A stretch of 63,888 bases of DNA, filler included, from Octopus bimaculoides (taxonomy: Eukaryota), in NCBI RefSeq assembly GCF_001194135.2. It is 7 parts of 7 records of this genome, joined end to end, with 100 filler letters (N's around TTAATTAATTAA, not from the genome) between each part and the next. Parts side by side here need not be neighbours in the genome. Positions count along the whole stretch, not along the records: positions 1 to 19,308 come from NC_068999.1; positions 19,409 to 41,491 come from NC_068990.1; positions 41,592 to 47,887 come from NC_068985.1; 4 more parts are not named here. One strand, written 5' to 3'. Both the position numbers and the translations under genes were made by a program. How positions within the stretch are numbered: the stretch's first letter is position 1; each line of letters starts with the position of its first letter. The notes beneath the pieces were generated by a model, which did no database searches, was not told the DNA's origin, and worked only from the letters and a program-made list of their open reading frames with translations. Of this stretch, positions 1 to 63,888 are shown piece by piece.

Positions 1-82
1 TTATTGTTATTGTTATTGTTATTGTTATTGTTATTGTTATTGTTATTGTTATTGTTATTGTTATTATTATTATTATTATTAT
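1..82. repeat. (TTATTG)n/(TTA)n microsatellite
   Basis: Direct reading. Confidence 0.95.
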
Positions 83-83
83 C

Positions 84-291
84 AAGGCGGCAAGCTGGCA
101 GAATCGTTAGCGCGCCGTACGAAATGCTTAGTGGCATTTCGCCCGTCGCTACATTCTGAGTTCAAATTCCGCCGACTTTAACTTTCATTCTTTCAGGGTC
201 AATAAAATAAGTACCAGTTGAAAACTAGGGTCGATGTAAATCGACTCATCTCTACCTCCAAATTTGCTGCTCTTGTGGCAAAATTTGAAAC

Positions 292-358
<67 letters not shown>

Positions 359-360
359 AT
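84..360 (+). mobile_element. tRNA-derived SINE family A (octopus OR1/Meta-core-like) with (ATT)n tail
   Basis: Head GGCGGCAAGCTGGCAGAATCG, B-box-like GAGTTCAAATTCC, core CTTTCATTCTTTCAGGGTCAATAAAATAAGTACCAG, (ATT)n tail 293-360. At least 9 similar copies in the window. Family name is from recall only. Confidence 0.85.
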
Positions 361-582
361 AAGGCGGCGAGCCGACAGAATCGTTAGCGCACTGGACGAA
401 ATGCTTAGCGATATTTCGCCCGTCGCTACGTTCTGAGTTCAAATTCCGCCGAGGTCGACTTTACCTTCCATCTTTTCGGTGTCGATAAAATAAGTACCAG
501 TTGACAACCGGGGTAGATGTGATTGACTCATCCCTTCCCGCCAAATTTCTGCACTTGAAGCAAAATCTGAAACCATTATTAT
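361..582 (+). mobile_element. SINE family A, second tandem copy
   Basis: Same head, core and tail as 84-292; starts directly at the end of the previous (ATT)n tail. Confidence 0.85.
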
Positions 583-1648
583 CTTTATTTCATATACGCA
601 CAATAGTTTAAACTGATAGAAAAGAAAAATTCCTAACATCGGGCTACAATAATCTTAGATGCTAAGAACCTTCTTAAGTATTCTGGCTGTCCCTAATAAT
701 ACTGTTTTCTGGAGCTGCACTAAACTAAATTTTATGCCTATTTCCTCTATTCATCAGTTCAAATCTGTTTGGGATAGTTCCTAATGCACCTATAACTACT
801 GGGATAAATTTTACCCGCACTTTCCATAGCCTCAGTATCTCAATGGCTAGGTCCTGGTACTTTGCTATTTTCTCTTTACCTCTCATATTGACTTTCTCAC
901 CATTTACGACTGCAAAGTCTATTACCTGGAACTTTCTATTCTCTTTGTTTACTTTTACTAAATCAGGCTTTCTAGCTTCTATTACTCTGTCAGTCTGAAT
1001 GTTAAAATCCCTCAATCTATATTTCTTACTCTTCAGCACTTTACTAGGTTCATGTTCATACTACTTATCAGTATGATCAAATCCTAGCTTTCTGTATAAC
1101 TCCCAGTGGATTACTCTTCTTAGGTTGTCATGTCTTTTCTTGTATTTTTTTCTGTGACAGCATGCTACATTCGCTTACTCTATGAGTAACACTTTCCTAT
1201 TTTGATGTACATAACCTACATTGGGAATCTACCTGGCCTTTTCCCCATTAGTCCTCAATGCTTGATCTCGTGTTGCGACTAACAAACTTTCTGTCTCTCT
1301 TTTCAGCTTTCCTTTCTGCAACCATTACCATGTCTCACTATTACTATTTCCTTAAACTATCTTTAGGAATCTGCCATGCAAAGCCTTCTCTTGCCAGTCA
1401 GATATTCCTACCTCTTATTTTTAGCTTTTAATTTCATTTGGCTTTTAGGTTTCCCCGTCTTCTACTGCTGCTCTACTACCTCTTCATAAGATTTATTCAC
1501 TGTTACCTACATAGGAAGCTATATGTACTCTAGCTAACTCCACGCAGTCTTCTACTAATATTAACCTTCTAATATCTTCCTTTCAAGGTAAGTATAATCT
1601 TGCTAATCCTGCTCTTGGGTGACGTCCTCCATTCATATGGAATTCCTG
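583..1648 (-). mobile_element. 5'-truncated R4/Dong-like non-LTR retrotransposon (RT C-terminus, CCHC finger, RLE endonuclease)
   Basis: ORF 725-1039 has DFNIQTDRVIEARKPDLV...VIDFAV...KIAKYQDLAIEILRLWKVRVKFIPVVIGALGTIP (PD-(D/E)xK RLE). Upstream are degenerate H.RAGLARLYLP and RHDNLRRVIHWEL. 3' end abuts a TAA tract. Confidence 0.85.
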
Positions 1649-2217
1649 TTATTACCTCAGTCTTCGCGAAGGCGGAGGTATTGTTTTCTGTCGTTTGTTT
1701 GTTTATATGTATATATATGGACAAGATATCTCAAGAAACGCTGGATGGATTCGGATGAAACTTTCAGAGAAGTTTGACCTTGTGACTAGCACGGTCTCAT
1801 TAGATTTTGGGATCGATCAGCTATCGGACAAGGATTCTGGATTATTTTTCTACTTTACACGTATATGTAAAGTTTCACTTAGTTCTCTTGTACATGCACA
1901 CATATACACACGTATACTCACACATTTTCAGCGTTTAAACATTACCATTCCACTTCCATTGTACACACACACACGCGCACAAACATACCTCTCATTTATA
2001 CACACATATGCTCGCACTTCAAACGCCGTGTATCGGCTTTGTCACTCCTTTCGCTATTCGTCTATCACCCCTTCCTTTCTCATTCATACGACGCTCTCTC
2101 TCCCACTTCGTTTCTTTCTCAATGTCATTACTTTCTCTCACTCCCTTTCAGTCACTATTTCACCTTCACTGCATTAGTATTTCATCTCCTCTCCCTTCAC
2201 CTCTTAATACCTAATTT

Positions 2218-2608
2218 AGTTACTGTTAATACCTAATTTAGAGAATTAACATTGCTTGTTTTCACTTTTTCGATATCAGTGAAGAATTTCACTGGAAAAA
2301 GGTACATAAGGTTGCCAAGAATTTATCTCTCTCATCGCAGATCGGTGGCTATCGGACGCTGACGAAGGGAAATAACCCTGAAACCCGGGTCCGTCCGTGC
2401 TACAGATCACGATGAGAGGGATAACTTCCCTTGGCAAAACAAACAAGACACAGAAGTTTGTCGATAAGCCAGCTGGAGGAGATGTCCTCCTGGGGCTAAA
2501 AGCAACAGTAACATCCACCCCTAGGGGTCAGCCACATTTAAGTGGCAATATACTTCACTTTATCGTGCAGTTACTGTTAATACCTAATTTAGAGAATTAA
2601 CATTGCTT
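2218..2608 (+). mobile_element. Retrozyme-like unit: 351-nt HHR-containing monomer plus 40-nt terminal redundancy
   Basis: AGTTACTGTTAATACCTAATTTAGAGAATTAACATTGCTT is identical at 2218-2257 and 2569-2608. The interior carries a canonical HHR and several hairpins. Confidence 0.7.
2353..2397 (+). ncRNA. Type I hammerhead ribozyme, canonical core
   Basis: Stem I CGGACG/CGTCCG; CTGACGA; stem II AGGG-AAATAA-CCCT; GAAA; minimal stem III C-CCGG-G with palindromic loop; GTC cleavage triplet (C2391). Confidence 0.9.
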
Positions 2609-2830
2609 ATATATATATATATAATTGGATTATTTTTCGTTTGAGAACGCTCGGGTTCATTCTTAGCATTCTCGTTTGTGAGAGCAATCCAGTTTATTTA
2701 AGATAATCTCAATTTAAAAATCATCTTCGGCTAATCTTTGAGAGGACGTTCGTGCTGCCTCGACGGAGGTTTGCGCTCTCTGAGTGCTCTTGTTATTATT
2801 GTTATTATTGTTATTATTGTTATTATTAGA

Positions 2831-3044
2831 AAGGCGGTGAGCTGGCAGAATCGTTAGCACGCTGGACGAAATGCTTAGCGGTATTTCGCCCGTCGCTCCG
2901 TTCTGAGTTCAAATGCCGCCGAAAATGACTTTGCCTTTCATCCTTTCAGGGTCGATAAATTAAGTACTAGTGAAACACTGGGGTCGATGTAATCGACTAG
3001 TCCTCTTCCCCCAAAATTCAGGCCTTGTGTTTATTGTAGAAAGG
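2831..3044 (+). mobile_element. SINE family A
   Basis: Same head and core; tail GGCCTTGTGTTTATTGTAGAAAGG then (ATT)n. Confidence 0.85.
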
Positions 3045-3230
3045 ATTATTATCATTATTATATTTAAATATTCATGTAAATACTCGTGATTAAAGATCTC
3101 CCAAGAAAATTATTTTCTTACATTATCCGATAGACAATAAATTTTTATCGTCACTTTAATTGTGGACTATTTAATTAAATCTTTCAGTTTATTCATCCGT
3201 ATGCAGAAGAAAAGTTCGTTCTTTTGCTAA

Positions 3231-4092
3231 ACATTCACTGCTTTCTTTGTTCCTGTTTCAAAATGGCAACCGCAGCGCGAAAGGAAAGGGATTGCTAGTC
3301 CAATTAGTAATAGGGGTTACAGTGTTGGAAACGATATATACACCCATTACATTTTCAAATACAAAATCAAACTTTTTAAGACAGACAATATGACAATTAA
3401 ACCACAAAACCTTCTAGTATTAATATCAACACTTACACAGCAAAACTCTACAAAAGCAGCGAAAACCTTAATTAACACTGATAATATCTTGTGTTATGGT
3501 TTCGCCACAAGGCACTCGAGCTACATATTGCGTCAACAAGAAACCAGTAGCTAGCGGCGAGCTGGCAGAGATACCGCGAAGCATTTCGCCGAGCGAAATG
3601 TCTAGCGTTTATTTCGTCTGCCGCGACTTTCTGAGTTCAAATTTCGCCGAGGTCGACTTTGCCTTTTATCATTTCGGGGTTGATTAAATAAGTACCAGTT
3701 ACGCACTGGGGTCGATATAATCGACTTAATCCGTTTGTCTGTCCTTGTTTGTCCCTTCTATGTTTAGCCTCCTGTAGGCAATAAAGAAAACAGAAACCAG
3801 TAACCGTACCTTTAATATGTCAGACACCATCTTTGGGTCTGCGCTTGCCTGTAACCATGGCAATGACGGAAATTACCTCAAGTGACAATTTCGTTTACTG
3901 GAAAAGATTATCATCCTCCTCAAAGATGAAAATGGACAAAACACTAACTACGACTTACTATGTATTTGTTTGTATGATAAATATCTGCCTAAAAATTATA
4001 AGCAAGACCCACCTCAATCAAATCCAAACCATTACGATAAAGGCTGGAGAGTAAACCAAAGACGCTTCGTAAGTAACCCACAATCCGTATAA
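3231..4092 (+). pseudogene. SINE-interrupted ~200-codon reading frame, possibly a decayed ORF1 of a non-LTR element
   Basis: Removing SINE 3550-3791 and one copy of TSD AGAAACCAGTA gives one frame 3231-4092 with a single internal TGA (3883). An AAAATGGC start at 3263 lies one frame off. No family motif recognised. Confidence 0.4.
3550..3791 (+). mobile_element. SINE family A, long-tail variant with 11-bp TSD
   Basis: TSD AGAAACCAGTA at 3539-3549 and 3792-3802; tail TTTGTCCCTTCTATGTTTAGCC...GCAATAAAGAAA. Confidence 0.9.
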
Positions 4093-4125
4093 CCAACGCC
4101 TAACACACTTAACACACACACACAC

Positions 4126-4169
<44 letters not shown>

Positions 4170-4913
4170 NNNNNNNNNNNNNNNNNNNNNNNNNNNNNNN
4201 NNNNNNNNNNNNNNNNNNNNNNNNNNNNNNNNNNNNNNNNNNNNNNNNNNNNNNNNNNNNNNNNNNNNNNNNNNNNNNNNNNNNNNNNNNNNNNNNNNNN
4301 NNNNNNNNNNNNNNNNNNNNNNNNNNNNNNNNNNNNNNNNNNNNNNNNNNNNNNNNNNNNNNNNNNNNNNNNNNNNNNNNNNNNNNNNNNNNNNNNNNNN
4401 NNNNNNNNNNNNNNNNNNNNNNNNNNNNNNNNNNNNNNNNNNNNNNNNNNNNNNNNNNNNNNNNNNNNNNNNNNNNNNNNNNNNNNNNNNNNNNNNNNNN
4501 NNNNNNNNNNNNNNNNNNNNNNNNNNNNNNNNNNNNNNNNNNNNNNNNNNNNNNNNNNNNNNNNNNNNNNNNNNNNNNNNNNNNNNNNNNNNNNNNNNNN
4601 NNNNNNNNNNNNNNNNNNNNNNNNNNNNNNNNNNNNNNNNNNNNNNNNNNNNNNNNNNNNNNNNNNNNNNNNNNNNNNNNNNNNNNNNNNNNNNNNNNNN
4701 NNNNNNNNNNNNNNNNNNNNNNNNNNNNNNNNNNNNNNNNNNNNNNNNNNNNNNNNNNNNNNNNNNNNNNNNNNNNNNNNNNNNNNNNNNNNNNNNNNNN
4801 NNNNNNNNNNNNNNNNNNNNNNNNNNNNNNNNNNNNNNNNNNNNNNNNNNNNNNNNNNNNNNNNNNNNNNNNNNNNNNNNNNNNNNNNNNNNNNNNNNNN
4901 NNNNNNNNNNNNN

Positions 4914-4964
<51 letters not shown>

Positions 4965-5446
4965 CATACATACATACATGCGTACATACATACATACATA
5001 CGTACATATATACTACCACCTAACTTAACCTCAAGAACGCACAGTCATATAACGTCTGAAAAATTTATGATTTCAATTTTTGATTCTCTATTCACCTCCT
5101 GCATACATAATATTCCTCATACATTTATAATTCTTGGAACAATACTTGCATCTACATACAGTTTCTCTTACGGATTATTTTGGCAAATTTAAAAAGAAAA
5201 AGAAGGTAAGAGTACATTAAGTGGGGCGCATACCACACGCATATTTTAACGCTTCGAAATTTCGCCAAAAAATACATAATTGAAATGAACTCCCGAGCGA
5301 TTTATAATTTCCATCGAAATCTTTAAATTATTTTGTAAATCAAGTCCTCCGTGGACACGAACAATTTTTCATATATGGACATGTAAATAGTACTTACCAT
5401 AATGCAACCGTATGAATATAATCACATCTTGTTTTATCATCATTAG

Positions 5447-5768
5447 TGTTTGAGTCATCTGACTGCGGCCTTGCTGGAGTACCGGCATGAAGATTTTCGC
5501 CAAAGAAATCTCTTTTGCCGAACTGCCAAGTTACGTAGATGCAAACAAACCAACACCGACTGTTAAGCGATGAGGAAAGGACAAACACAAACGCAAAGAC
5601 ACGCACACACACACACATACATACACACGCAAATACAAACAAACACACTCACACAAACATATACAGACACACACACAGACGTGCTTCTACACAGTTTCCG
5701 TCTACCGAACTCACTCAGAAGGCATTTTCCCAACGTTCCACGCAGTAAGACTAAACCGAAAACCACGC
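5447..5768 (-). mobile_element. SINE family B (CORE-type, OR2-like), degraded
   Basis: Reverse complement of the family B tail (GACTGCGGCC.TGCTGGAG) and body (TTTCCGTCTACC), with internal CA microsatellite. Confidence 0.75.
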
Positions 5769-5871
5769 TGTAAACAAAAGCAAAAGAGAAAAACGAAAAT
5801 AAAAATCCAACAGTGTTTCTTTGGTTGATTTCTGTTCCCGCGAGAAAGTTCTTTTATCTTGTATCGTTTAT

Positions 5872-6308
5872 CCTTTACTCATCTCAGTCACCAGACTTCG
5901 ACCATGCTGGAGCACTGCCTTGAAGAATTTTAGTCGAACTCAGCAACCTCAGTACTTCTTATATCTCTGTAAAGCCTGGTGCTTATTCTATCGGTATCTT
6001 TTGCGGTGGCGTTAAGTTACAAGGATGCAAACACACAAACACCGGTTGATGGTGGTAGGGGACAAACACATGCACACACACACACACATATACACACATA
6101 CATGCACATATAAAAATGCACATGTATACATATTTATATACATATAGACAGGTTTCTTTCAGTTTCCGCCTGTCAAATCTACTCAAAAGGCTTTGGTCAG
6201 CCTGAGGCCACAGTAGAAGATATTTGCTCAAGGTGCCAGACACTGGGACTGAACTCAGAACCATGTTGTCGGGAAGAAAACCTCTTACCACACAGCCATA
6301 CTTGCGCT
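5872..6308 (-). mobile_element. SINE family B, near full length
   Basis: Head, CORE-like block (TTGCTCAAGGTGCC on +), central microsatellite and 3' module match copy 20831-21208. Confidence 0.8.
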
Positions 6309-7243
6309 TATAAGTTGTAGAAATTACGTCGGAGGTTCTTTTCTGCAAAGGCTTCCCTTAGCGAGATAATTTTGTTTAGCTTGGCAGTTACGTTTGTATT
6401 CGTGCAGCAGTTCAAGAGAATGGATAAATTAAGCCCGTTTTTTATGGTTTTTGTTCAATACAGTATAACATAAACAAACACAAACAATACACTTATCTAT
6501 GTTAACGCGCATAAATATTATATATAAATAAGGTGTACAAACAATGAATATAGAATAGAACCAAAACGCCCTATGATAAATATTCCAGTTCCTTTCAGGA
6601 ATCTCTGCTCAGAAATAATGAGAAAAAGGAAAGAGAGAGGACTTGCTGGAAGGCTTACTGCTATAGTAAAGGCGATAGGAAGGCTTCGCAAAAGTAGGGT
6701 TTAGATTAGAATTTTAGAAATGTCCATCATGCTGTAAAAGAAATTGGATGTCTTCCAATATATTCTCCTTAAGTTAATCAAGAATATAGTATTCAGAAGG
6801 AGAACCAATAAATATTCTGCATAACTAAACTCTGATACCAAACCTATAAATTCTTTAAGAAATACGTCCGTATTTGTTGACAAAACAAAATGAAAATCTT
6901 TATATAAGGTAAGCAAAGATAGTTAGACAACTTCTTACAATATAACGCCAAAGATCGGCGTATAATTCTAGCTGTCACATGCATCGATGCATGCAAACAT
7001 GCTTGTATTTGTTCGTGCGTGTGTGCACATGTAGTATGTATATATGTATGGTTGTATGTATGTATGCATGTATGTATATATGTATGTATGTATGTATTTA
7101 TGTACGTATGTATGTATGTATGCATGTATGTATGTATGCATGTATGCATGAGAGTATCTTGATCAGCCTATGAATATTTCAACCGACCGTCGTAATATGT
7201 GTGTGTGTGTGTAAATGTATGTATGTATGTATGTATGCATATG

Positions 7244-8140
7244 CGAGGGGGTGCCCAAACTAACCGGAAACGTTCACCGTTATAGTTTGGGCTTCCGCTG
7301 TTAGAAGCCACTTGATATGACCCTCAGGCACCAGTCTGCCGACCGGCGGCGTCCACTAAGGTCATACTGCCACGTTGTTTATCTTTATTTTGCAGTGCTT
7401 CTCCGCTGTTCGTCGATTTCTGCGATGGTTGAAACGAAGAAACAGCGTGCTTCCGTGAAATTCTGTTTTCTGCTGGGGGAAAACGGCGGCCGTAACAGTT
7501 TTCATGCTTTATACAGCTTACAAGGCCGCTGTCATGAGCAATACACAAGTTTATGAGTAATTTTCACGTTTTAGGAATGATCACTTATCACTTGAGGACC
7601 TACTCAGTTCAAAGCGATCGTCGGCCTCCCGAACAAATGAAAACATCATGAAAATTCATGAACTGATATTGGAAGACCGTCACCGAACAATTGACGAATT
7701 TGTTGATATGACTGGGGTGTCTTGGAGCTTCTGCTATTGAATTTTGAACAAGGAATTGTGAAAGAAAAGAGTTGTAGCAAAATTTGTGCCTCACTTGCTC
7801 ACAGAAGATCAAAAGCAGTCACGAGTGAAAGCGTGTCGTGAACTGAAAGAAGAGTTGGAAGTTGATCCAGAACTTTTTTCGAAGGTCATCACTGGTGACG
7901 AAAGCTGGTGCTGCGGAATTTGCCAATGTGGAAGTGGTGAAGAAAAAAAAAAAAAGGAGGGAGGTGTTAAAAGGCATTACTTCGCAAGAGTTCCAGGATT
8001 GCTTCGAACAATGGAAAACGCGTTTGGATCAATGCATTGCTTCAAATGGAGAATACTTTGAAGGCGATGAAAAGGTAAACATGTAAAACTAAATGAATAA
8101 AAAATATTGCAAAATTCCGATTTCTTTTGGGTAACCCTCG
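7244..8140 (+). mobile_element. Internally deleted mariner (DD34D-type) element with both TIRs
   Basis: TIRs CGAGGGGGTGCCCAAA...CCGGAA and TTCCGA...TTTTGGGTAACCCTCG-TA. Frameshifted transposase pieces KQRASVKFCFLLG, KFVPHLLTEDQKQSRV, FSKVITGDESWC, CIASNGEYFEGD. Confidence 0.9.
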
Positions 8141-8241
8141 TATGAATGTACGTATGTATGTATGTATGTATGTATGTATGTATGTATGTATGTATGTATG
8201 TATGTATGTATGCATACATACGTACGATATATATATATATA

Positions 8242-9280
8242 CGTGCGAGACTCACGTGGAATGTGACCAAATGAGGTTTAGTTTTCAACATAGTCTCACT
8301 TGGGGCCCGTGCACTTCTTCCACCGGTGCTGCAGTGCTTGAATCCAATTGGTGAAGAAGATTTCATCCTGTTGGTAAAAAAAAACAATAGTAGATATGAC
8401 GACATCATCTCTGCGATACGGGTTCCCAGCCAAGTGTTTTTCGCGTTGGGGAACAAATGATAGTTAGATGGGGCCAAATCAGAAGAAAACGAAAGATGAT
8501 CACCCAGTCCAATGCCACACTCATGCACAGCAGCCATTGAAAGCAGGGACTTTTGTGCTGGAGAATTGTCCTGATAAAGCATTCGTCAGTTTTCTTGGAC
8601 GTTTGGTCTTGACAGCCTTTCATAATTACCTCAGTAAGTAGGCATCACACTCTTTACTGATGATGTGGCCCTTTTAAAGATAATCAATAAACACAAAAAT
8701 CTGAGCTATCACCTTTCCTGCAAATGAAGCAACCTTGGTCTTGTTTGGAGCGGGTAAGGAGGGGTGTTTCTATTGCATGGACCGTCTCTTTGTCTCTGGC
8801 TCAAAGTGATGAAGCCAACACTCATTCTGGATTAGGAAACGTTTAACGAAACAAGCTGGATCTGCTTCAAACAATGTCAGATTTCCCTGTGATGTGATCA
8901 TCTTGATGCACTTTTGATCAGATGTCAGAAAACGTAGCATTCGTTGAAAAGCAACTTTCGTTATGCCAAGTTCATTGTGCAGAATATTCTCAACTCTCTC
9001 ATGGGATATGCTAATAGCACTGGCTATTTGATTTATAGTTAACCGCCTGTCATCCATCACCACCAATGGTTTCCTCGGTGTTAGCAGTTGCAGTACGTTC
9101 AGACCTTGTGTTATTTTCAAGACTCTCCCTTCTCTTAAATTCTGCCACCCACTTTTGTACCGTTGATAAAGCTTGAGATTCATCCCCTTATGTACCAACC
9201 ATGTCAGCATGAATGTCGTTGGAGACTAAACCGTTTTTCTTCTGGTACTTGACAACAACACGATGCCAAATTTTGTCGAG
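8242..9280 (-). mobile_element. Decayed mariner transposase, a different lineage (Himar1/Hsmar2-like)
   Basis: VMDDRRLTINQIASAISISHERVENILHNELG, WLHHFEPETKRRSMQ, LYQDNSPAQKSL...FSSDLAPSNYHLFPN, terminal DYVEN. Frameshifted; ends in TA at 8240-8241. Confidence 0.9.
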
Positions 9281-10214
9281 TAACTTGTGGGGTCTATGAA
9301 AGGAAAGTATTATATCACTCAAAACGTATACAACAAGGGCTAACAATAAGTCTAAAAACAAACATGGACGTTTAGCATAAACTAATGAAAATACTTTATA
9401 CCAGAAAAGGGATAAAATTCCTCAGAAGGAGTATATGTCTGTCTACTAATTGCATGGATAATCTCAGTTATTTGAAACTTTTTCAGATTTCTATATTACT
9501 GCTTCTGTTTAGTATGCAGAACACACCAGTACGATATTTCTTTCAGCCATCTTGGTAAGATATTATTGGTTTCTTCTTGTCGCTGCTGTTGTTGTTTTTG
9601 ATGATTGTGGTGATGTTGTTACTGTTGTTGTCGCGCGACATAATATTTGTTTTCTCCTTTCCAGTCTAGAAGTCAATTATTGAAGATTGTTCGATTAAAT
9701 ATTGATATTTGCCTCAATATTACACCTCAATATTGCTTTCTCTTTCGTAATATAGAGTGAAAGCGAGCTGGTAAATAGTTTGATATCCACTGAGATATTT
9801 GCCCGGTAATATTTCAATATTTACCAAGTCAAATGAATTACAAATGTATGTAATCTTTCCATATGAACAGTAATTGCATTAATTATGAAAATAACGAAAA
9901 CACACACACGTACACGCATACACACGTACGCGCAAAAATTCTTACCGTAGGCAAGGGAGATATATACCTATTATTTACTAAAATGATAAGTATAATCTAA
10001 CAATGGAATCCGATTGAAATGGAAGCCTGAACACATAATACATGGAAGACATCTGCAAAAAAATAGGGCCAGATATGAAGTAGATAAGGGACTGTCATAG
10101 AAGCACAACTTTCGGCAATATTAATGTTCTTCGTTTTAATAAATCAAAAGTTTGGTCATGTGTTTGCGTTATCTGTCTTTATGTGTAGAAATATTTCTGG
10201 TTAACAAGTTCATT

Positions 10215-10385
10215 TTGTAATCATGAGGTCACACGTTTGATCCTATGTTAGGACACCTTAAGCAAGTATCTTCTACCGTTCTGTCACTACCTTGTGACAA
10301 CCGAAATCATGTGAAGGAAATTGGGTAGGCAAAAACTTTGCAGAAGACCGTCGTATGAATTGTACCCGTAATTCAAAGGTCAACA
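10215..10385 (+). mobile_element. Degraded CORE-type SINE variant (tail TGTACCCGTAATTCAAAGG)
   Basis: ACACCTTAAGCAAGTATCTTCTAC core; a similar tail occurs at 26745-26765. Confidence 0.5.
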
Positions 10386-10477
10386 TTGTCACAGACCCAA
10401 TCTCTAATACTGATTTGTCCCTAAGAATCACTTGATTCTTGTGTTTGTGCAATACTCAGACATACACAGTATAATGG

Positions 10478-10678
10478 TACAAGGCCAGCAATTTTAAGGG
10501 TAGAGGTGAGTCGTATATATCAACTCTGATATTTGACTGGTTTTTATTTTATTGACCCCGAAAGGATGAAGGACAATGTTGACCTCGCCAGGATTTGAAC
10601 ACAGAAACTAAAGAACTTGAAGAAATGCCGCTAAGCACTTTCTCCAATGCTCAAATGATTCTGCCCGTTCGCCACCTT
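10478..10678 (-). mobile_element. SINE family A
   Basis: Reverse complement of the family A core (GACCCCGAAAGGATGAAGG) and head (CTGCCCGTTCGCCACCTT). Confidence 0.8.
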
Positions 10679-10684
10679 CATATG

Positions 10685-11453
10685 CAAGGTGTTCGGACTA
10701 AATTTGACAGTTTGCATGAAAGGAAAATGAAACAACATCCCATCCAGAAATGAGAGTATTTCCAAAATCAAAAAAAATATGAGCTAGATTATGGCTGGGA
10801 GATAACAGTTTATTCAAAGTAGCTGCACTCAATTTCCACCACGGCCTTCAAACGGCTCCGAAACATGGCAGATGCATTCCTTACTGTGACCCTGGAATGA
10901 GCTTACAACACCTTGATCTGGGCCATCAGTTCGGCCTTGGTGTTGCAAGCAGAGTGGTTGGTGTCTTTCTCAATTGCGTCACATACAGTAATCCATGAGA
11001 TTACAATCAGGGCAACGAGCCAAGTCCTGCTTCCTCTCATATAGCCTTTCAGCAGCAACCCTCTCTAGCCAGGGATTGGCTACAGTCTCCGGCTGTTTCA
11101 CATTGGCATCTGAATTGAGCTAAGGGTCTTGTTCAAAGATGTGGAGATGAAATCCGGCGTGCGAATACAGTCAGAGTGCCTACTGTGTCCCTTAGTGCTG
11201 GCCACGGCTTTAAGATGTCTGTTGAAGCTGTCCGTGTCACGTGTTATGGCTTTTACAGTGTTCACAGAGCACTAAGCACTATTCATGATGTCGGCTTTTC
11301 CAATATTCAGATGACTTCCAATCCTTCATGTTAGCCATGGTTTTCTCAACTACAGCTTTAATCTTTATGCTCTCCAGCACTACTGACTGTTCACCGATAC
11401 AAGCTTTTCCCGAAGAAAGGAGGCAAAAAGTCAAATTTAGCCAGAACACACTG
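10685..11453 (-). mobile_element. Internally deleted Tc1/mariner (DD37D/maT-like) element with both TIRs
   Basis: Left TIR CAAGGTGTTCGGACTAAATTTGAC is complementary to right GTCAAATTTAGCCAGAACACACTG-TA. Minus-strand pieces NPWLERVAAERLYERKQD, PDCNLMDY, DAIEKDTNHSACNTKAELMAQIK, FRSRLKAVVEIECSYFE*. Confidence 0.8.
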
Positions 11454-11512
11454 TACACTATTACACAAGATGGACTCTGTCATCATCACTGCCACCACCG
11501 CCACCACTCCCC

Positions 11513-11545
<33 letters not shown>

Positions 11546-12212
11546 TATCAAAATCACTATCATCATCATTTAAAATTTTAAAAAACCACGACTGCACTAG
11601 AGAGGCATAGCTGTAAGGAGACAAAGGAGGCAACCCGCTTCGGATGATGCTTTAAGGAGACGTTACTTTTGGGTCTGGGAATCAAACTCACTACCTCATG
11701 ACTGTGAGCTCGACGCTCTAATTACTGAGCAATGCGACTTCACCACTGTTGTTGTTGTTATGTTAGTTATTTTCACTGTTTAGTCAGGGATAGAGACACT
11801 CCAATCACGATCATCTTGTTTTCAAGGCGTTCATGACTGATGAGAAACAGTTAACCTCAAGTCAGAAAACTGGTTTGAATACATGTTTCACGATGAAGTC
11901 CGCTAAATTCGCCTAAGGATCAGGTGTTGTCGATAAATTGGATTGCAGATTAAGCCACCAAATCTTGGACTCAGAATGCAAAGAGACGCAATAAATACTA
12001 CGAGGTACGTCGTTCGACATTCTAAGCCGTCCGTCAGTCTACGGCCCCGGACTACTGGATTAAAGACAAAGTTGATGCGGCAGGATTTGAACTCACAGCC
12101 CCCAGAACCAGAACATATGCTATAGGTCCTTTAGTCCTGCGTACTAACGCTTAGTCCGTTATTGATGTTGTTGCTGTTGTTGCTGCAGTTGCGGTTGCCG
12201 TTGTTGTAATTG

Positions 12213-12321
12213 CTTCGGGTTCAGTTCCGCTGTTCGTCACACTGGGCAAGTGTGTTCTGCTATAGCGCCGGACAAGCCAACGCCTTGTAAGTGAACTTGG
12301 TAGACGGAAACTGGGAAGAAG

Positions 12322-12323
<2 letters not shown>
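12213..12323 (+). mobile_element. SINE family B 5' fragment
   Basis: GGGTTCAGTTCC...CTGGGCAAGTGTGTTCTGCTATAGC...GGTAGACGGAAACTG. Confidence 0.75.
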
Positions 12324-12375
<52 letters not shown>

Positions 12376-12384
12376 GCACAGATA

Positions 12385-12545
12385 AATAGATAGTTGAAAT
12401 TTATAGAAAAAAAAGACGAAGATTGGTGTATGAACAACAAGCAAGTGTATTAGTTTAACGCTCGGGAAAAATGAAAAAGATTTTTACGTTTACAGCCTAC
12501 GCTCTTCAAGTGAAAGTAGTTCGAGGAAATAAACAGAGAGTGAAT
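12385..12545 (-). mobile_element. Short repeat with degenerate minimal HHR (same family as 36734-36900 and 19840-19960)
   Basis: Near-identical GTGTATGAACAACAAGCAAGTGTATTAGTTTAACGCTCGGG block in the 12.4-kb and 36.8-kb copies. Confidence 0.7.
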
Positions 12546-12624
12546 GAAAGAAAAACGTGTTGAGTTCAGCGGTCCAACATGGCGAATTTAGATTGATAGA
12601 TAGATAGAGAAATATGATGTACAT

Positions 12625-13840
12625 ACACACAATGCCAAAATTTGGTACGAGTCCTTCCCCGATTTTCCAGATGTACATCACTGCATATCTTTCCCACTTT
12701 CGTTCTGGGGAGTAGAGTCTTAACTCTTTCAGCCTTTCCTAGTAGCTGAAGCGTTGCATTGAAACGATCTTCTTTGTTCGTTGGATTGCTTCGAGTTCTG
12801 CCGTGAATTTTATACTGTGCTGATCATAGTTGGGAGCAGCAATACAAGCGGCTGAGGACATATGTTCTGCAAAGAACCTTCATAGTTTCCTTTTCTCTCG
12901 TTCTGAAAGTTCGGTGGATCCATCCAGCGAGCGGTTTGCATTTTATTGCCAAATTAGTTATATGTACCTGGAAAGAGGCATCATTCCTCATGTCAATGCC
13001 CTGGTTATTCACTGATTTTCATTCAAGGATTGCAATTCCTCGTGAGCCAGTGTATCCTGTCTGAATATCATTCAGCTTTGTGGTGGTAGCGTAGGGCTTG
13101 TAATTTTCCTGCATTAAACAGCATCTTATTCTCCTCAACTCATTTGTATGTTATGTCCAACTCCCGTTGCAGACGCGCATTATTTCCAAGGTTCTGTATC
13201 GTCTGAAAAATTTGTCTTATCTGCATAGCTAGCAAGGCTGGCAATCTGAACCGCTGAGGACATGTCTGAAAGGGTCATTATGAATAGCAGTGGCCCTAAG
13301 ACAGTGCCCTGTGGAGCGCCACTTGCTATTTATGTTTCCTTTGAGGTGGCTCCATTGGCCACTACTGCCCGACTTCTATCTTTAAGAAAATCGTGTAGCC
13401 ACTCACCAAGTTTTTCGATTATGCTGAGATAATGCAGTTTGTAACATATCATACCATGGTCGACTTTATCGAAGGCTTTTGCAAAGTCGAGATATATCGC
13501 ATCTACACTTGATTGGTCGAGCAGCTGCCCAGTCGTAATGCTGTAAGAGCTGTGTCAGGCAGCTTCTACCTGGTCAAAAACCATGCTGGGTGTCAGTCAG
13601 CAAGTCATTCTCTTCAAGAAACACAATTAGATTCCTGCGGACTATTCAGTCCATGACTATGTTGATGTGTGAGGTCAGAGAGACAGGCCTATAATTTTTA
13701 ACATCTACTCTGTTTTCTTCTTTGTGGATAGGGCATATTATTTCCTTCTTCAATTTACCTGGGAGCTTACCACTTGCTAAGAAGGTCTGAAAAAGAAGCA
13801 AGGGTTCACTTGCATGATTTGAGAAGGATTGCTGAGAATC
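12625..13840 (-). mobile_element. CR1-group LINE reverse transcriptase fragment (pseudogenised)
   Basis: ICPIHK...KNYRPVSLTS, QHGF.PGRSCLTQL, YLDFAKAFDKVDH, SGAPQGTVLGPLLFI, ASYAD, GWIHRTFRTR, YIWKIGEGLVPNFGI. Confidence 0.85.
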
Positions 13841-13976
13841 TATGATATGTCTGTATATATATATATATATATATGTGTGNNNNNNNNNNNNNNNNNNNNN
13901 NNNNNNNNNNNNNNNNNNNNNNNNNNNNNNNNNNNNNNNNNNNNNNNNNNNNNNNNNNNNNNNNNNNNNNNNNNNN

Positions 13977-14011
<35 letters not shown>

Positions 14012-14627
14012 TCCACATATACTGATAGGTACGTATGTATCTATGTATATGTGTGTGTGTGTGTGAGTGTGTGTGTGTATGTATGTATGTATCTGTGTAC
14101 ATGTTTGTGCGTGTGTGTGTGTAGAACCTACAGTTTAAAGCTTACAATGAAAGAATTACCATACAGCGCTTACAGTAGGTTTTCCACCATATAATTTAGT
14201 GTATCAGCTTCATAGTATGGAGTGGAGAGCACAATATAGGACTTGATGTGCGAGTTATAAGATTTAACACTATAGTGATTAAACTTTACCGTTTACAATA
14301 TATGATTTACAGTGTAGTTATCTATAGGCTATTTATTCACCCAGTTAGGCAATAGGGAACAACACCGTGCAATGTCCCCCTCGAGCTGATGAAAAACCTC
14401 CAGTAGAATCGAACTGAAATAGTACGTCTGAGATGAATAGCACAGCCACTCGACCGTTTCAACTCATATATAGATTAAAGACAGTAATGTAATGGTAGCA
14501 GCAGTAATAGTAGTTGGAGGACAAGGAGGAGGAGGAGGAGGAGTGGTAGGGGTGGTGAATAATAAAGAGTAGGAGGAGAAGTATCACTGACAGTATATAG
14601 TTAGTACGAAATATACGGAGCCAGTCG

Positions 14628-14661
<34 letters not shown>

Positions 14662-14789
14662 CATACATACGTACATACATACATACATACATATTCAAAA
14701 TTACCATTCCTGAATTAGTTATTTATACATTCAAAATCAGAGACTCTTTCACTGTTTCCATAACACACTGACGTGTCCCATCATGCTAT

Positions 14790-15240
14790 TGTTGCTTTGA
14801 TGATGATGATGATGGTGACGACGACGACGAGAAGGAGGAGAAGGACAAGAAGGATGAGGAGGGGGAAAGGTTGAAAGGGAGGAGGGTAGATATAGTAGTA
14901 ATCATATTGATGATGATGAGGATGATGATAATGATGACGTCGACGACAGTGATGATGATGATGATGCTGATGATCATGATGATGAGAACGACGACATCGA
15001 CGAGGAGGAGGTGGAGGAGGAGGGAGAAGAGGGAGAAGTGAAGAACCGGTAGGAGGAGGAAGAGAAGAGCCGGGTGGAGGTGAAGGAGGAGGAAGAAAAA
15101 GAGGATGAAGGGTAGGAGGGAAAAGATGGCAGTAAACATTGGCGATGCAAGCGTTGATGTTGATGATAATGATGCTGCTGCTGCTGCTGCTACTGGTGAT
15201 GATGATTATGACGATGATGATGGTGATGATGATGATGATG
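14790..15240. repeat. Compound trinucleotide low-complexity tract (GAT/GAC/GAG/GCT)
   Basis: Direct reading. Confidence 0.85.
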
Positions 15241-15357
15241 GCATCGTCACCTTTTGTTATTTACATTTAGAATTTGCTCACGTCATTACAATGAACAATA
15301 ATATCACAGAGAATCCTTTCATCCCAAACACATCACAGTCCAGTTTATATATGTGTG

Positions 15358-15388
<31 letters not shown>

Positions 15389-15720
15389 NNNNNNNNNNNN
15401 NNNNNNNNNNNNNNNNNNNNNNNNNNNNNNNNNNNNNNNNNNNNNNNNNNNNNNNNNNNNNNNNNNNNNNNNNNNNNNNNNNNNNNNNNNNNNNNNNNNN
15501 NNNNNNNNNNNNNNNNNNNNNNNNNNNNNNNNNNNNNNNNNNNNNNNNNNNNNNNNNNNNNNNNNNNNNNNNNNNNNNNNNNNNNNNNNNNNNNNNNNNN
15601 NNNNNNNNNNNNNNNNNNNNNNNNNNNNNNNNNNNNNNNNNNNNNNNNNNNNNNNNNNNNNNNNNNNNNNNNNNNNNNNNNNACCACCACCACCACCACC
15701 ACCACCACCACCACTAACAT

Positions 15721-15755
<35 letters not shown>

Positions 15756-15944
15756 TTACTACTACTACTACTACTACTACTGGAAACAGTTTCTGTATTA
15801 GTAGACTGATCACTGTTTCTGTTTAATCGAATTCATATCAATATGTCGTCTATTTTAGTTAGCGGAATTGATTGGCTTTTATTGATTCGATATAGGTGAG
15901 TGCACATTTTATGTACGTGTATACGCACATAAATACAAGTATGC

Positions 15945-16005
<61 letters not shown>

Positions 16006-16129
16006 CGTGTACAACAATGTATGTTTGTATGCATGTATTTTCTATTTTTAATTATTCGAAATCTTCCTGTTGGGAAAGGAGCAGTTTTCTAGCAAAGATA
16101 CGAAGCTCCGTTGTTGGAAAGTAGAAAAC

Positions 16130-16530
16130 AGAGACAAGTTTAAAATGAGAACATTTTGAACATGAGAAAAGTCTTGCAGGTCTTCATTGTTTCGCCTCCA
16201 GATTGTATTTACAACGTGGATAATAGCTGATTGATTTCGATTTCCAAAAACCCCAGCTTTCCAGATTGTCACGTAGGCATTTACTCATAAAACAAAATCC
16301 ATTTATTGGTATAAATGGGAATTTATAATCTGGGTATAGAAGCTGAAGCAATCAGTAGTCATCTTGTTTCTCTTTGGTTTTCAAAATGATAGTCACATTA
16401 GCAGGGCAAGTGGCCTCTATGACACTACATATTCTAACTTGTCTGTCCCAGACAACAATATCTGTCCTCTTATGCTTGCACTTGGTAGAGTTGAAGGTTC
16501 ACTTTTTATGCATTCAATAACAGGGGGGCT
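16130..16530 (-). mobile_element. RLE-clade non-LTR retrotransposon 3' fragment, distinct from the Dong-like copies
   Basis: Minus strand CKHKRTDIVVWDRQVRICSVIEATCPANV...KTKEKQDDY then LLYPDYKFPFIPI (PD-(D/E)xK endonuclease). Confidence 0.75.
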
Positions 16531-16629
16531 CTTTATATTTATTATCCTTTCTTTTTTTCTTTCGGATGTCAAGGTATATTGTTTTCGTGACAACATTGTG
16601 TTGCGTTCGAAGTAGTACCTTCATGATAA

Positions 16630-16835
16630 TCAATGCGTTTGAAATGTGGGTGTAGAGGAGAATGTTACAAGTCTCTTACAAGGATCATCAGAGAAATGAA
16701 TGGGTGTTACAAGGAGGTGAAAGACAACAACTCCTGAACATTGTCAAAAAACAAAAGCTCATTTATTAAGGCCATATTTGAAGAAGCGGCGGTTTGGGAA
16801 ACATTATCATGGAAGGAAGAATAGAGGGTTGCAGA
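16630..16835 (+). mobile_element. RTE-clade LINE RT C-terminal fragment
   Basis: NAFEMWV*RRMLQVSYKDHQRNEWVL...LLNIVKKQKL...GHI...IIMEGRIEG. Confidence 0.8.
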
Positions 16836-17414
16836 TCAAGATCGGTAGTAAAGCATTGGTGTGTATGTATGTATGTACGTATGTATGTACGTTCTATTTC
16901 TCTTTTTAATTTTAGAGTAAATTCTAACCAGTCACCGACTTGGTAGCAAGGTTGTGAAGAGAAGTATTTTGTTTTACCATCATCCAATAAAACTTCAGGT
17001 CTTGCATATTTTTATAGTCCCAAATATCACGATCATTTGTAGTATATGTTTGTGTGTGTATGTATGCATGTATGTATGCATTCATGCATGTATGTTCCCT
17101 TTTTTAATTATTTGAATTCTTCCTACAAGGAGGGAGCTGGTTTGCAACAAAGAAATAAAGACCCATTCCCGGAATTTAGGATAACAACTACAATAACTGT
17201 TAAGTATCGATCCTTAGAAAAGTATTTTATCATTCCGATTACAGAATATATTTGTAAGGTGTATCTTAGTTATCTTTCATCCTTTGTCTTTGAATTGCTT
17301 CAGTCAATGGACTGTGGCATGCCAGGGTACCACCTCGAAGGGTTTAGCCGAGCAAATCGACCCCAGTATTTATTTCTAAATCTGGTTCTTATTTCATTGG
17401 TCTCTTTAACCAGA

Positions 17415-18400
17415 TATCTCAGACATGACGTCAGTTATGCAGTCAACTACACTCACTAGCAATGCTGACGACACAAAGGTATCGCAAATAGTCAAGAATC
17501 TTCTCGATGCCAATCTTCTACAGAAAAAGCCAGACGATATATAAATAGGCTGAAGAAAATATGATGCAATATAAAGCAGGAAAATTCCAGATCAGTTATC
17601 TTCTACTATCACATTGCCACAAAGAAACTTTGGATAAAAAGAAGCGGCAATCCAAGAGTCAAACTCAGTGCGTAACTTGAGGATCGATATGAGCAGCGAT
17701 GATGCATCGTTTCATATACATATTACTAAGATGCTGGCAATGTGCAGAGGATGGATTCGGAAAACTTTCGGAACACTGGACCAGGAAATTATGCCTGTTA
17801 CTATGGAGGATATATGTTCACAGCCGTCTGGATTACTGCTCATAACTATGGCCAGTCACATGGTCAATTTAATGACGGAAGTCGTTGCAGTTCATTGGTG
17901 CTACAGACGGCATCAATGAAACACTTCAACTATTGGAAGAAACTAAAAGCATTACGATTCTACTCTCTGGAGAGAAGACAGAAGAGATATGTAGGTGATA
18001 TACACATGGCAGATCCTAGAGGGGCTAGTACCAAACTTTATCAACGAGAATTATACCAGCCTCCGAACAGGACACGTCTGCACTGTTCCAAAGACCCCTC
18101 CCATACCGTCCAGTATAATATTCAGGTACTGCTATAGCTTGTGATTCAAAGGCTCACAGCTATTTCAGATCTGAAAGATTTAGATGGCGTGGGGATAGAT
18201 CTTCTCAAGAAGGACATTGACTTTCTGTTATCCAAGATCCCAGATGAACCGATATCATGTTAAGAAACTCAGTGGGAAAGCAATATCAAATTCCCTTAGT
18301 CATCGAAAGCCAATCATATAGGAATGACCATTGAAAAGGTGATGATATTGGTGGTGCCCCAGCATAACTACAACTTTTAGGTCAAAAGGCATAAGAAACA
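17415..18400 (+). mobile_element. CR1-group LINE 3' fragment (same family as 12625-13840)
   Basis: TLTSNADDTKVSQ, SDDASFHIHITKM...GWIRKTF, NYWKKLKALRFYSLERRQKRY. Confidence 0.8.
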
Positions 18401-18401
18401 G

Positions 18402-18432
<31 letters not shown>

Positions 18433-18715
18433 TGCTGTTTCAGATGTGCTCATTATGGATGAACAAAAGTGTTACATCATGCTAAAAGATAAAAAAAGTT
18501 TTCTTCGAGTAAATACAGAGAAGATTTATCAAGTAGAAATTCTCACTAAATAGAACATAGTGTAAAACGACACAACAAACTTGATTAGGGCAGGTAGAGT
18601 GCGTAGCGGAAGTTTATATCAATGCTTCCGCTATTCACTGTCCTAGTCGTGTGGGGTGTGTGTGTGTGCCTGTCAGTGGGCATGTATAAATATTTTCATC
18701 TATTTTGCCCAGTAT

Positions 18716-18772
18716 GTTTTACTGATGAAGGAAGAGTTATCAAACTTATCCAGAAATTGATCAATCTAGAAC
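18716..18772 (+). ncRNA. Type I hammerhead motif, intact core, extended stem II
   Basis: GTTTTA/TAGAAC stem I; CTGATGA; A-GGA..(AGTT-ATCA-AACT)..TCC-A; GAAA; palindromic stem III TT-GATC-AA; ATC triplet. Stem II closing pair is an A.A mismatch. Confidence 0.7.
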
Positions 18773-19352
18773 TATCTGAATTACTTTATGAATCTTTGGT
18801 CGGTCCACTTTTCCCGCTTTCAACCGGTGTATATTGAAGTTAAACTTATAGTGGTTGGATGTATTTGGCGTCACTTTCTAGCATTTGTATTCTATACAAT
18901 TATATATCTCTATATATGAATTTTACCTAAAAGATTATTTTTATATGCTGACCACTGATAAAATTCATTGATTTTAATTATTTTATCCTTTAATTATGTT
19001 AAGTTATATATATATATAATTAATCAAAGGACATTCTAAGTATGTCTACCTGCTTGAAATAACAGTCAAAACTCATTATTAAATCGCCAAAAATACACTG
19101 GTGTTAACTACAGAAATCAAACGAAGGAAAATTTGGTTAAGACAATCTACTTACGTATATTTAAGTATTTGGATTTACGTGGACTAGTTTCTGCATTGAC
19201 AAAATAAGCCTTAGTTTCATTGGATAATAATAGAATTAACGATCTCTTTGTAAATTAATTAATTATATATATATATAATTAATCAAAGGACATTCTAAGT
19301 ATGTCTACNNNNNNNNNNNNNNNNNNNNNNNNNNNNNNNNNNNNNNNNNNNN

Positions 19353-19364
19353 TTAATTAATTAA
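19353..19364. other. Assembly gap marker TTAATTAATTAA (also at 41536, 47932, 52364, 59261, 61581)
   Basis: Identical 12-mer (stops in all six frames) flanked each time by 44 N on both sides, giving 100-bp joins. Confidence 0.9.
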
Positions 19365-19442
19365 NNNNNNNNNNNNNNNNNNNNNNNNNNNNNNNNNNNN
19401 NNNNNNNNTGCATGTGTGTCTGTGTTTCTCTCTCTCTCTCAC

Positions 19443-19512
<70 letters not shown>

Positions 19513-20525
19513 ACATCATAAGAATTTATGAATTTCAAAACATCGTGAAGTGATTCTATTTATACACTATTACTTATAGCTTTGTCTGCTTCTAGTTTCA
19601 CCTTTCCAAAAACCATACACAAATACGCACAACAAATATAATGAAAGTGAGGTAAGAGAAATAGCTACGAGCGTTACCCCAGCACCTTATGCGTGCTTCT
19701 AGAAACAGATAAACTCTTACATTTGCATCATCGACACACTCAGACCTTCCTCTCTTCTTTCTCCCACCCATAGAACAGCATTTTAACCTGCCTTTTTTTC
19801 TGTTTCTCTTTCTCACATCATCCATATTCTTTTTCTTTCTTATGATGAAGAGCTAACGCCCGAAGTATTATGACACTTTATGTTTCCTTTAAAGCGTTAA
19901 GTTTTTACCTTTTTGTCAGACTATGTTCCTCATATGTTGTCCTTTTTTATCATTCATTATTTTTACACCATATATTAAAAAAAAAACAAGATAAACTCTT
20001 GATTTACTAAAATTGTCTCCACTTCCAGAGGGGGGAGGCCAATCGCTTAGTACCCGCTCCAAATGAGAACGGTAAAGAATCTCAAAACTCAAGAATCCTC
20101 AAAATTCATGTGCCATTAAGGAAAAATATATTTATTATTATTTTTTTTTTTGCCTGGGGATAACAAGAGAGCCATGATCCCATATTTCCACCTCAATAGG
20201 CGTCATTAGCACGACAATTATTTAATTTCATCTCTAGAAACCAAGGGACTTAGACTTATACAAAAAGAACAGAACACATTTATGGCCGAGGTACCTTCCA
20301 TAATTCAAGCAAATTAAGCTTGATATATTACGCACACACACACGCACACATACACATATACACACACCTAATTCATGCCACCGTCCAACCTATGGCAGCA
20401 TAGTAAATGGTTGTTAATTGACAACTGCGACGATGATGATGATAGATATATATATATACATATATGTAATATATATTAATATATACGAGTATGTACCTAT
20501 ATGCACATATATACATGTACACACG

Positions 20526-20627
<102 letters not shown>

Positions 20628-20830
20628 AAGAATCACAAGTACCACAACATCTCACTTTAACTTAATCTCGTACACGCATGATTTCTCTTCACGGAAACTT
20701 TTGGCATACGTGTGCAGCCCTTTTCATCCTTTATCAAGCAGAATTATTATGATGAAAGACATTCTAACCGTGGCTACCCGCTTTTCAAATATTTATTTCA
20801 CAATTAGTATTATATAGACTTACACTACAT

Positions 20831-21208
20831 AGGCGCAGGAGTGGCTGTGTGGTAAGTAGCTTGCTTACCAACCACATGGTTCCGGGTTCAGTTCCACTGC
20901 GTGGCACCTTGGGTAAGTGTCTTCTACTATAGCCTTGGGCCGACCAAAGCCTTGTGAGTGGATTTGGTAGACGGAAACTGAAAGAAGCCCGTCGTATATA
21001 TGTATATATATATATATATGTGTGTTTGTGTGTCTGTGTTTGTCCCCCCAACATCGCTTGACAACCGATGGTAGTGTGTTTACGTCCCCGTAACGATAGA
21101 ATAAGTACTAGGCTTACAACGAATAAGTCCTGGGGTCGATTTGCTCGACTAAAGGCGGTGCTCCAGCATGGCCGCAGTTAAATGACTGAAACAAGTAAAA
21201 GAGTAAAA
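20831..21208 (+). mobile_element. SINE family B (CORE-type, OR2-like), full length
   Basis: tRNA-like head AGGCGCAGGAGTGGCTGTGTGGTAAG...GGGTTCAGTTCC, CORE-like ACCTTGGGTAAGTG, central TA/TG microsatellite, 3' module ending GTAAAAGAGTAAAAG. Confidence 0.9.
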
Positions 21209-22168
21209 GCGTGAAGAGTAATAACATCCACTATGAGGAGACTCCGGATTGATCTGAGAGAGATTTGGCTGCTATTTCTATTCGGCCAATCGACCATGCA
21301 GATCACCTTCCCGGGCTTCTAATACTGGCTGGTAACATTGCAAGTGTCCTTGATTTTTGCTGCTCCATCCTAAAGCTTTTCTCTCATCAAAGAAAAAAAA
21401 GCTGTTTTGATGCTAGGCTAGCATATTTGCATTTTTTTAAACCATCGGCTCAGCAATTTGTTATGGTGACTTTGGATTACTGCGTAATGGAAGCAACGAC
21501 CGGCCCACGAGGGCGATAATCTGTAATAACTGTTAAGCTTAATCGGCCATCATCTAAGAAAGATGCCGAAAAGTAATTGACAAGTAATGAAATCCGGATG
21601 GTTTCTAATGTTAAGTAGATTAGTGTTCGATGTGTGTGTGTGAGGTGTGCGTTCGTGTGTGTGTGTGTGTGTGGATCTGTGTGTGTGTGTGTGAGAGTGC
21701 GTGTGTGTGTGAGTGCGTGTGTGCATGTGTGTATGTATGTGTGTGGATGTGGTAAGTATAGATGTGATTGTGTGTAGATAGTGTATATATGTATTATGGT
21801 GCGTGTGTGTATATATAAACGGGTATATATATATATATATATATATATACATACACACATACACCTATACATGTATGTAAATATCAACTATATATATATA
21901 TATATATATATATACATGAATCTATACATACACACATATATTTTATATATATTATACATATATAGTGAGAAAGTGAGAGAAAGAGAGAAAGAGAGAGAAA
22001 AGGAAAGAGAGAAAGAGAGAAAGGTAGATGGATAGATACACATGTTCACATATGTAAACACACATAAATATGCACATCCACTCATACACAAATATATGGT
22101 CGTATCTGTGCATATATAGACACACATACGTATAATATATACACGTATACATATATGTATGTGTGTGT

Positions 22169-22200
<32 letters not shown>

Positions 22201-22398
22201 GCAACTTTGTATGTGCATTTATAGGAACATACGCCAGTGTGTATATATCTACAAATATATACATATAATAAATGAATTTTCTGAATACACACGCGCACCA
22301 CCCCCACGCACACACACGCACGGACACACGCACACACGCACACACATACATGTGTCTGTGTGTGTCTTCCTTTTCCAAATCTATAAATATTTTTTTTA

Positions 22399-22689
22399 TT
22401 CTTTTACTTGTTTCAGTCATCTGACTGCAGCCATGCTGGAGCACCGCCTTTAGTCGAACAAATCGATCTCAGGACTTATTCTATCGGTCTCTTTGCCGAA
22501 CTGCTAAGTTACGGAGACGTAAACACACCAACGTTAGACATCAGTAGTCAAGCGATGGCGGAGGGACAAACACAGGCACACAAANNNNNNNNNNNNNNNN
22601 NNNNNNNNNNNNNNNNNNNNNNNNNNNNNNNNNNNNNNNNNNNNNNNNNNNNNNNNNNNNNNNNNNNNNNNNNNNNNNNNNNNNNNNNN

Positions 22690-22727
<38 letters not shown>

Positions 22728-23066
22728 GTATATATATATATGTATAAAGAGAGAATAAGATAAAGAGACCAATGGCAAAGTTAGAAATATATATTTTATG
22801 GATAAAGTCTTACAGCTGTTTCAGGGAAAATCCAATGTATCGCTTCATCGGAGACAGAAATAGTAGAGGAATGGATTATTACATCTATAAGAGGAGAGTT
22901 GTAGTAAGAAGTGAGAGCGATATATATACGCAGGGCTTCTTTCAGTTTTCCGTCTACCAAATCCACTCACAAGGCTTTGGTCGGCCCGAGGCTATAGTAG
23001 AAGACACTTGTCCAAGGTGCCACGCAGTGGGATTAAAACCCGAAGCAAACTTCTCATCTCACAGCC
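22399..23066 (-). mobile_element. SINE family B split at its central microsatellite by a gap and a ~180-bp HHR-bearing insert
   Basis: 3' half 22399-22584 and 5' half 22931-23066, same strand. Confidence 0.7.
22807..22855 (-). ncRNA. Type I hammerhead motif, one core change (U4C)
   Basis: Minus strand GTCT-CCGATGA-AGCGA..TCCCT-GAAAC-AGCT-GTA-AGAC. Confidence 0.7.
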
Positions 23067-23160
23067 AGTATGTGTGTGTGTGTGTGTGTGTGTGTTTAGT
23101 TAGATAAATAAACTCGGAGTTAAATGGATGGCAGAACGGATATACAAACAGAGAGTGAGG

Positions 23161-23202
<42 letters not shown>

Positions 23203-24175
23203 GAGAGAGATAGAGAGACAGACAGACAGACAGACTTGCCAATGAAACAAACAGTTGACGGGAGGGAGGAAGGAAGTGGTGGAGGGTTTGATGGATGGAA
23301 AAATTGACAGCTGAATCCAATGGCAAGTCTTGTAAGTAAGTAAACCAACATTTAGCAAAACCACTACCAGAGCAGCAACAGCAACTGTATCACCACCACC
23401 ACCGCCGCCGCCACTACCAGCAATAGTTTTGATAACCAGAGCAACATAAATAAATAAAATGTAATGCTGGAACAAAACATGAAGAACAGTAAAGTGGAAC
23501 AAAAGAGAATAAATCTTCGTCTGGTTAATTATTCTTGTGAATTTGTGAAGAGAATGGTCTAAATATCAATTAGAGAATTATTCTGTTTCTATGTTTCACT
23601 TTGCCTGTGGTCAGTTCAAAAGACGGAGCTTGACCGAAACGAACCTTCCTTTTCATATATCAAAGTCAACATGGAAGCGAATAAAATAAAAATAAAAATA
23701 AAACAGGAATTAGTAGGTAATTAAGAACGCTATCATTATTATTATCGTCATCACCACAGAATAACCATCACTATTTAGCAATACTAGGTGACTGTATGGT
23801 TTGTGAAGAAGTGGGCTGAAAAGCAGAAATAGACGAAACGCAATACAACGCGTTTGCTGTGAAAGTCGTTGGAACGTTATGTTATGATAATTAAGGTGTA
23901 TGTGTCTATCATCTCATTCGTAAGATGATATTGTCTGAATGATACAGCAACCACTTCTCTTAAAACACACTGAAAGATTTGGCTATAATCACAGCCACGT
24001 TTGGGAAAAGAAGAACGAATGTGAAGGCAAAGATCTTTGACAATGTATACGTATGTATATGTGTGTGTGTGCGTGTGTTTGTGTATACATACATACATAC
24101 ATACATACATATATTATTATTATTATTATTTACAGGATTGTGAAATACGGCGCCGTATAACAAAATCGTTCGCAC

Positions 24176-24528
24176 AGGCGCAGGAGTGGCTGTGTGGTAA
24201 GTAGCTTGCTTACCAACCACATGGTCACGGGTTCAGTCCCCACTGCGTGGCACCTTGGGCAAGTGTCTTCTACTATAGCCTCGGGCCGACCAAAGCCTTG
24301 TGAGTGGATTTGGTAGACGGAAACTGAAAGAAGCCCGTCGTGTGTGTATATATATATACATATATATATATACATATATATATGTATATATATATGCATA
24401 TATATATATATACATATATATATGTATATATATATATACATATATATATGTTTGTATGTCTGTGTTTGTCTCCCCCACCTAACATCGCTTGACAACTGAT
24501 GCTGGTGTGTTTACGTCCCCGTAACTTA
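24176..24528 (+). mobile_element. SINE family B, 3'-truncated
   Basis: Near-identical to 20831-21095. Confidence 0.9.
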
Positions 24529-25560
24529 GATTAAATTGGAGACAAAGACGTCTGTTATCCCCTATTGATGCACCGGTTCCTAGTATCCACATAAAAACCT
24601 TCCATAGCCGCCCTTACAAAGTGCACCAGCAAGCACTTTAAGAAGCACTGCTCTGCGAAATAAGTCTTCCAAAGTCTGTAAATATCTGTTAACTGTGAAA
24701 TTAAAAGCAAGCAAATACGTCCATAATCTCATTTATAATTGATAAACTAGAAGGATGCATAAGCGCTTCCGCTAATACACCAACACATTACCTACAGGGT
24801 TAAATGTAGGTATGTTATACCAAATAACAACACTGATGCTTGCGAATGTTATTAGTCATATATTTATGGCATTAAAGAAAGGTTAAGAAATGGATCTATC
24901 ACCTCATTAATAATTAAGGCAACTAGATAGATACAGAATCACTTTTGATAAGACATTGAGAAAATATCTATAAAAACAAAAGTATGCTTTTACAAAAAGC
25001 GTTATTAGGATGAGTGCATGTACATATTAACACTTTGGCATTAACACGGCCTCTGTCGGTGATATTTATTTTTTAATAACTCTCCTCGCTATTTGCAACA
25101 TCAGTGCCTGAAAGGTCTCTGTAATTCCGTATATCGTTTACGGTTTGGTTTGGTTGGTACACGGCAAGCGGGTACCTGTCACCGAGAATGCACAGTACGC
25201 TGAAAGCATGAGATCTGGCAGTTCCGGCGCCCATAACAGACGATTTTCGTCTGCTAACGATATATGCATGTGTGTTCTTAGCACCGTCCATTTGTACGAG
25301 AGGTTCTTTCAAGACGAATACAGCAGTATTCGGCGTTCTAACAAGACGTCCACATTGAGTAGGATATAAAGATTGCTATTTGGTATTAATACTGCTTTCG
25401 TCCCTAATATTCATAACACACACACACGCACGCACGCACACACACACACACACACACTCACACACACACACAGAGGCTCTTTCTCTGTTGTCTGTATATT
25501 TACAGATAGAACTTTGTATATATATGTACGTGTGTGTGTGTGTATATATATTGGGTGCGT

Positions 25561-25594
<34 letters not shown>

Positions 25595-25628
25595 GCGAGT
25601 GCATATGTTGGGTGTGTATGTGTGTATA

Positions 25629-25662
<34 letters not shown>

Positions 25663-26164
25663 CCTGTCTATTCACTGTATATCTTTATTTCAAAGTATAT
25701 GTATATCTATCTATACAAGACAAAAAGGGGAATGAAAGGGATCAAGGACGAAAGGTGGAGAATGTGAAACAGGAAGATAGGTAAAGAGAGAGAGAGATAG
25801 ATAGAGAGGCAGAAGGAAGAGGACAGAGCGAGATTTCTGACAGAGAATGAGAGCTAATGAAATTGAATGACATTCATAAAGTCGGCGACTTCTTAAATTT
25901 GTACACGAACATCGTTCAGTAAATTCGTGCGTTTGTTTTGACAGAAGTCAGTGTGTATATATGTGTACGTATATATACGTGTGCTCATGTGTGTATATGT
26001 TTGCGTATTTGTATATACATGAGTTCCTGTGTGTATGTGTCGTCTGCATATCAGCCTTTATGAGTCTTTTTGCGTGAGTGGTGGATGTGAGTGTCTTTAT
26101 GCAGTCTTTTTCTATCTACTTCATATTCCTTTCGTTTGTGTGTGTTGTGTTTGTGTGTGTATGT

Positions 26165-26212
<48 letters not shown>

Positions 26213-26591
26213 CGTGCGTTAATGTGTGTGTGTCAATGTGCATGTATTATAAATGATATGTCTTTATATCTTAGCACTGTATACGTGTGTGCGCGTGTGT
26301 GCATGTACCAGTTCCTACATATACGAGAGGGTCTGCGCGTTCGTTCATTTTCTTTATCATTAAAAATGGTGACAATTTTTTGTATTATGTTTGTGCGAAA
26401 ACGAACAAAACTCTTGTGTTTTGAGGCTTCTAGTCATCAATTTACTTGAAAACTTTTCATGCACAAGAGCTTATGTTTAAGATGGCGTTGGTCAAAGCAT
26501 TTCATCGCGGCATTGCCTTATTTAGTCTAAAAACTAGGAACACCACTAACTGACAAACAGAATTCGAATTTTAGTCGTACAGAGATATGAC

Positions 26592-26765
26592 TGCAGCCAG
26601 CATGGGCGATTGTTTAAGATGTTTGAATTGCAATCACGTGGTCTTGGATTTGAAACCACTGGGTAGTTGTTGAGTCTTTTACCACGGTTTCGAGTAAACT
26701 CAATTCTTGTGAGTGAACTTGGGGGAGACGGAAACACATTTGACGGATTGTACCTGTAATTCATC
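26592..26765 (+). mobile_element. Degraded tRNA/CORE-type SINE
   Basis: A/B-box-like head, CTTGTGAGTGAACTTGG..GACGGAAAC, tail TGTACCTGTAATTCA. Confidence 0.5.
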
Positions 26766-26779
26766 TAGTTCTCATCTGT

Positions 26780-26831
<52 letters not shown>

Positions 26832-27556
26832 ACACACTTAGTCGTGTTAACAAAGGGATGTGGGTTCGACTCCCACATGGATGGGAAAGCCTTCTTTTTT
26901 CTGTCGAGGGCTTATATGCCCCTTTATTGGAATATTTTCCTTAGTCATTGCACGGTGATCGTCATAAGCTTTAAGCTTATATAAAATACCATTATTATTA
27001 TTTATAGGATTGTAAATCACGGCGTCGTAATAAAAAATCCATTCGCACCGAAATATATATATATAATATATAGTATATTATAATATATGTAATCAAAACA
27101 AAGAATAAAACAAGAACGTAACAGGCGACAACGAAACATTCGGTATTGTAGGTGTTGCACAAAAAAGAACAAGAAGAAACAAGGACGGGTCATTCGAAGC
27201 TTTCTATCTTCAGTCGAGTACCAGATCGTCTTTGCAGTTTCGGCCGGTTAATCTCGAGACTGCCATAATCTGGCAGCCCCAAGGAAATCTAAACTAAGAG
27301 CACTAGATTCTTTGGAAGAAAGCAAGCGAATGTATACGAAAACAAGGACGAAAAGTAAAAAACGGAGAAATGGTACACAATTACAAATATAAACAACAGG
27401 AGATTAACAACAGGTGTCTTTCGACTAAGGACGAATTAAATTAAGCTAGCGTATGTGGAAGTGAAGCCTTACGGCAGGAACATAAGAGATGAAAGTTATG
27501 AGAAGAAATACGAAAGATGCCGCACGCCTGGTAGTCGAACCCAGAAAGAAAGGTCG

Positions 27557-27597
<41 letters not shown>

Positions 27598-28032
27598 NNN
27601 NNNNNNNNNNNNNNNNNNNNNNNNNNNNNNNNNNNNNNNNNNNNNNNNNNNNNNNTATATAACAGTCTGCTCGATTGTCGTCTGGTCGCTCGAAAGAGAT
27701 CAGTGAACCCCGAGCAGACCGTCTTTTTTTTATGCAATAAATGCACACGTGTGTGCGCACACACGTACATGTACCAATATATAACAGGCTAATAGTTTAC
27801 AGGCGATATTCCGCTTTGGCTTAAAAGAATGGAATCTACGTAAGACCAAAGTGGAAATAAGAATATTGAGCTTTTGGTTGATGATATTCTATATCTCAAT
27901 ACTCCGGATGAATGTTGTATATTTTCATACAAATTAATAGCATCCGGTGTATACTTCTTGAAAAAGTTCCTTACTCGTCAAAAGGAACTCGTCTGCTACC
28001 CAAGGACATTTTATTGCAGCATTTGTAATGCA

Positions 28033-28150
<118 letters not shown>

Positions 28151-29156
28151 ATCTATCTATCTAGTAACAGTTTCTGCTGCTTTTAAATAAAGCATATTAC
28201 TCTACCTCTGGTATTTGAGTACTCTCTTTTCCACCTTGTTGCACATTTATGTGCTTACTCCGGTGTATATATATATATATATATATATATATNNNNNNNN
28301 NNNNNNNNNNNNNNNNNNNNNNNNNNNNNNNNNNNNNNNNNNNNNNNNNNNNNNNNNNNNNNNNNNNNNNNNNNNNNNNNNNNNNNNNNNNNNNNNNNNN
28401 NNNNNNNNNNNNNNNNNNNNNNNNNNNNNNNNNNNNNNNNNNNNNNNNNNNNNNNNNNNNNNNNNNNNNNNNNNNNNNNNNNNNNNNNNNNNNNNNNNNN
28501 NNNNNNNNNNNNNNNNNNNNNNNNNNNNNNNNNNNNNNNNNNNNNNNNNNNNNNNNNNNNNNNNNNNNNNNNNNNNNNNNNNNNNNNNNNNNNNNNNNNN
28601 NNNNNNNNNNNNNNNNNNNNNNNNNNNNNNNNNNNNNNNNNNNNNNNNNNNNNNNNNNNNNNNNNNNNNNNNNNNNNNNNNNNNNNNNNNNNNNNNNNNN
28701 NNNNNNNNNNNNNNNNNNNNNNNNNNNNNNNNNNNNNNNNNNNNNNNNNNNNNNNNNNNNNNNNNNNNNNNNNNNNNNNNNNNNNNNNNNNNNNNNNNNN
28801 NNNNNNNNNNNNNNNNNNNNNNNNNNNNNNNNNNNNNNNNNNNNNNNNNNNNNNNNNNNNNNNNNNNNNNNNNNNNNNNNNNNNNNNNNNNNNNNNNNNN
28901 NNNNNNNNNNNNNNNNNNNNNNNNNNNNNNNNNNNNNNNNNNNNNNNNNNNNNNNNNNNNNNNNNNNNNNNNNNNNNNNNNNNNNNNNNNNNNNNNNNNN
29001 NNNNNNNNNNNNNNNNNNNNNNNNNNNNNNNNNNNNNNNNNNNNNNNNNNNNNNNNNNNNNNNNNNNNNNNNNNNNNNNNNNNNNNNNNNNNAATCTTGA
29101 AAGTGAATTGGAATCAACGCTGCGAATCATTCGCTCCAACGTTCTAATAACTGTCA

Positions 29157-29207
<51 letters not shown>

Positions 29208-29489
29208 GCACGTATCTGTCTACCTGCAAGCACGGGCGCGCACGCACACACACACACACACTTCCGAATTCTACACCATTGTTAGTTGTGGCTAGAAAAT
29301 ACTCGCCCAAAATGACGTTCTCTTGCAAATCGAAGTCTCAATCACAAAGCGATGCTTCGAACCTATCAATAAATTTTACTTTGAATTAAAACAAATACAA
29401 TTAAATTCAACAGCGTCAATTATGCAACAATAACTACTACTACTACTACTTCTGCAGCTGCTGCTATTGCTACTGCTGCTGCAGCCGCT

Positions 29490-29876
29490 GGTGAAGGGTC
29501 ATTAAGATAGTCCTTTCTACTGGAAGCACAAGGCCTCAAATTTGGTGGGGGGGAGGGATTAAGTCGATTACATTGTCCCCAGTGCGTTTGAAGTCAGAAC
29601 GTAAAGACAGACGAAATACCGCTAAGCACTTCGCCTGGCGTGCTAACGTTTCTGCCAGCTCGAAACTTTGAAGAAATATTCTTTTCTACTCTAAGCACAA
29701 GGCCCGAATTTTTGGGAGAGGGGGCCAACTGGTAATTACGCAACTGGTACTTAATTTATAGACCCGAAAGAATGAAAGGCAAACTTACCCTCCGCTGCAT
29801 TTGAACTCAGAACATAATGACAGACAGCTTAGCATTTCGCCCGGCGTGCTAACGATTCTGCCAGCTCGCCGCCTTA
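29490..29876 (-). mobile_element. Tandem pair of SINE family A copies (first lacks the central core)
   Basis: Two head sequences (CTGCCAGCTCG) ending near 29662 and 29876. Confidence 0.8.
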
Positions 29877-30043
29877 AAGGCCATTAAAATAATAAAAAGC
29901 GGTTTATTTAAATCTTCCCGGTTTGTTCCAAACGAAAATGTGATGGGGGGGGGGTGTAAGGGTGGTCAACGCTTTGGTGTCAGTTGAAGACTGTTTACAG
30001 AATCAGATTTGGAAATAAATAAACAAGACCATACTTACACACG

Positions 30044-30076
<33 letters not shown>

Positions 30077-30264
30077 AGCGTGTATATGTGTATGTATGAG
30101 TGTGTATGTATATACTATTTATATATTTATGTATACACACTCACACACACATGTATACATATATTTATACATGTGTGTGCGTGCGTGTGTATATATGTAT
30201 ATATGTCTTTACACATATGCATATGCATATGTGAATGTAGGTACACGTACACACAGATATTTAG

Positions 30265-30343
30265 AAAGAAGAAGAAGAAGAAGAAGAAGAAGAAGAAGAA
30301 GAAGAAGAAGAAGAAGAAGAAGAAGAAGAAGAAGAAGAAGAAG

Positions 30344-30372
<29 letters not shown>
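30265..30372. repeat. (GAA)n microsatellite, ~36 units
   Basis: Direct reading. Confidence 0.95.
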
Positions 30373-30376
<4 letters not shown>

Positions 30377-30781
30377 ATAGAAATTAAAAGACTAATTTTT
30401 TTTTTAAATGTGAGAATTAAAACCGCAGTTTCGGTTTATTATCTTTAAGAAGTATATTTGGAACGATTCTGTGGAATTGGTTAAATCTGAAGTAAAACGA
30501 CGCCAAAGCTATAAACAACAGCAGCGGCAGCAGCAACAGTGACAAAAACAACAACATTAACAAGAGTAACAAATCTACTTTCTGCATTTAAATGTTATTA
30601 AGAGGAATTTGGAGAACGTGTGTGTGTGTGTGTGTGTATGTATGCATATGTGTTTGTGTGTGTGTGTGTGTGCGTGTAGAATTTTATTAGCAAAACTAAA
30701 GAGGATATGTAATGAAACTGGAGCACTAATACGAACATTAAATGACAGCAATAATAATAATAATAATAATAATAACAATAG

Positions 30782-30812
<31 letters not shown>

Positions 30813-30819
30813 CATCATG

Positions 30820-30860
<41 letters not shown>

Positions 30861-30869
30861 GTTGATAAT

Positions 30870-31512
30870 AATAAGAGAGCTAATAATGCCGATGCTGACA
30901 AAGCCCTTACCCATCAATAGTTAATGGCTTCTGGCTTAAAATCAGAAACAGATGGGTTTATCATAGCAGCCCAAGATCAATGCCTACCTACAAGGAACTA
31001 TCAGGCCAACACATTAAAGAACGGCAGCTCCCCAACAAGTCGTGTATGTAAACAACAAAATGAAACCGTTTATCATGTTGTCTCCATGTGAAGTCTTCTT
31101 GCGCCTACAGAGTATCCCAACAGGCATGATAGAGCAGCACAATATATTCACTGGGTAATTTGCAAAATCCTGGGCCTGCCTCGTGATAAAAACTGGTGGG
31201 AACACAAACCACCTCCAGTGCTTGAAAATGATCACATCTCACTCCTCTGGAACTTCACCGTTCAAACTGACAGAAAGATAGATGCAAATAGGCCAGACAT
31301 TATATTGAAAGACTTCAGACAAAAATCATGCTTCCTCATTGATATGACTGTCCCAATCGACATAAATGTATCTGCCAAGACCTACCAAAAACTGAGCAAG
31401 TATAAAGATCTTGAAATAGAAATTGGCAAATGTGGAACCTGAAGACTAAAACAATACCTGCTGTCATAAGTGCCCATAGGAATGATAGCAAAAGGGGCTG
31501 ACTCCTACTTAT
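30870..31512 (+). mobile_element. R4/Dong-like non-LTR retrotransposon fragment (CCHC finger plus RLE)
   Basis: LKSETDGFIIAAQDQCLPTRNY, RHDRAAQYIHW, LLWNFTVQTDRKIDANRPDIILKD...LIDMTVPID...KLSKYKDLEIEI. Preceded by ATAATAATAA. Confidence 0.85.
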
Positions 31513-31514
31513 GA

Positions 31515-31850
31515 CAATGTAATTCAATGTCACTAGAACACTGTTGCTAGGACATTATTTTTCAATGTTGCTAAGGACACATCATTCTTTGTAACTGCAA
31601 CACTGTCACCTGACATAATTCAATGTTGCTACAACACTATGATTGAATGTTGTCAGGACACTATTGCTAAGGTATTTTACTAGGATACTATCGAAGTTAC
31701 TGTGACACTATCATGCTATAACACTATCATTTAATGATGTTATGACGCTATAAATTCAACGTTACTTGAAGATTATCTTTCAATTTTGCTACAACACTAT
31801 CATTTAATGCTGCTAGGACTCTATCTTTCAATGCTGCTAGGAGACACTCC
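31515..31850. repeat. Degenerate ~24-bp minisatellite (ACACTATCATTTAATGTTGCTAGG-like)
   Basis: Recurrent ACACTATC and CAATGTTGCTA(G/C) words. Confidence 0.6.
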
Positions 31851-32756
31851 TCCATTATAAGCTGGTGTTCCGTTTGACGAAGGAATTAAAAACATCTATA
31901 ACCAATTCGGAGAATGGCGTTTTGACAGACAAAAGTCTGGTACAGCCCATGATCCGCCTTTACAGAAGTGTATACATTTAACGATATACATCTTAGATAT
32001 AAACTTATAATATTTTATTACAGCGGTTCATAACACCAGCACTGTAGTCTGAATGGACTTGAAACGAATTAAAGTAAAATAAAGTGAACTGATATCAAAT
32101 CAAATAAAAACGATATGAGAAATAGTAATGGTCGCTCAGTAAGACACAAGCAATGATAAGACGCGGATTATATTGCTAATGCGTTATGTTCTATCCATTG
32201 GTTGCAGACGATGGCGGGAGCGCGACTGAGTTTGGGCGGTAAAACAATCTTCGAATGATATAGATGTGTGTTTGTTTAGAGTATTTTGTGAATACACTCA
32301 GCCATGCGTATGGGTACTTGCAAATATGTACATATATATATACACACATACACCAAGCAATCAGTCGGATGCGTGTGCACACATGCGCATGCGCCATGCA
32401 CATACACACATGCGCATAGGCATAAGGACGCCATACGCTTACACGCATGTATATACATTATACAAGCATTTTATTATTTTTTTTCTGTGAATAAGCTTTC
32501 CTTATGTAAGCAACAGTGTGTGTGTGAAATTATATACAAAAATAGCTGAACATTAAATTCAAGTATCAGTGGACACGTTTTTTTATCGAGTACTACATTA
32601 ATTGTCTTTATATTTACAAGGAAAACGTTGACAGTAGCTCCGAAGCTGCAGCTTTACACAACCCCCACCCACCCACACGCACGCACACATATATGTCTAT
32701 ATATGTGTGCGTACGTATATATATATATATATATACATAGAGAGAGAGAGATATAA

Positions 32757-32851
<95 letters not shown>

Positions 32852-32899
32852 CATACATACATTTGTGTGTTTGTGCTTGTCCCCCCCCCNNNNNNNNNN

Positions 32900-32944
<45 letters not shown>

Positions 32945-32949
32945 CATAC

Positions 32950-33150
32950 ATACATTTGTGTGTTTGTGCTTGTCCCCCCCCCCACCATCGCATGACACCG
33001 ACGTTGGTGTGTTTACGTCACCTTTCAGTAAAAGACCCTGATAGAATAAGTACCAGGCTTACAAAGAATAAGTCCTGGGGTCGATTTGTTCAACTAAAGG
33101 CGGTGCTCCAGCATGACCGCAGTCAATTGACTGAAACAAGCAAAAGAGTA
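32950..33150 (+). mobile_element. SINE family B 3' half
   Basis: GATAGAATAAGTACCAGGCTTACAAAGAATAAGTCCTGGGGTCGATTTG...GACTGAAACAAG. Confidence 0.85.
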
Positions 33151-33702
33151 AAAGATTCCTTATATATATATATATAATATACATATGTATATATAATATA
33201 CATTAGTCAACAGATGAAGTCCAGAGAATCTCAGTATAAAAGATACTTAATAATACTCAAAAGATTCAAACTGAGATTCTGATATCTTATCTGGGGATCG
33301 ATTCCATAGGAATGGCTACAAGAGGGATGAAGTTGAGCGAATATAGAGACAATTATGCAGACAAGCAAATTAGACATTAAATAACATTAAGATCTGTAGT
33401 GTAAGATCTTCTCTCCCCTGATGACGGAGGCTCGTCTTAGCCAATGTTGATTGGTTCCATTACGGCTGCATATTGTATTGAATTACATCTACCAACATTA
33501 TGATGGATAACTTAGCCCCCCCCCCGAAACAGCTGTTGGATTTATAACAGCTTTAATTTTCTCTGTCGTTTGTACTCTAAGTTGGATCTATTGATATAAA
33601 TATCCCTTTATTTATACTTGAATATTCATTGTCTAAAAGTCTCCCCTTTTTGCTTTCTCTTGTTGTGTATGTATACATATATACATATTTCGGTGTGTCA
33701 TT

Positions 33703-33748
33703 ACCGACTCTGATGTCCCAAAAGTGTTGGGCGAAACGGTCAGTCTGT
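33703..33748 (+). ncRNA. Type I hammerhead motif, degenerate at A9
   Basis: ACCGACT/AGTCTGT stem I (6 of 7 pairs); CTGATGT; CCCAA-AAGTG-TTGGG; C; GAAACGGTC. Confidence 0.55.
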
Positions 33749-34124
33749 AGTCGAACAGTTTGTCCAATGTACGAGGAAAAGCCAAAACAGCAGAGGATGC
33801 AGTAAATCAGGTTCCTAGCGGTGCAGAGTCGATGGCGTGGAAGAAGCTGTTGTGTGTACAGCTGAACACAGTCTTCGTTCTACTCTTTCCTTCTTTCTCT
33901 CTTCATTTCTATCTTTTTTGTTTTTTTATTGTTGCTCTTCATTTTTTTTCCTGCTACTTTCCTTCCTTTTCTTCTTTTCTCTTTTCCCTCTTCTTTTCTC
34001 TTTTCGCTCTTCCTTTCTTTCCTCCCGTTTGTCAAACTTTCTTTCACTTTCTTCCTGCCGTCACCCTTTGACTAATAAACTGTATATAAATGTGCCAAGG
34101 ATTCTGTCAGCTTGAAAAAATATT

Positions 34125-34337
34125 CTTTTCTACTCTAGGCACAAGGCCCGAAATTTTGGGGGAGGGGACCAGTCGATTAGATCGACCCCAGTGCACAGAG
34201 GGCACTTAATTTATCAACCCCGAAAGGATGAAAGGCAAAGTCGACCTCGGCGGAATTTGAACTCAGATGTAACGGCAAACGAAATACCGATCATAATCTC
34301 GCCCGGCGTGCTAACGATTCTGCCAGCTCCTCCCCCT
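34125..34337 (-). mobile_element. SINE family A, CpG-rich copy
   Basis: CCCCGAAAGGATGAAAGGCAAAGTCGACCTCGGCGGAATTTGAACTCAG. Confidence 0.9.
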
Positions 34338-34624
34338 TAGACCAGAATAAAATATTGTTAATCTCTAACACTGGATTGAGTTCACATTTTTCCGACAATA
34401 AATAGGAAATCTATACATTCATACGTACACATATACGCATACGTATATATATGATTGCATATGCTATATATCCTCACATACACGCGCGCGCGCGCGGCCA
34501 CATATTATATATACATACATTCCTACATATACACATATACGTAATGCGTATATTCGTATATATACATTATTTTTTATTATTATTTATTTCAGTCATTTGA
34601 CTGCGGTCATGCTGGAGTACCCCC

Positions 34625-34698
<74 letters not shown>

Positions 34699-34794
34699 TA
34701 TAAATATCTCACTAGGTGAATAAATATACGTGACATACATAATATAATCGAAACAATGATTTTGACCTCAAGATTCGTGAGTCAGGGACGCAAG

Positions 34795-34823
34795 CTGAAG
34801 ATGATGATGGCGATGATGATGAC

Positions 34824-34870
<47 letters not shown>

Positions 34871-35363
34871 CGATGATGATGATGATGAAGATTTTTCTTT
34901 ACTCTAACCATGAAAATACCGATGAACGTCATCAATATTTTGTGTTTCACACAGGGAGGTGGCGGCGGCGGCGGTGCCGGTGTCGGCAGTGGTTGTGGTG
35001 GCGGCGGTGGTAGTGGTGGTGGTGGTGGTGGTATTTGATAGCGGTAATAGTGGTGATGATGACGATAGTAATGGTGGTGATGATAACGTTTATGGAGATG
35101 ATGATGACGATGATGATGGTGTTAGTGTTGAGTTTAGGTGATGAAGGTGGTGGTGGTGGTGGTGGTGGTGGTGATGTCGATGTATGATAACGATGATGTC
35201 AACGATGAAGCTGCTGCTGCGACTCCCGCCGCCGCCGCCGCCGCTGCTAGTGATGACGATGATGGTGGAGGTGATAGACGACGAACGACAATGACGGCAG
35301 CAACGGCCATAACTGTGACGCCGAAAACACATTTCACCCCCGCCCCTCGAAAATACAAGCATT

Positions 35364-35396
<33 letters not shown>

Positions 35397-35600
35397 TCAA
35401 CAAATACAATAACTATGACAACAGCATCAACAACAAGAGAAGCAGTAGCGGAGGCAATATCAACGCTGAAAACAATTGGAACACCACCACCACCAACAAC
35501 AGTAACAACAACAACAACAGCAGTAATAAAAATAACAACAATGACAACAATTGCAAGAACAAATACAACAAACAATCCAACAACAACGACAACAACAACA
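34795..35600. repeat. Compound trinucleotide tract (GAT, GGT, GCC, CAA)
   Basis: Direct reading. Confidence 0.85.
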
Positions 35601-35889
35601 ACGAAAGGTAATAAAGTAACAAGAAATAAGTCATGAGATGCTGATTAAAAATGGAGGGAAAATAAAAGATAAAAAAAACACACACACAAAAAGAAGCGAA
35701 GAAATGAAGAAAACAAAATGGAAGATATGGCGTGAGATGCACCGAATAACCTTGCCAATTGCTTTGAGAAACAGTAAGTATGCCATTGTGTGTATGTCTA
35801 TATATAAATGTGTGTGAATGTGAATGTGTGTGTGTGTGCGTGAATCGATGTGCCAGTGTATCACATATATATGTATGCATATGTGTTGA

Positions 35890-35921
<32 letters not shown>

Positions 35922-35963
35922 CTTACACACACACACACACAAACATGTGTGTATATATGTATG

Positions 35964-35997
<34 letters not shown>

Positions 35998-36701
35998 TGT
36001 ATGTATGTACGTATGTATGTATGTATGCATGTGTGTCAGTATAACTATATTTATGTATGTATGAATATAAATGTATGTATGTATGTATGTATGTATGTAT
36101 GTATGAATGTATGTATGTATGTATGTTTGTATGTATGTATGTATGCGTACATGTGGATGGTATAGTAGGGAGCGAGGAGAGCGGGATGCTGTGATGAGAA
36201 GTTAGAAAGAAGAGTATAAGTAGGGGGGGGNNNNNNNNNNNNNNNNNNNNNNNNNNNNNNNNNNNNNNNNNNNNNNNNNNNNNNNNNNNNNNNNNNNNNN
36301 NNNNNNNNNNNNNNNNNNNNNNNNNNNNNNNNNNNNNNNNNNNNNNNNNNNNNNNNNNNNNNNNNNNNNNNNNNNNNNNNNNNNNNNNNNNNNNNNNNNN
36401 NNNNNNNNNNNNNNNNNNNNNNNNNNNNNNNNNNNNNNNNNNNNNNNNNNNNNNNNNNNNNNNNNNNNNNNNNNNNNNNNNNNNNNNNNNNNNNNNNNNN
36501 NNNNNNNNNNNNNNNNNNNNNNNNNNNNNNNNNNNNNNNNNNNNNNNNNNNNNNNNNNNNNNNNNNNNNNNNNNNNNNNNNNNNNNNNNNNNNNNNNNNN
36601 NNNNNNNNNNNNNNNNNNNNNNNNNNNNNNNNNNNNNNNNNNNNNNNNNNNNNNNNNNNNNNNNNNNNNNNNNNNNNNNNNNNNNNNNNNNNNNNNNNNN
36701 N

Positions 36702-36733
<32 letters not shown>

Positions 36734-36737
<4 letters not shown>

Positions 36738-36900
36738 TTGAAATTTATAGTTGAAATTTAAAGCAAAACAAAAAACGAAGACAGGTGTATGAACAACAAG
36801 CAAGTGTATTAGTTTAACGCTCGGGGAAAATGAAAAAGTCTTTTACGTTTCGAGCCTACGCTTTTCAGCAGAAAGGAAAAAGAGAAAATAAACACAGAGA
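36734..36900 (-). mobile_element. Short repeat carrying a minimal (no helix III) HHR-like motif at 36840-36875
   Basis: Minus strand CTTT-CTGCTGA-A-AAGC-GTAG-GCTC-GAAAC-GTA-AAAG; homologous to 12385-12545. Confidence 0.65.
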
Positions 36901-37949
36901 GAATGAAAAACAAATGTATATTTTAGTGGTCCAGCTGAAAAACAAATCTATTTTATTCCACACGGGTAGAAATATAGGAAAAGTAGAGTTTGAAAATGCA
37001 CTGAGAATAGTTAAAATATTTTTTTTATATTTAAGGCTTTAACCGGTTTCACAGTTTAAACTGATTATCAAAAATTTCAAATAGAAGGACGTGGCTTATG
37101 TCACAACTGTTTTGCTTTTGATTAGTGTTTGAAGCTTGTCCTATTTTTATAGGGAGTTCGTGGCTCAAATTAGTAGAAATCGAAACACGATCATCCCGAA
37201 GTATTAGAACATACATCACATGTTTTATATATATATACACATGTATTACGTATAATTGTATATTAATATATACCATAATGTATTATAACACATTAAGCAG
37301 CCTTATAGTTTTATTGTATTGTATGTTATATGCTATTATATGTTAGTATCCAACGCATTTTATTACATAACACCAACTGAACGATAACATCCTTAAAAAA
37401 AAACAAATCAACGTAAGGGGAGATAAATCTAGCAAAAACAGGGGGAACGATGAAGAATTTTTAACCTCTAAACATTTTCCTCCGGTGGAATTCTGAAATT
37501 TCCGCATGCAATTCTAAAGTTTTTCGTTTAAAACAAATATCCCTCGGCTTATGAATTGTAGTTCTAGATGGTGCTTATTTACAGGTGGGGATGGAGTTTG
37601 TATAAAGGCGGTAGAGATCAACTAATGCCAAATACTTTGGCCTTGTCTCATACCACGGATGACCTAACAGTCAACGGCAAGTCTTTCCTTACATTCGCCA
37701 ATATTTCATTTTGATTTTCTCTTTCAATATATGTCGTGGGAAAGAAGACCACATGTGATCCCAAACGATTGTTTATTGCTGCCTACAAGGCCACACCATT
37801 GTAGGTTCAAATGACTGCATAACCATTGAATTCGCTCATTGGTTGAACGTGTAGATTTTCTATAAAAAATAATTGAGTTGTCTGTTTTCTGTTTGTTTGA
37901 ATATCGTGGGAACTAAAAACACTAACACAGTAATTTTTTTTTGCAAACA

Positions 37950-37984
<35 letters not shown>

Positions 37985-38323
37985 TATTATTATTATTTAA
38001 TTACACGTATTACTTGATTTATATATATTCAATCTAAGGGATTTGCTACGTCTGAATAACCACTTACATCATACACTTCACGTATACCTTACACGAAAAC
38101 GCACACATAAACACACATACATAAATACACACAAACACACATACACACACACATACTCACAAACACAAACACATACATATACACAAACTCAAAATGAAAT
38201 ATAACAAACAATACACACTTACACACTTTTACTTAGTCGAGCGCTAAATAGTTACACAACTGAAGCGAAACAGATCAGCAAACCTATGTAGGTGTCATCC
38301 TTTCACAACATTGCAAGGAAGTA

Positions 38324-38368
<45 letters not shown>

Positions 38369-38811
38369 CATTTCGTGACAGCTTAGACAAGTTTGCCGTC
38401 CTAAATATTCTGATATGAAATTTCTGGTGGGAACCAAACTCAGAAGTGTATCGTCCTTCAGAAGACGTATCCTACACGACGTGAGTTTCTTTTTGAAAAT
38501 CTCAACGAAGGGCGTTCCAGCATGCACTCGGCTGAGATTTACCTCTAGGTCAGAGCACTTGACATTCTCCTCCCAATTTTAAACATGGCTGAGTGGTTAA
38601 GTAGTGCTCTTTGCAACCACGTAGTTTCGGGTTCAGGTCGTCTGCCCGGCACCTTGCCTACCTGTCTTCTACTATTGGCCTTGTGAATGAATTTAGTAAA
38701 CGGACACTCGTGTATTCACACACTCATATAAAATGTGTATATGTATGTATATATGCATGTATATATATATGTATATATATTTAGTGGGGAAACACATGTT
38801 GTGGATATAAA

Positions 38812-39081
38812 TAGAGAAAGAAATAAGATGAAAAAACATAGAAGATTTGTTTTACAGGATTTAAGAGTATATTAGAGCCATGATAATAAATAAGCCAAAT
38901 AAGGTTTTGATCTTTCAACATAACTGAAGTAAGGACCGGTTTCGCATTGCACATCAAACTGAAAGTTGAAATAAATAAATTTTGTACAAAATTGGATAAT
39001 ATCTTTATTATCATGGCTCTAATATACTCTTAATTCCTGTAAAACAAATCTTCTGTGTTTTTTCATCTTATCTCTTTCTCT
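38812..39081. mobile_element. Foldback/MITE-like element: ~78-bp inverted arms, 113-bp spacer
   Basis: 38812-38890 is the reverse complement of 39004-39081 with about 3 mismatches. Confidence 0.8.
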
Positions 39082-39109
39082 CTCTCTCTCTTTATATATT
39101 CTATATATA

Positions 39110-39141
<32 letters not shown>

Positions 39142-40045
39142 AAAATTAGGGATAAAATCCAAAATTACAGGTAAAAACTCAATTAAAATCAATTTATTAN
39201 NNNNNNNNNNNNNNNNNNNNNNNNNNNNNNNNNNNNNNNNNNNNNNNNNNNNNNNNNNNNNNNNNNNNNNNNNNNNNNNNNNNNNNNNNNNNNNNNNNNN
39301 NNNNNNNNNNNNNNNNNNNNNNNNNNNNNNNNNNNNNNNNNNNNNNNNNNNNNNNNNNNNNNNNNNNNNNNNNNNNNNNNNNNNNNNNNNNNNNNNNNNN
39401 NNNNNNNNNNNNNNNNNNNNNNNNNNNNNNNNNNNNNNNNNNNNNNNNNNNNNNNNNNNNNNNNNNNNNNNNNNNNNNNNNNNNNNNNNNNNNNNNNNNN
39501 NNNNNNNNNNNNNNNNNNNNNNNNNNNNNNNNNNNNNNNNNNNNNNNNNNNNNNNNNNNNNNNNNNNNNNNNNNNNNNNNNNNNNNNNNNNNNNNNNNNN
39601 NNNNNNNNNNNNNNNNNNNNNNNNNNNNNNNNNNNNNNNNNNNNNNNNNNNNTTTTTTTTTTTTTTTTTTTTTTAGTTAAGAAAGAACTTGCACCAGATT
39701 CAGAGCAATACCTCCCAGATCTTAGATTTAGATCAAGAATGTCATACGAGTTCTGTGTAATATATTGATGTGTGTGTATGTGCTTTTGTGCGTGTGTATG
39801 TCTATATATATATATGTGTGTGTGTGTATGCATGTATTACGAATGTATATATATATATATATATATATATATCTACCAATATATACACATATATATATGT
39901 ATACATACATATATACACATAGATATATATTCGTATAGATGTATGTTTGGCAGTCTGTCTGTCTGTCACTATCTATTACTAATATATACATACATGTACA
40001 CACATGCATATATGTATATGCATGTGTGTGCATGTATGTATATAA

Positions 40046-40085
<40 letters not shown>

Positions 40086-40151
40086 CTGTCTCTCTCTCTC
40101 TCTGTCTCTCTCTCTCTGTCTCTCTCTCTCTGTCTGTCTCTGTCTGTCTGC

Positions 40152-40302
<151 letters not shown>

Positions 40303-41051
40303 CATATATATATGTGCGTGTGTGTGTGTGTGTGTATACACACATAAATATACACAACCATCTACACAGCAATCATTATATAAACACACAGATTTGATGA
40401 CAACTAACAAATTCATTCATTTCGTATCTTACTTCTCTAATATTCTCTCAGCCGTTCCACCGTCACCACTTGAACCCACACCCACTCAACCCCTCGCCAC
40501 CACTTAAGAAGTATTACACTGACCACCTTACCATCATCACCTTCAACCACCCCCACCACATCTACCATTACCTTCTATGTTATATCCACGTTTATTTATA
40601 TATTTACCGTTTAGTTATATTTATTATTATTATTATTATTGTTGTTGTTGCTTGTCCGACCCCATCCCGCTCACCCCCCCCCCCCTCGGCCCATTGCACT
40701 CCACTCTACTTCAACGAAAACCAAACACTTCTTCCTCTCTTTCAGCAAGTCCTTTACATTTGCAACAGCGACCAAAACCTAATTACATACACACGTATAA
40801 ACACAATTACGGGCTTACATACCCAGTGCACAAACACAGACGGGTTTGTGAGAGCGGATATGTTTGTAAACACACACACACACACACATACACATACCTG
40901 TATTGTGCATGTATATGTGTGGCGGTTGTGTGGTTATAGAAACAGAAGAAATAAAATTCAAAATCCAAGGAGCTTATATGTATGTATGTACGTATGTACG
41001 TATGTATGTACATGTGTAAGTGTGTGTATTTGTGTGTGTGTGCGTCTGTGT

Positions 41052-41109
<58 letters not shown>

Positions 41110-41131
41110 GGATAGATAGATAGATAGATAA

Positions 41132-41257
41132 GTTTCTTTATTAGCCACGCAGGGCCGAACACAGAGGGGACAAAATACAATGTAAAGCTTTTCTTTTCGA
41201 AAATAGAAAAAAAAGGAGAAAACTAAAATTCCGATCAAAAGGGATCGTGAGAAAAAA

Positions 41258-41313
<56 letters not shown>

Positions 41314-41349
41314 GCTGGTGGTAGGTAGGTAGGTAGGTAGGTAGGTAGG

Positions 41350-41392
<43 letters not shown>

Positions 41393-41491
41393 GTTTCTTT
41401 ATTAGCCACACAGGGCTCAACACAGAGGGGACAAAATACAAATGTAGAGTTTTTCTTTTCGAGGGGGTCGAAAACAAAGCAGAAAAAAAAC
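41132..41491 (-). mobile_element. Two 3'-end fragments of one retroelement (Tx1/L1-like) embedded in (GATA)n
   Basis: 41132-41260 and 41392-41491 both end (minus strand) TTTGTCCCCTCTGTGTT..GCCCTG.GTGGCTAATAAAGAAAC and run directly into (CTAT)n. Clade assignment is an inference. Confidence 0.6.
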
Positions 41492-41591
41492 NNNNNNNNN
41501 NNNNNNNNNNNNNNNNNNNNNNNNNNNNNNNNNNNTTAATTAATTAANNNNNNNNNNNNNNNNNNNNNNNNNNNNNNNNNNNNNNNNNNNN

Positions 41592-41672
<81 letters not shown>

Positions 41673-41796
41673 CATGCACATATGTACATACATGACAAAC
41701 ACAGATGCACTCACACATATCAACATACAGTACATGCATATACATATACACGCACATATACTTACACACACGCACACACACATACATACAGAAATG

Positions 41797-42140
41797 TGAA
41801 GGTGCGCTCCTAGCGGTTAGAGTGTTGCACTTATGATGGCAAGATCGTGGTTTCGAAACCCTGACCAGATAATGCTTTGTGTTCTTGAGCAATTCGCTTC
41901 ATTTCGCGCTGCTCTGTGATCATTCCGACACCTGACGTGTGGCACGCCGTGCACCTGTACAGGTAATATCGATTTGATCGAGTGAGTTCATGTACAACAT
42001 AAACATTTGATCATTATAAGCAAATCTATGCCGGTTGTTCAACACGAAATCACGAAACCCTCATCTATCATCTGCGACACGTGTCTGTGGAGTGCTCAGC
42101 CACTTGCATTTTGATTTCATGAGCAGGCTGTTCTTTTGAT
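41797..42140 (+). mobile_element. tRNA-derived SINE family C
   Basis: A-box-like CTAGCGGTTAGAG, B-box-like GGTTTCGAAACC, core TGTGTTCTTGAGCAA shared with 44695-45030. Confidence 0.65.
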
Positions 42141-42167
42141 CAGATCTACTGGAGCTCTCGTCTTCGA

Positions 42168-42198
<31 letters not shown>

Positions 42199-42219
42199 TG
42201 TGTGTGTATGTGTGTGAGT

Positions 42220-42372
42220 GCGGGAGTAGCTGTGGTAAGGAGCTTGCTTCCCGACAACGTTTCCGGTTTCAGTACCAGAGCGAGGAACCTTTGGCAAGTG
42301 CCTTCTACTATAACCTCAGTCCGACCAAAGCCTTTTGAGTATATTTGGTAGATGGAAACTGAAAGAATCCTG
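42220..42372 (+). mobile_element. SINE family B 5' half
   Basis: Head plus CORE-like block plus GGAAACTGAAAGAA. Confidence 0.75.
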
Positions 42373-42404
42373 TCTTATATATGTATACACACACATATAT
42401 ATAT

Positions 42405-42850
42405 ATAGTTATCGTCAAGTCAACATGGTAGTCCAAAAAATAGGACGAATGATGCCATTGATTAGCTCCAAGAGGCAATCACCTCTAGCTAGCTATGTGA
42501 CACACGAACCTGTGTCCATTATAACCTTCGAACAGGGGAGGTCAGCCGTTTCCCCTTGCTGGTCTGTCATCTACAGACTAGTTTCGGGATATTGCCCCTT
42601 ATCAATGTAGAGCAGCCCAACCCAGCAGGCGTCGCTACTGACCGTCTGTACGAAGGATTATTTACCTAATTCAGTGGAATATATCCACTGGTTTTCAGAA
42701 ATAGAGATTTTAGTATTTCTAAGGCTCTCTAAAGGAGACTACGGCAGCAGTACTGGATATTGATAGTTATCGCCAAGCCAACATGGCAGTCCAAAAAATA
42801 GGACGAATGCTGCCGTTCATTAGCTCCAAGAGCCCATCGCCTCTAGCTAG
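42405..42850 (-). mobile_element. Retrozyme-like unit: 358-nt monomer plus 88-nt terminal redundancy, homologous to 2218-2608
   Basis: 42405-42492 and 42763-42850 are direct repeats with 9 differences. A 33-nt block matches 2467-2499 at 26 of 33 positions. HHR inside. Confidence 0.7.
42570..42611 (-). ncRNA. Type I hammerhead motif, core inactivated (C3U, G8A)
   Basis: Minus strand TCTACA-TTGATAA-GGGG-CAATA-TCCC-GAAAC-TA-GTC-TGTAGA. Confidence 0.75.
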
Positions 42851-42999
42851 ATTTCAAGTGAAACACATTCACTGATCTACAAAATTAGAAATATTACATT
42901 TCTAAATCTCTGAGAGAGAGAAATCAGTAAATGTATTTCACCTGAAATCTATATGTTTTCAAAGGTGAATAAGCGTCGACAGCTAGCAAGCCATGCTAC

Positions 43000-43042
43000 T
43001 CCAGACTGATGATGAGCAATGACTCTGAAAGTAGTCTCTGGA
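43000..43042 (+). ncRNA. Type I hammerhead motif, intact CUGAUGA/GAAA core, two stem mismatches
   Basis: TCCAGA-CTGATGA-TGAG-CAATGA-CTCT-GAAA-G-TA-GTC-TCTGGA. Confidence 0.75.
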
Positions 43043-44694
43043 TGCTGGTTTTGATGGGNNNNNNNNNNNNNNNNNNNNNNNNNNNNNNNNNNNNNNNNNN
43101 NNNNNNNNNNNNNNNNNNNNNNNNNNNNNNNNNNNNNNNNNNNNNNNNNNNNNNNNNNNNNNNNNNNNNNNNNNNNNNNNNNNNNNNNNNNNNNNNNNNN
43201 NNNNNNNNNNNNNNNNNNNNNNNNNNNNNNNNNNNNNNNNNNNNNNNNNNNNNNNNNNNNNNNNNNNNNNNNNNNNNNNNNNNNNNNNNNNNNNNNNNNN
43301 NNNNNNNNNNNNNNNNNNNNNNNNNNNNNNNNNNNNNNNNNNNNNNNNNNNNNNNNNNNNNNNNNTATTTATAAAATTAATCTAATTTTTGTATCTCTAT
43401 GGATTCATACTTAGCTTATATATAACTATACTGGTATATTCACTACTAATAAAAAAAAAACTGCTTAGATCATAATTTTATTAATATATAATTAGCATGT
43501 TCCTTTACCTCAATGCTCCTTATTAATACCGCTATGTACCAATTAATCAATATTCACAGATACCATCTGATGAGTTAGTATTTAAGTGTACAATATGTAT
43601 AAATATTAAACTATTTCTGGATAAGTTCTTTTCCTCCCTCAATTGTGTTAAAAATTTGGTATATACTCAAAAGTCTTCATAAATTTCTATCCCTTTGTTA
43701 TAACATTCTTCTTAATAATCCTTTGAATAACCCTCTGAGTTAAAGGGACCTCTAATACTAGCCCCCACCGCCAGGCTTCGGGTCCTCTGGACCATGGCTC
43801 TTATTGGCCCATACATACACCTACCTCCGAATATACTCTTGTTGATTTTGTTATCCGAATTAATGATGAACCTCTTTGAATTATCTTTGATTAGCTCATT
43901 TTCGTTTTAATTATACACATTAGCGTTGGTCATGAATGCTTTCAGCTGCTATTCTTTTTACAAATGTCACTTCTTTATATGATTTGGTAGGACGAAGAAC
44001 TAACTATGCTACGCCGATGATCCCTGTGAATGCAGAAGTAGGTTTCCATGGCAGTCATTTGCCTCCAGAACGAATATCAGATGTTCCTCTTCTGTTTGCA
44101 TGTTAATTCTTCGAGAATTATTTTTAAGATCTTGAAATTATTTCTCTTTCTGATTCAGAGCCTCCAATACTAACCGCAAGTTACCTTTTACTATTTTTTG
44201 AATCTGTTTCTATTCTAATAATTTGGTAGCGTTGATATTATGATCTAAATATTGGACAAACTTTTAGGCTACAAAGCGATAGATCTTCTTGCTAGAAATA
44301 GTGGCAACATATTTGTTAAATCACCTATTTTCTTTGATAATACATCCAATATACCCGTATAACAGACGGGATAGTCACGGCTGGAATGCTTTTCAAAGAG
44401 AGCTGTATCAAGGATGATCTAAAGAAACAGCAGCAGCACAGCCACCGCCACCACTGCCAATAGCTACCTCAGCAATAACAACAACAAATAGACCATGGTA
44501 AGATCTATAGCTTGTGTGTTCATGGTTAGGAACTGATAGAACCTCAACTTCATGGAACGCATAAAGGACAGAACTTGCCCTTGAAAAAATTTCGTATCCA
44601 TGATCATCCTCTGCCCGAAACTGCTGCGGGGATTCAACACAACATCGCAAGCTTACAGAGAAACTCAGCTTTATCACATTAGTACCATTATGAA

Positions 44695-45030
44695 GACGCA
44701 TGGATCAGTGGTTAGAGCTTCGGGATCACAATCATGAGCGTGTGAGTTCGATTCTCAGACAGAGCTGTGTGTTGTGTTCTTGAGCAAGATACTTTATTTC
44801 CAGTTGTTCCAGTTCATTCAGTTGTAGAATGAATTGCGACGTCACTAGTGCCAAGCTGTATCGGCCTTTGCCTTTTCCTTAGATAACATCAGTGGCATGG
44901 AGAAGGGAAACCGGTATGCATGGGCGACTGCTAGTCTTCCATAAACAACCTTGCCCGGACTTGTGCCTCGGAGGGTAACTTTCTAGGTGCAATCCCATGA
45001 CTGAAGGGTTGGGGGTCTTCACCCTTTTAC
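44695..45030 (+). mobile_element. tRNA-derived SINE family C
   Basis: CAGTGGTTAGAGC A-box, GAGTTCGATTCT B-box, GTTGTGTTCTTGAGCAAGATAC core. Confidence 0.7.
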
Positions 45031-46082
45031 TGCTATGTATATTAGAAATTTCATATTCTCCCTCTAGCGCCCACGTGCACCTATTGGACTGGGACATTTA
45101 AGAGTTAAGTGTCTTAGTTAAGGACACAATGCGGACTCAAAAACAGAACGAACACAAACCCCTGCATTCTCAGCCTGTTGTTTGTTACCCTTTCTGCAGA
45201 ACCTTTTTCAATTCCAGGATACTTGCATCTTATTATGTCTCACTAATAGGATTTGTCTTTATCCTTACTGCTCCGAACCCAGCGTCACCCAACGCTGACA
45301 TATACGCTGATATATATCTACCGGCACCGTCACGTATCCGCAAGGCTATCACTCATCCCGGCATTCTCAAAGAACCCACCACTCAAATACTTGTACACAT
45401 AGACACTTCATCGGCACACCACCCGACACAACACACCTTCAGGAACTATACCCTCAAGCAGATCCCCTCACAAACCCATGCTCTCTGGCACCTCAGACCA
45501 CAACTATCCCCTGCGGTTCATCACACCCTGGCACCACACCTTGCGGCACAATATCCTCCGGCACCACAGCCCATTCACACACGCATCCCTCAACACACCA
45601 TCCCCCTTGTCCACTGGCCCAAACTCACCCTCCTAATCCCTGCAGATATCGTTATCGATCACGTTTCTCCCATATCGTCTTGCATGAATAACTTTCCAAA
45701 TATTTTCCATCTCAATCACTAGAAATCCTTTTCACTGGAAAACAGTAGAATGTATGTATGTATGTATGTATGTATGTATGTATGTATGTATGTGTGTATG
45801 TGTATGTGTATGTATGTATGTATGTATGAAGATATGTAAATATGTTTGTAAGTATATAAATATCCAAGCCAGTATATATATATACATATACATGAGTGTG
45901 TGTGTGTGTATGCATATATATATGTATGGATGCATGCATGTATGTATACGTGTGTGTATGTACGTGAGTATAAATATATATGCATGTTTGTATCCGTTTC
46001 TTTGAATATATATATACTTATATATATATGTATGTATGTATGTTTATTTGTACATATATTTATAAACACACAAATACACACA

Positions 46083-46140
<58 letters not shown>

Positions 46141-46428
46141 ATATAATGTACAGAAATAGAAATGTAGACAGGCAGGCAGGCAGACAGACAGACAGATAGA
46201 CAGGCAGACATATAGGTAGAAAGATAGATTGATTAATAGATAGGCAGTTAGATGAATAGGGAAGCCAGTAGATAGATAGACAGATAAATAGATAAACAGA
46301 CAGACAGAGAATCGTGTAGATAGACTGACATAATAATGATTGTTAGATACATAAAGGAAAAGAAAGTGAAACTGAAAGTTTGTTAAAAATAGGGAAAGCT
46401 AGAGAAAGAGAAAGAGAGGGAGAGAGAA

Positions 46429-46488
<60 letters not shown>

Positions 46489-46556
46489 TTGGAGTGAGAG
46501 AGAAATAGGACGATGTGAATGATAATAGGGAAGAATGAAGGTATATAAAGGCAGAA

Positions 46557-46597
<41 letters not shown>

Positions 46598-46745
46598 AAG
46601 GAAAGCGAGAGAGATGAAGAGTAGAGGAAAAGAAAGGGTGAGAGGGGAAAGGAAAGAGAGAGAAGTAAAGAAAGTGAAAATATAAGAGTGAAGATGACTG
46701 AGAAATCAGGTAGATAAATAAACATATTCAAATAAAGGACGGATG

Positions 46746-46786
<41 letters not shown>

Positions 46787-46799
46787 ATTTATCTATCTA

Positions 46800-46880
<81 letters not shown>

Positions 46881-46963
46881 TTCTATATCTCTCTGTCATC
46901 TCTTTCGAATACCCATAATTTCTCTTTCTCTCACCCGTCTCTCCCTTTCTTTTTATCTCTGTT

Positions 46964-47011
<48 letters not shown>

Positions 47012-47584
47012 CCTCTTTCTCTTTCTCTCTCTCACACACACATACACAAGGGAATAGATAAACACCAACAGAGATACAGATATGGAAATAGAGGGTAAGT
47101 GAGATGCAGAAAAAAACGAAAATGAAAACAAAAAAAAAATTAAAAAAAGAACACAACAAAACAAAACAGCGCAACAACAACGGTAAAACAAACCAAAATA
47201 TGAAATATTCATTGGACATAAAAGAAATAAACAAAATAAACATGAATATGATAATATAAAATATATAAAATATGTATAAAAAAATATACATCAACGTAAT
47301 AATAAATATATAATGAAACAAATTCAAAAAATCGCAGAAAATAAAAAAAGTATGAAGAATAGGGCTGCATTGTGGTGAAGCTTGTGAAAGTGAAGTTTAG
47401 TTAGAAGGGTGGACAAATACGTTATATAAAGTCTGGCATTGAATAGAGAGAAGTACTCAGAATATATAAGATACCCCTTGATGGGTGGGAAACCTATTCT
47501 ACTTTTTGTTGTTAAATTATATAACATGGCAAAGGCAAATAGACAAGCTGGCAGATACACAAATGGATAGCGTTATATATATAT

Positions 47585-47629
<45 letters not shown>

Positions 47630-47658
47630 TATATATATTTTTGTGTATATATACATAC

Positions 47659-47703
<45 letters not shown>

Positions 47704-47850
47704 TATATATATTTTTGTGTATATATACATACGTGTATATATATATATATATATGGTCTTATGTACATATGCATATATGTATATATAAACACACCTACAT
47801 ATATACATATATTTACATGCATATGTATATCCTTTATTTATATATATATA

Positions 47851-47886
<36 letters not shown>

Positions 47887-48142
47887 TNNNNNNNNNNNNN
47901 NNNNNNNNNNNNNNNNNNNNNNNNNNNNNNNTTAATTAATTAANNNNNNNNNNNNNNNNNNNNNNNNNNNNNNNNNNNNNNNNNNNNGCCAAGAATTGAT
48001 GTGTAAACTCGTCTGTGGCTATTTTTGAAATTACATGTTTTGGACAAGTTTACTCGTTGCACTCTGAAAAAGACAAATTGGGTGAAGACAAGTTAACCCA
48101 TCTTTGCTGGGTAAGGGATTAAGACACAAAGTTGTGGAGTTA

Positions 48143-48580
48143 GAGGGAGATTAGATTTAGCTTCTGTTTCTAGCAGGCTCAGTGACCACATAGAAGCTCT
48201 CGTTTGGTTTGCAGCTAATGTGTTAATATTGTGTTGTCATCAAATTGGTGTTGAGCTTTCAATCATCAATGCCATTTTAATATCTACATTCCATGATTGC
48301 ATGAGACAGATGCAAATCATTGACAAAGAATGTGTGAATTGAGATAGAGATTTGGCTGTTATTTCTAGTAAGCTCTGTGATCATGTACTAGCCCTCTCTC
48401 ATTGGCTCGTAGGGAATGAGTTATCATCAAGTCAGTGTTTATTCAGTCATTACCGTTGTTTTAATGTTGACTCTCCTATTTTCCATGCTTGCATGGCTCA
48501 GATAGTTGTTGACATAGAGAGTGTGTTTAGAGGGATATTTGGCTATTTTTAGGAGGTTCAGTGATCACATAGCTCTCTTG
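48143..48580. repeat. Three spaced copies of a short repeat end (GGGAGATTTGGCTGCTATTTCTAGC..GTGACCAC), also at ~21260, ~51200 and inverted at ~61930
   Basis: Recurrent motif at 48143, 48341 and 48530. Confidence 0.6.
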
Positions 48581-48659
48581 TTGATTTGTGGCTATAAAGT
48601 TGTATTATGTTTGTCAAGATGCTGTTTAACTTGAAGTCATCATCATCATCATATTGGTT

Positions 48660-48868
48660 TCAGATTTTGGCACAAGGCTAGCAATTTCGGGGAAGAAGAT
48701 AAGTTGATTACATCGACCCAGTACTGAACTGGTACTTATTTTATCGACCCTGAAAGGATGAAAGGCAAAGTCACCCTCAGTGGCATTTGAATTCAGAACA
48801 TAAAAATGGATAAAATGTTACTAATCATTCTACCTGGCATGCTAACAATTCTGCCAGCTTGTCACCTT
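48660..48868 (-). mobile_element. SINE family A, strongly CpG-decayed
   Basis: Family A layout with nearly all CpGs converted to TpG/CpA. Confidence 0.85.
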
Positions 48869-49082
48869 AGTCATAATTATCATATTGTCTACCTATCCAT
48901 ACTAGCATAATTCCAGGAATTGAAATCACGATCTTGTGACCATAAGTGCAACACCCTGACCATGAGGTCACACACTTTCACTCACTCACTCACGCATGGC
49001 CTCTTTATCATCTCCTTGCATAAAGCCACCTCCCTCTTTGTTGTGGGTCTTGTCTTGTAAATAATTTTGGAACTTCACAAGT

Positions 49083-49275
49083 GCTAGTGCCGCATAAAAA
49101 GCACCCTGTACGCTCTGCAAGGTGGTTGGCATGAGGAAGGGCATCCAGCTGTAGAAATTATGCTAAAGCAGACACTGGAGCTTAGCACAGTCCTCTGGCT
49201 CACCGGTCCCTGTTGAACAATCCAACCCATACCAGCATGGAAAGCAGACATTAAACACCGCTGAATGGTGATGGT
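49083..49275 (+). mobile_element. RTE-type 3' tail repeat (an inverted relative lies at ~49590-49730)
   Basis: GTTGGCATGAGGAAGGGCATCCAGCTGTAGAAA...CCAACCCATACCAGCATGGAAA; clade link from recall. Confidence 0.55.
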
Positions 49276-49829
49276 GTTGATATTTAGGTTAGAGAAGAAA
49301 AAAACAGTGTCCAAGTGGCCTGAATATTTGGAACAGTTTGGGTGGCACTAAAGGTTCCCAAGGGCCAGGTGTTACTGTTAAGGTAATGAATTAAGTTTAG
49401 CAGCTATGAATGGGTACTGACCATCTGTCAGATTTCCACACAGTATCCATCAACTCAAAGTTCTTCACACAAGGCTTTCGACAACCTGAAGCTATAGTAG
49501 AAGACATCTCTCCATGGTTTCATGCAGTAAGGTTGAACCTAGGACCATGCAGTTGCAGAGCAAACTTCTTAACCCTACAACATCATCATTTATCATTTTA
49601 AAGTCCACTTTTCCAAGCTTGCATGGGTTGGACGAGTTTCTCAAGGCAAATTTTCTACAGCCAGGTGGCTTTCCTGACACTAACCCTTACCGGTTTCTAA
49701 GCAAGGTAATATATTTCCCCATGGATAGACAGTTTTGCAACATATTGGGAAAGAATGAGATTTGATTAGAACAGTTACATGATGTCAAGACAAGGAGACA
49801 CAAGCATACACACATACAAATATATATGT

Positions 49830-49990
49830 GGCAGGCTTCTTTCAGCTTCCATCTAGCACATCTGCTCACAAGACTTCGGCCAGCCTGGGGCAATAGTACA
49901 AGACACTTGCCTGAGGTAACCTACAGTGGGACTGAACCTGAAACCATGTGGTTGGAAAGCAAGCTTCTTAGCCAGACATCTGCACATGCA
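49830..49990 (-). mobile_element. SINE family B 5' half, CpG-decayed (further relics at ~49420-49575 and ~50880-50945)
   Basis: GGCTTCTTTCAGCTTCCATCTA...GACACTTGCCTGAGG...CAGTGGGACTGAACC. Confidence 0.7.
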
Positions 49991-51427
49991 CATATCACAG
50001 AGATGCTTGCTTAATTCATTTGAAAATTTCCTGGACGGTCAAGGGACTGGTTTGACAGTGCAGATATTTCTACCATAACTTCCAAGACAGAAGCAAAAGT
50101 ACATTAATGAAATTCATTAACTTTAAGCATACAAGGGCTGTCAATTAACTGTAATTAGAGAAAGGCATTAATGACTCACACTGCATTAAGACACAACACA
50201 GCTTGAAAGTATCACATTAATAAATGCGATTGAAATGCAAGACAGATAATGGAAATCAAAGTAAAAAGTCCAAACGAAGGCTATCTTGTTTTCATCATCA
50301 ATTTACTCTTCCTCTCTTGATGTTGGCAAGGCTTGGATCGGTTGTATTACATACAACATCAGTCTATGAAACACAATATTCTCTCCGATACAATCTAATT
50401 ACTTATGTTCTCAAGTATTCCTTTGGTTTACCTGTGATATGGTTATCTATCTCTATCAAATCATCTTTCCTCTAGAAGATAGACAGAACAGGCGTCATCT
50501 GTTTGCATTTACATAACTCCATACTTGTGGAATTGTCTCATGTATGTCGATTGTATGAAATATGGCATGTGGTTTAAGAAGTTTGCTTCATAACGTAATT
50601 CCAGGTTCAATTCCACACCGCCTTCCATGCTGGCATGGGTTGGTTTTGATTTATACTACATGGAGTAAACAAATAGTGTTGCTAGTCACAAGTTTCTAAA
50701 GGATCAATCACTGGCTAATTGCATATCTGATGGCAAGAGTACAGAGGGAGTATTAGCAATTTGGTGCAGAACAAATATCACAATAATTTTTGTTTTGTTG
50801 TTTAAAAGAACATAGGTTCAAAGTTTTCTTGTAGATGTTTACACCTTTCACTAAAAGACAGACACATACACACACAAAACGTATTTGGGAAGCAAACTTC
50901 TTACCACACAGTCATACTTGCACCTATAAGACATGCTTGTGCCTGTTACTAAATATTGTAAATTGTCCAGCTCCTTTTAAATGTTAACAGCCATCACGTT
51001 ACCCTGAGTAACACTGTGCTATTGTATTTCTATTGTGCACAACAAATGTTGTTTAGCTTTATAGAAACTCCCACAGAGCAAAAACCTACGATCAAAGACA
51101 ACCATCTGTGACTCTAGCCATAACATATTTTCAGTGTTAATATCCAGGAATGCATTACTCAATGTGTTCTTTATTTGTTTAAGACCATGAGGGAATGAAC
51201 TAAGGGAGATTTAGCTGATATTTTTAGAAGGTTTAAATGACCAAATAGAGGCTCACTCATTGGTATGCAACTAAGACAATTAGATAATTGCATAGAAGCA
51301 ATGTTGAGTTGTTTGTCTGCAGAAATTTTCTTGATTAGGATGTTTCTTAGAACTGGCTTGCAAGATTAGGCTTGATGCATGAAACATTTGCTTCAAATTT
51401 CTCAAAGATTCATGAATATATATATAT

Positions 51428-51769
51428 CAGGGATCTGCCACCTGGGTAGGCAAGGTAGGCAGTGCCTACCCTGTAACATTTTCCTTTTATGGCAAAATAT
51501 GCACCTAAAATATTTTATTTTTTTGTAGATTAGATAGACATAGTTCACCCTTGCCTTTCAATCTCAGTATTGAAACTATGCATAATACTGCTGTAGTACA
51601 CATGCTGCATACATTCCTACAACAACTTTTTCTTTATGCGCTCTCAAAGCAGAAGTAAATCTGCCTCCAACTCAGTTGCACACCTGCGTTTCGCTTATTT
51701 TTTTTTGCGTTTTACTACATAAACATCACCAACTGCCTACCCTGAGTAATTACTCACAGGACATGCCTG
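51428..51769. mobile_element. hAT-like MITE (342 bp)
   Basis: Ends CAGGGATCTGCC and GGACATGCCTG (imperfect TIR); 8-bp flanks ATATATAT and ATATAAAT; subterminal GCCTACCCTG/GGTAGGC repeats. Confidence 0.55.
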
Positions 51770-51874
51770 ATATAAATATATGTATATTTAAGAAGGGAAA
51801 AAGGGGGAAATAGGAAAGCTATTGGAATGTGCAAAGTCTCACAAAACCTATATATTTCAGGCACAACGGTCCAT

Positions 51875-52183
51875 CCCCAGAAGAAAAACAGTCTGGGAAA
51901 TGTCTAGCTATACAGATCCCATTAACTTATTCAAATACCTCAGCACTATGTTAGCAATAGCAATCACTCTCCAAATGTTGGTGTAATCCACTCTCCAGCT
52001 GGTGAGTTGCCTGCAGCAACAGTTAGATGTTTGTTTACACCAATGCTTGGAGAGTTGGTTACACAAACATTTGGAGAGTGACTGCTACTGCTAACATAAT
52101 GCTGAGGAATTTGTATAGGTTAATGGGACCTGTGTAACTAGACATTTCCCAAACTGTTTTTTCTTTTTTTTTTTTTGCTGGGG
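51875..52183. mobile_element. Foldback element with ~112-bp inverted arms
   Basis: 51875-51986 is the reverse complement of 52059-52183 at roughly 90 percent identity (poly-T expansion in the right arm). Confidence 0.8.
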
Positions 52184-52419
52184 ATAGGTCTTTGCACAAA
52201 ATATAAAGGTTTTGTGAAACTTGCCACATTCTCAAAAGCTTTCCTATTTTCTCCTTTTTCTCTTCTTCAACATTACAATGTTTCAAGCGAACCACAGTGC
52301 TCTTATATATATATATATANNNNNNNNNNNNNNNNNNNNNNNNNNNNNNNNNNNNNNNNNNNNTTAATTAATTAANNNNNNNNNNNNNNNNNNNNNNNNN
52401 NNNNNNNNNNNNNNNNNNN

Positions 52420-55400
52420 GTACGTAGGAATGATCGAACGAGCGAAGGAATGTACGTACGTACGAACGAATGAACTAACGTATGTACATAGGTACGTACG
52501 TATGTAAGTACGTACGTACGAACGACTGAACGAACGAAATTAAGAACGAACGAAGGAACGTACATAGTACGAATAAACGAACGTACGTATGTACGAACGT
52601 TTGAACTAACCAACGTACGTACGTACAATCGAACAAACGAACGAGCGAACGATCAAAGGAACGAACGAAACAACGAACGTACGTACGTACGCACAAACGA
52701 TCGTACGTACGTAGGTACATACGAACTAACGAACGAACGTACGTACTTACGTACGAACGTACTTACGTACGAACGTACTTACGTATGTACGTACGTTCGT
52801 ACTTACGTAAGAACGTACGAAAGAACGTACATACGAAGGAACAAACTAGCGAAAGCACGAACGAACGAAAGAACTACGTGTGTACCTACAAAGAAACGAA
52901 TGAACGAACAAACGAAACAACGAACAAACGAAGGTACGTTTGTACGTACGTTCATACGTAAGAATGAAGGAATGAACGAACGAACGAACGTACGTACGTA
53001 CGAACGTGCGTAGGTATGTACGAACGAACGACCAAACGATCGAAGGAACGAACGATAGAACGAACGTACGTAGGTACGTAAGAACGAACGATCGTACGTA
53101 CATATTAACGAACGAACGAACGGACGTACGTAGATATGTACGTATGAACGAACGAGCGATGGAACGAACGAACTAACGAAAGAATGAACCAACGAAAGAA
53201 CGATAGTACGTACGTACGTATGATCGAACGAATGAACGAAGAAACGAAATGAATGAACGAATGTACGAACGTACGAAGGAACTAACGTTTGAACGTACAT
53301 ACGCACGTACGTACGTACGTACGAACGAACGAATGAAAGAACATACGTACGTAATTACGTATGTACGAACGAACGAACGAACGAACATACGTACGTGCGG
53401 ACGAACGAACGAACGAACGACTGAACGAACGAACGACCGAACGAACGAAAGAACGAACGTACGTACTTACGAACGATCGTTCGTACGTACGTACATACGA
53501 ACGAACGAACGAACGTACTTACGTATGTACGTAGGAACGTACAAACGAACGTACATACGAAGGAACGAACTATCGAAAGAACGAACGAAGGAAAGAACTA
53601 ACGAACGACCGAAGGAAAGAACGTACGTGCGTACGTACGAAGAAACAAACGTACGTACGTACGATCGAATGAACGAAGGAACTTGCGTACATACGTCCGT
53701 ATGTAAGTACGAACGTACGTCCGAACGTAGGTACGTACGAACGAACAAACGAACGAACGTACGCACTTGCGAACGAAAGAAAGATCGAACGAACAAACGA
53801 ACGAACGAACGAACGTACATAGTACGAATAAACGAACATACGTATGTACGAACGTTTGAACGAACCAACGTACGTACGTGCAATCGATCGAACGAACGAA
53901 AGAACGAACTAACGAATGAATGTACGTACTTAAGTGCTTACGAACGAACGACCGAATGAACGAACGTACGTACGTAAGTACGGACGAACGAAAGTTCGTA
54001 AGCACGTACGAACGAACGAACGAACAAACGTAATTACGTACGTACGAACAAACGAACGGATGGACAAGCGAACGTACGTACGTACGAACGAAGGAAAGAA
54101 CTAATGAACGAACGAACTAACGAACGAAAGTTCGCAAATACGTACGTAGTAACGAACGAATGAACGAACGAACGAAATTAAGGAACGAACGGACGTACAT
54201 TGTACGAATAAACTAACGTACGTATGTATGAACGTTCGAACGAACGGTACATTCGATCGAACGAACGAACGAAAGAACGAACGTACGTACGTACGTATGT
54301 ACGAACGAATGATCGAACGAACAAATGAACGATCGAACGAACGGACGATCGAACGAACGACCGTAATTACGTACGTACGAACGAACGGATGGACGAGCGA
54401 ACGTACGTACGTACGAACAAACAAAGGAACGAACGGACGTACGGACGTACATACATAAGTACGTACGTACGTAGGTACGAACGAAGGAACGAACAAACGA
54501 ACGAAAGTTCGTACTTACGTACGTAGTAACGAACAAACGAATGAACGATCGAACGTACGTACGTATGAATCAACGAAAAAACAAATGAAGAACGTACTTA
54601 CGCACGTACGAACGAACGAACGAATGAATGAACGAACGAATGAACGAAAGAAGGAACGAACGACAGAACAAACGATCTAACGAACAATCGTAGGTACACA
54701 CGTACGAACGAACGAACAACTATACATACGAAGGAACAAACGAAGGAATGAACATATGTACGTACGTAGGAACGAACGAACGATTGATCGAACGAACGCA
54801 CAAACGAACAAACGAAAGAAGGAACGAATGATGGAACGAAGGAACAAAGTAACGAACGAAAGTACGTAGGTACGTACGATCAAACGAACGAACGAACGAA
54901 AGAACTAACGAACGACCGAACGAAAGAACGTACGTGTATACGTACGAAGAAACGAAACAACGAACAAACGAAGGTACGTTTGTACGTACGTTCATACGTA
55001 AGAATGAAGGAATGAACAAATGTAAGTACGTACGACCGAATGAACGTACGTACGTAAGAACGAACATGCGTACGTATGGACGAACGAACGACCAAACGAT
55101 CGAAGGAACGAACGAAAGAACGAACGTACGTACGTACGTAAGAACGAACGATCGTACGTACATACGAACGAACGAACGGACGTACGTAGATAAGTACTAT
55201 GAACGAACGGACGTACGTAGATAAGTACTATGAACGAACGAGCGATAGAACAAACGAACGTACGTACGTATGAATGAACAAATGAACGTACATACGAACG
55301 AACGAACTAACGAAAGAATGAACCAACGAAAGAACTAACGAACGAACGAATGTACGTACGTACGTACTAATGACCGAACGAACGAAAGAACTAACGAACA

Positions 55401-58400
55401 ACGAACGAACGAACATACGGAATAACGAACGAACGTACGTACGGATGTACGTTCGCAAGTACCTACGTACGAAAGAATGAACGAACGTACGTAAAAACGA
55501 ACGACGAACGAACGAACGTACGTTCGTACGTAAGTACAAACGAACTAACGATCGAACAAACAAAAGACAGAAGGAATGAAGGAACGAACGAACGTACGTA
55601 CGTACAATCGATCGAACGAACGAACGAACGAAAGAACGAACTAACGAATGAACGCACGTACTTACATACTTACGAACGAACGAACGAATGAACGAACGTA
55701 CGTAAGTACGAACGAACGAACGTAATTACGTAAGTACGAACGAACGAACGTAATTACGTAGGTACGAACGAACAAACGAACGGATGGACGAGCGAACGTA
55801 CGTACGTACGAACAAAGGAACGTACATACGTACGTACGAACGAAGGAAAGGACGGATGGACTAGCGAACGTACGTACGTACGAACAAAGGAAGGAACGAA
55901 CGTACATACGTACGTACGTACGAACGAACGAACTAATGAACGAACGAATTAATGAACGAACGAACTAACGAACGAGTGAAAGAACGTACGTACGTACGAA
56001 CGAACGAACGAAAGAGTTAACGACGAACGAATGAACGAAGGAAGGAACGAACGATAGAACAAACGATTTAACGAACAATCGTCGGTACATACGTACGAAC
56101 GAACGAACATCCGTAGTACGAAGGAACAAACGAACGAGTGAACGTACGTATGTACGTAGGAACAAACGAACGATTGATCGAACGAACGCACAAACGAACA
56201 AACGAAAGAAGGAACGAACGATGGAACGAAGGAACGAAGGAACAAAAGAACGAACGAAAGTACGTAGGTACGTACGAACAATCGAACGAACGAACGAACG
56301 AAAGATTGAACGAAGGAAGGTACTTACGAGTGAACGAACGATCGAACGAACGAACAAAAGAAAGAACATACGTACGTATGTAATTTCGTTTCTTCGTTCG
56401 TACTTACGTACGAACGAACGTACGTACGTACGAACGAACGAACGAACGCACTAACGAACTAACGAATGAACGTACGTACGTAGATAAGTACGTACAAACG
56501 AACGAACGATCGTACGTAAGTACGTACCTAAGTAAGTACGCACGAATGAACCAACGAACGTACATACGTACGTACGTACGATCGAGCGAACGAAGGAACG
56601 TGCGTACATACATCCGTACGTAGGAACGAGCGAACAAATGTACGTACGTACGAACGACTGAACGAATGAACGAACGAACGAACTAACGAAAGAACGACAG
56701 AACTAACGAAGCTACTTACATACGTACGTACGTACGTACGAACGTATGACGTGCGTATGTACGTACGACGTGCGTTCGTACGTACATACCTGCGTACGTA
56801 GGTGTGTACGTACGTACATGCGTACGTACGAACAAACGAACAAACGAACGAACGAAAGAACGAAGCGACGAACAAAAGGTGGTACGTTTGTACGTTCGTT
56901 CATACGTAAGAAGGAACGAACGTAGGAACGTAAGTACGTACCTAGTACGAATAAACGAACGTATGTATGTACGAACGTTCGAACGAACGAACGTACGTAC
57001 GTACATTCGATCGAACGAATGAACGTACGTACTTACGAACGAACGAACGAACGAATGAACGAACGTACGTACGTAAGTACGAACGAACGAAAGTACGTAC
57101 GTACCTAAGTACGAACGAAGGATCGGACGAACGAACGTAATTACGTACGTACGAACGAACGGATGGACGAGCGAACGTACTTACGTACGAACAAACAAAG
57201 GAACGAACGAACGTACGTACTTACATAAGAACGTACGTACGAACGAACGAACGAACGTACATACGTACGTACGTACGAACGAAGGAACGAACGAACTAAT
57301 GAACGAAAGAACAAACGAACGAAAGTTCGTACATACGTACGTAGTAACGAACGAACGAATGAACGAATAAACGAACGAACAAACGAACGAACGTACGTAC
57401 GTATGAATCAACGGACGAACGAATGAAAGAACGTACGTACGTACGTACGAACGAACGAACGAATGAACGAAAGAAGGAACGAACGATAGAACAAACGATT
57501 TAACTAACAATCGTAGGTACATAGGTACGAACGAACGGACAACCGTACATACGATGGAATAAACGAACGAATGAACGTATATACGTACGTAGGAACGAAC
57601 GAACGATTGATCGAACGAATGCACAAACGAACAAACGAAAGAAGGAACGAACGATGGAAGGAAGGAACGAACAAACGAACGAACGAACGATAGATTGAAC
57701 GAACGAAGGTACGTACGAGCGAACGAACGAACGAACGATCGAACGAACGCAAGAAAGAACGTACGTACGTACGTACTTAATTACATTCGTTCGTTCGTAT
57801 TTACGTACGTACTTCTTTCTTTTGTTCGTTCGTTCGATCGTTCGTTCATTCGTTCGCTCGTACGTTCAATCTTTCGTTCTATCGTTCGTTCATTCGTTCG
57901 CTCGTACGTACCTTCGTTCGTTCAATCTTTCGTTCGTACGTACTTTCGTTCGTTCTGTTGTTCCTTCGAACGTACGTAAGTACGAACGAACCAACGAACG
58001 TAATTACGTACGTACGAACGAATGAACGAACGAACGAACGAACGGTCGAACGAACGAACGTACGTACGTACTTACTTATGTACGTACGTACGAATGAAAG
58101 AACGTACGTACGTACGAACGAATGAACGAAAGAATCAAAGAACGAAAGATGGATCGAACGATGGAAGAAAAGATTAACGAACAAATGTAGGTACAGACGT
58201 ACGAACGAACGAAAGATCGAAATAAAGAAAGAACGAACGTACATACGTACGTAAATACGTACGAACGAACGAACGAAAAACTTACGTTCGAACGAACAGA
58301 CGAACGAAAGAACGATCGGATGATCGAACGAAAGAATTTATGAACGAACTTACGTACGAACGAACGGACGAATGAACGTACGTACGGACGAAGAAAAAAC

Positions 58401-58800
58401 GATCGAACGAACTAACCTACGTACGAACAAACGAACGACCTAACGAAATAACGACAGAACTAAAAGGTACGTACATACGTACGTACGAACGACCGAACGT
58501 ACGTACGTATGACGTGCGTATGTACGTACGTACGACGTGCGTTCGTACGTACGTACCTTCGTACGTACGAACAAACGACCAAACGACCAAACGAAAGAAC
58601 GATGCAACGAACAAAAGTTGGTACGTTTGTACGTACATTCATACGTAAGAAGGAACGTACGTACGTAGATAAGTACGTACGAACGAACGATCGTACGTAC
58701 CTAAGTAAGTACGCACGAATAAACAAACGAACGTACATACGTACGTACCTACGAACGAACGAACGAACGAACAAACTAACGAAAGAATGAACCAACGATA
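52420..58800. repeat. 6.4-kb CpG-saturated tetranucleotide satellite (ACGA/ACGT) with higher-order blocks and an internal inversion
   Basis: Direct reading; recurrent unique words give ~1.3-2.1-kb offsets; polarity flips to TTCG at ~57781-57968. Confidence 0.95.
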
Positions 58801-59217
58801 ACTTATTGATAATAGATCCTATGTTGGGGAGAGTAGATTATGAGAAAAAACATTGAACTAGCTAGGACCCTTGAAAATAAAAATTGTCTTATTATTGATA
58901 ACAATACAAATAACTACCAAACTATTAATAACACCAACGCAACCAATAATCATGCACATGTTAATGAACATATTAATACTTCAACTGTTAACATAGTTGA
59001 TGAGATAAATCTTCCTAGCTCAAACAATATCAATTGCATATCTAATAATACAACCAGCAATATTGATGTAACTAATTTAGATAGTTGTATCAATAATCAA
59101 CATAGCAATATATATATATATAGCTAATAAGCCCCTTAATTGCAATTGTAGAATTAAAGCCTACTGTCCGGTATCTGACCGTTGTTTAACCCGTAATGTA
59201 GTCTATAAATGTACAGT
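58800..59217 (+). mobile_element. Penelope-like element fragment (Asn-rich linker plus Cys motif preceding GIY-YIG)
   Basis: After a frameshift in (TA)n: NKPLNCNCRIKAYCPVSDRCLTRNVVYKCTV, matching the CxCR...CP...CL...VVYK motif of Neptune-type PLEs. Confidence 0.75.
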
Positions 59218-59317
59218 NNNNNNNNNNNNNNNNNNNNNNNNNNNNNNNNNNNNNNNNNNNNTTAATTAATTAANNNNNNNNNNNNNNNNNNNNNNNNNNN
59301 NNNNNNNNNNNNNNNNN

Positions 59318-59366
<49 letters not shown>

Positions 59367-59764
59367 TCACACAGGGAACAACAAAGGAGCAAACGGAAAA
59401 AAAAAAAAAAAACGGAAAAAATTTCGTATAATGGTCGCGGGCCACGTTGAAACTCTCGTTTGCCGTGAACCAAACACCATCACCATCTCGATACCTTTCA
59501 ATAATAATGCTCAACTTGGCGATGTCAGACAACATAAGCTGCTGAAGTATTATAAATCAACGAACATGAAAGACGAACATGAACAGAAAACATAAGACAC
59601 TTGCAATAACAAGAGTAAATTAAGGGGTTTAGATCGAACGGTAAATAACGACGGGTTACGAGAGGAACGGGAAATATATTATGACAGACGTTCTACAATA
59701 GGGTCAAAACATTTTACCAACTTTATTCTTACCAGCTAGAAATTAATGATAAGAGTTAATATTA

Positions 59765-59950
59765 TTTTCTACTCTAAGTACAAGGCCCGAAATGTTTGGG
59801 GAGGGGACTAGTCAATTAGATCGGCCCCAGTATGCAACTGGTATTTAATTGAACGACCCCGAAAGAATGCAAGGCAAAGTCGACTTCGGCGGAATTTGAA
59901 CTCAGAACGTAAAGACAGATGAAATACCGCGAAGCTCGTCGGGCGAAATG
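59765..59950 (-). mobile_element. SINE family A, 5'-truncated
   Basis: GACCCCGAAAGAATGCAAGGCAAAGTCGACTTCGGCGGAATTTGAACTCAG. Confidence 0.85.
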
Positions 59951-60900
59951 CTTTGAGAAGGAAATAGAAAGACATAAAGGAGAGAAAACAGAAAAGAGAG
60001 GAAAGAAAGAAGTAAAAATGAGAAAGAGAAAGAAAGAGGAGGAAAGAAGGAAAAATGAGAAAGAGAAGGAAAGAAGGAAAAATGAGAAAGAGCAAGAAAG
60101 ACAAGGAAAAAAAGAGGAAGAAAGAAGAAAAGTAAGAATGAGGAAGGGAGAGTTAGAGAGAGAGAAAGAGCACAAAAAAGGAAGGAGAAAGAAGGAAGAA
60201 GGGAGACAGTGACAGAAAGAGACAATAAATGAATATTAAAAAGAATGATTTAAAAGAAGAAAGAATGAGTGAACAAATGTGAAAAAAAGTAAGGTAAGAA
60301 AGGGAAAAGATTGAGAGTAACGTGAATAGAAAGAAAGAATGACTGAATGAATGAGGGAGAGAGAGAGAAAAATAATCGAAAATTGAAAAGAATGAGAAGA
60401 AAAGAAAAAAGAACGAGTGAGCTGAAGTGAAAAAATAAGGTAAGAAAGAAAAGGAAAAAATTGAGTGAAAGTAACGTGAAAAGAAAGAAAGAAAGAAAGA
60501 AAGAAAAAAATAACTGAATGAATAAGGGAGAGGGAAAAATCGAAAATTAAAAAGAATGAGTGAGAAGAGAAAGAACGAGTGAACGAAAGTGAAAAAATAA
60601 GAAAGAAAAGGAAAAGAAAAAAAAAAGAAAAATGAAAAATTTTAAATGAATGACTGAATGAATGAAGGATAGAGAAAAATTAAAGAGAGAGAAAATTGAA
60701 AGAGAGAGAAAAAAATTAAAAAGAATGATTTAGAAGAAGAGAAAAAAAAGAGAACGAGTGTACGAAAACGAAAAAGAATTTAGTGAAAGAAGGAAAGCAA
60801 AAAGATTTAGTGAAAGAAACGGTGGAATGAGAGAATGAAAGAAGCCATCATAGACTAAAGTATGCACGAAGAAGAAAGTGAGAGAATGAGCGAATATGAA
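59950..60900. repeat. Purine-rich tract with degenerate ~155-180-bp tandem units
   Basis: Anchors ACTGAATGAAT (~60341, 60493, 60652) and GAACGAGTG (~60411, 60574, 60752). Confidence 0.7.
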
Positions 60901-61213
60901 GGAAAAAGAAGAGAGAAGTACGACAAAGAGTTTGAAAGATTACAATGGAGGCCGTTAAGGGAGCAACGTCGAGTTGGTGGTGGCGGTGGGAGGTGAAGCA
61001 ATGATTTACTTTCTATGGGTTTGTTTGTACTTAGACAAACCAATATGGCGGTACTGTTGTTATTGCTGTTATTGTTGTTGTTGTTGTTGACGGCATTGCT
61101 GCTGTTATTTATTGTTTCGCTTCAAGCCAAGAAAGAGTGTTCTGCAAGTATGTGTGTGTGTGTGTGTGTTATATGCATATACACACAGTCACACACACAC
61201 ACAGGCATATTAT

Positions 61214-61302
<89 letters not shown>

Positions 61303-61427
61303 TATACAGAGAGAGTGGTTCTTAAGCCCGTATTCGAACACTTTTGGGCACTGGAAATCCTGACAAGATTAGACGACACGTTGTACATACATGCCATAGA
61401 TCAGTCAAGACAAAAGAATACCTTTCC

Positions 61428-61462
<35 letters not shown>

Positions 61463-61495
61463 CTATATATATGTCGGTATATGTGTGTGTGTGTG

Positions 61496-61536
<41 letters not shown>

Positions 61537-61662
61537 NNNNNNNNNNNNNNNNNNNNNNNNNNNNNNNNNNNNNNNNNNNNTTAATTAATTAANNNNNNNN
61601 NNNNNNNNNNNNNNNNNNNNNNNNNNNNNNNNNNNNTTCTGAAACATATTCAACAAGCAAAA

Positions 61663-61712
<50 letters not shown>

Positions 61713-61794
61713 ACACACACACAAACACACACAAACATATATATTATGCAGTAATTAAATTATATATTTTGCACTTTATTGTGTTTTGTCATGT

Positions 61795-61871
61795 GCGTGA
61801 TGTCTCGATCTGTGAAAAAAATTGTCTTGCATGAAACCGGTCTAAAGCGCCAAAAGGTTAGGGGACCGCTG
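61795..61871 (+). mobile_element. hAT-Charlie (MER1-like) 3' terminus
   Basis: GTGAAAAAAATTGTCTTGCATGAAACCGGTC...GCCAAAAGGTTAGGGGACCGCTG resembles Charlie3/MER1 ends (from recall). Confidence 0.6.
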
Positions 61872-62300
61872 GTCTAAACCGATCTACATATATGAATTTA
61901 ATACGAGCTAGCAAATAAGAACGTGTCTACGTGGTCGGTCGACTTACTGGAAATAGCAGCTAAATCTGCATCATATGAGATCTTTTAAAAAAATTACGCA
62001 GTGTTGGATGCCGTAGTTAAAATACATTTTCATAGACGTGCTGAATTAGGGCGGAAATAGGATTAAAAAGCAACTATAAGTTTCATATGATGAGGAGGTC
62101 TAAAGAAGAGTTTGAATTTGGCAATTATGACAGTAGTAACCTGGGCAGAGTTTATAATTTGCCCCACCAACGCGCACTACCACGACAGGAATGTGAGATA
62201 AGACTAAAAATAATTCAGATGAGAAAGATGAAACATGAGAATAGCAATAAGCGTGGCTGAAGAAAAGAGAAGCTTCTCGCATGTCAAACCTATCCAGGAA

Positions 62301-62364
<64 letters not shown>

Positions 62365-62719
62365 NNNNNNNNNNNNNNNNNNNNNNNNNNNNNNNNNNNN
62401 NNNNNNNNNNNNNNNNNNNNNNNNNNNNNNNNNNNNNNNNNNNNNNNNNNNNNNNNNNNNNNNNNNNNNNNNNNNNNNNNNNNNNNNNNNNNNNNNNNNN
62501 NNNNNNNNNNNNNNNNNNNNNNNNNNNNNNNNNNNNNNNNNNNNNNNNNNNNNNNNNNNNNNNNNNNNNNNNNNNNNNNNNNNNNNNNNNNNNNNNNNNN
62601 NNNNNNNNNNNNNNNNNNNNNNNNNNNNNNNNNNNNNNNNNNNNNNNNNNNNNNNNNNNNNNNNNNNNNNNNNNNNNNNNNNNNNNNNNNNNNNNNNNNN
62701 NNNNNNNNNNNNNNNNNNN

Positions 62720-62755
<36 letters not shown>

Positions 62756-63207
62756 TATAAATGTATACACTTCTTGATAATGCTGAAATAAAATATCATT
62801 GAATAACAAAGTATTACAGTAAAGTTTTCGACTCAACAAAGAAATCTATGGATATAAGGGCAAAAACAAAATCAAATAAAAAAAGAAACAAACAAAATGT
62901 ATGCATGTGTGTATGTATGCATGTATATATGTATATGTGCATGTATATATGTAAGTAAGTGTGCATGCAAGCAAGTATGTATGCGTGCATGTATGCATGT
63001 ATGTTTGTATGTATGCGTGTATGTTTATATGTCTGTATGTATTTATGCAACTACGCCTTTTCTTTTAGCCTTTTTAATCGCTGAATCCTTTTCAGACCCT
63101 CACTTTCTCCTATCACTTCGACAACCACTTCCCTATTCGAGTGGATGCTCTATTCGCTATGATGCGAAATTTTCTCACAGATCAGCTGAAACACATAACA
63201 ACCGTAG

Positions 63208-63475
63208 CGAAACCTAACCTTAATCCTAAACCTTAACCCTAACCCTAACCCTAACCTTAAGCACAAACCCTAAACACTAACCCTAACCCTACAACCTAAC
63301 TAATCCTAAGCCCTAACCCGAAACATTAAACTTAAGCCTAATCCTAAACGCTAGCATTAAACCTTAACATTAAACACTAACCAGAAACCTTAAACCTCAC
63401 CGGATTCTTAAACCCTGAAACCTAACTCTAACCTTAAATCATAACCCTCAACCCTTAAACCCTAATCCTAACCCA
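63208..63475. repeat. Degenerate interstitial telomere-like (CCCTAA)n tract
   Basis: Several perfect CCCTAA/TAACCC units among CCTTAA, CACTAA and TCCTAA variants. Confidence 0.8.
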
Positions 63476-63576
63476 GATCAGATCATTTCACAGCATAAAC
63501 TACGAATACTCGAAACCTGTCAACTAAGGATATACTTATGAGACAAAAGTTGCATTTCAAAAACTTCCTAGTCTAC

Positions 63577-63888
63577 TAGAGGGTAGCCAAAAGAAACCGG
63601 AATTTTCCAATATATTTTATTCACTTAGTTTTACATGTTTACACTTTTATCACCTTCAAAGTATTCTCTAGACGCGTTTTCCATTATTCGAGGTAGTCCT
63701 GGAACTCTTGCGAAGTAATGTCTTTTAAAGCTTCTGTCGTTTGTTTTTTCCTTCACTTCTTCCACATCTGCAAATTCCGTAGTACCAGCTTTCATCAGCA
63801 GTGATGACTTCCGAAAAAATGTCCGGACCAACTTCCAGCTGTCCTTTCAGTTCACGACATTCATTCAGTCGTGACTGCTTTTGATCTT
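63577..63888 (-). mobile_element. Second copy of the internally deleted mariner at 7244-8140 (runs off the window)
   Basis: TIR GAGGGTAGCCAAAAGAAACCGG, EYFEGDK, same deletion junction GAAAGCTGGT|.CT.CGGAATTTGC. Confidence 0.85.

What the first reader, a model, noticed from the sequence alone, without database searches (positions are those of the whole stretch)
2353..43642. Window-wide density of hammerhead motifs: about 14 in 64 kb
Seen: recognisable motifs at 2353(+), 18716(+), 22807(-), 33703(+), 36840(-), 42570(-), 43000(+). Weaker relics at 12481(-), 14386(+), 19182(-), 19842(+), 33500(+), 38934(-), 43608(-). Nearly all have a tiny self-complementary helix III (AC-CCGG-GT, AC-TA-GT, AC-AGCT-GT, ATT-GATC-AAT, AC-CG-GT, AC-GT). 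Inference: several distinct HHR-bearing retroelement families colonise this genome. If typical, this extrapolates to very large genome-wide numbers, with possible effects on introns and transcripts.
Basis: partly seen in the sequence, partly recalled or inferred. Interest (0 to 1): 0.75.

Follow-up and report, generated by a model that had tools for sequence, protein, structure and literature searches.

The report
Penelope-derived hammerhead relics, ordinary density
Ten of the fourteen motifs are mostly damaged copies from repeat families left by known jumping genes (Penelope-like elements and, likely, their small non-coding parasites) that carry a predicted self-cutting RNA, and sampling the genome suggests about 10,000 intact-looking motifs, a density like that of other animals, not the half million the window implies.

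Summary
Partly confirmed. Ten of 14 sites belong to nine genome-wide hammerhead (HHR) repeat families; only 3 are intact in the window. One site is weak and three fail: 33703 is the antisense of a GIY-YIG coding fragment, 14386 is single-copy, 43608 has no core. Three families are 3' ends (pLTRs) of decayed Penelope-like elements (PLEs), seen next to their RT or GIY-YIG frames. Three are ~350-nt non-coding, circularly permuted retrozyme-like units. A systematic 654-kb sample gives 6 intact motifs per Mb (about 12,000 genome-wide, 95% range 3,000-30,000) and roughly 10^5 with relics, not the ~510,000 the window extrapolates to. That matches published animal genomes. RNA-seq reads cover two families on both strands with no pile of ends at the cut site, so transcript effects are unsupported. 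The kind is known (Cervera 2014, 2020), and this scan found octopus retrozymes and PLE ends before on other DNA. One point is left open: the three PLE-linked families fix non-canonical cores family-wide (U6, C4, U3 opposite G8), a natural test of whether PLEs need cleavage at all.

The parts
2218..2608 (+). Family A: 351-nt non-coding unit plus 40-nt terminal redundancy; intact type-I HHR, core at 2359, predicted cut after 2391, helix III AC-CCGG-GU
   Evidence: 1911 candidates, 40 scored, 93-100% identity; CTGACGA in 10 of 13; circular fold z -7.0
12393..12573 (-). Family E copy (solo pLTR of a Neptune-type PLE); HHR damaged in this copy
   Evidence: 140 bits
18661..19000 (+). Family I copy; HHR core at 18722, AU-UGAUCA-AU helix III, A.A at the base of stem II
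   Evidence: two other loci, 69-83% identity
18999..19308 (-). Family C copy in (TA)n, 260-nt period; this copy lacks the 5' core that full copies carry
   Evidence: canonical core in 9 of 9 copies that reach it; 6 of 15 are 5'-truncated
19807..19867 (+). Possible old E-like relic (weak)
   Evidence: E=0.019; no BLAST copy in fetched loci
22724..22921 (-). Family F copy: 3' end of a Hydra-type PLE; family core CCGAUGA (U4C), core at 22851
   Evidence: 1301 candidates; 12 of 14
33385..33690 (+). Family D copy: old family, CUGAUGA at 33418 and GAAAC at 33526, joined by a predicted ~100-nt extended stem II
   Evidence: 87% of cells paired vs 25-42% slid; covariation not above shuffles
33691..33825 (-).
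   Evidence: tblastn 58% identity, E=3e-12
36750..36930 (-). Family E copy (solo pLTR); minimal HHR AC-GU, core at 36871; family core CUGUUGA (A6U)
   Evidence: (3099 candidates)
36972..37175 (-).
   Evidence: two copies in L109
38735..39125 (.). Family K fold-back (pLTR plus inverted part); HHR on - at 38957, family core UUGAUGA; 3' end of a Neptune-type PLE
   Evidence: (112 candidates)
42399..42850 (-). Family B: 358-nt non-coding unit plus 94-nt redundancy; HHR core at 42605 with U3-A8 covariation
   Evidence: UUGAYAA in 14 of 17
42850..43058 (+). Family H copy (343-348-nt unit, cut by an N gap, with a short inverted piece); core at 43006, C15.2>G in this copy
   Evidence: 1312 candidates; 13 of 14 canonical

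Best explanation
The motifs are the scattered, mostly decayed ends of at least nine repeat families: three are 3' ends of Penelope-like retrotransposons and three are ~350-nt non-coding units likely copied by the same enzymes, each carrying a hammerhead predicted to cut only as a dimer. SHOWN: family E flanks both sides of a decayed RT plus GIY-YIG frame; F and K lie downstream of GIY-YIG or RT frames; A, B and H are permuted units with terminal redundancy and adjacent inverted pieces; all helix-III loops are palindromes. INFERRED: PLE reverse transcription starts at the 3' end and usually stops early, leaving solo pLTRs, often in (TA)n. In tandem or more-than-unit transcripts two HHRs would pair through the palindrome and cut out a unit RNA, possibly circularised, which PLE RT and endonuclease would copy back. 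Lone copies in host transcripts are predicted to be mostly inert. Genome-wide this amounts to about 10^4 intact-looking motifs and of order 10^5 with relics, most decaying neutrally.
For: E lies in sense 1.2-2 kb downstream of the RT match in 5 of 20 PLE-RT loci, against about 0.1 expected from 10.7 copies per Mb; it also lies upstream in sense in L185 and upstream inverted in L187. L185 shows DKG, YIDD, a CxxxxCxxC linker and GIY-YIG between two E copies. GIY-YIG frames lie upstream of F in 3 clear and 1 weak of 18 distinct non-self loci, and RT or GIY-YIG frames upstream of K in 6 of 10. A, B and H have periods of 351, 358 and 343-348 nt, variable start points, inverted partial copies, longest ATG ORF 45-62 aa and stable circular folds, z -3.7 to -7.7. 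B has two tandem HHRs in 2 of 14 loci. The palindromes form duplexes but no hairpins. Density. The same architecture is described in PMC4209133, PMC8557442, PMC7229834 and bioRxiv 10.64898/2026.07.22.740005.
Against: No autonomous partner was found for A, B, C, D, H or I. No A locus (0 of 12) holds two tandem same-strand HHRs. Pfam hits for the decayed frames are below cut-off (GIY-YIG E=0.008-0.84, RVT_1 E=0.14), so clade names rest on motifs. Cleavage and circles are untested, and RNA-seq shows no end piles. The density rests on 4-19 hits from 80 stretches of the large scaffolds, with small contigs unsampled. The family profiles were seeded from the window and omit families such as those in L055-L064, L090 and L120.
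Confidence: 0.85

Rival explanations
1. The genome is exceptionally saturated with hammerheads (hundreds of thousands) that cut host pre-mRNAs and shape transcripts.
For: The window has 11 family-profile hits in 59.7 kb; Rfam RF00163 gave 186,566 first-look candidates; window enrichment over the sample is not significant (p=0.08-0.09); A and E reads are present in RNA-seq.
Against: The sample gives 4 strict and 10 relaxed hits in 654 kb, and locus flanks give 1 and 3 in 159 kb. Of 74 Rfam candidates scored, 11 passed the cut-off, and the loose first look also rings in 12 of 14 control genomes. Read depth is flat across the E cut site and no ends pile at either site.
Confidence: 0.07
2. In the autonomous PLE families the hammerhead fold is kept as a binding or termination signal for the PLE protein and no longer needs to cut, whereas the non-coding units need cleavage to release circles.
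For: All three ORF-linked families fix deviant cores: E position 6 is U in 37, C in 8 and A in 1 of 46 copies, and U in 98 of the first 100 of 1084 exact pattern matches, reversed control 0. F has C4 in 12 of 14; K has U3 in 13 of 13 with G8 in 13 of 13. In E, N7, H17 and loop II vary as an HHR predicts. A, H and C are canonical and B is compensated. Changes at A6 and U4 lower activity in vitro (PMC3088659 passages).
Against: Only three families. Minimal-HHR family N is canonical (5 of 7). RNA reads show an A sister subfamily with U4C. U4C remains viable in a viroid and A6C still cuts slowly (PMC3088659). A mutation in one master copy can be amplified without any selection.
Confidence: 0.2
3. 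Most listed motifs are chance matches of a short degenerate pattern in AT-rich DNA.
For: True for 33703, 14386 and 43608 and possibly 19842. Loose tiers and the 3' half-motif do not exceed controls.
Against: Ten sites sit in repeat families whose other copies keep or restore the HHR layout; family profiles give 0 hits in shuffled and reversed sample DNA.
Confidence: 0.03

Closest known systems
Minimal hammerheads in pLTRs of metazoan EN+ Penelope-like elements (Cervera and de la Pena 2014, PMC4209133; parts 1-2 of 4 read)
   Same: Type-I HHR with absent or palindromic helix III, an extra nucleotide between 9 and 10.1, many consensus families per genome, mostly solo truncated copies, opposite-strand pairs, U3-A8 covariation (Schistosoma). 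Thousands per genome (about 4,000 in coelacanth, 9,000 in Xenopus).
   Different: Probably a cephalopod host. Family-wide A6U, U4C and uncompensated U3 cores were not in the text read; its figures and supplements were not seen and mark 'exceptional core changes'.
Neptune and Hydra clades of EN+ PLEs (Craig et al. 2021, PMC8557442; passages and section 11 read)
   Same: E and K frames have the CX2-5CxxC linker before a C-terminal GIY-YIG. The F frame has CxCX5C, with CxxC and CxH around the conserved E and N. Inverted truncated copies, 30-46-nt tails, (TA)n targets.
   Different: All copies seen are decayed. The paper calls Hydra HHRs canonical, whereas F has C4. No tree was built.
Metazoan non-LTR retrozymes (Cervera and de la Pena 2020, PMC7229834, passages; Li, Clavereau and Pollet, bioRxiv 10.64898/2026.07.22.740005, parts 1-3 of 5)
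   Same: Non-coding units of about 350 nt (mussel 350-390) with one type-I HHR, a stable self-paired fold, dispersed monomers and short tandems, PLEs in the same genome. Mussel has about 5,000 motifs and axolotl 126,247.
   Different: Circular RNA and cleavage are not shown here. Most copies are 1-1.5 units, and the second HHR is usually in an inverted piece.

Membership tests
EN+ PLE pLTR with HHR (families E, F, K) | RT plus C-terminal GIY-YIG frame flanked by direct pLTRs | tested here: met
   Both flanks in L185 for E; 3' side only for F and K. Frames are broken and Pfam hits are sub-threshold.
EN+ PLE pLTR with HHR (families E, F, K) | Type-I HHR with absent or palindromic helix III inside the pLTR | tested here: met
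EN+ PLE pLTR with HHR (families E, F, K) | Canonical CUGANGA core (or U3-A8 covariant) | tested here: not met
   E CUGUUGA, F CCGAUGA, K UUGAUGA family-wide. This concerns the ribozyme, not PLE membership.
EN+ PLE pLTR with HHR (families E, F, K) | Adjacent inverted truncated copies | tested here: met
   Seen in part of the loci of E, F and K
EN+ PLE pLTR with HHR (families E, F, K) | Insertion into (TA)n microsatellites | tested here: inconclusive
   A microsatellite follows the 3' end in 19 of 20 E loci, but the genome is microsatellite-rich and no control was run
Neptune (E, K) or Hydra (F) clade | Placement by RT phylogeny | not tested
   Assigned from linker and endonuclease motifs only
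Non-LTR retrozyme (families A, B, H) | Non-coding unit of 150-450 nt with one type-I HHR | tested here: met
   351, 358 and 343-348 nt; longest ATG ORF 45-62 aa
Non-LTR retrozyme (families A, B, H) | Tandem arrays with two or more HHRs | tested here: inconclusive
   B 2 of 14 loci; A 0 of 12; H 0 of 12. A short-read assembly with gaps may collapse arrays.
Non-LTR retrozyme (families A, B, H) | Stable self-paired circular fold | tested here: met
   z -7.0, -3.7 and -7.7 against 60 shuffles each
Non-LTR retrozyme (families A, B, H) | Accumulation of circular RNA | tested here: inconclusive
   24-38 reads per run go back 351 nt in A, which genomic more-than-unit copies also explain; library type unknown.
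Hammerhead ribozyme (all families) | Site-specific self-cleavage | not testable with these tools
   No end piles in RNA-seq, a weak test
Type-SGC permuted hammerhead (PMC10085705, passages), considered for family D | Non-circular block order with pseudoknots | tested here: not met
   D fits the ordinary type-I order with a nested long stem II

The most novel reading that the evidence does not exclude
The autonomous Penelope-like families of this genome, including one with about 20,000 copies, spread with hammerheads whose catalytic cores are crippled family-wide (A6U, U4C, U3 opposite G8), while the non-coding retrozyme-like units keep working cores. PLEs would then use the hammerhead as a shape for their protein to read, and only their circular parasites would need it to cut.
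Probability: 0.2. Interest if true: 0.6.

Novelty: new member of a known kind. Interest (0 to 1): 0.27.

Why it matters
As a census it is ordinary: it extends PLE hammerheads and retrozymes to a probable cephalopod at a density like other animals, and shows that motif counts by eye need family and reversed-sequence controls. The role of the HHR in PLEs is still open in the papers read (cleavage of precursors, low activity needing cofactors, or no need at all). Neighbouring families with canonical, compensated and deviant cores, two or three of them tied to their own ORFs, make that question testable with simple cleavage assays.

Tried and rejected
The Rfam scan of the window was swamped by microsatellite miRNA hits; 290 of 440 rows were not shown. 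Loose descriptors and half-motif counting do not beat shuffled or reversed controls and were dropped. Homology between units A and B: no BLAST match beyond 20 nt. 33703 as an antisense HHR conserved in PLEs: rejected. A PLE frame upstream of 43608: no tblastn match with the PLE pieces used. An ORF link for D: no coding remnant recognised upstream in 6 loci. RNAalifold on D gave a weak, different fold (-6.2 kcal/mol). My first pair count on D was mis-registered and was redone; its covariation is not above shuffles, and the model was drawn from the same sequences. The run search listed no RNA holder on record. Literature searches: 'hammerhead ribozyme'+'octopus'; retrozyme+Penelope+hammerhead; core-variant terms; A6U, CUGUUGA, CCGAUGA, Neptune; cephalopod+Penelope terms; permuted hammerheads; pLTR+mollusc terms. 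In these listings I saw no octopus HHR census and no A6U PLE hammerhead. PMC13282606 (passages) has no mention of 'hammerhead' or 'ribozyme' in its main text. The Terminon paper is not held. Supplements of PMC4209133, PMC8557442 and the bioRxiv preprint were not seen and may list such variants.
Full report
Setting. The window is a pack of seven stretches from a 2.34-Gb genome with about 30 large scaffolds, rich in microsatellites. An octopus is my inference from these features and recall, and earlier notes of the scan say the same. All 14 sites lie in the first three stretches.

Noticed in passing
   Followed up: partly
window 2300, 42667 and 42963 regions: AGGTNNATAA lies 59 nt (A, 7 of 12 copies), 62 nt (B, 9 of 12) and 43 nt (H, 2 of 11) upstream of the core, with a CAGTG..CACTG hairpin just before it in A and B, although the units do not align; it resembles a splice donor or a shared cis signal.
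   Followed up: partly
RNA reads on window 2355-2412; L253: Sister subfamily of A with U4C and a compensatory U15.2-A16.2 pair; a 5'-truncated A-like piece with U15.2-A16.2 was seen in L253.
   Followed up: partly
L055, L058, L062, L063 and L056, L057, L059, L061, L064: Further HHR families found by Rfam RF00163, one with a ~65-nt loop II and one with a short loop.
   Followed up: no
L070, L092, L104, L116, L185, L224: Family N: ~200-nt element with a canonical minimal HHR (AC-GU), 4 copies in the 654-kb sample; partner ORF not sought.
   Followed up: partly
window 52420-59217: 6.8-kb contig made almost wholly of a degenerate CGAA/CGTA satellite, ending in a possible Hydra-type GIY-YIG fragment at 59144-59218 (E=0.01).
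   Followed up: no
window 725-1060 (-) and 31092-31442 (+): Fragments that look like the restriction-like endonuclease end of R4/Dong-type non-LTR elements (motif recall; Pfam gave only sub-threshold L_protein_N hits).
   Followed up: partly
window 8770-9225 (-) and about 12700-13870 (-): Mariner-like transposase fragment and a decayed CR1/L2-like RT region (from translations; names recalled).
   Followed up: no
window 51784-52273: 490-nt fold-back (76% self-complementary) with no HHR hit and no copy among fetched loci.
   Followed up: partly
window 43400-44330: AT-rich decayed coding-like stretch upstream of the 43608 site; no match to the PLE pieces tested; identity unknown.
   Followed up: partly

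What the first reader, a model, noticed from the sequence alone, without database searches (positions are those of the whole stretch)
2218..2608. Canonical hammerhead ribozyme inside a 351-nt monomer with a perfect 40-nt terminal repeat: candidate active retrozyme
Seen: all core nucleotides (CUGACGA, GAAA, GUC) and perfect stems I and II. Stem I extends past an internal loop (GTGGC/GCTAC). Stem III is minimal with a palindromic CCGG loop. The rest of the unit is hairpin-rich (CAGTGAA/TTCACTG, GGAGGA/TCCTCC, ACCCCTAGGGGT, GCCAC/GTGGC). Known: type I HHRs with short palindromic helix III occur in Penelope-like elements and in non-coding non-LTR retrozymes of a few hundred nt that form circular RNAs, and they often cleave as dimers. 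Inference: one monomer plus a short redundancy is what slightly more than one round of reverse transcription on a circle leaves. The identical repeats suggest a young copy.
Basis: partly seen in the sequence, partly recalled or inferred. Interest (0 to 1): 0.9.

Follow-up and report, generated by a model that had tools for sequence, protein, structure and literature searches.

The report
Solo hammerhead retrozyme copy in octopus
This is a real, intact-looking self-cleaving hammerhead RNA motif inside one 351-base copy of a small non-coding jumping element in an octopus genome, a known kind of element not yet described in cephalopods, and this copy alone cannot make the RNA circle.

Summary
A perfect 40-nt direct repeat (2218-2257 = 2569-2608) brackets a 351-nt unit. 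The unit carries one type I hammerhead (2353-2397, cleavage after C2391).

A covariance model built from four experimentally validated retrozyme hammerheads (coral, mussel, two axolotl) hits it end to end at 28.8 bits, E about 1e-6, with all 13 modelled pairs standard. Rfam does not report it, but a control showed Rfam also misses textbook hammerheads.

The 8-nt palindrome ACCCGGGU predicts a dimer-dependent ribozyme, and the unit folds far better than shuffles (z -6.4).

The host is an octopus: one further, diverged copy survives as a spurious Octopus bimaculoides protein.

The locus holds 1.11 units and one ribozyme, so it cannot excise a monomer. It is best read as a dead-end offspring copy of a non-LTR retrozyme family.

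Its 40-nt extension and its insertion next to (TA)8 match the "tail" and AT-rich target of Penelope-like element integration. The circle-template idea remains possible but is not distinguishable from a multimeric template here.

It is a new member of a known kind. Genome-wide copy number and RNA circles could not be tested.

The parts
2201..2219 (+). 5' junction stutter: an extra partial copy (18/19 identical) of 2223-2241, joined to the unit at an AG microhomology
   Evidence: reading of the sequence
2218..2257 (+). Terminal repeat, copy 1 (the first 40 nt of the unit)
   Evidence: Identical to 2569-2608. Its GUUACUGUU (2219-2227) is complementary to 2505-2513 and closes the rod in the circular fold.
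2218..2568 (+). 351-nt non-coding unit (monomer), GC 43.9%
   Evidence: Circular MFE -117.7 kcal/mol against -79.9 +/- 5.9 for shuffles, z -6.4. The longest stop-free stretch in a circular reading is 83 codons. GC.
2319..2428 (+). Long imperfect hairpin that carries the hammerhead at its tip (an extension of helix I)
   Evidence: 19-nt arms, 89% complementary. MFE -52.8 kcal/mol, z -6.3.
2353..2397 (+). Type I hammerhead ribozyme: helix I 6 bp, CUGACGA, helix II 4 bp plus loop AAAUAA, GAAA, helix III 2 bp plus loop CCGG (8-nt palindrome ACCCGGGU)
   Evidence: dimer fold
2391..2392 (+). Predicted self-cleavage site (after C17 = C2391)
   Evidence: Position of GUC relative to the core. Not tested biochemically.
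2569..2608 (+). Terminal repeat, copy 2: a 40-nt extension into a second unit ('tail')
   Evidence: compared with the PLE tail of 30-40 bp
2608..2623 (.). (TA)8 microsatellite at the 3' junction, the probable AT-rich target
   Evidence: PLE targets are AT-rich or (TA)n.

Best explanation
The locus (2201/2218-2608) is a single, slightly longer-than-unit-length insertion of a small non-coding retroelement of the non-LTR retrozyme kind, in an octopus genome.

Shown:
- It carries one structurally intact type I hammerhead of the canonical metazoan architecture.
- Its helix III is too weak to hold in a monomer, but it is an 8-nt palindrome that can pair with a second copy to form a double hammerhead.
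- The unit is non-coding, AT-biased and strongly self-paired.
- The insert runs through the ribozyme cleavage site without a break and repeats its first 40 nt at its end.

Inferred:
- Because the cDNA crosses the cleavage site and exceeds one unit, the RNA template was circular or multimeric, not a cleaved linear monomer.
- Reverse transcription was primed at an AT-rich nick, now (TA)8 at 2608-2623. It ran leftwards for 391 nt and ended with a small template-switch stutter (2201-2219).
- The most likely enzyme is a Penelope-like element RT/endonuclease. Its insertions characteristically carry a 30-40 bp tail, form partial tandems and land in AT-rich or (TA)n DNA, and such elements are present in octopus genomes.
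[quoted passage not shown] So this copy is a dead-end offspring and not a source of 351-nt circles, unless the short-read assembly has collapsed a longer array.
For: Ribozyme:
- Core and helices read directly from the sequence.
- Sole descriptor hit in the window, with 3 equally good hits in 2000 shuffles.
- Top hit of a model built from 18 phage hammerheads (19.1 bits, E about 3e-4).
- Top hit of a model built from four experimentally validated retrozyme hammerheads (28.8 bits, E about 9e-7, full length, no non-standard pair).
- The architecture matches the published definition of canonical metazoan type I hammerheads: helix I 6 bp, helix II 4 bp, helix III 1-2 bp with a palindromic 2-4 nt loop.
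- The mussel retrozyme has the analogous palindrome ACGCGCGU and axolotl has ACACGUGU.

Dimer:
- Cofold gives -66.9 kcal/mol against 2 x -28.1, with an 8-bp intermolecular helix III and both cores free. The active fold of a monomer costs +5.0 kcal/mol.

Unit:
- z -6.4 for the circular fold, GC 43.9%, no ORF or Pfam domain.

The 40 nt belong to the element:
- A 9-nt helix joins them to the interior. Only 2.9% of shuffled 40-mers do as well.

Family:
- A spurious 54-aa Octopus bimaculoides protein aligns to the minus strand of 2348-2514 with 7 substitutions and a 5-nt indel.

Integration signature:
- A 40-nt extension, (TA)8 at the junction, and the literature on the PLE tail, partial tandems and AT-rich targets.
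- PLEs are present and partly young in octopus.
- Monomers are regarded as non-transposing offspring.
Against: - Only one other copy could be reached, and only as a protein, so family size, consensus ends and the tail reading are untested.
- No target-site duplication or empty site was identified.
- The 10.1-11.1 pair is A-U instead of the highly conserved G-C, so activity may be reduced. An axolotl retrozyme hammerhead with a U.U mismatch there still cleaves as a dimer.
- Rfam reports no hammerhead family here.
- The RT initiation region of the one PLE studied in vitro is an AC-rich stem-loop. Nothing like that is evident at 2568 or 2608.
- The scaffold has N gaps at microsatellites, so the copy number at this locus could be understated.
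Confidence: 0.62

Rival explanations
1. The true locus is a multi-unit tandem array (an expressible retrozyme). The short-read assembly collapsed it to the shortest path through the repeat, leaving 1.11 units.
For: The scaffold has three N gaps, all next to microsatellites, so it is a short-read assembly. Identical tandem units of 351 bp cannot be spanned by short reads. Retrozymes are typically found as tandem arrays.
Against: There is no gap or ambiguity at the locus itself. The 5' junction carries a private stutter (2201-2219), which looks like a real integration junction. Monomeric copies are common in retrozyme families.
Confidence: 0.15
2. The element is a fragment of an autonomous Penelope-like element (a solo pseudo-LTR or a severely 5'-truncated copy), not a separate non-autonomous family.
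For: PLE pseudo-LTRs carry type I hammerheads, insertions are often 5'-truncated partial tandems with a 30-40 bp tail, and vertebrate retrozymes are sequence relatives of pLTRs. A second, PLE-style minimal hammerhead-like motif lies at 18716-18772 in the same window.
Against: The redundancy closes after 351 nt, so the repeating unit of the template held no ORF. There is no RT or GIY-YIG signature anywhere in the window. The hammerhead has the full canonical architecture with helix III and loops, whereas metazoan PLE hammerheads are minimal variants.
Confidence: 0.1
3. The 40-nt repeats are a long target-site duplication of host DNA flanking a 311-nt insertion (2258-2568).
For: PLE target-site duplications are of variable length, and retrozyme TSDs are said to be larger than 4 bp. 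The 40-mer is AT-rich like the flank.
Against: The 40-mer forms a 9-bp helix with the interior that closes the rod (2.9% by chance). An extra partial copy of its middle lies just upstream, which fits template switching better than host sequence. 40 nt is at the top of reported ranges.
Confidence: 0.07
4. The hammerhead-like motif is a chance match in duplicated non-coding DNA and has no ribozyme activity.
For: Rfam gives no hit. By my shuffles an equally good descriptor match arises about 1.5e-3 times per 18 kb, which extrapolates to hundreds per gigabase-scale genome. The 10.1-11.1 pair is atypical.
Against: Rfam also fails on textbook hammerheads. There is a full-length 28.8-bit match to validated retrozyme ribozymes. 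The palindromic helix III, the internal loop after 6 bp of helix I and the 110-nt carrier hairpin are not part of the descriptor, yet all are present. Unit size and fold are typical of retrozymes.
Confidence: 0.04

Closest known systems
Non-LTR retrozyme of the mussel Mytilus galloprovincialis (Mg353; Cervera & de la Pena 2020, PMC7229834)
   Same: Both hosts are molluscs. Unit size is 353 versus 351 nt. Both are non-coding, AT-biased units with one type I hammerhead: 6-bp helix I, 4-bp helix II and an 8-nt palindromic helix III (ACGCGCGU versus ACCCGGGU). Both predicted RNAs are highly self-paired.
   Different: There is no primary-sequence similarity outside the ribozyme core. The mussel element occurs in arrays and is shown to make abundant circles, whereas here there is one unit with a 40-nt overhang and no expression data. 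The mussel has G10.1-C11.1; here it is A-U.
Newt/axolotl satellite 2 retrozymes (Rtz_331, Rtz_353)
   Same: Units of 330-350 nt. [quoted passage not shown] HHR_Amex2 also lacks a G-C pair at the base of helix II.
   Different: The hosts are vertebrates with up to about 120,000 copies in long arrays. The sequences are unrelated.
Penelope-like element insertions (pseudo-LTR, tail, AT-rich target; Craig et al. 2021, Frangieh et al. 2024)
   Same: A partial-tandem look, a 30-40 bp extension at one end, integration next to (TA)n or AT-rich DNA, and a type I hammerhead with a palindromic helix III.
   Different: There is no RT/GIY-YIG ORF here. The unit is 351 nt. The hammerhead is the canonical form rather than the minimal PLE variant.
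Schistosoma Sm-alpha SINE-like element with hammerhead
   Same: A short non-autonomous retroposon carrying a canonical type I hammerhead, with an internal loop in helix I and a 6-nt loop 2. From my memory of the crystallised Schistosoma sequence, its loops are UAC/U and CAAAUA, against UAU/U and AAAUAA here.
   Different: The Schistosoma ribozyme is fast as a monomer, and it comes from a different phylum. The loop comparison rests on memory and was not tested.

Membership tests
Hammerhead ribozyme, type I (canonical metazoan form) | Conserved core: C3 U4 G5 A6 N7 G8 A9, G12 A13 A14, A15.1-U16.1, H17 | tested here: met
   CUGACGA 2359-2365, GAAA 2380-2383, U2390, C2391
Hammerhead ribozyme, type I (canonical metazoan form) | Helix I open; helices II and III capped. 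Helix I 6 bp then an internal loop, helix II 4 bp, helix III 1-2 bp with a palindromic 2-4 nt loop (PMC4209133) | tested here: met
   6 bp + UAU/U loop, 4 bp + AAAUAA, 2 bp + CCGG
Hammerhead ribozyme, type I (canonical metazoan form) | G10.1-C11.1 pair at the base of helix II | tested here: not met
   A2366-U2379. U11.1 is also kept in the second copy (Q codon in P0001). There is a precedent for deviation: the U.U mismatch in the axolotl HHR_Amex2.
Hammerhead ribozyme, type I (canonical metazoan form) | Reaches the gathering score of Rfam RF00163 | tested here: not met
   No hit even at E<=10. Control: three textbook phage hammerheads score 22.7-26.5 bits, below gathering, or are not reported at all, so this test has little power.
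Hammerhead ribozyme, type I (canonical metazoan form) | Significant full-length match to covariance models built from independent hammerheads | tested here: met
   R1 (phage hammerheads): 19.1 bits, E about 3e-4. R2 (validated retrozyme hammerheads): 28.8 bits, E about 9e-7.
Hammerhead ribozyme, type I (canonical metazoan form) | Site-specific self-cleavage | not testable with these tools
   Needs in vitro transcription of monomer and dimer constructs.
Non-LTR retrozyme (Cervera & de la Pena 2020) | Non-coding unit of about 170-400 nt with a type I hammerhead, GC below 50%, no LTR/PBS/PPT | tested here: met
   351 nt, GC 43.9%, no ORF over 83 codons, no Pfam domain
Non-LTR retrozyme (Cervera & de la Pena 2020) | Tandem copies, so that two ribozymes flank a unit | tested here: not met
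   1.11 units and one hammerhead at this locus, and no other copy in the window. Assembly collapse is not excluded.
Non-LTR retrozyme (Cervera & de la Pena 2020) | Predicted stable, highly self-paired circular RNA | tested here: met
   -117.7 kcal/mol, z -6.4, 63% of bases paired
Non-LTR retrozyme (Cervera & de la Pena 2020) | Multicopy family in the genome | tested here: inconclusive
   One further diverged copy, seen through Octopus bimaculoides protein A0A0L8IHK6. No cephalopod genome was searchable.
Non-LTR retrozyme (Cervera & de la Pena 2020) | Expressed as linear and circular RNA of unit length | not testable with these tools
   Needs RNA-seq junction reads, northern blots or RNase R treatment.
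Non-LTR retrozyme (Cervera & de la Pena 2020) | Co-occurrence with Penelope-like elements in the host | not tested
   From the literature only: Penelope families, some young, in O. vulgaris and O. bimaculoides.
Penelope-like element (pseudo-LTR remnant) | Adjacent ORF with RT and GIY-YIG endonuclease | tested here: not met
   No YxDD or GIY-YIG motif in six frames of the window. No Pfam RT or endonuclease hit.
Penelope-like element (pseudo-LTR remnant) | 30-40 bp tail at one end and an AT-rich or microsatellite target | tested here: met
   40-nt extension 2569-2608 and (TA)8 at 2608-2623. This is a single locus, so it is a resemblance and not proof.

The most novel reading that the evidence does not exclude
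This may be the first cephalopod retrozyme family, still live in octopus and producing 351-nt RNA circles. Its junctions (a 40-nt tail, a (TA)n target, a template-switch stutter) may be direct footprints of the two-site internal initiation of a Penelope-like reverse transcriptase on a retrozyme template. That would identify the long-suspected mobiliser of animal retrozymes from insertion anatomy.
Probability: 0.3. Interest if true: 0.55.

Novelty: new member of a known kind. Interest (0 to 1): 0.35.

Why it matters
Animal retrozymes are known from cnidarians, a mussel, amphibians and other groups. I found no description of them in cephalopods in the searchable literature.

The published view is that retrozyme repeats carry no motif that reveals which autonomous element moves them. 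A clean one-unit insertion with readable junctions is the kind of copy that can answer that question. If many octopus copies end at two sites 40 nt apart, next to AT-rich DNA, that would tie retrozymes to Penelope-like enzymes by mechanism and not only by co-occurrence.

Practically, the unit offers a compact, dimer-gated hammerhead scaffold from a new phylum branch. By itself, however, this locus is an ordinary dead-end copy.

Tried and rejected
- Rfam at gathering score and at E<=10 on 551 nt and on 78 nt gave no hammerhead. I then showed with phage hammerheads that Rfam's models are insensitive and replaced this test with my own covariance models.
- Looking for more copies failed by every route:
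  - exact-pattern scans of IMG/VR, JGI metagenomes and GTDB genomes found nothing related; the first, loose pattern gave 10 viral matches in which Rfam found no hammerhead, so I take them as chance;
  - exact-protein look-ups of four ORFs of the window and of P0001 found no contig;
  - a chimeric six-frame query overflowed the candidate list and returned nothing;
  - the +2 frame found nothing;
  - the +0 frame against 1.8 billion representatives found only unrelated bacterial repeat proteins.
- No second copy lies within the window.
- There is no similarity to the mussel retrozyme outside the ribozyme.
- I considered and rejected a coding function (no frame is open around the circle), a tRNA-derived SINE (no tRNA) and a microRNA hairpin (mir-2329 at 18.6 bits against a cut-off of 90, which merely reflects the long hairpin).
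- No ribozyme was found on the minus strand.

Full report
**What is in the sequence**

The window is eukaryotic. It is rich in microsatellites, SINE-like repeats and decayed transposon ORFs, and it has three N gaps.

At the reported place, 2218-2257 and 2569-2608 are identical over 40 nt, 351 nt apart. The bases immediately outside differ.

Between the repeats lies one hammerhead:
- helix I: CGGACG 2353-2358 / CGUCCG 2392-2397
- core: CUGACGA 2359-2365
- helix II: AGGG/CCCU with loop AAAUAA
- GAAA 2380-2383
- helix III: A2383-U2390 and C2384-G2389 around CCGG
- C17 = 2391

Helix I continues past a UAU/U internal loop into GUGGC/GCUAC, and on into a hairpin with 19-nt arms (2319-2337 / 2410-2428). 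That hairpin folds at -52.8 kcal/mol, against -30.6 for shuffles, z -6.3.

**Is it more than chance?**

- A hammerhead descriptor that I wrote finds this site and nothing else on either strand. In 2000 dinucleotide shuffles of the window there were 27 relaxed hits and only 3 with helices as good.
- Rfam reports no hammerhead family at its gathering score, nor at E<=10 even when given only 78 nt. I tested what that silence means. A pattern scan of viral contigs returned dozens of textbook phage hammerheads with covarying helices. None reached an Rfam gathering score. In contig L090, which has three of them, the best scores were 22.7-26.5 bits and one was not reported at all. Rfam's silence therefore weighs little.
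- I built a covariance model from 18 of those phage hammerheads. It ranks 2353-2397 first in the window (19.1 bits, E about 3e-4, full length).
- I then took the four retrozyme constructs whose self-cleavage was shown experimentally (coral, mussel, two axolotl; supplement of PMC7229834), cut out their hammerheads and built a second model. It matches 2353-2397 end to end at 28.8 bits, E about 9e-7, with every modelled pair a standard pair. The E-values from the shortened calibration are rough.

**What kind of hammerhead**

The published description of canonical metazoan type I hammerheads is helix I of 6 bp, helix II of 4 bp, and helix III of 1-2 bp capped by a palindromic 2-4 nt loop. Such ribozymes are inefficient alone and active as dimers. 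This one fits on every count.

ACCCGGGU is a perfect 8-nt palindrome, like ACGCGCGU in the mussel retrozyme and ACACGUGU in axolotl. Two copies of 2340-2410 cofold at -66.9 kcal/mol, against -56.2 for two monomers, with an 8-bp intermolecular helix III and both cores unpaired. Forcing the active fold in a monomer costs 5.0 kcal/mol.

The one departure is A10.1-U11.1 in place of the conserved G-C. The axolotl HHR_Amex2 has a U.U mismatch there and still cleaves well as a dimer.

**The unit**

The 351-nt monomer has 43.9% GC. It has no reading frame open around the circle; the longest stop-free stretch is 83 codons. No ORF across it has homologues apart from one spurious gene model.

As a circle it folds at -117.7 kcal/mol, against -79.9 +/- 5.9 for shuffles (z -6.4). 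The minus strand folds as well but has no ribozyme. This matches the size range (170-400 nt), base composition and self-pairing reported for animal non-LTR retrozymes.

**Host and relatives**

The only homologue reachable is a 54-aa 'uncharacterized protein' of Octopus bimaculoides (A0A0L8IHK6). It aligns to the minus-strand translation of 2514-2440 and 2437-2348, with a 5-nt indel and 7 substitutions, which needs at least 8 base changes in 162 nt.

So the host is an octopus and the family has at least one further, diverged copy. Assuming the fewest base changes, that copy carries G2389A (16.2), C2391A (17) and C2395U (1.4). These changes break the helix III palindrome, so that copy looks decayed. 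It keeps U at 11.1, so the unusual base pair is a family trait.

No cephalopod genome is in the searchable DNA collections, so copy number is unknown.

**Anatomy of the insertion**

- The insert crosses the ribozyme cleavage site without a break and is 40 nt longer than one unit. The template was therefore a circle or a multimer, not a cleaved linear monomer (inference).
- The 3' end abuts (TA)8.
- At the 5' end there is an extra 19-nt segment (2201-2219), 18/19 identical to 2223-2241 and joined at an AG shared by both contexts. I read this as a template-switch stutter at the end of cDNA synthesis (inference).
- The 40-mer pairs over 9 nt with 2505-2513 and closes the rod. Only 2.9% of shuffled 40-mers do as well. 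This argues that the 40-mer belongs to the element and is not duplicated target DNA.

**How this compares with what is known**

Penelope-like elements form partial tandems, often carry an optional 30-40 bp 'tail' at one end, and prefer AT-rich or (TA)n targets. In vitro, a Penelope-like RT starts at two adjacent internal sites of a multi-copy RNA. The tail is the stretch between those sites, and ribozyme cleavage is not needed.

Penelope families, some young, are present in octopus genomes. Retrozymes have long been suspected to use these enzymes, but their repeats were said to show no motif that reveals the mobiliser. A 2026 preprint links vertebrate retrozymes to pLTRs by phylogeny and treats monomeric copies as offspring that cannot transpose.

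The present locus has the tail length and the target type expected of Penelope-like integration. It is not attached to any RT or GIY-YIG ORF.

One locus cannot separate 'tail' from 'a little more than one turn round a circle'. They are the same observation until many copies are aligned.

**Verdict**

With one ribozyme and 1.11 units, this copy cannot release a monomer or a circle.

'Young' is supported only to the extent that divergence between the repeats is below about 7%.

The main caveat is that a short-read scaffold could have collapsed an array.

It is a new member of a known kind, of moderate interest. The useful follow-up is a genome-wide census of copy ends in long-read octopus assemblies, together with RNA evidence for circles.

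Noticed in passing
window 18716-18772 (+): A second hammerhead-like motif: GUUUUA CUGAUGA A-GGAAGAGUU-AUCA-AACUUAUCC-A GAAA UUGAUCAA U C UAGAAC. It has a 6-bp helix I, a long helix II with one A.A mismatch, no helix III loop, and a perfect 10-nt palindrome AUUGAUCAAU. This resembles the minimal hammerheads of Penelope-like pseudo-LTRs, apart from an extra A before G12. It ranks second with both models (17.8 bits, E about 9e-4; 15.4 bits, E about 0.011). The local fold is not significant (z -1.2).
   Followed up: partly
window 19004-19308: A perfect 46-nt direct repeat (19004-19049 = 19263-19308, period 259), each copy starting with (TA)6. It is cut off by the end of the piece. It may be another partial tandem or 'unit plus extension' insertion at a TA microsatellite. 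No hammerhead lies in it.
   Followed up: partly
window 18405-18433 and 19005-19018: Two (TA)n tracts bracket about 570 nt that contain the second hammerhead-like motif, as if an element had split a TA microsatellite.
   Followed up: no
window 43-312, 320-590, 2790-3060, 3610-3726: Four copies (63-85% identical) of a repeat of about 270 nt, most copies preceded by a (TTA/TTG)n microsatellite. They are probably an octopus SINE. One copy begins only 180 nt downstream of the retrozyme copy. ARAGORN finds no tRNA in them.
   Followed up: partly
window 4170-4913, 13880-13976, 15389-15682: Assembly gaps (runs of N), each flanked by microsatellites. The piece is a short-read scaffold, so tandem repeats may be collapsed.
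   Followed up: yes
window 13646-13800 (-), 725-1039 (-), 7786-9210 (-), 17742-18137 (+): Decayed transposon ORFs. By eye there is a LINE-type RT fragment with the NYRPVSL motif, a possible retrotransposon C-terminal fragment, and mariner-like transposase remnants (DLAPSNYHLF). Pfam gives no significant hit for any of the ORFs submitted (725-1039, 7786-8061, 7977-8582, 8770-9210, 17742-18137); the 13646-13800 fragment could not be scanned.
   Followed up: partly
window 2321-2426 (+): Weak Rfam match to the mir-2329 precursor (18.6 bits against a cut-off of 90). It reflects only the long hairpin that carries the hammerhead.
   Followed up: yes
L090 852-1661 (-), L012 15-1384 (+), L122 2403-3881 (+), L045 964-2170 (+): Viral (IMG/VR) contigs with three or four textbook hammerheads each. 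They share helix I sequences and have covarying helices II and III, spaced a few hundred nt apart. In L090 (the only contig scanned at E<=10) the best Rfam scores were 22.7-26.5 bits, below gathering, and L012 also gave no Rfam hit; L122 and L045 were not scanned with Rfam.
   Followed up: partly

What the first reader, a model, noticed from the sequence alone, without database searches (positions are those of the whole stretch)
42405..42850. Second member of the same family, circularly permuted, with covarying stems
Seen: 358-nt period and 88-nt redundancy (about 90 percent identical). Hairpin order is collinear with the 2.2-kb unit. AGCTAGCTAGAGGTGATTGCCTCTTGGAGCTAA matches AGCCAGCTGGAGGAGATGTCCTCCTGGGGCTAA at 26 of 33 positions, and the stem changes preserve pairing (G-C to A-U, A-U to U-G). 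HHR stem I differs entirely in sequence (TCTACA/TGTAGA) yet is fully paired. The unit begins at a different point of the circle than the first copy. Inference: different start points plus terminal redundancy point to a circular RNA template, and covariation points to selection on RNA structure. The core here is dead (C3U, G8A), so this is an older insertion.
Basis: partly seen in the sequence, partly recalled or inferred. Interest (0 to 1): 0.8.

Follow-up and report, generated by a model that had tools for sequence, protein, structure and literature searches.

The report
Octopus hammerhead-ribozyme retroelement copy
This 450-base stretch is a slightly-longer-than-one-unit copy of a small non-coding mobile element found in octopus genomes that carries a self-cutting "hammerhead" RNA motif; it is a well-preserved example of an already known kind of element (animal retrozymes), not a new kind.

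Summary
The repeat is real: a 358-nt period, with 88-94 nt present twice at 88-90% identity. On the minus strand the unit carries one hammerhead-shaped motif (42570-42611) with the canonical animal type-I layout. An equivalent motif appeared in 2 of 20,000 shuffles, and none was as good. These two positions pair with each other, and U3-A8 is a documented natural covariation that is active in vitro. An Octopus vulgaris paralogue shares it and also has a compensated helix I change. The natural 358-nt units fold far better than shuffles (circular MFE z = -5.6, controls within ±1.6). Two relatives were recovered, one from O. vulgaris chromosome OX597823.1 and one from Logan contigs. All three independent loci share one RNA-sense 3' end and differ at the 5' end. 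That is the fixed-start, 5'-truncated pattern of target-primed reverse transcription, not scattered starts on a circle. The redundancy shows the template was longer than one unit, either circular or multimeric; the data cannot tell which. The 2.2-kb comparator lies outside the piece, so the claims resting on it cannot be checked. Verdict: a non-LTR retrozyme / Penelope-associated element, a new member of a known kind, of modest interest.

The parts
42399..42850 (-). The whole insertion, 1.26 units of a 358-nt non-coding element (RNA sense is the minus strand). It may extend to about 42866.
   Evidence: Direct repeat at spacing 358. Identities. The O. vulgaris paralogue covers the equivalent of 42399-42624 at 88%.
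42757..42850 (-). Upstream partial unit (A'). This is the 3' part of a preceding unit, 5'-truncated, and it joins head-to-tail to the start of the full unit at 42756.
   Evidence: The internal junction reads ...CGATAACTATCAATAT|CCAG....
42493..42756 (-). Single-copy body (B) of the complete unit. It contains the ribozyme and several hairpins.
42399..42492 (-). 3'-terminal segment (A) of the complete unit. It ends in ...CGATAACTATNNATAT, an end shared by three independent loci.
   Evidence: Alignment A2. Flanks beyond the shared end are unrelated.
42570..42611 (-). Type-I hammerhead-shaped motif.
- Helix I: 42606-42611 / 42570-42575 (6 bp).
- Core box UUGAUAA: 42599-42605 (U3-A8 variant).
- Helix II plus loop: 42586-42598 (4 bp).
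- GAA: 42583-42585.
- Helix III palindrome ACUAGU: 42577-42582.
- C17: 42576, with the predicted cut between 42576 and 42575.
   Evidence: Descriptor scans. Shuffle controls gave 7/4000 for the relaxed descriptor and 2/20000 for the exact core, with 0/20000 as good. No Rfam hit. The 2-nt loop is forbidden for a monomeric helix III, and the ACUAGU self-duplex scores -4.8 kcal/mol.
42462..42494 (-). Its second copy, at about 42820-42852, has one broken inner pair.
42372..42398 (.). (TA)n/(CA)n microsatellite abutting the element's RNA-sense 3' end. It is the probable AT-rich target and blurs the exact boundary by about 6 nt.
   Evidence: AT-rich or microsatellite targets are described for Penelope-like elements (PMC8557442, PMC11167929).
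42848..42951 (.). Neighbouring 104-nt foldback with a 31-bp stem, starting at the last bases of the element. It is absent from the relatives, so it is probably not part of the family unit.
   Evidence: Self-inverted BLAST hit, E = 3e-9. MFE -49.3 kcal/mol, z = -8.6. No match in L001-L005.

Best explanation
This is a genomic cDNA copy of a small (358-nt), non-coding, hammerhead-bearing retroelement of octopus genomes. It belongs to the animal 'non-LTR retrozyme' / Penelope-like-element-dependent kind.

Shown:
- The locus holds one complete unit preceded by the last ~94 nt of another unit.
- The unit carries one canonical-architecture type-I hammerhead whose C3-G8 pair is replaced by U3-A8.
- The unit RNA is exceptionally self-paired.
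- Independent insertions share one RNA-sense 3' end and are truncated to different extents at the 5' end.

Inferred mechanism: source arrays are transcribed as multimers. Hammerheads cut them to unit length, working in pairs through the palindromic helix III because a single motif cannot close that helix. Unit RNAs are circularised by a host ligase. A reverse transcriptase supplied in trans, most plausibly from a Penelope-like element, starts cDNA at a fixed internal site about 177 nt downstream of the ribozyme cut, on a nicked AT-rich target. Here it ran on for 1.26 units, over either a circle or an uncut multimer, before stopping.

With only one ribozyme, this particular locus cannot itself release a unit-length RNA.
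For: - Repeat geometry.
- Hammerhead motif: helix I 6 bp, helix II 4 bp, helix III 2 bp with a 2-nt palindromic loop. This is the 'canonical metazoan type-I' layout described in PMC4209133.
- Shuffle controls for the motif: 2/20000, with 0/20000 as good.
- U3-A8 is a known natural and active covariation (PMC3088659, PMC4209133).
- The O. vulgaris paralogue shares the same UUGAUAA box and has a compensated helix I change, A-U to G-C.
- Circular MFE z = -5.6/-5.0 and -3.65/-3.5 for the two natural units, against -1.6 to +1.6 in 20 control windows.
- No coding capacity.
- GC is 44-46% and the unit is 358 nt. Mussel retrozymes are 350-390 bp, with GC below 45% (PMC7229834).
- Three loci share one fixed end and have variable 5' ends of about 165, 227 and 452 nt.
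- There is no poly(A) tail.
- Partial tandems, 5' truncation, internal initiation of reverse transcription and AT-rich or microsatellite targets are all described for Penelope-like elements (PMC8557442, PMC11167929, bioRxiv 10.64898/2026.07.22.740005).
Against: - Rfam's hammerhead models give no hit, even at E<=10.
- Only one ribozyme and 1.26 units are present, so the locus fails the 'two consecutive HHR units' working definition of an active retrozyme (bioRxiv 10.64898/2026.07.22.740005).
- No array of this family was seen, because only three loci could be collected.
- No target-site duplication is recognisable.
- No Penelope-like reverse transcriptase from the same genome was available to link to it.
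- No expression or cleavage data are available.
- The sequences in hand show almost no covariation outside helix I.
Confidence: 0.65

Rival explanations
1. The locus is a circularly permuted copy of a circular RNA, started at an arbitrary point of the circle, with an inactivated ribozyme that marks an old insertion.
For: The terminal redundancy and the high self-pairing fit a circle. The copy ends do not coincide with the ribozyme cut, so the template was not a cleaved linear monomer.
Against: Three independent loci share the same end, so the start is not arbitrary. U3-A8 is a compensated pair shared by a paralogue, not decay (PMC3088659, PMC4209133). A multimeric linear template gives the same product.
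Confidence: 0.12
2. The locus is a remnant of a DNA-level tandem array (satellite) that expanded by unequal exchange and was later cut down to 1.26 units by deletion. No reverse transcription of a longer-than-unit template would then be needed at this locus.
For: Animal hammerhead repeats do occur as arrays ranging from dimers to long multimers (PMC7229834). An assembly gap lies 200 nt away (43059-43365), and arrays are often collapsed in assemblies. The two redundant segments are no closer to each other (88.3%) than one of them is to the O. vulgaris paralogue (89.4%).
Against: The left end of the locus coincides with the end shared by two dispersed, non-tandem copies elsewhere. That is expected for an insertion end, not for a random deletion breakpoint. 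The sequence between the element and the gap is unrelated to the unit.
Confidence: 0.13
3. It is the terminal (pseudo-LTR) fragment of an autonomous Penelope-like element rather than a separate non-autonomous family.
For: Penelope-like elements carry hammerheads in their pseudo-LTRs, form partial tandems and are mostly 5'-truncated (PMC4209133, PMC8557442). The U3-A8 variant was first seen in such elements.
Against: The head-to-tail junction recurs after only 358 nt, leaving no room for a reading frame. Nearby ORFs have no Pfam domain. The ribozyme has the canonical layout (helix I 6 bp, helix II 4 bp), not the 'minimal' layout with a long helix II and a short helix I typical of metazoan Penelope-like elements (PMC4209133).
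Confidence: 0.08
4. It is a chance local duplication with a chance hammerhead-like string and has no RNA biology.
For: Rfam finds no ribozyme. The motif was first found with a descriptor written after seeing the sequence.
Against: Shuffles give 0-2 hits in 20000. The motif is kept, with a compensated helix I change, in a paralogue from O. vulgaris. The family is dispersed. The fold z of -5.6 is far outside the controls.
Confidence: 0.02

Closest known systems
Non-LTR retrozymes of invertebrates, e.g. Mytilus galloprovincialis (Cervera & de la Pena 2020, PMC7229834)
   Same: Both have a unit of about 350-390 bp, a type-I hammerhead, head-to-tail copies, moderate to low GC, no LTR/PBS/PPT and no reading frame. 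Both have a highly self-paired unit RNA and a mollusc host.
   Different: Only 1.26 units and one ribozyme are present at this locus, and no array of the family has been seen yet. The core carries U3-A8. Expression as circRNA has not been examined. No sequence similarity to the mussel elements was tested, because no comparator was held by the tools.
Hammerheads of Penelope-like elements, including the U3-A8 variant of Schistosoma mansoni Cercyon elements (Cervera & de la Pena 2014, PMC4209133)
   Same: Both show the U3-A8 covariation of the C3-G8 pair, a helix III reduced to a short palindrome that implies action as a dimer, and mostly solitary, 5'-truncated genomic copies.
   Different: Those are 'minimal' motifs with helix II of 7-8 bp and helix I of 4-5 bp, sitting in the pseudo-LTRs of coding elements about 3 kb long. 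This one has the canonical 6-bp / 4-bp layout in a 358-nt non-coding unit.
Penelope-like element insertion mechanics (Craig et al. 2021, PMC8557442; Frangieh et al. 2024, PMC11167929; Li et al. 2026, bioRxiv 10.64898/2026.07.22.740005)
   Same: Shared features are a partial tandem with a truncated upstream copy, frequent 5' truncation, an element end set by internal initiation of reverse transcription rather than by an RNA end, and AT-rich or microsatellite targets.
   Different: No reverse transcriptase / GIY-YIG gene is present here or was linked to the family. The 30-40-bp 'tail' signature could not be assessed from three copies.
Newt/axolotl satellite 2 and Schistosoma Sm-alpha hammerhead repeats (as reviewed in PMC4209133 and PMC7229834)
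   Same: All are type-I hammerheads with an unstable helix III that work as dimers in multimeric transcripts, with units of about 330-350 nt.
   Different: The phyla are unrelated, and no sequence similarity is claimed or was tested. Sm-alpha is SINE-like, whereas no tRNA-like head is evident in this unit.
Plant LTR retrozymes (PMC4918200)
   Same: Both are non-autonomous retroelements whose hammerheads excise a unit RNA that circularises.
   Different: The plant elements have type-III hammerheads inside real LTRs, a PBS and PPT, 600-1000-nt circles, GC above 55%, and are mobilised by Ty3/Gypsy elements. None of these features is present here.

Membership tests
Hammerhead ribozyme, type I | Conserved core (C3 U4 G5 A6 N7 G8 A9 ... 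G12 A13 A14 ... A15.1-U16.1, H17) | tested here: met
   All positions are canonical except 3 and 8, which change together to U-A. U3-A8 is a documented natural covariation that is active in vitro (PMC3088659, PMC4209133).
Hammerhead ribozyme, type I | Three helices around the core, with helix I open | tested here: met
   Helix I is 6 bp, helix II 4 bp (one G-U), and helix III 2 bp plus a 2-nt loop forming the palindrome ACUAGU. Helix I shows one compensated change in the O. vulgaris copy.
Hammerhead ribozyme, type I | Match to the curated covariance models (Rfam Hammerhead_1 and relatives) | tested here: not met
   No hammerhead family was reported at E<=10 on 481 nt or on the 6.3-kb piece.
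Hammerhead ribozyme, type I | Self-cleavage at the predicted site | not testable with these tools
   No biochemical or RNA-end data are available. The predicted site is between 42576 and 42575 on the minus strand.
Metazoan non-LTR retrozyme | Short head-to-tail repeat of 150-450 bp carrying a type-I hammerhead | tested here: met
   The period is 358 nt and 1.26 copies are present. The motif lies inside the unit.
Metazoan non-LTR retrozyme | [quoted passage not shown] | tested here: not met
   The locus has one hammerhead only, because the duplicated segment does not include it. The locus is a copy, not a source.
Metazoan non-LTR retrozyme | No LTR/PBS/PPT and no coding capacity, with low GC | tested here: met
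   The longest stop-free frame is 76 aa and has no Pfam match. GC is 0.44-0.46, at the upper edge of the '<45%' described in PMC7229834.
Metazoan non-LTR retrozyme | Unit RNA highly self-paired and present as circRNA | tested here: inconclusive
   The predicted circular fold has z = -5.6 and 61% of bases paired, against controls within ±1.6. Expression and circularity were not testable.
Metazoan non-LTR retrozyme | Multi-copy family in the genome | tested here: met
   Independent copies occur in O. vulgaris OX597823.1 (L001, 88% identity) and in Logan contigs from four runs (L002-L005, 71% identity). Copy number is unknown.
Penelope-like element (autonomous) | Reverse transcriptase plus GIY-YIG endonuclease reading frame | tested here: not met
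   The unit recurs after 358 nt. No Pfam domain was found in the element or in neighbouring ORFs.
Penelope-like-element-dependent non-autonomous element | Partial tandem (pseudo-LTR-like) structure, a fixed 3' end and variable 5' truncation | tested here: met
   The layout is A'-B-A. Three loci share the 3' end, with lengths of about 165, 227 and 452 nt.
Penelope-like-element-dependent non-autonomous element | Sequence relationship to the pseudo-LTR of a Penelope-like element in the same genome | not testable with these tools
   No cephalopod Penelope-like element sequence could be fetched. Such elements are reported in cephalopods (PMC8557442).

The most novel reading that the evidence does not exclude
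Octopuses may carry a still-active retrozyme lineage with two features. First, its canonical-architecture type-I hammerhead works with a U3-A8 core. Second, its circular RNA is copied by a reverse transcriptase that starts at one fixed internal site almost diametrically opposite the ribozyme cut (177 versus 181 nt). Longer-than-unit copies such as this one would then be direct footprints of rolling-circle reverse transcription.
Probability: 0.3. Interest if true: 0.5.

Novelty: new member of a known kind. Interest (0 to 1): 0.33.

Why it matters
The finding adds cephalopods to the hosts of hammerhead-bearing small retroelements. It also gives a clean natural example of the U3-A8 core variant in a canonical, non-minimal animal hammerhead. 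The correction has a practical side. Scans that treat C3U/G8A as 'dead', and covariance models that miss the variant, will under-count such ribozymes. The fixed 3' end, which lies away from the ribozyme cut site, is a small piece of descriptive evidence that these elements are copied from an internal initiation site, as recently shown for Penelope-like elements. Beyond that, the locus is an ordinary decaying repeat copy.

Tried and rejected
- **Rfam.** Searches on the piece and on the 481-nt region found no ribozyme family. The only hits were spurious microsatellite 'miRNA' matches. Rfam on L001 found nothing at gathering threshold.
- **Exact and degenerate DNA patterns.** Two patterns were tried, a 22-mer and a 28-nt IUPAC hairpin pattern, across metagenome, viral and prokaryote-genome collections. 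There were no matches, as expected for an animal repeat.
- **Word-indexed protein search.** Two element frames and a three-sequence alignment found nothing. Only the exhaustive representative search worked.
- **Exact look-up of two window ORFs**, tried to locate the source contig. Neither is on record.
- **Pfam** on neighbouring ORFs and the element ORF found nothing.
- **tRNA search** found none.
- **A second ribozyme on the plus strand** was not found.
- **Continuation of the array or an inverted partial copy** in the right flank was not found.
- **Covariation between the two in-locus copies and the relatives.** There was no both-sided change in the duplicated region, so the sequences in hand support no statistical claim of structure selection there.
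- **Homology of the flanks beyond the shared 3' end** to the unit start is absent in two loci and ambiguous (6/12) in L001.
- **Pol III A/B boxes** were looked for by eye and rejected: only partial matches, wrongly spaced.
- **Identity of the SRR11869384-91 samples** could not be established.

Full report
**Setting.** The piece (41592-47887) is animal-type DNA. It is dense in microsatellites, holds an assembly gap at 43059-43365, has no tRNA gene and has no ORF with a Pfam domain. A 157-nt dispersed repeat just upstream of the finding (42231-42387) matches two places in an Octopus vulgaris chromosome at 80% identity. The only relatives of the element itself come from O. vulgaris and from unidentified Logan read assemblies. 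GCA_951406725 is the O. vulgaris reference assembly. The source is therefore an octopus or a close relative; the exact species was not established.

**The observation.** The repeat finder reports 42399-42492 and 42757-42850 as a 94-nt direct repeat at 88% identity, spaced 358 nt apart. A gapped extension to 42866 is possible but adds no net score. BLAST of the piece against itself gives E = 2e-29 for the repeat and finds no further copy. The minus strand contains TCTACA-UUGAUAA-GGGG-CAAUA-UCCC-GAA-ACUAGU-C-UGUAGA at 42611..42570. The comparator 33-mer and the '2.2-kb unit' are not in the window I was given. On the quoted strings alone, the count of 26/33 is right, and three both-sided compensated pairs are far more than random substitution would give (about 6e-5). 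I cannot vouch that the comparator exists.

**Is the hammerhead real?** Rfam does not report it, even at E<=10 on 481 nt.
- A descriptor for type-I hammerheads allowing two core mismatches finds exactly one hit in the whole piece, this one. Motifs as good occur in 7 of 4000 dinucleotide shuffles.
- A stricter descriptor requires an exact core with either C3-G8 or U3-A8. It again finds this motif alone. Only 2 of 20,000 shuffles contain any such motif and none is as good.
- The architecture is helix I of 6 bp, helix II of 4 bp, and helix III of 2 bp capped by a 2-nt loop that makes the palindrome ACUAGU. This is what Cervera & de la Pena describe as the canonical metazoan type-I hammerhead (PMC4209133).
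- A 2-nt hairpin loop is sterically forbidden, so a single motif cannot close helix III. Two motifs can form a 6-bp intermolecular helix III. This is the dimer mode described for newt, axolotl and Penelope-like-element hammerheads (PMC4209133, PMC7229834).

**The 'dead core'.** Perreault et al. report that C3 and G8 covary to U3 and A8 in several natural hammerheads, and that such variants had already been shown to be active in vitro (PMC3088659). Cervera & de la Pena found about 1,300 U3-A8 motifs in Schistosoma (PMC4209133). Every other core position here is canonical. The O. vulgaris paralogue has the same UUGAUAA box and a compensated A-U to G-C change in helix I. U3-A8 is therefore a trait of the family rather than decay of this copy. 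The O. vulgaris copy does carry two further substitutions in the second core box, as expected for a truncated, neutrally drifting copy. The inference 'dead, therefore older' fails. The only age indicator is the roughly 10% divergence between the duplicated segments. Even that is weak, because one of them is as close to the O. vulgaris paralogue (89.4%) as to its partner (88.3%).

- Unit 42493-42850: MFE -123.3 kcal/mol with z = -5.6 on the minus strand, and z = -5.0 on the plus strand.
- Unit 42405-42762: z = -3.65 and -3.5.
- No shuffle out of 100 reached the observed energy in any of these four cases.
- Twenty control folds of equal-sized windows elsewhere in the piece gave z between -1.6 and +1.6.

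The unit is therefore unusually self-paired, as described for retrozyme RNAs (PMC7229834). Because hairpins are palindromic at the DNA level, this does not identify the strand. The strand assignment rests on the ribozyme.

Pattern scans of the metagenome, viral and prokaryote collections found nothing. The exhaustive protein search with the longest stop-free frame of the element found two proteins.
- One is CAI9729092.1, a 'hypothetical predicted protein' of O. vulgaris whose first 53 residues are a translation of a copy of this element. Its locus is L001 on OX597823.1, and the copy lies at 9950-10176. It is 88% identical to window 42399-42624, and its flanks are unrelated to the window's.
- The other leads to four near-identical Logan contigs, L002-L005. 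They carry a copy 71% identical to 42396-42563.

Aligned in RNA sense, all copies end with ...CGATAA(C/A)TATNNATAT and then diverge into unrelated flank. The window's internal junction shows what follows in the next unit (CCAG...), and the flanks do not match that. Only L001 is ambiguous, at 6 of 12. The other ends differ. The Logan copy stops just 3' of the ribozyme at about 165 nt. The O. vulgaris copy stops 13 nt 5' of it at about 227 nt. The window copy runs 452 nt or more, which is past a full unit.

This pattern of one fixed end plus graded 5' truncation is that of target-primed reverse transcription. The fixed end is not the ribozyme cut. The cut lies between 42576 and 42575, 177 nt from the 3' end and 181 nt from the unit start, so the two distances add up to 358. 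The template of the window copy was therefore neither a cleaved linear monomer nor primed at an RNA 3' end. It was longer than one unit, either a circle or an uncleaved multimer, and was copied from an internal site. Internal initiation, partial tandems, 5' truncation and AT-rich or (TA)n targets are all documented for Penelope-like elements (PMC11167929, PMC8557442). [quoted passage not shown] The window copy abuts a (TA)n/(CA)n tract at its 3' end.

**Covariation.** Among the two in-locus copies and the two relatives, RNAalifold finds 25 pairs in the duplicated region and none with a both-sided change. Several differences between the two in-locus copies break pairs in one copy or the other. 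The single clear compensated change is in helix I of the ribozyme. This is what one expects from a handful of dead genomic copies. It neither supports nor refutes selection on the living RNA.

**Classification.** The locus meets these features of a metazoan non-LTR retrozyme: unit size, a type-I hammerhead, head-to-tail arrangement, no coding capacity or LTR features, a self-paired RNA and a dispersed family. It fails the working criterion for an active locus, which is two consecutive ribozymes. It is not an autonomous Penelope-like element. I file it as a new member of a known kind, in a host group (cephalopods) for which I found no description of retrozymes in the searchable literature. That is an absence in that library only.

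**Limits.** The analysis rests on three loci and has no expression data. An assembly gap lies 200 nt from the element.

Noticed in passing
window 42848-42951: A 104-nt near-perfect foldback (31-bp stem, MFE -49.3 kcal/mol, z = -8.6) starts at the last three bases of the element. Its first ~19 nt may be the element's own 5' extension. It is absent from the O. vulgaris and Logan relatives. It could be a MITE-like foldback or a snap-back product made at the 5' junction.
   Followed up: partly
window 42231-42387: A dispersed repeat ending in the microsatellite next to the element. It is about 80% identical to two places in the O. vulgaris locus (L001 4961-5119 and 10989-11146), looks SINE-like and points to an octopus source.
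   Followed up: partly
window 41795-41935 and 44690-44830: Two tRNA-like heads followed by a shared core (TTGTGTTCTTGAGCAA), with 77% column identity. They are probably two members of a tRNA-derived SINE family. ARAGORN and Rfam call no tRNA.
   Followed up: partly
L001 18399-18429 (minus strand), O. vulgaris OX597823.1: A second hammerhead-shaped motif with a fully canonical CUGAUGA...GAAA core (helix I 6 bp with a G-U, helix II 3 bp, helix III 2 bp), 8 kb from the relic copy. It is not in a tandem repeat and is below Rfam thresholds. It may be a chance match or a relic of another hammerhead family.
   Followed up: partly
L001 10001-10534: The annotated O. vulgaris protein CAI9729092.1 (177 aa, 'hypothetical predicted protein') begins inside a truncated copy of this non-coding element and runs on into a SINE-like repeat. 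It is probably an annotation artefact.
   Followed up: partly
window 43059-43365: A run of 307 N, an assembly gap, lies 200 nt from the element. Tandem arrays are often collapsed at such gaps, so the true copy number at this locus is uncertain.
   Followed up: no
window 41592-41800, 45750-47050, 47570-47887: Long compound microsatellites, (TA)n, (TG)n, (ATGT)n, (AG)n and (TCTA)n, produce dozens of sub-threshold Rfam 'miRNA' hits (mir-297, mir-5014, mir-466 and others). These are composition artefacts.
   Followed up: yes
window 45129-45722: A 197-aa ORF rich in His, Pro and Thr, lying in a CA/CC-rich stretch, has no Pfam match. It is probably not a gene.
   Followed up: partly
The search for homologous proteins versus search of protein representatives: The word-indexed search missed P0001 although it shares many 5-residue words with the query and is the representative of its own cluster. 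Negative results from that tool are therefore weak for short repeat-derived ORFs.
   Followed up: no
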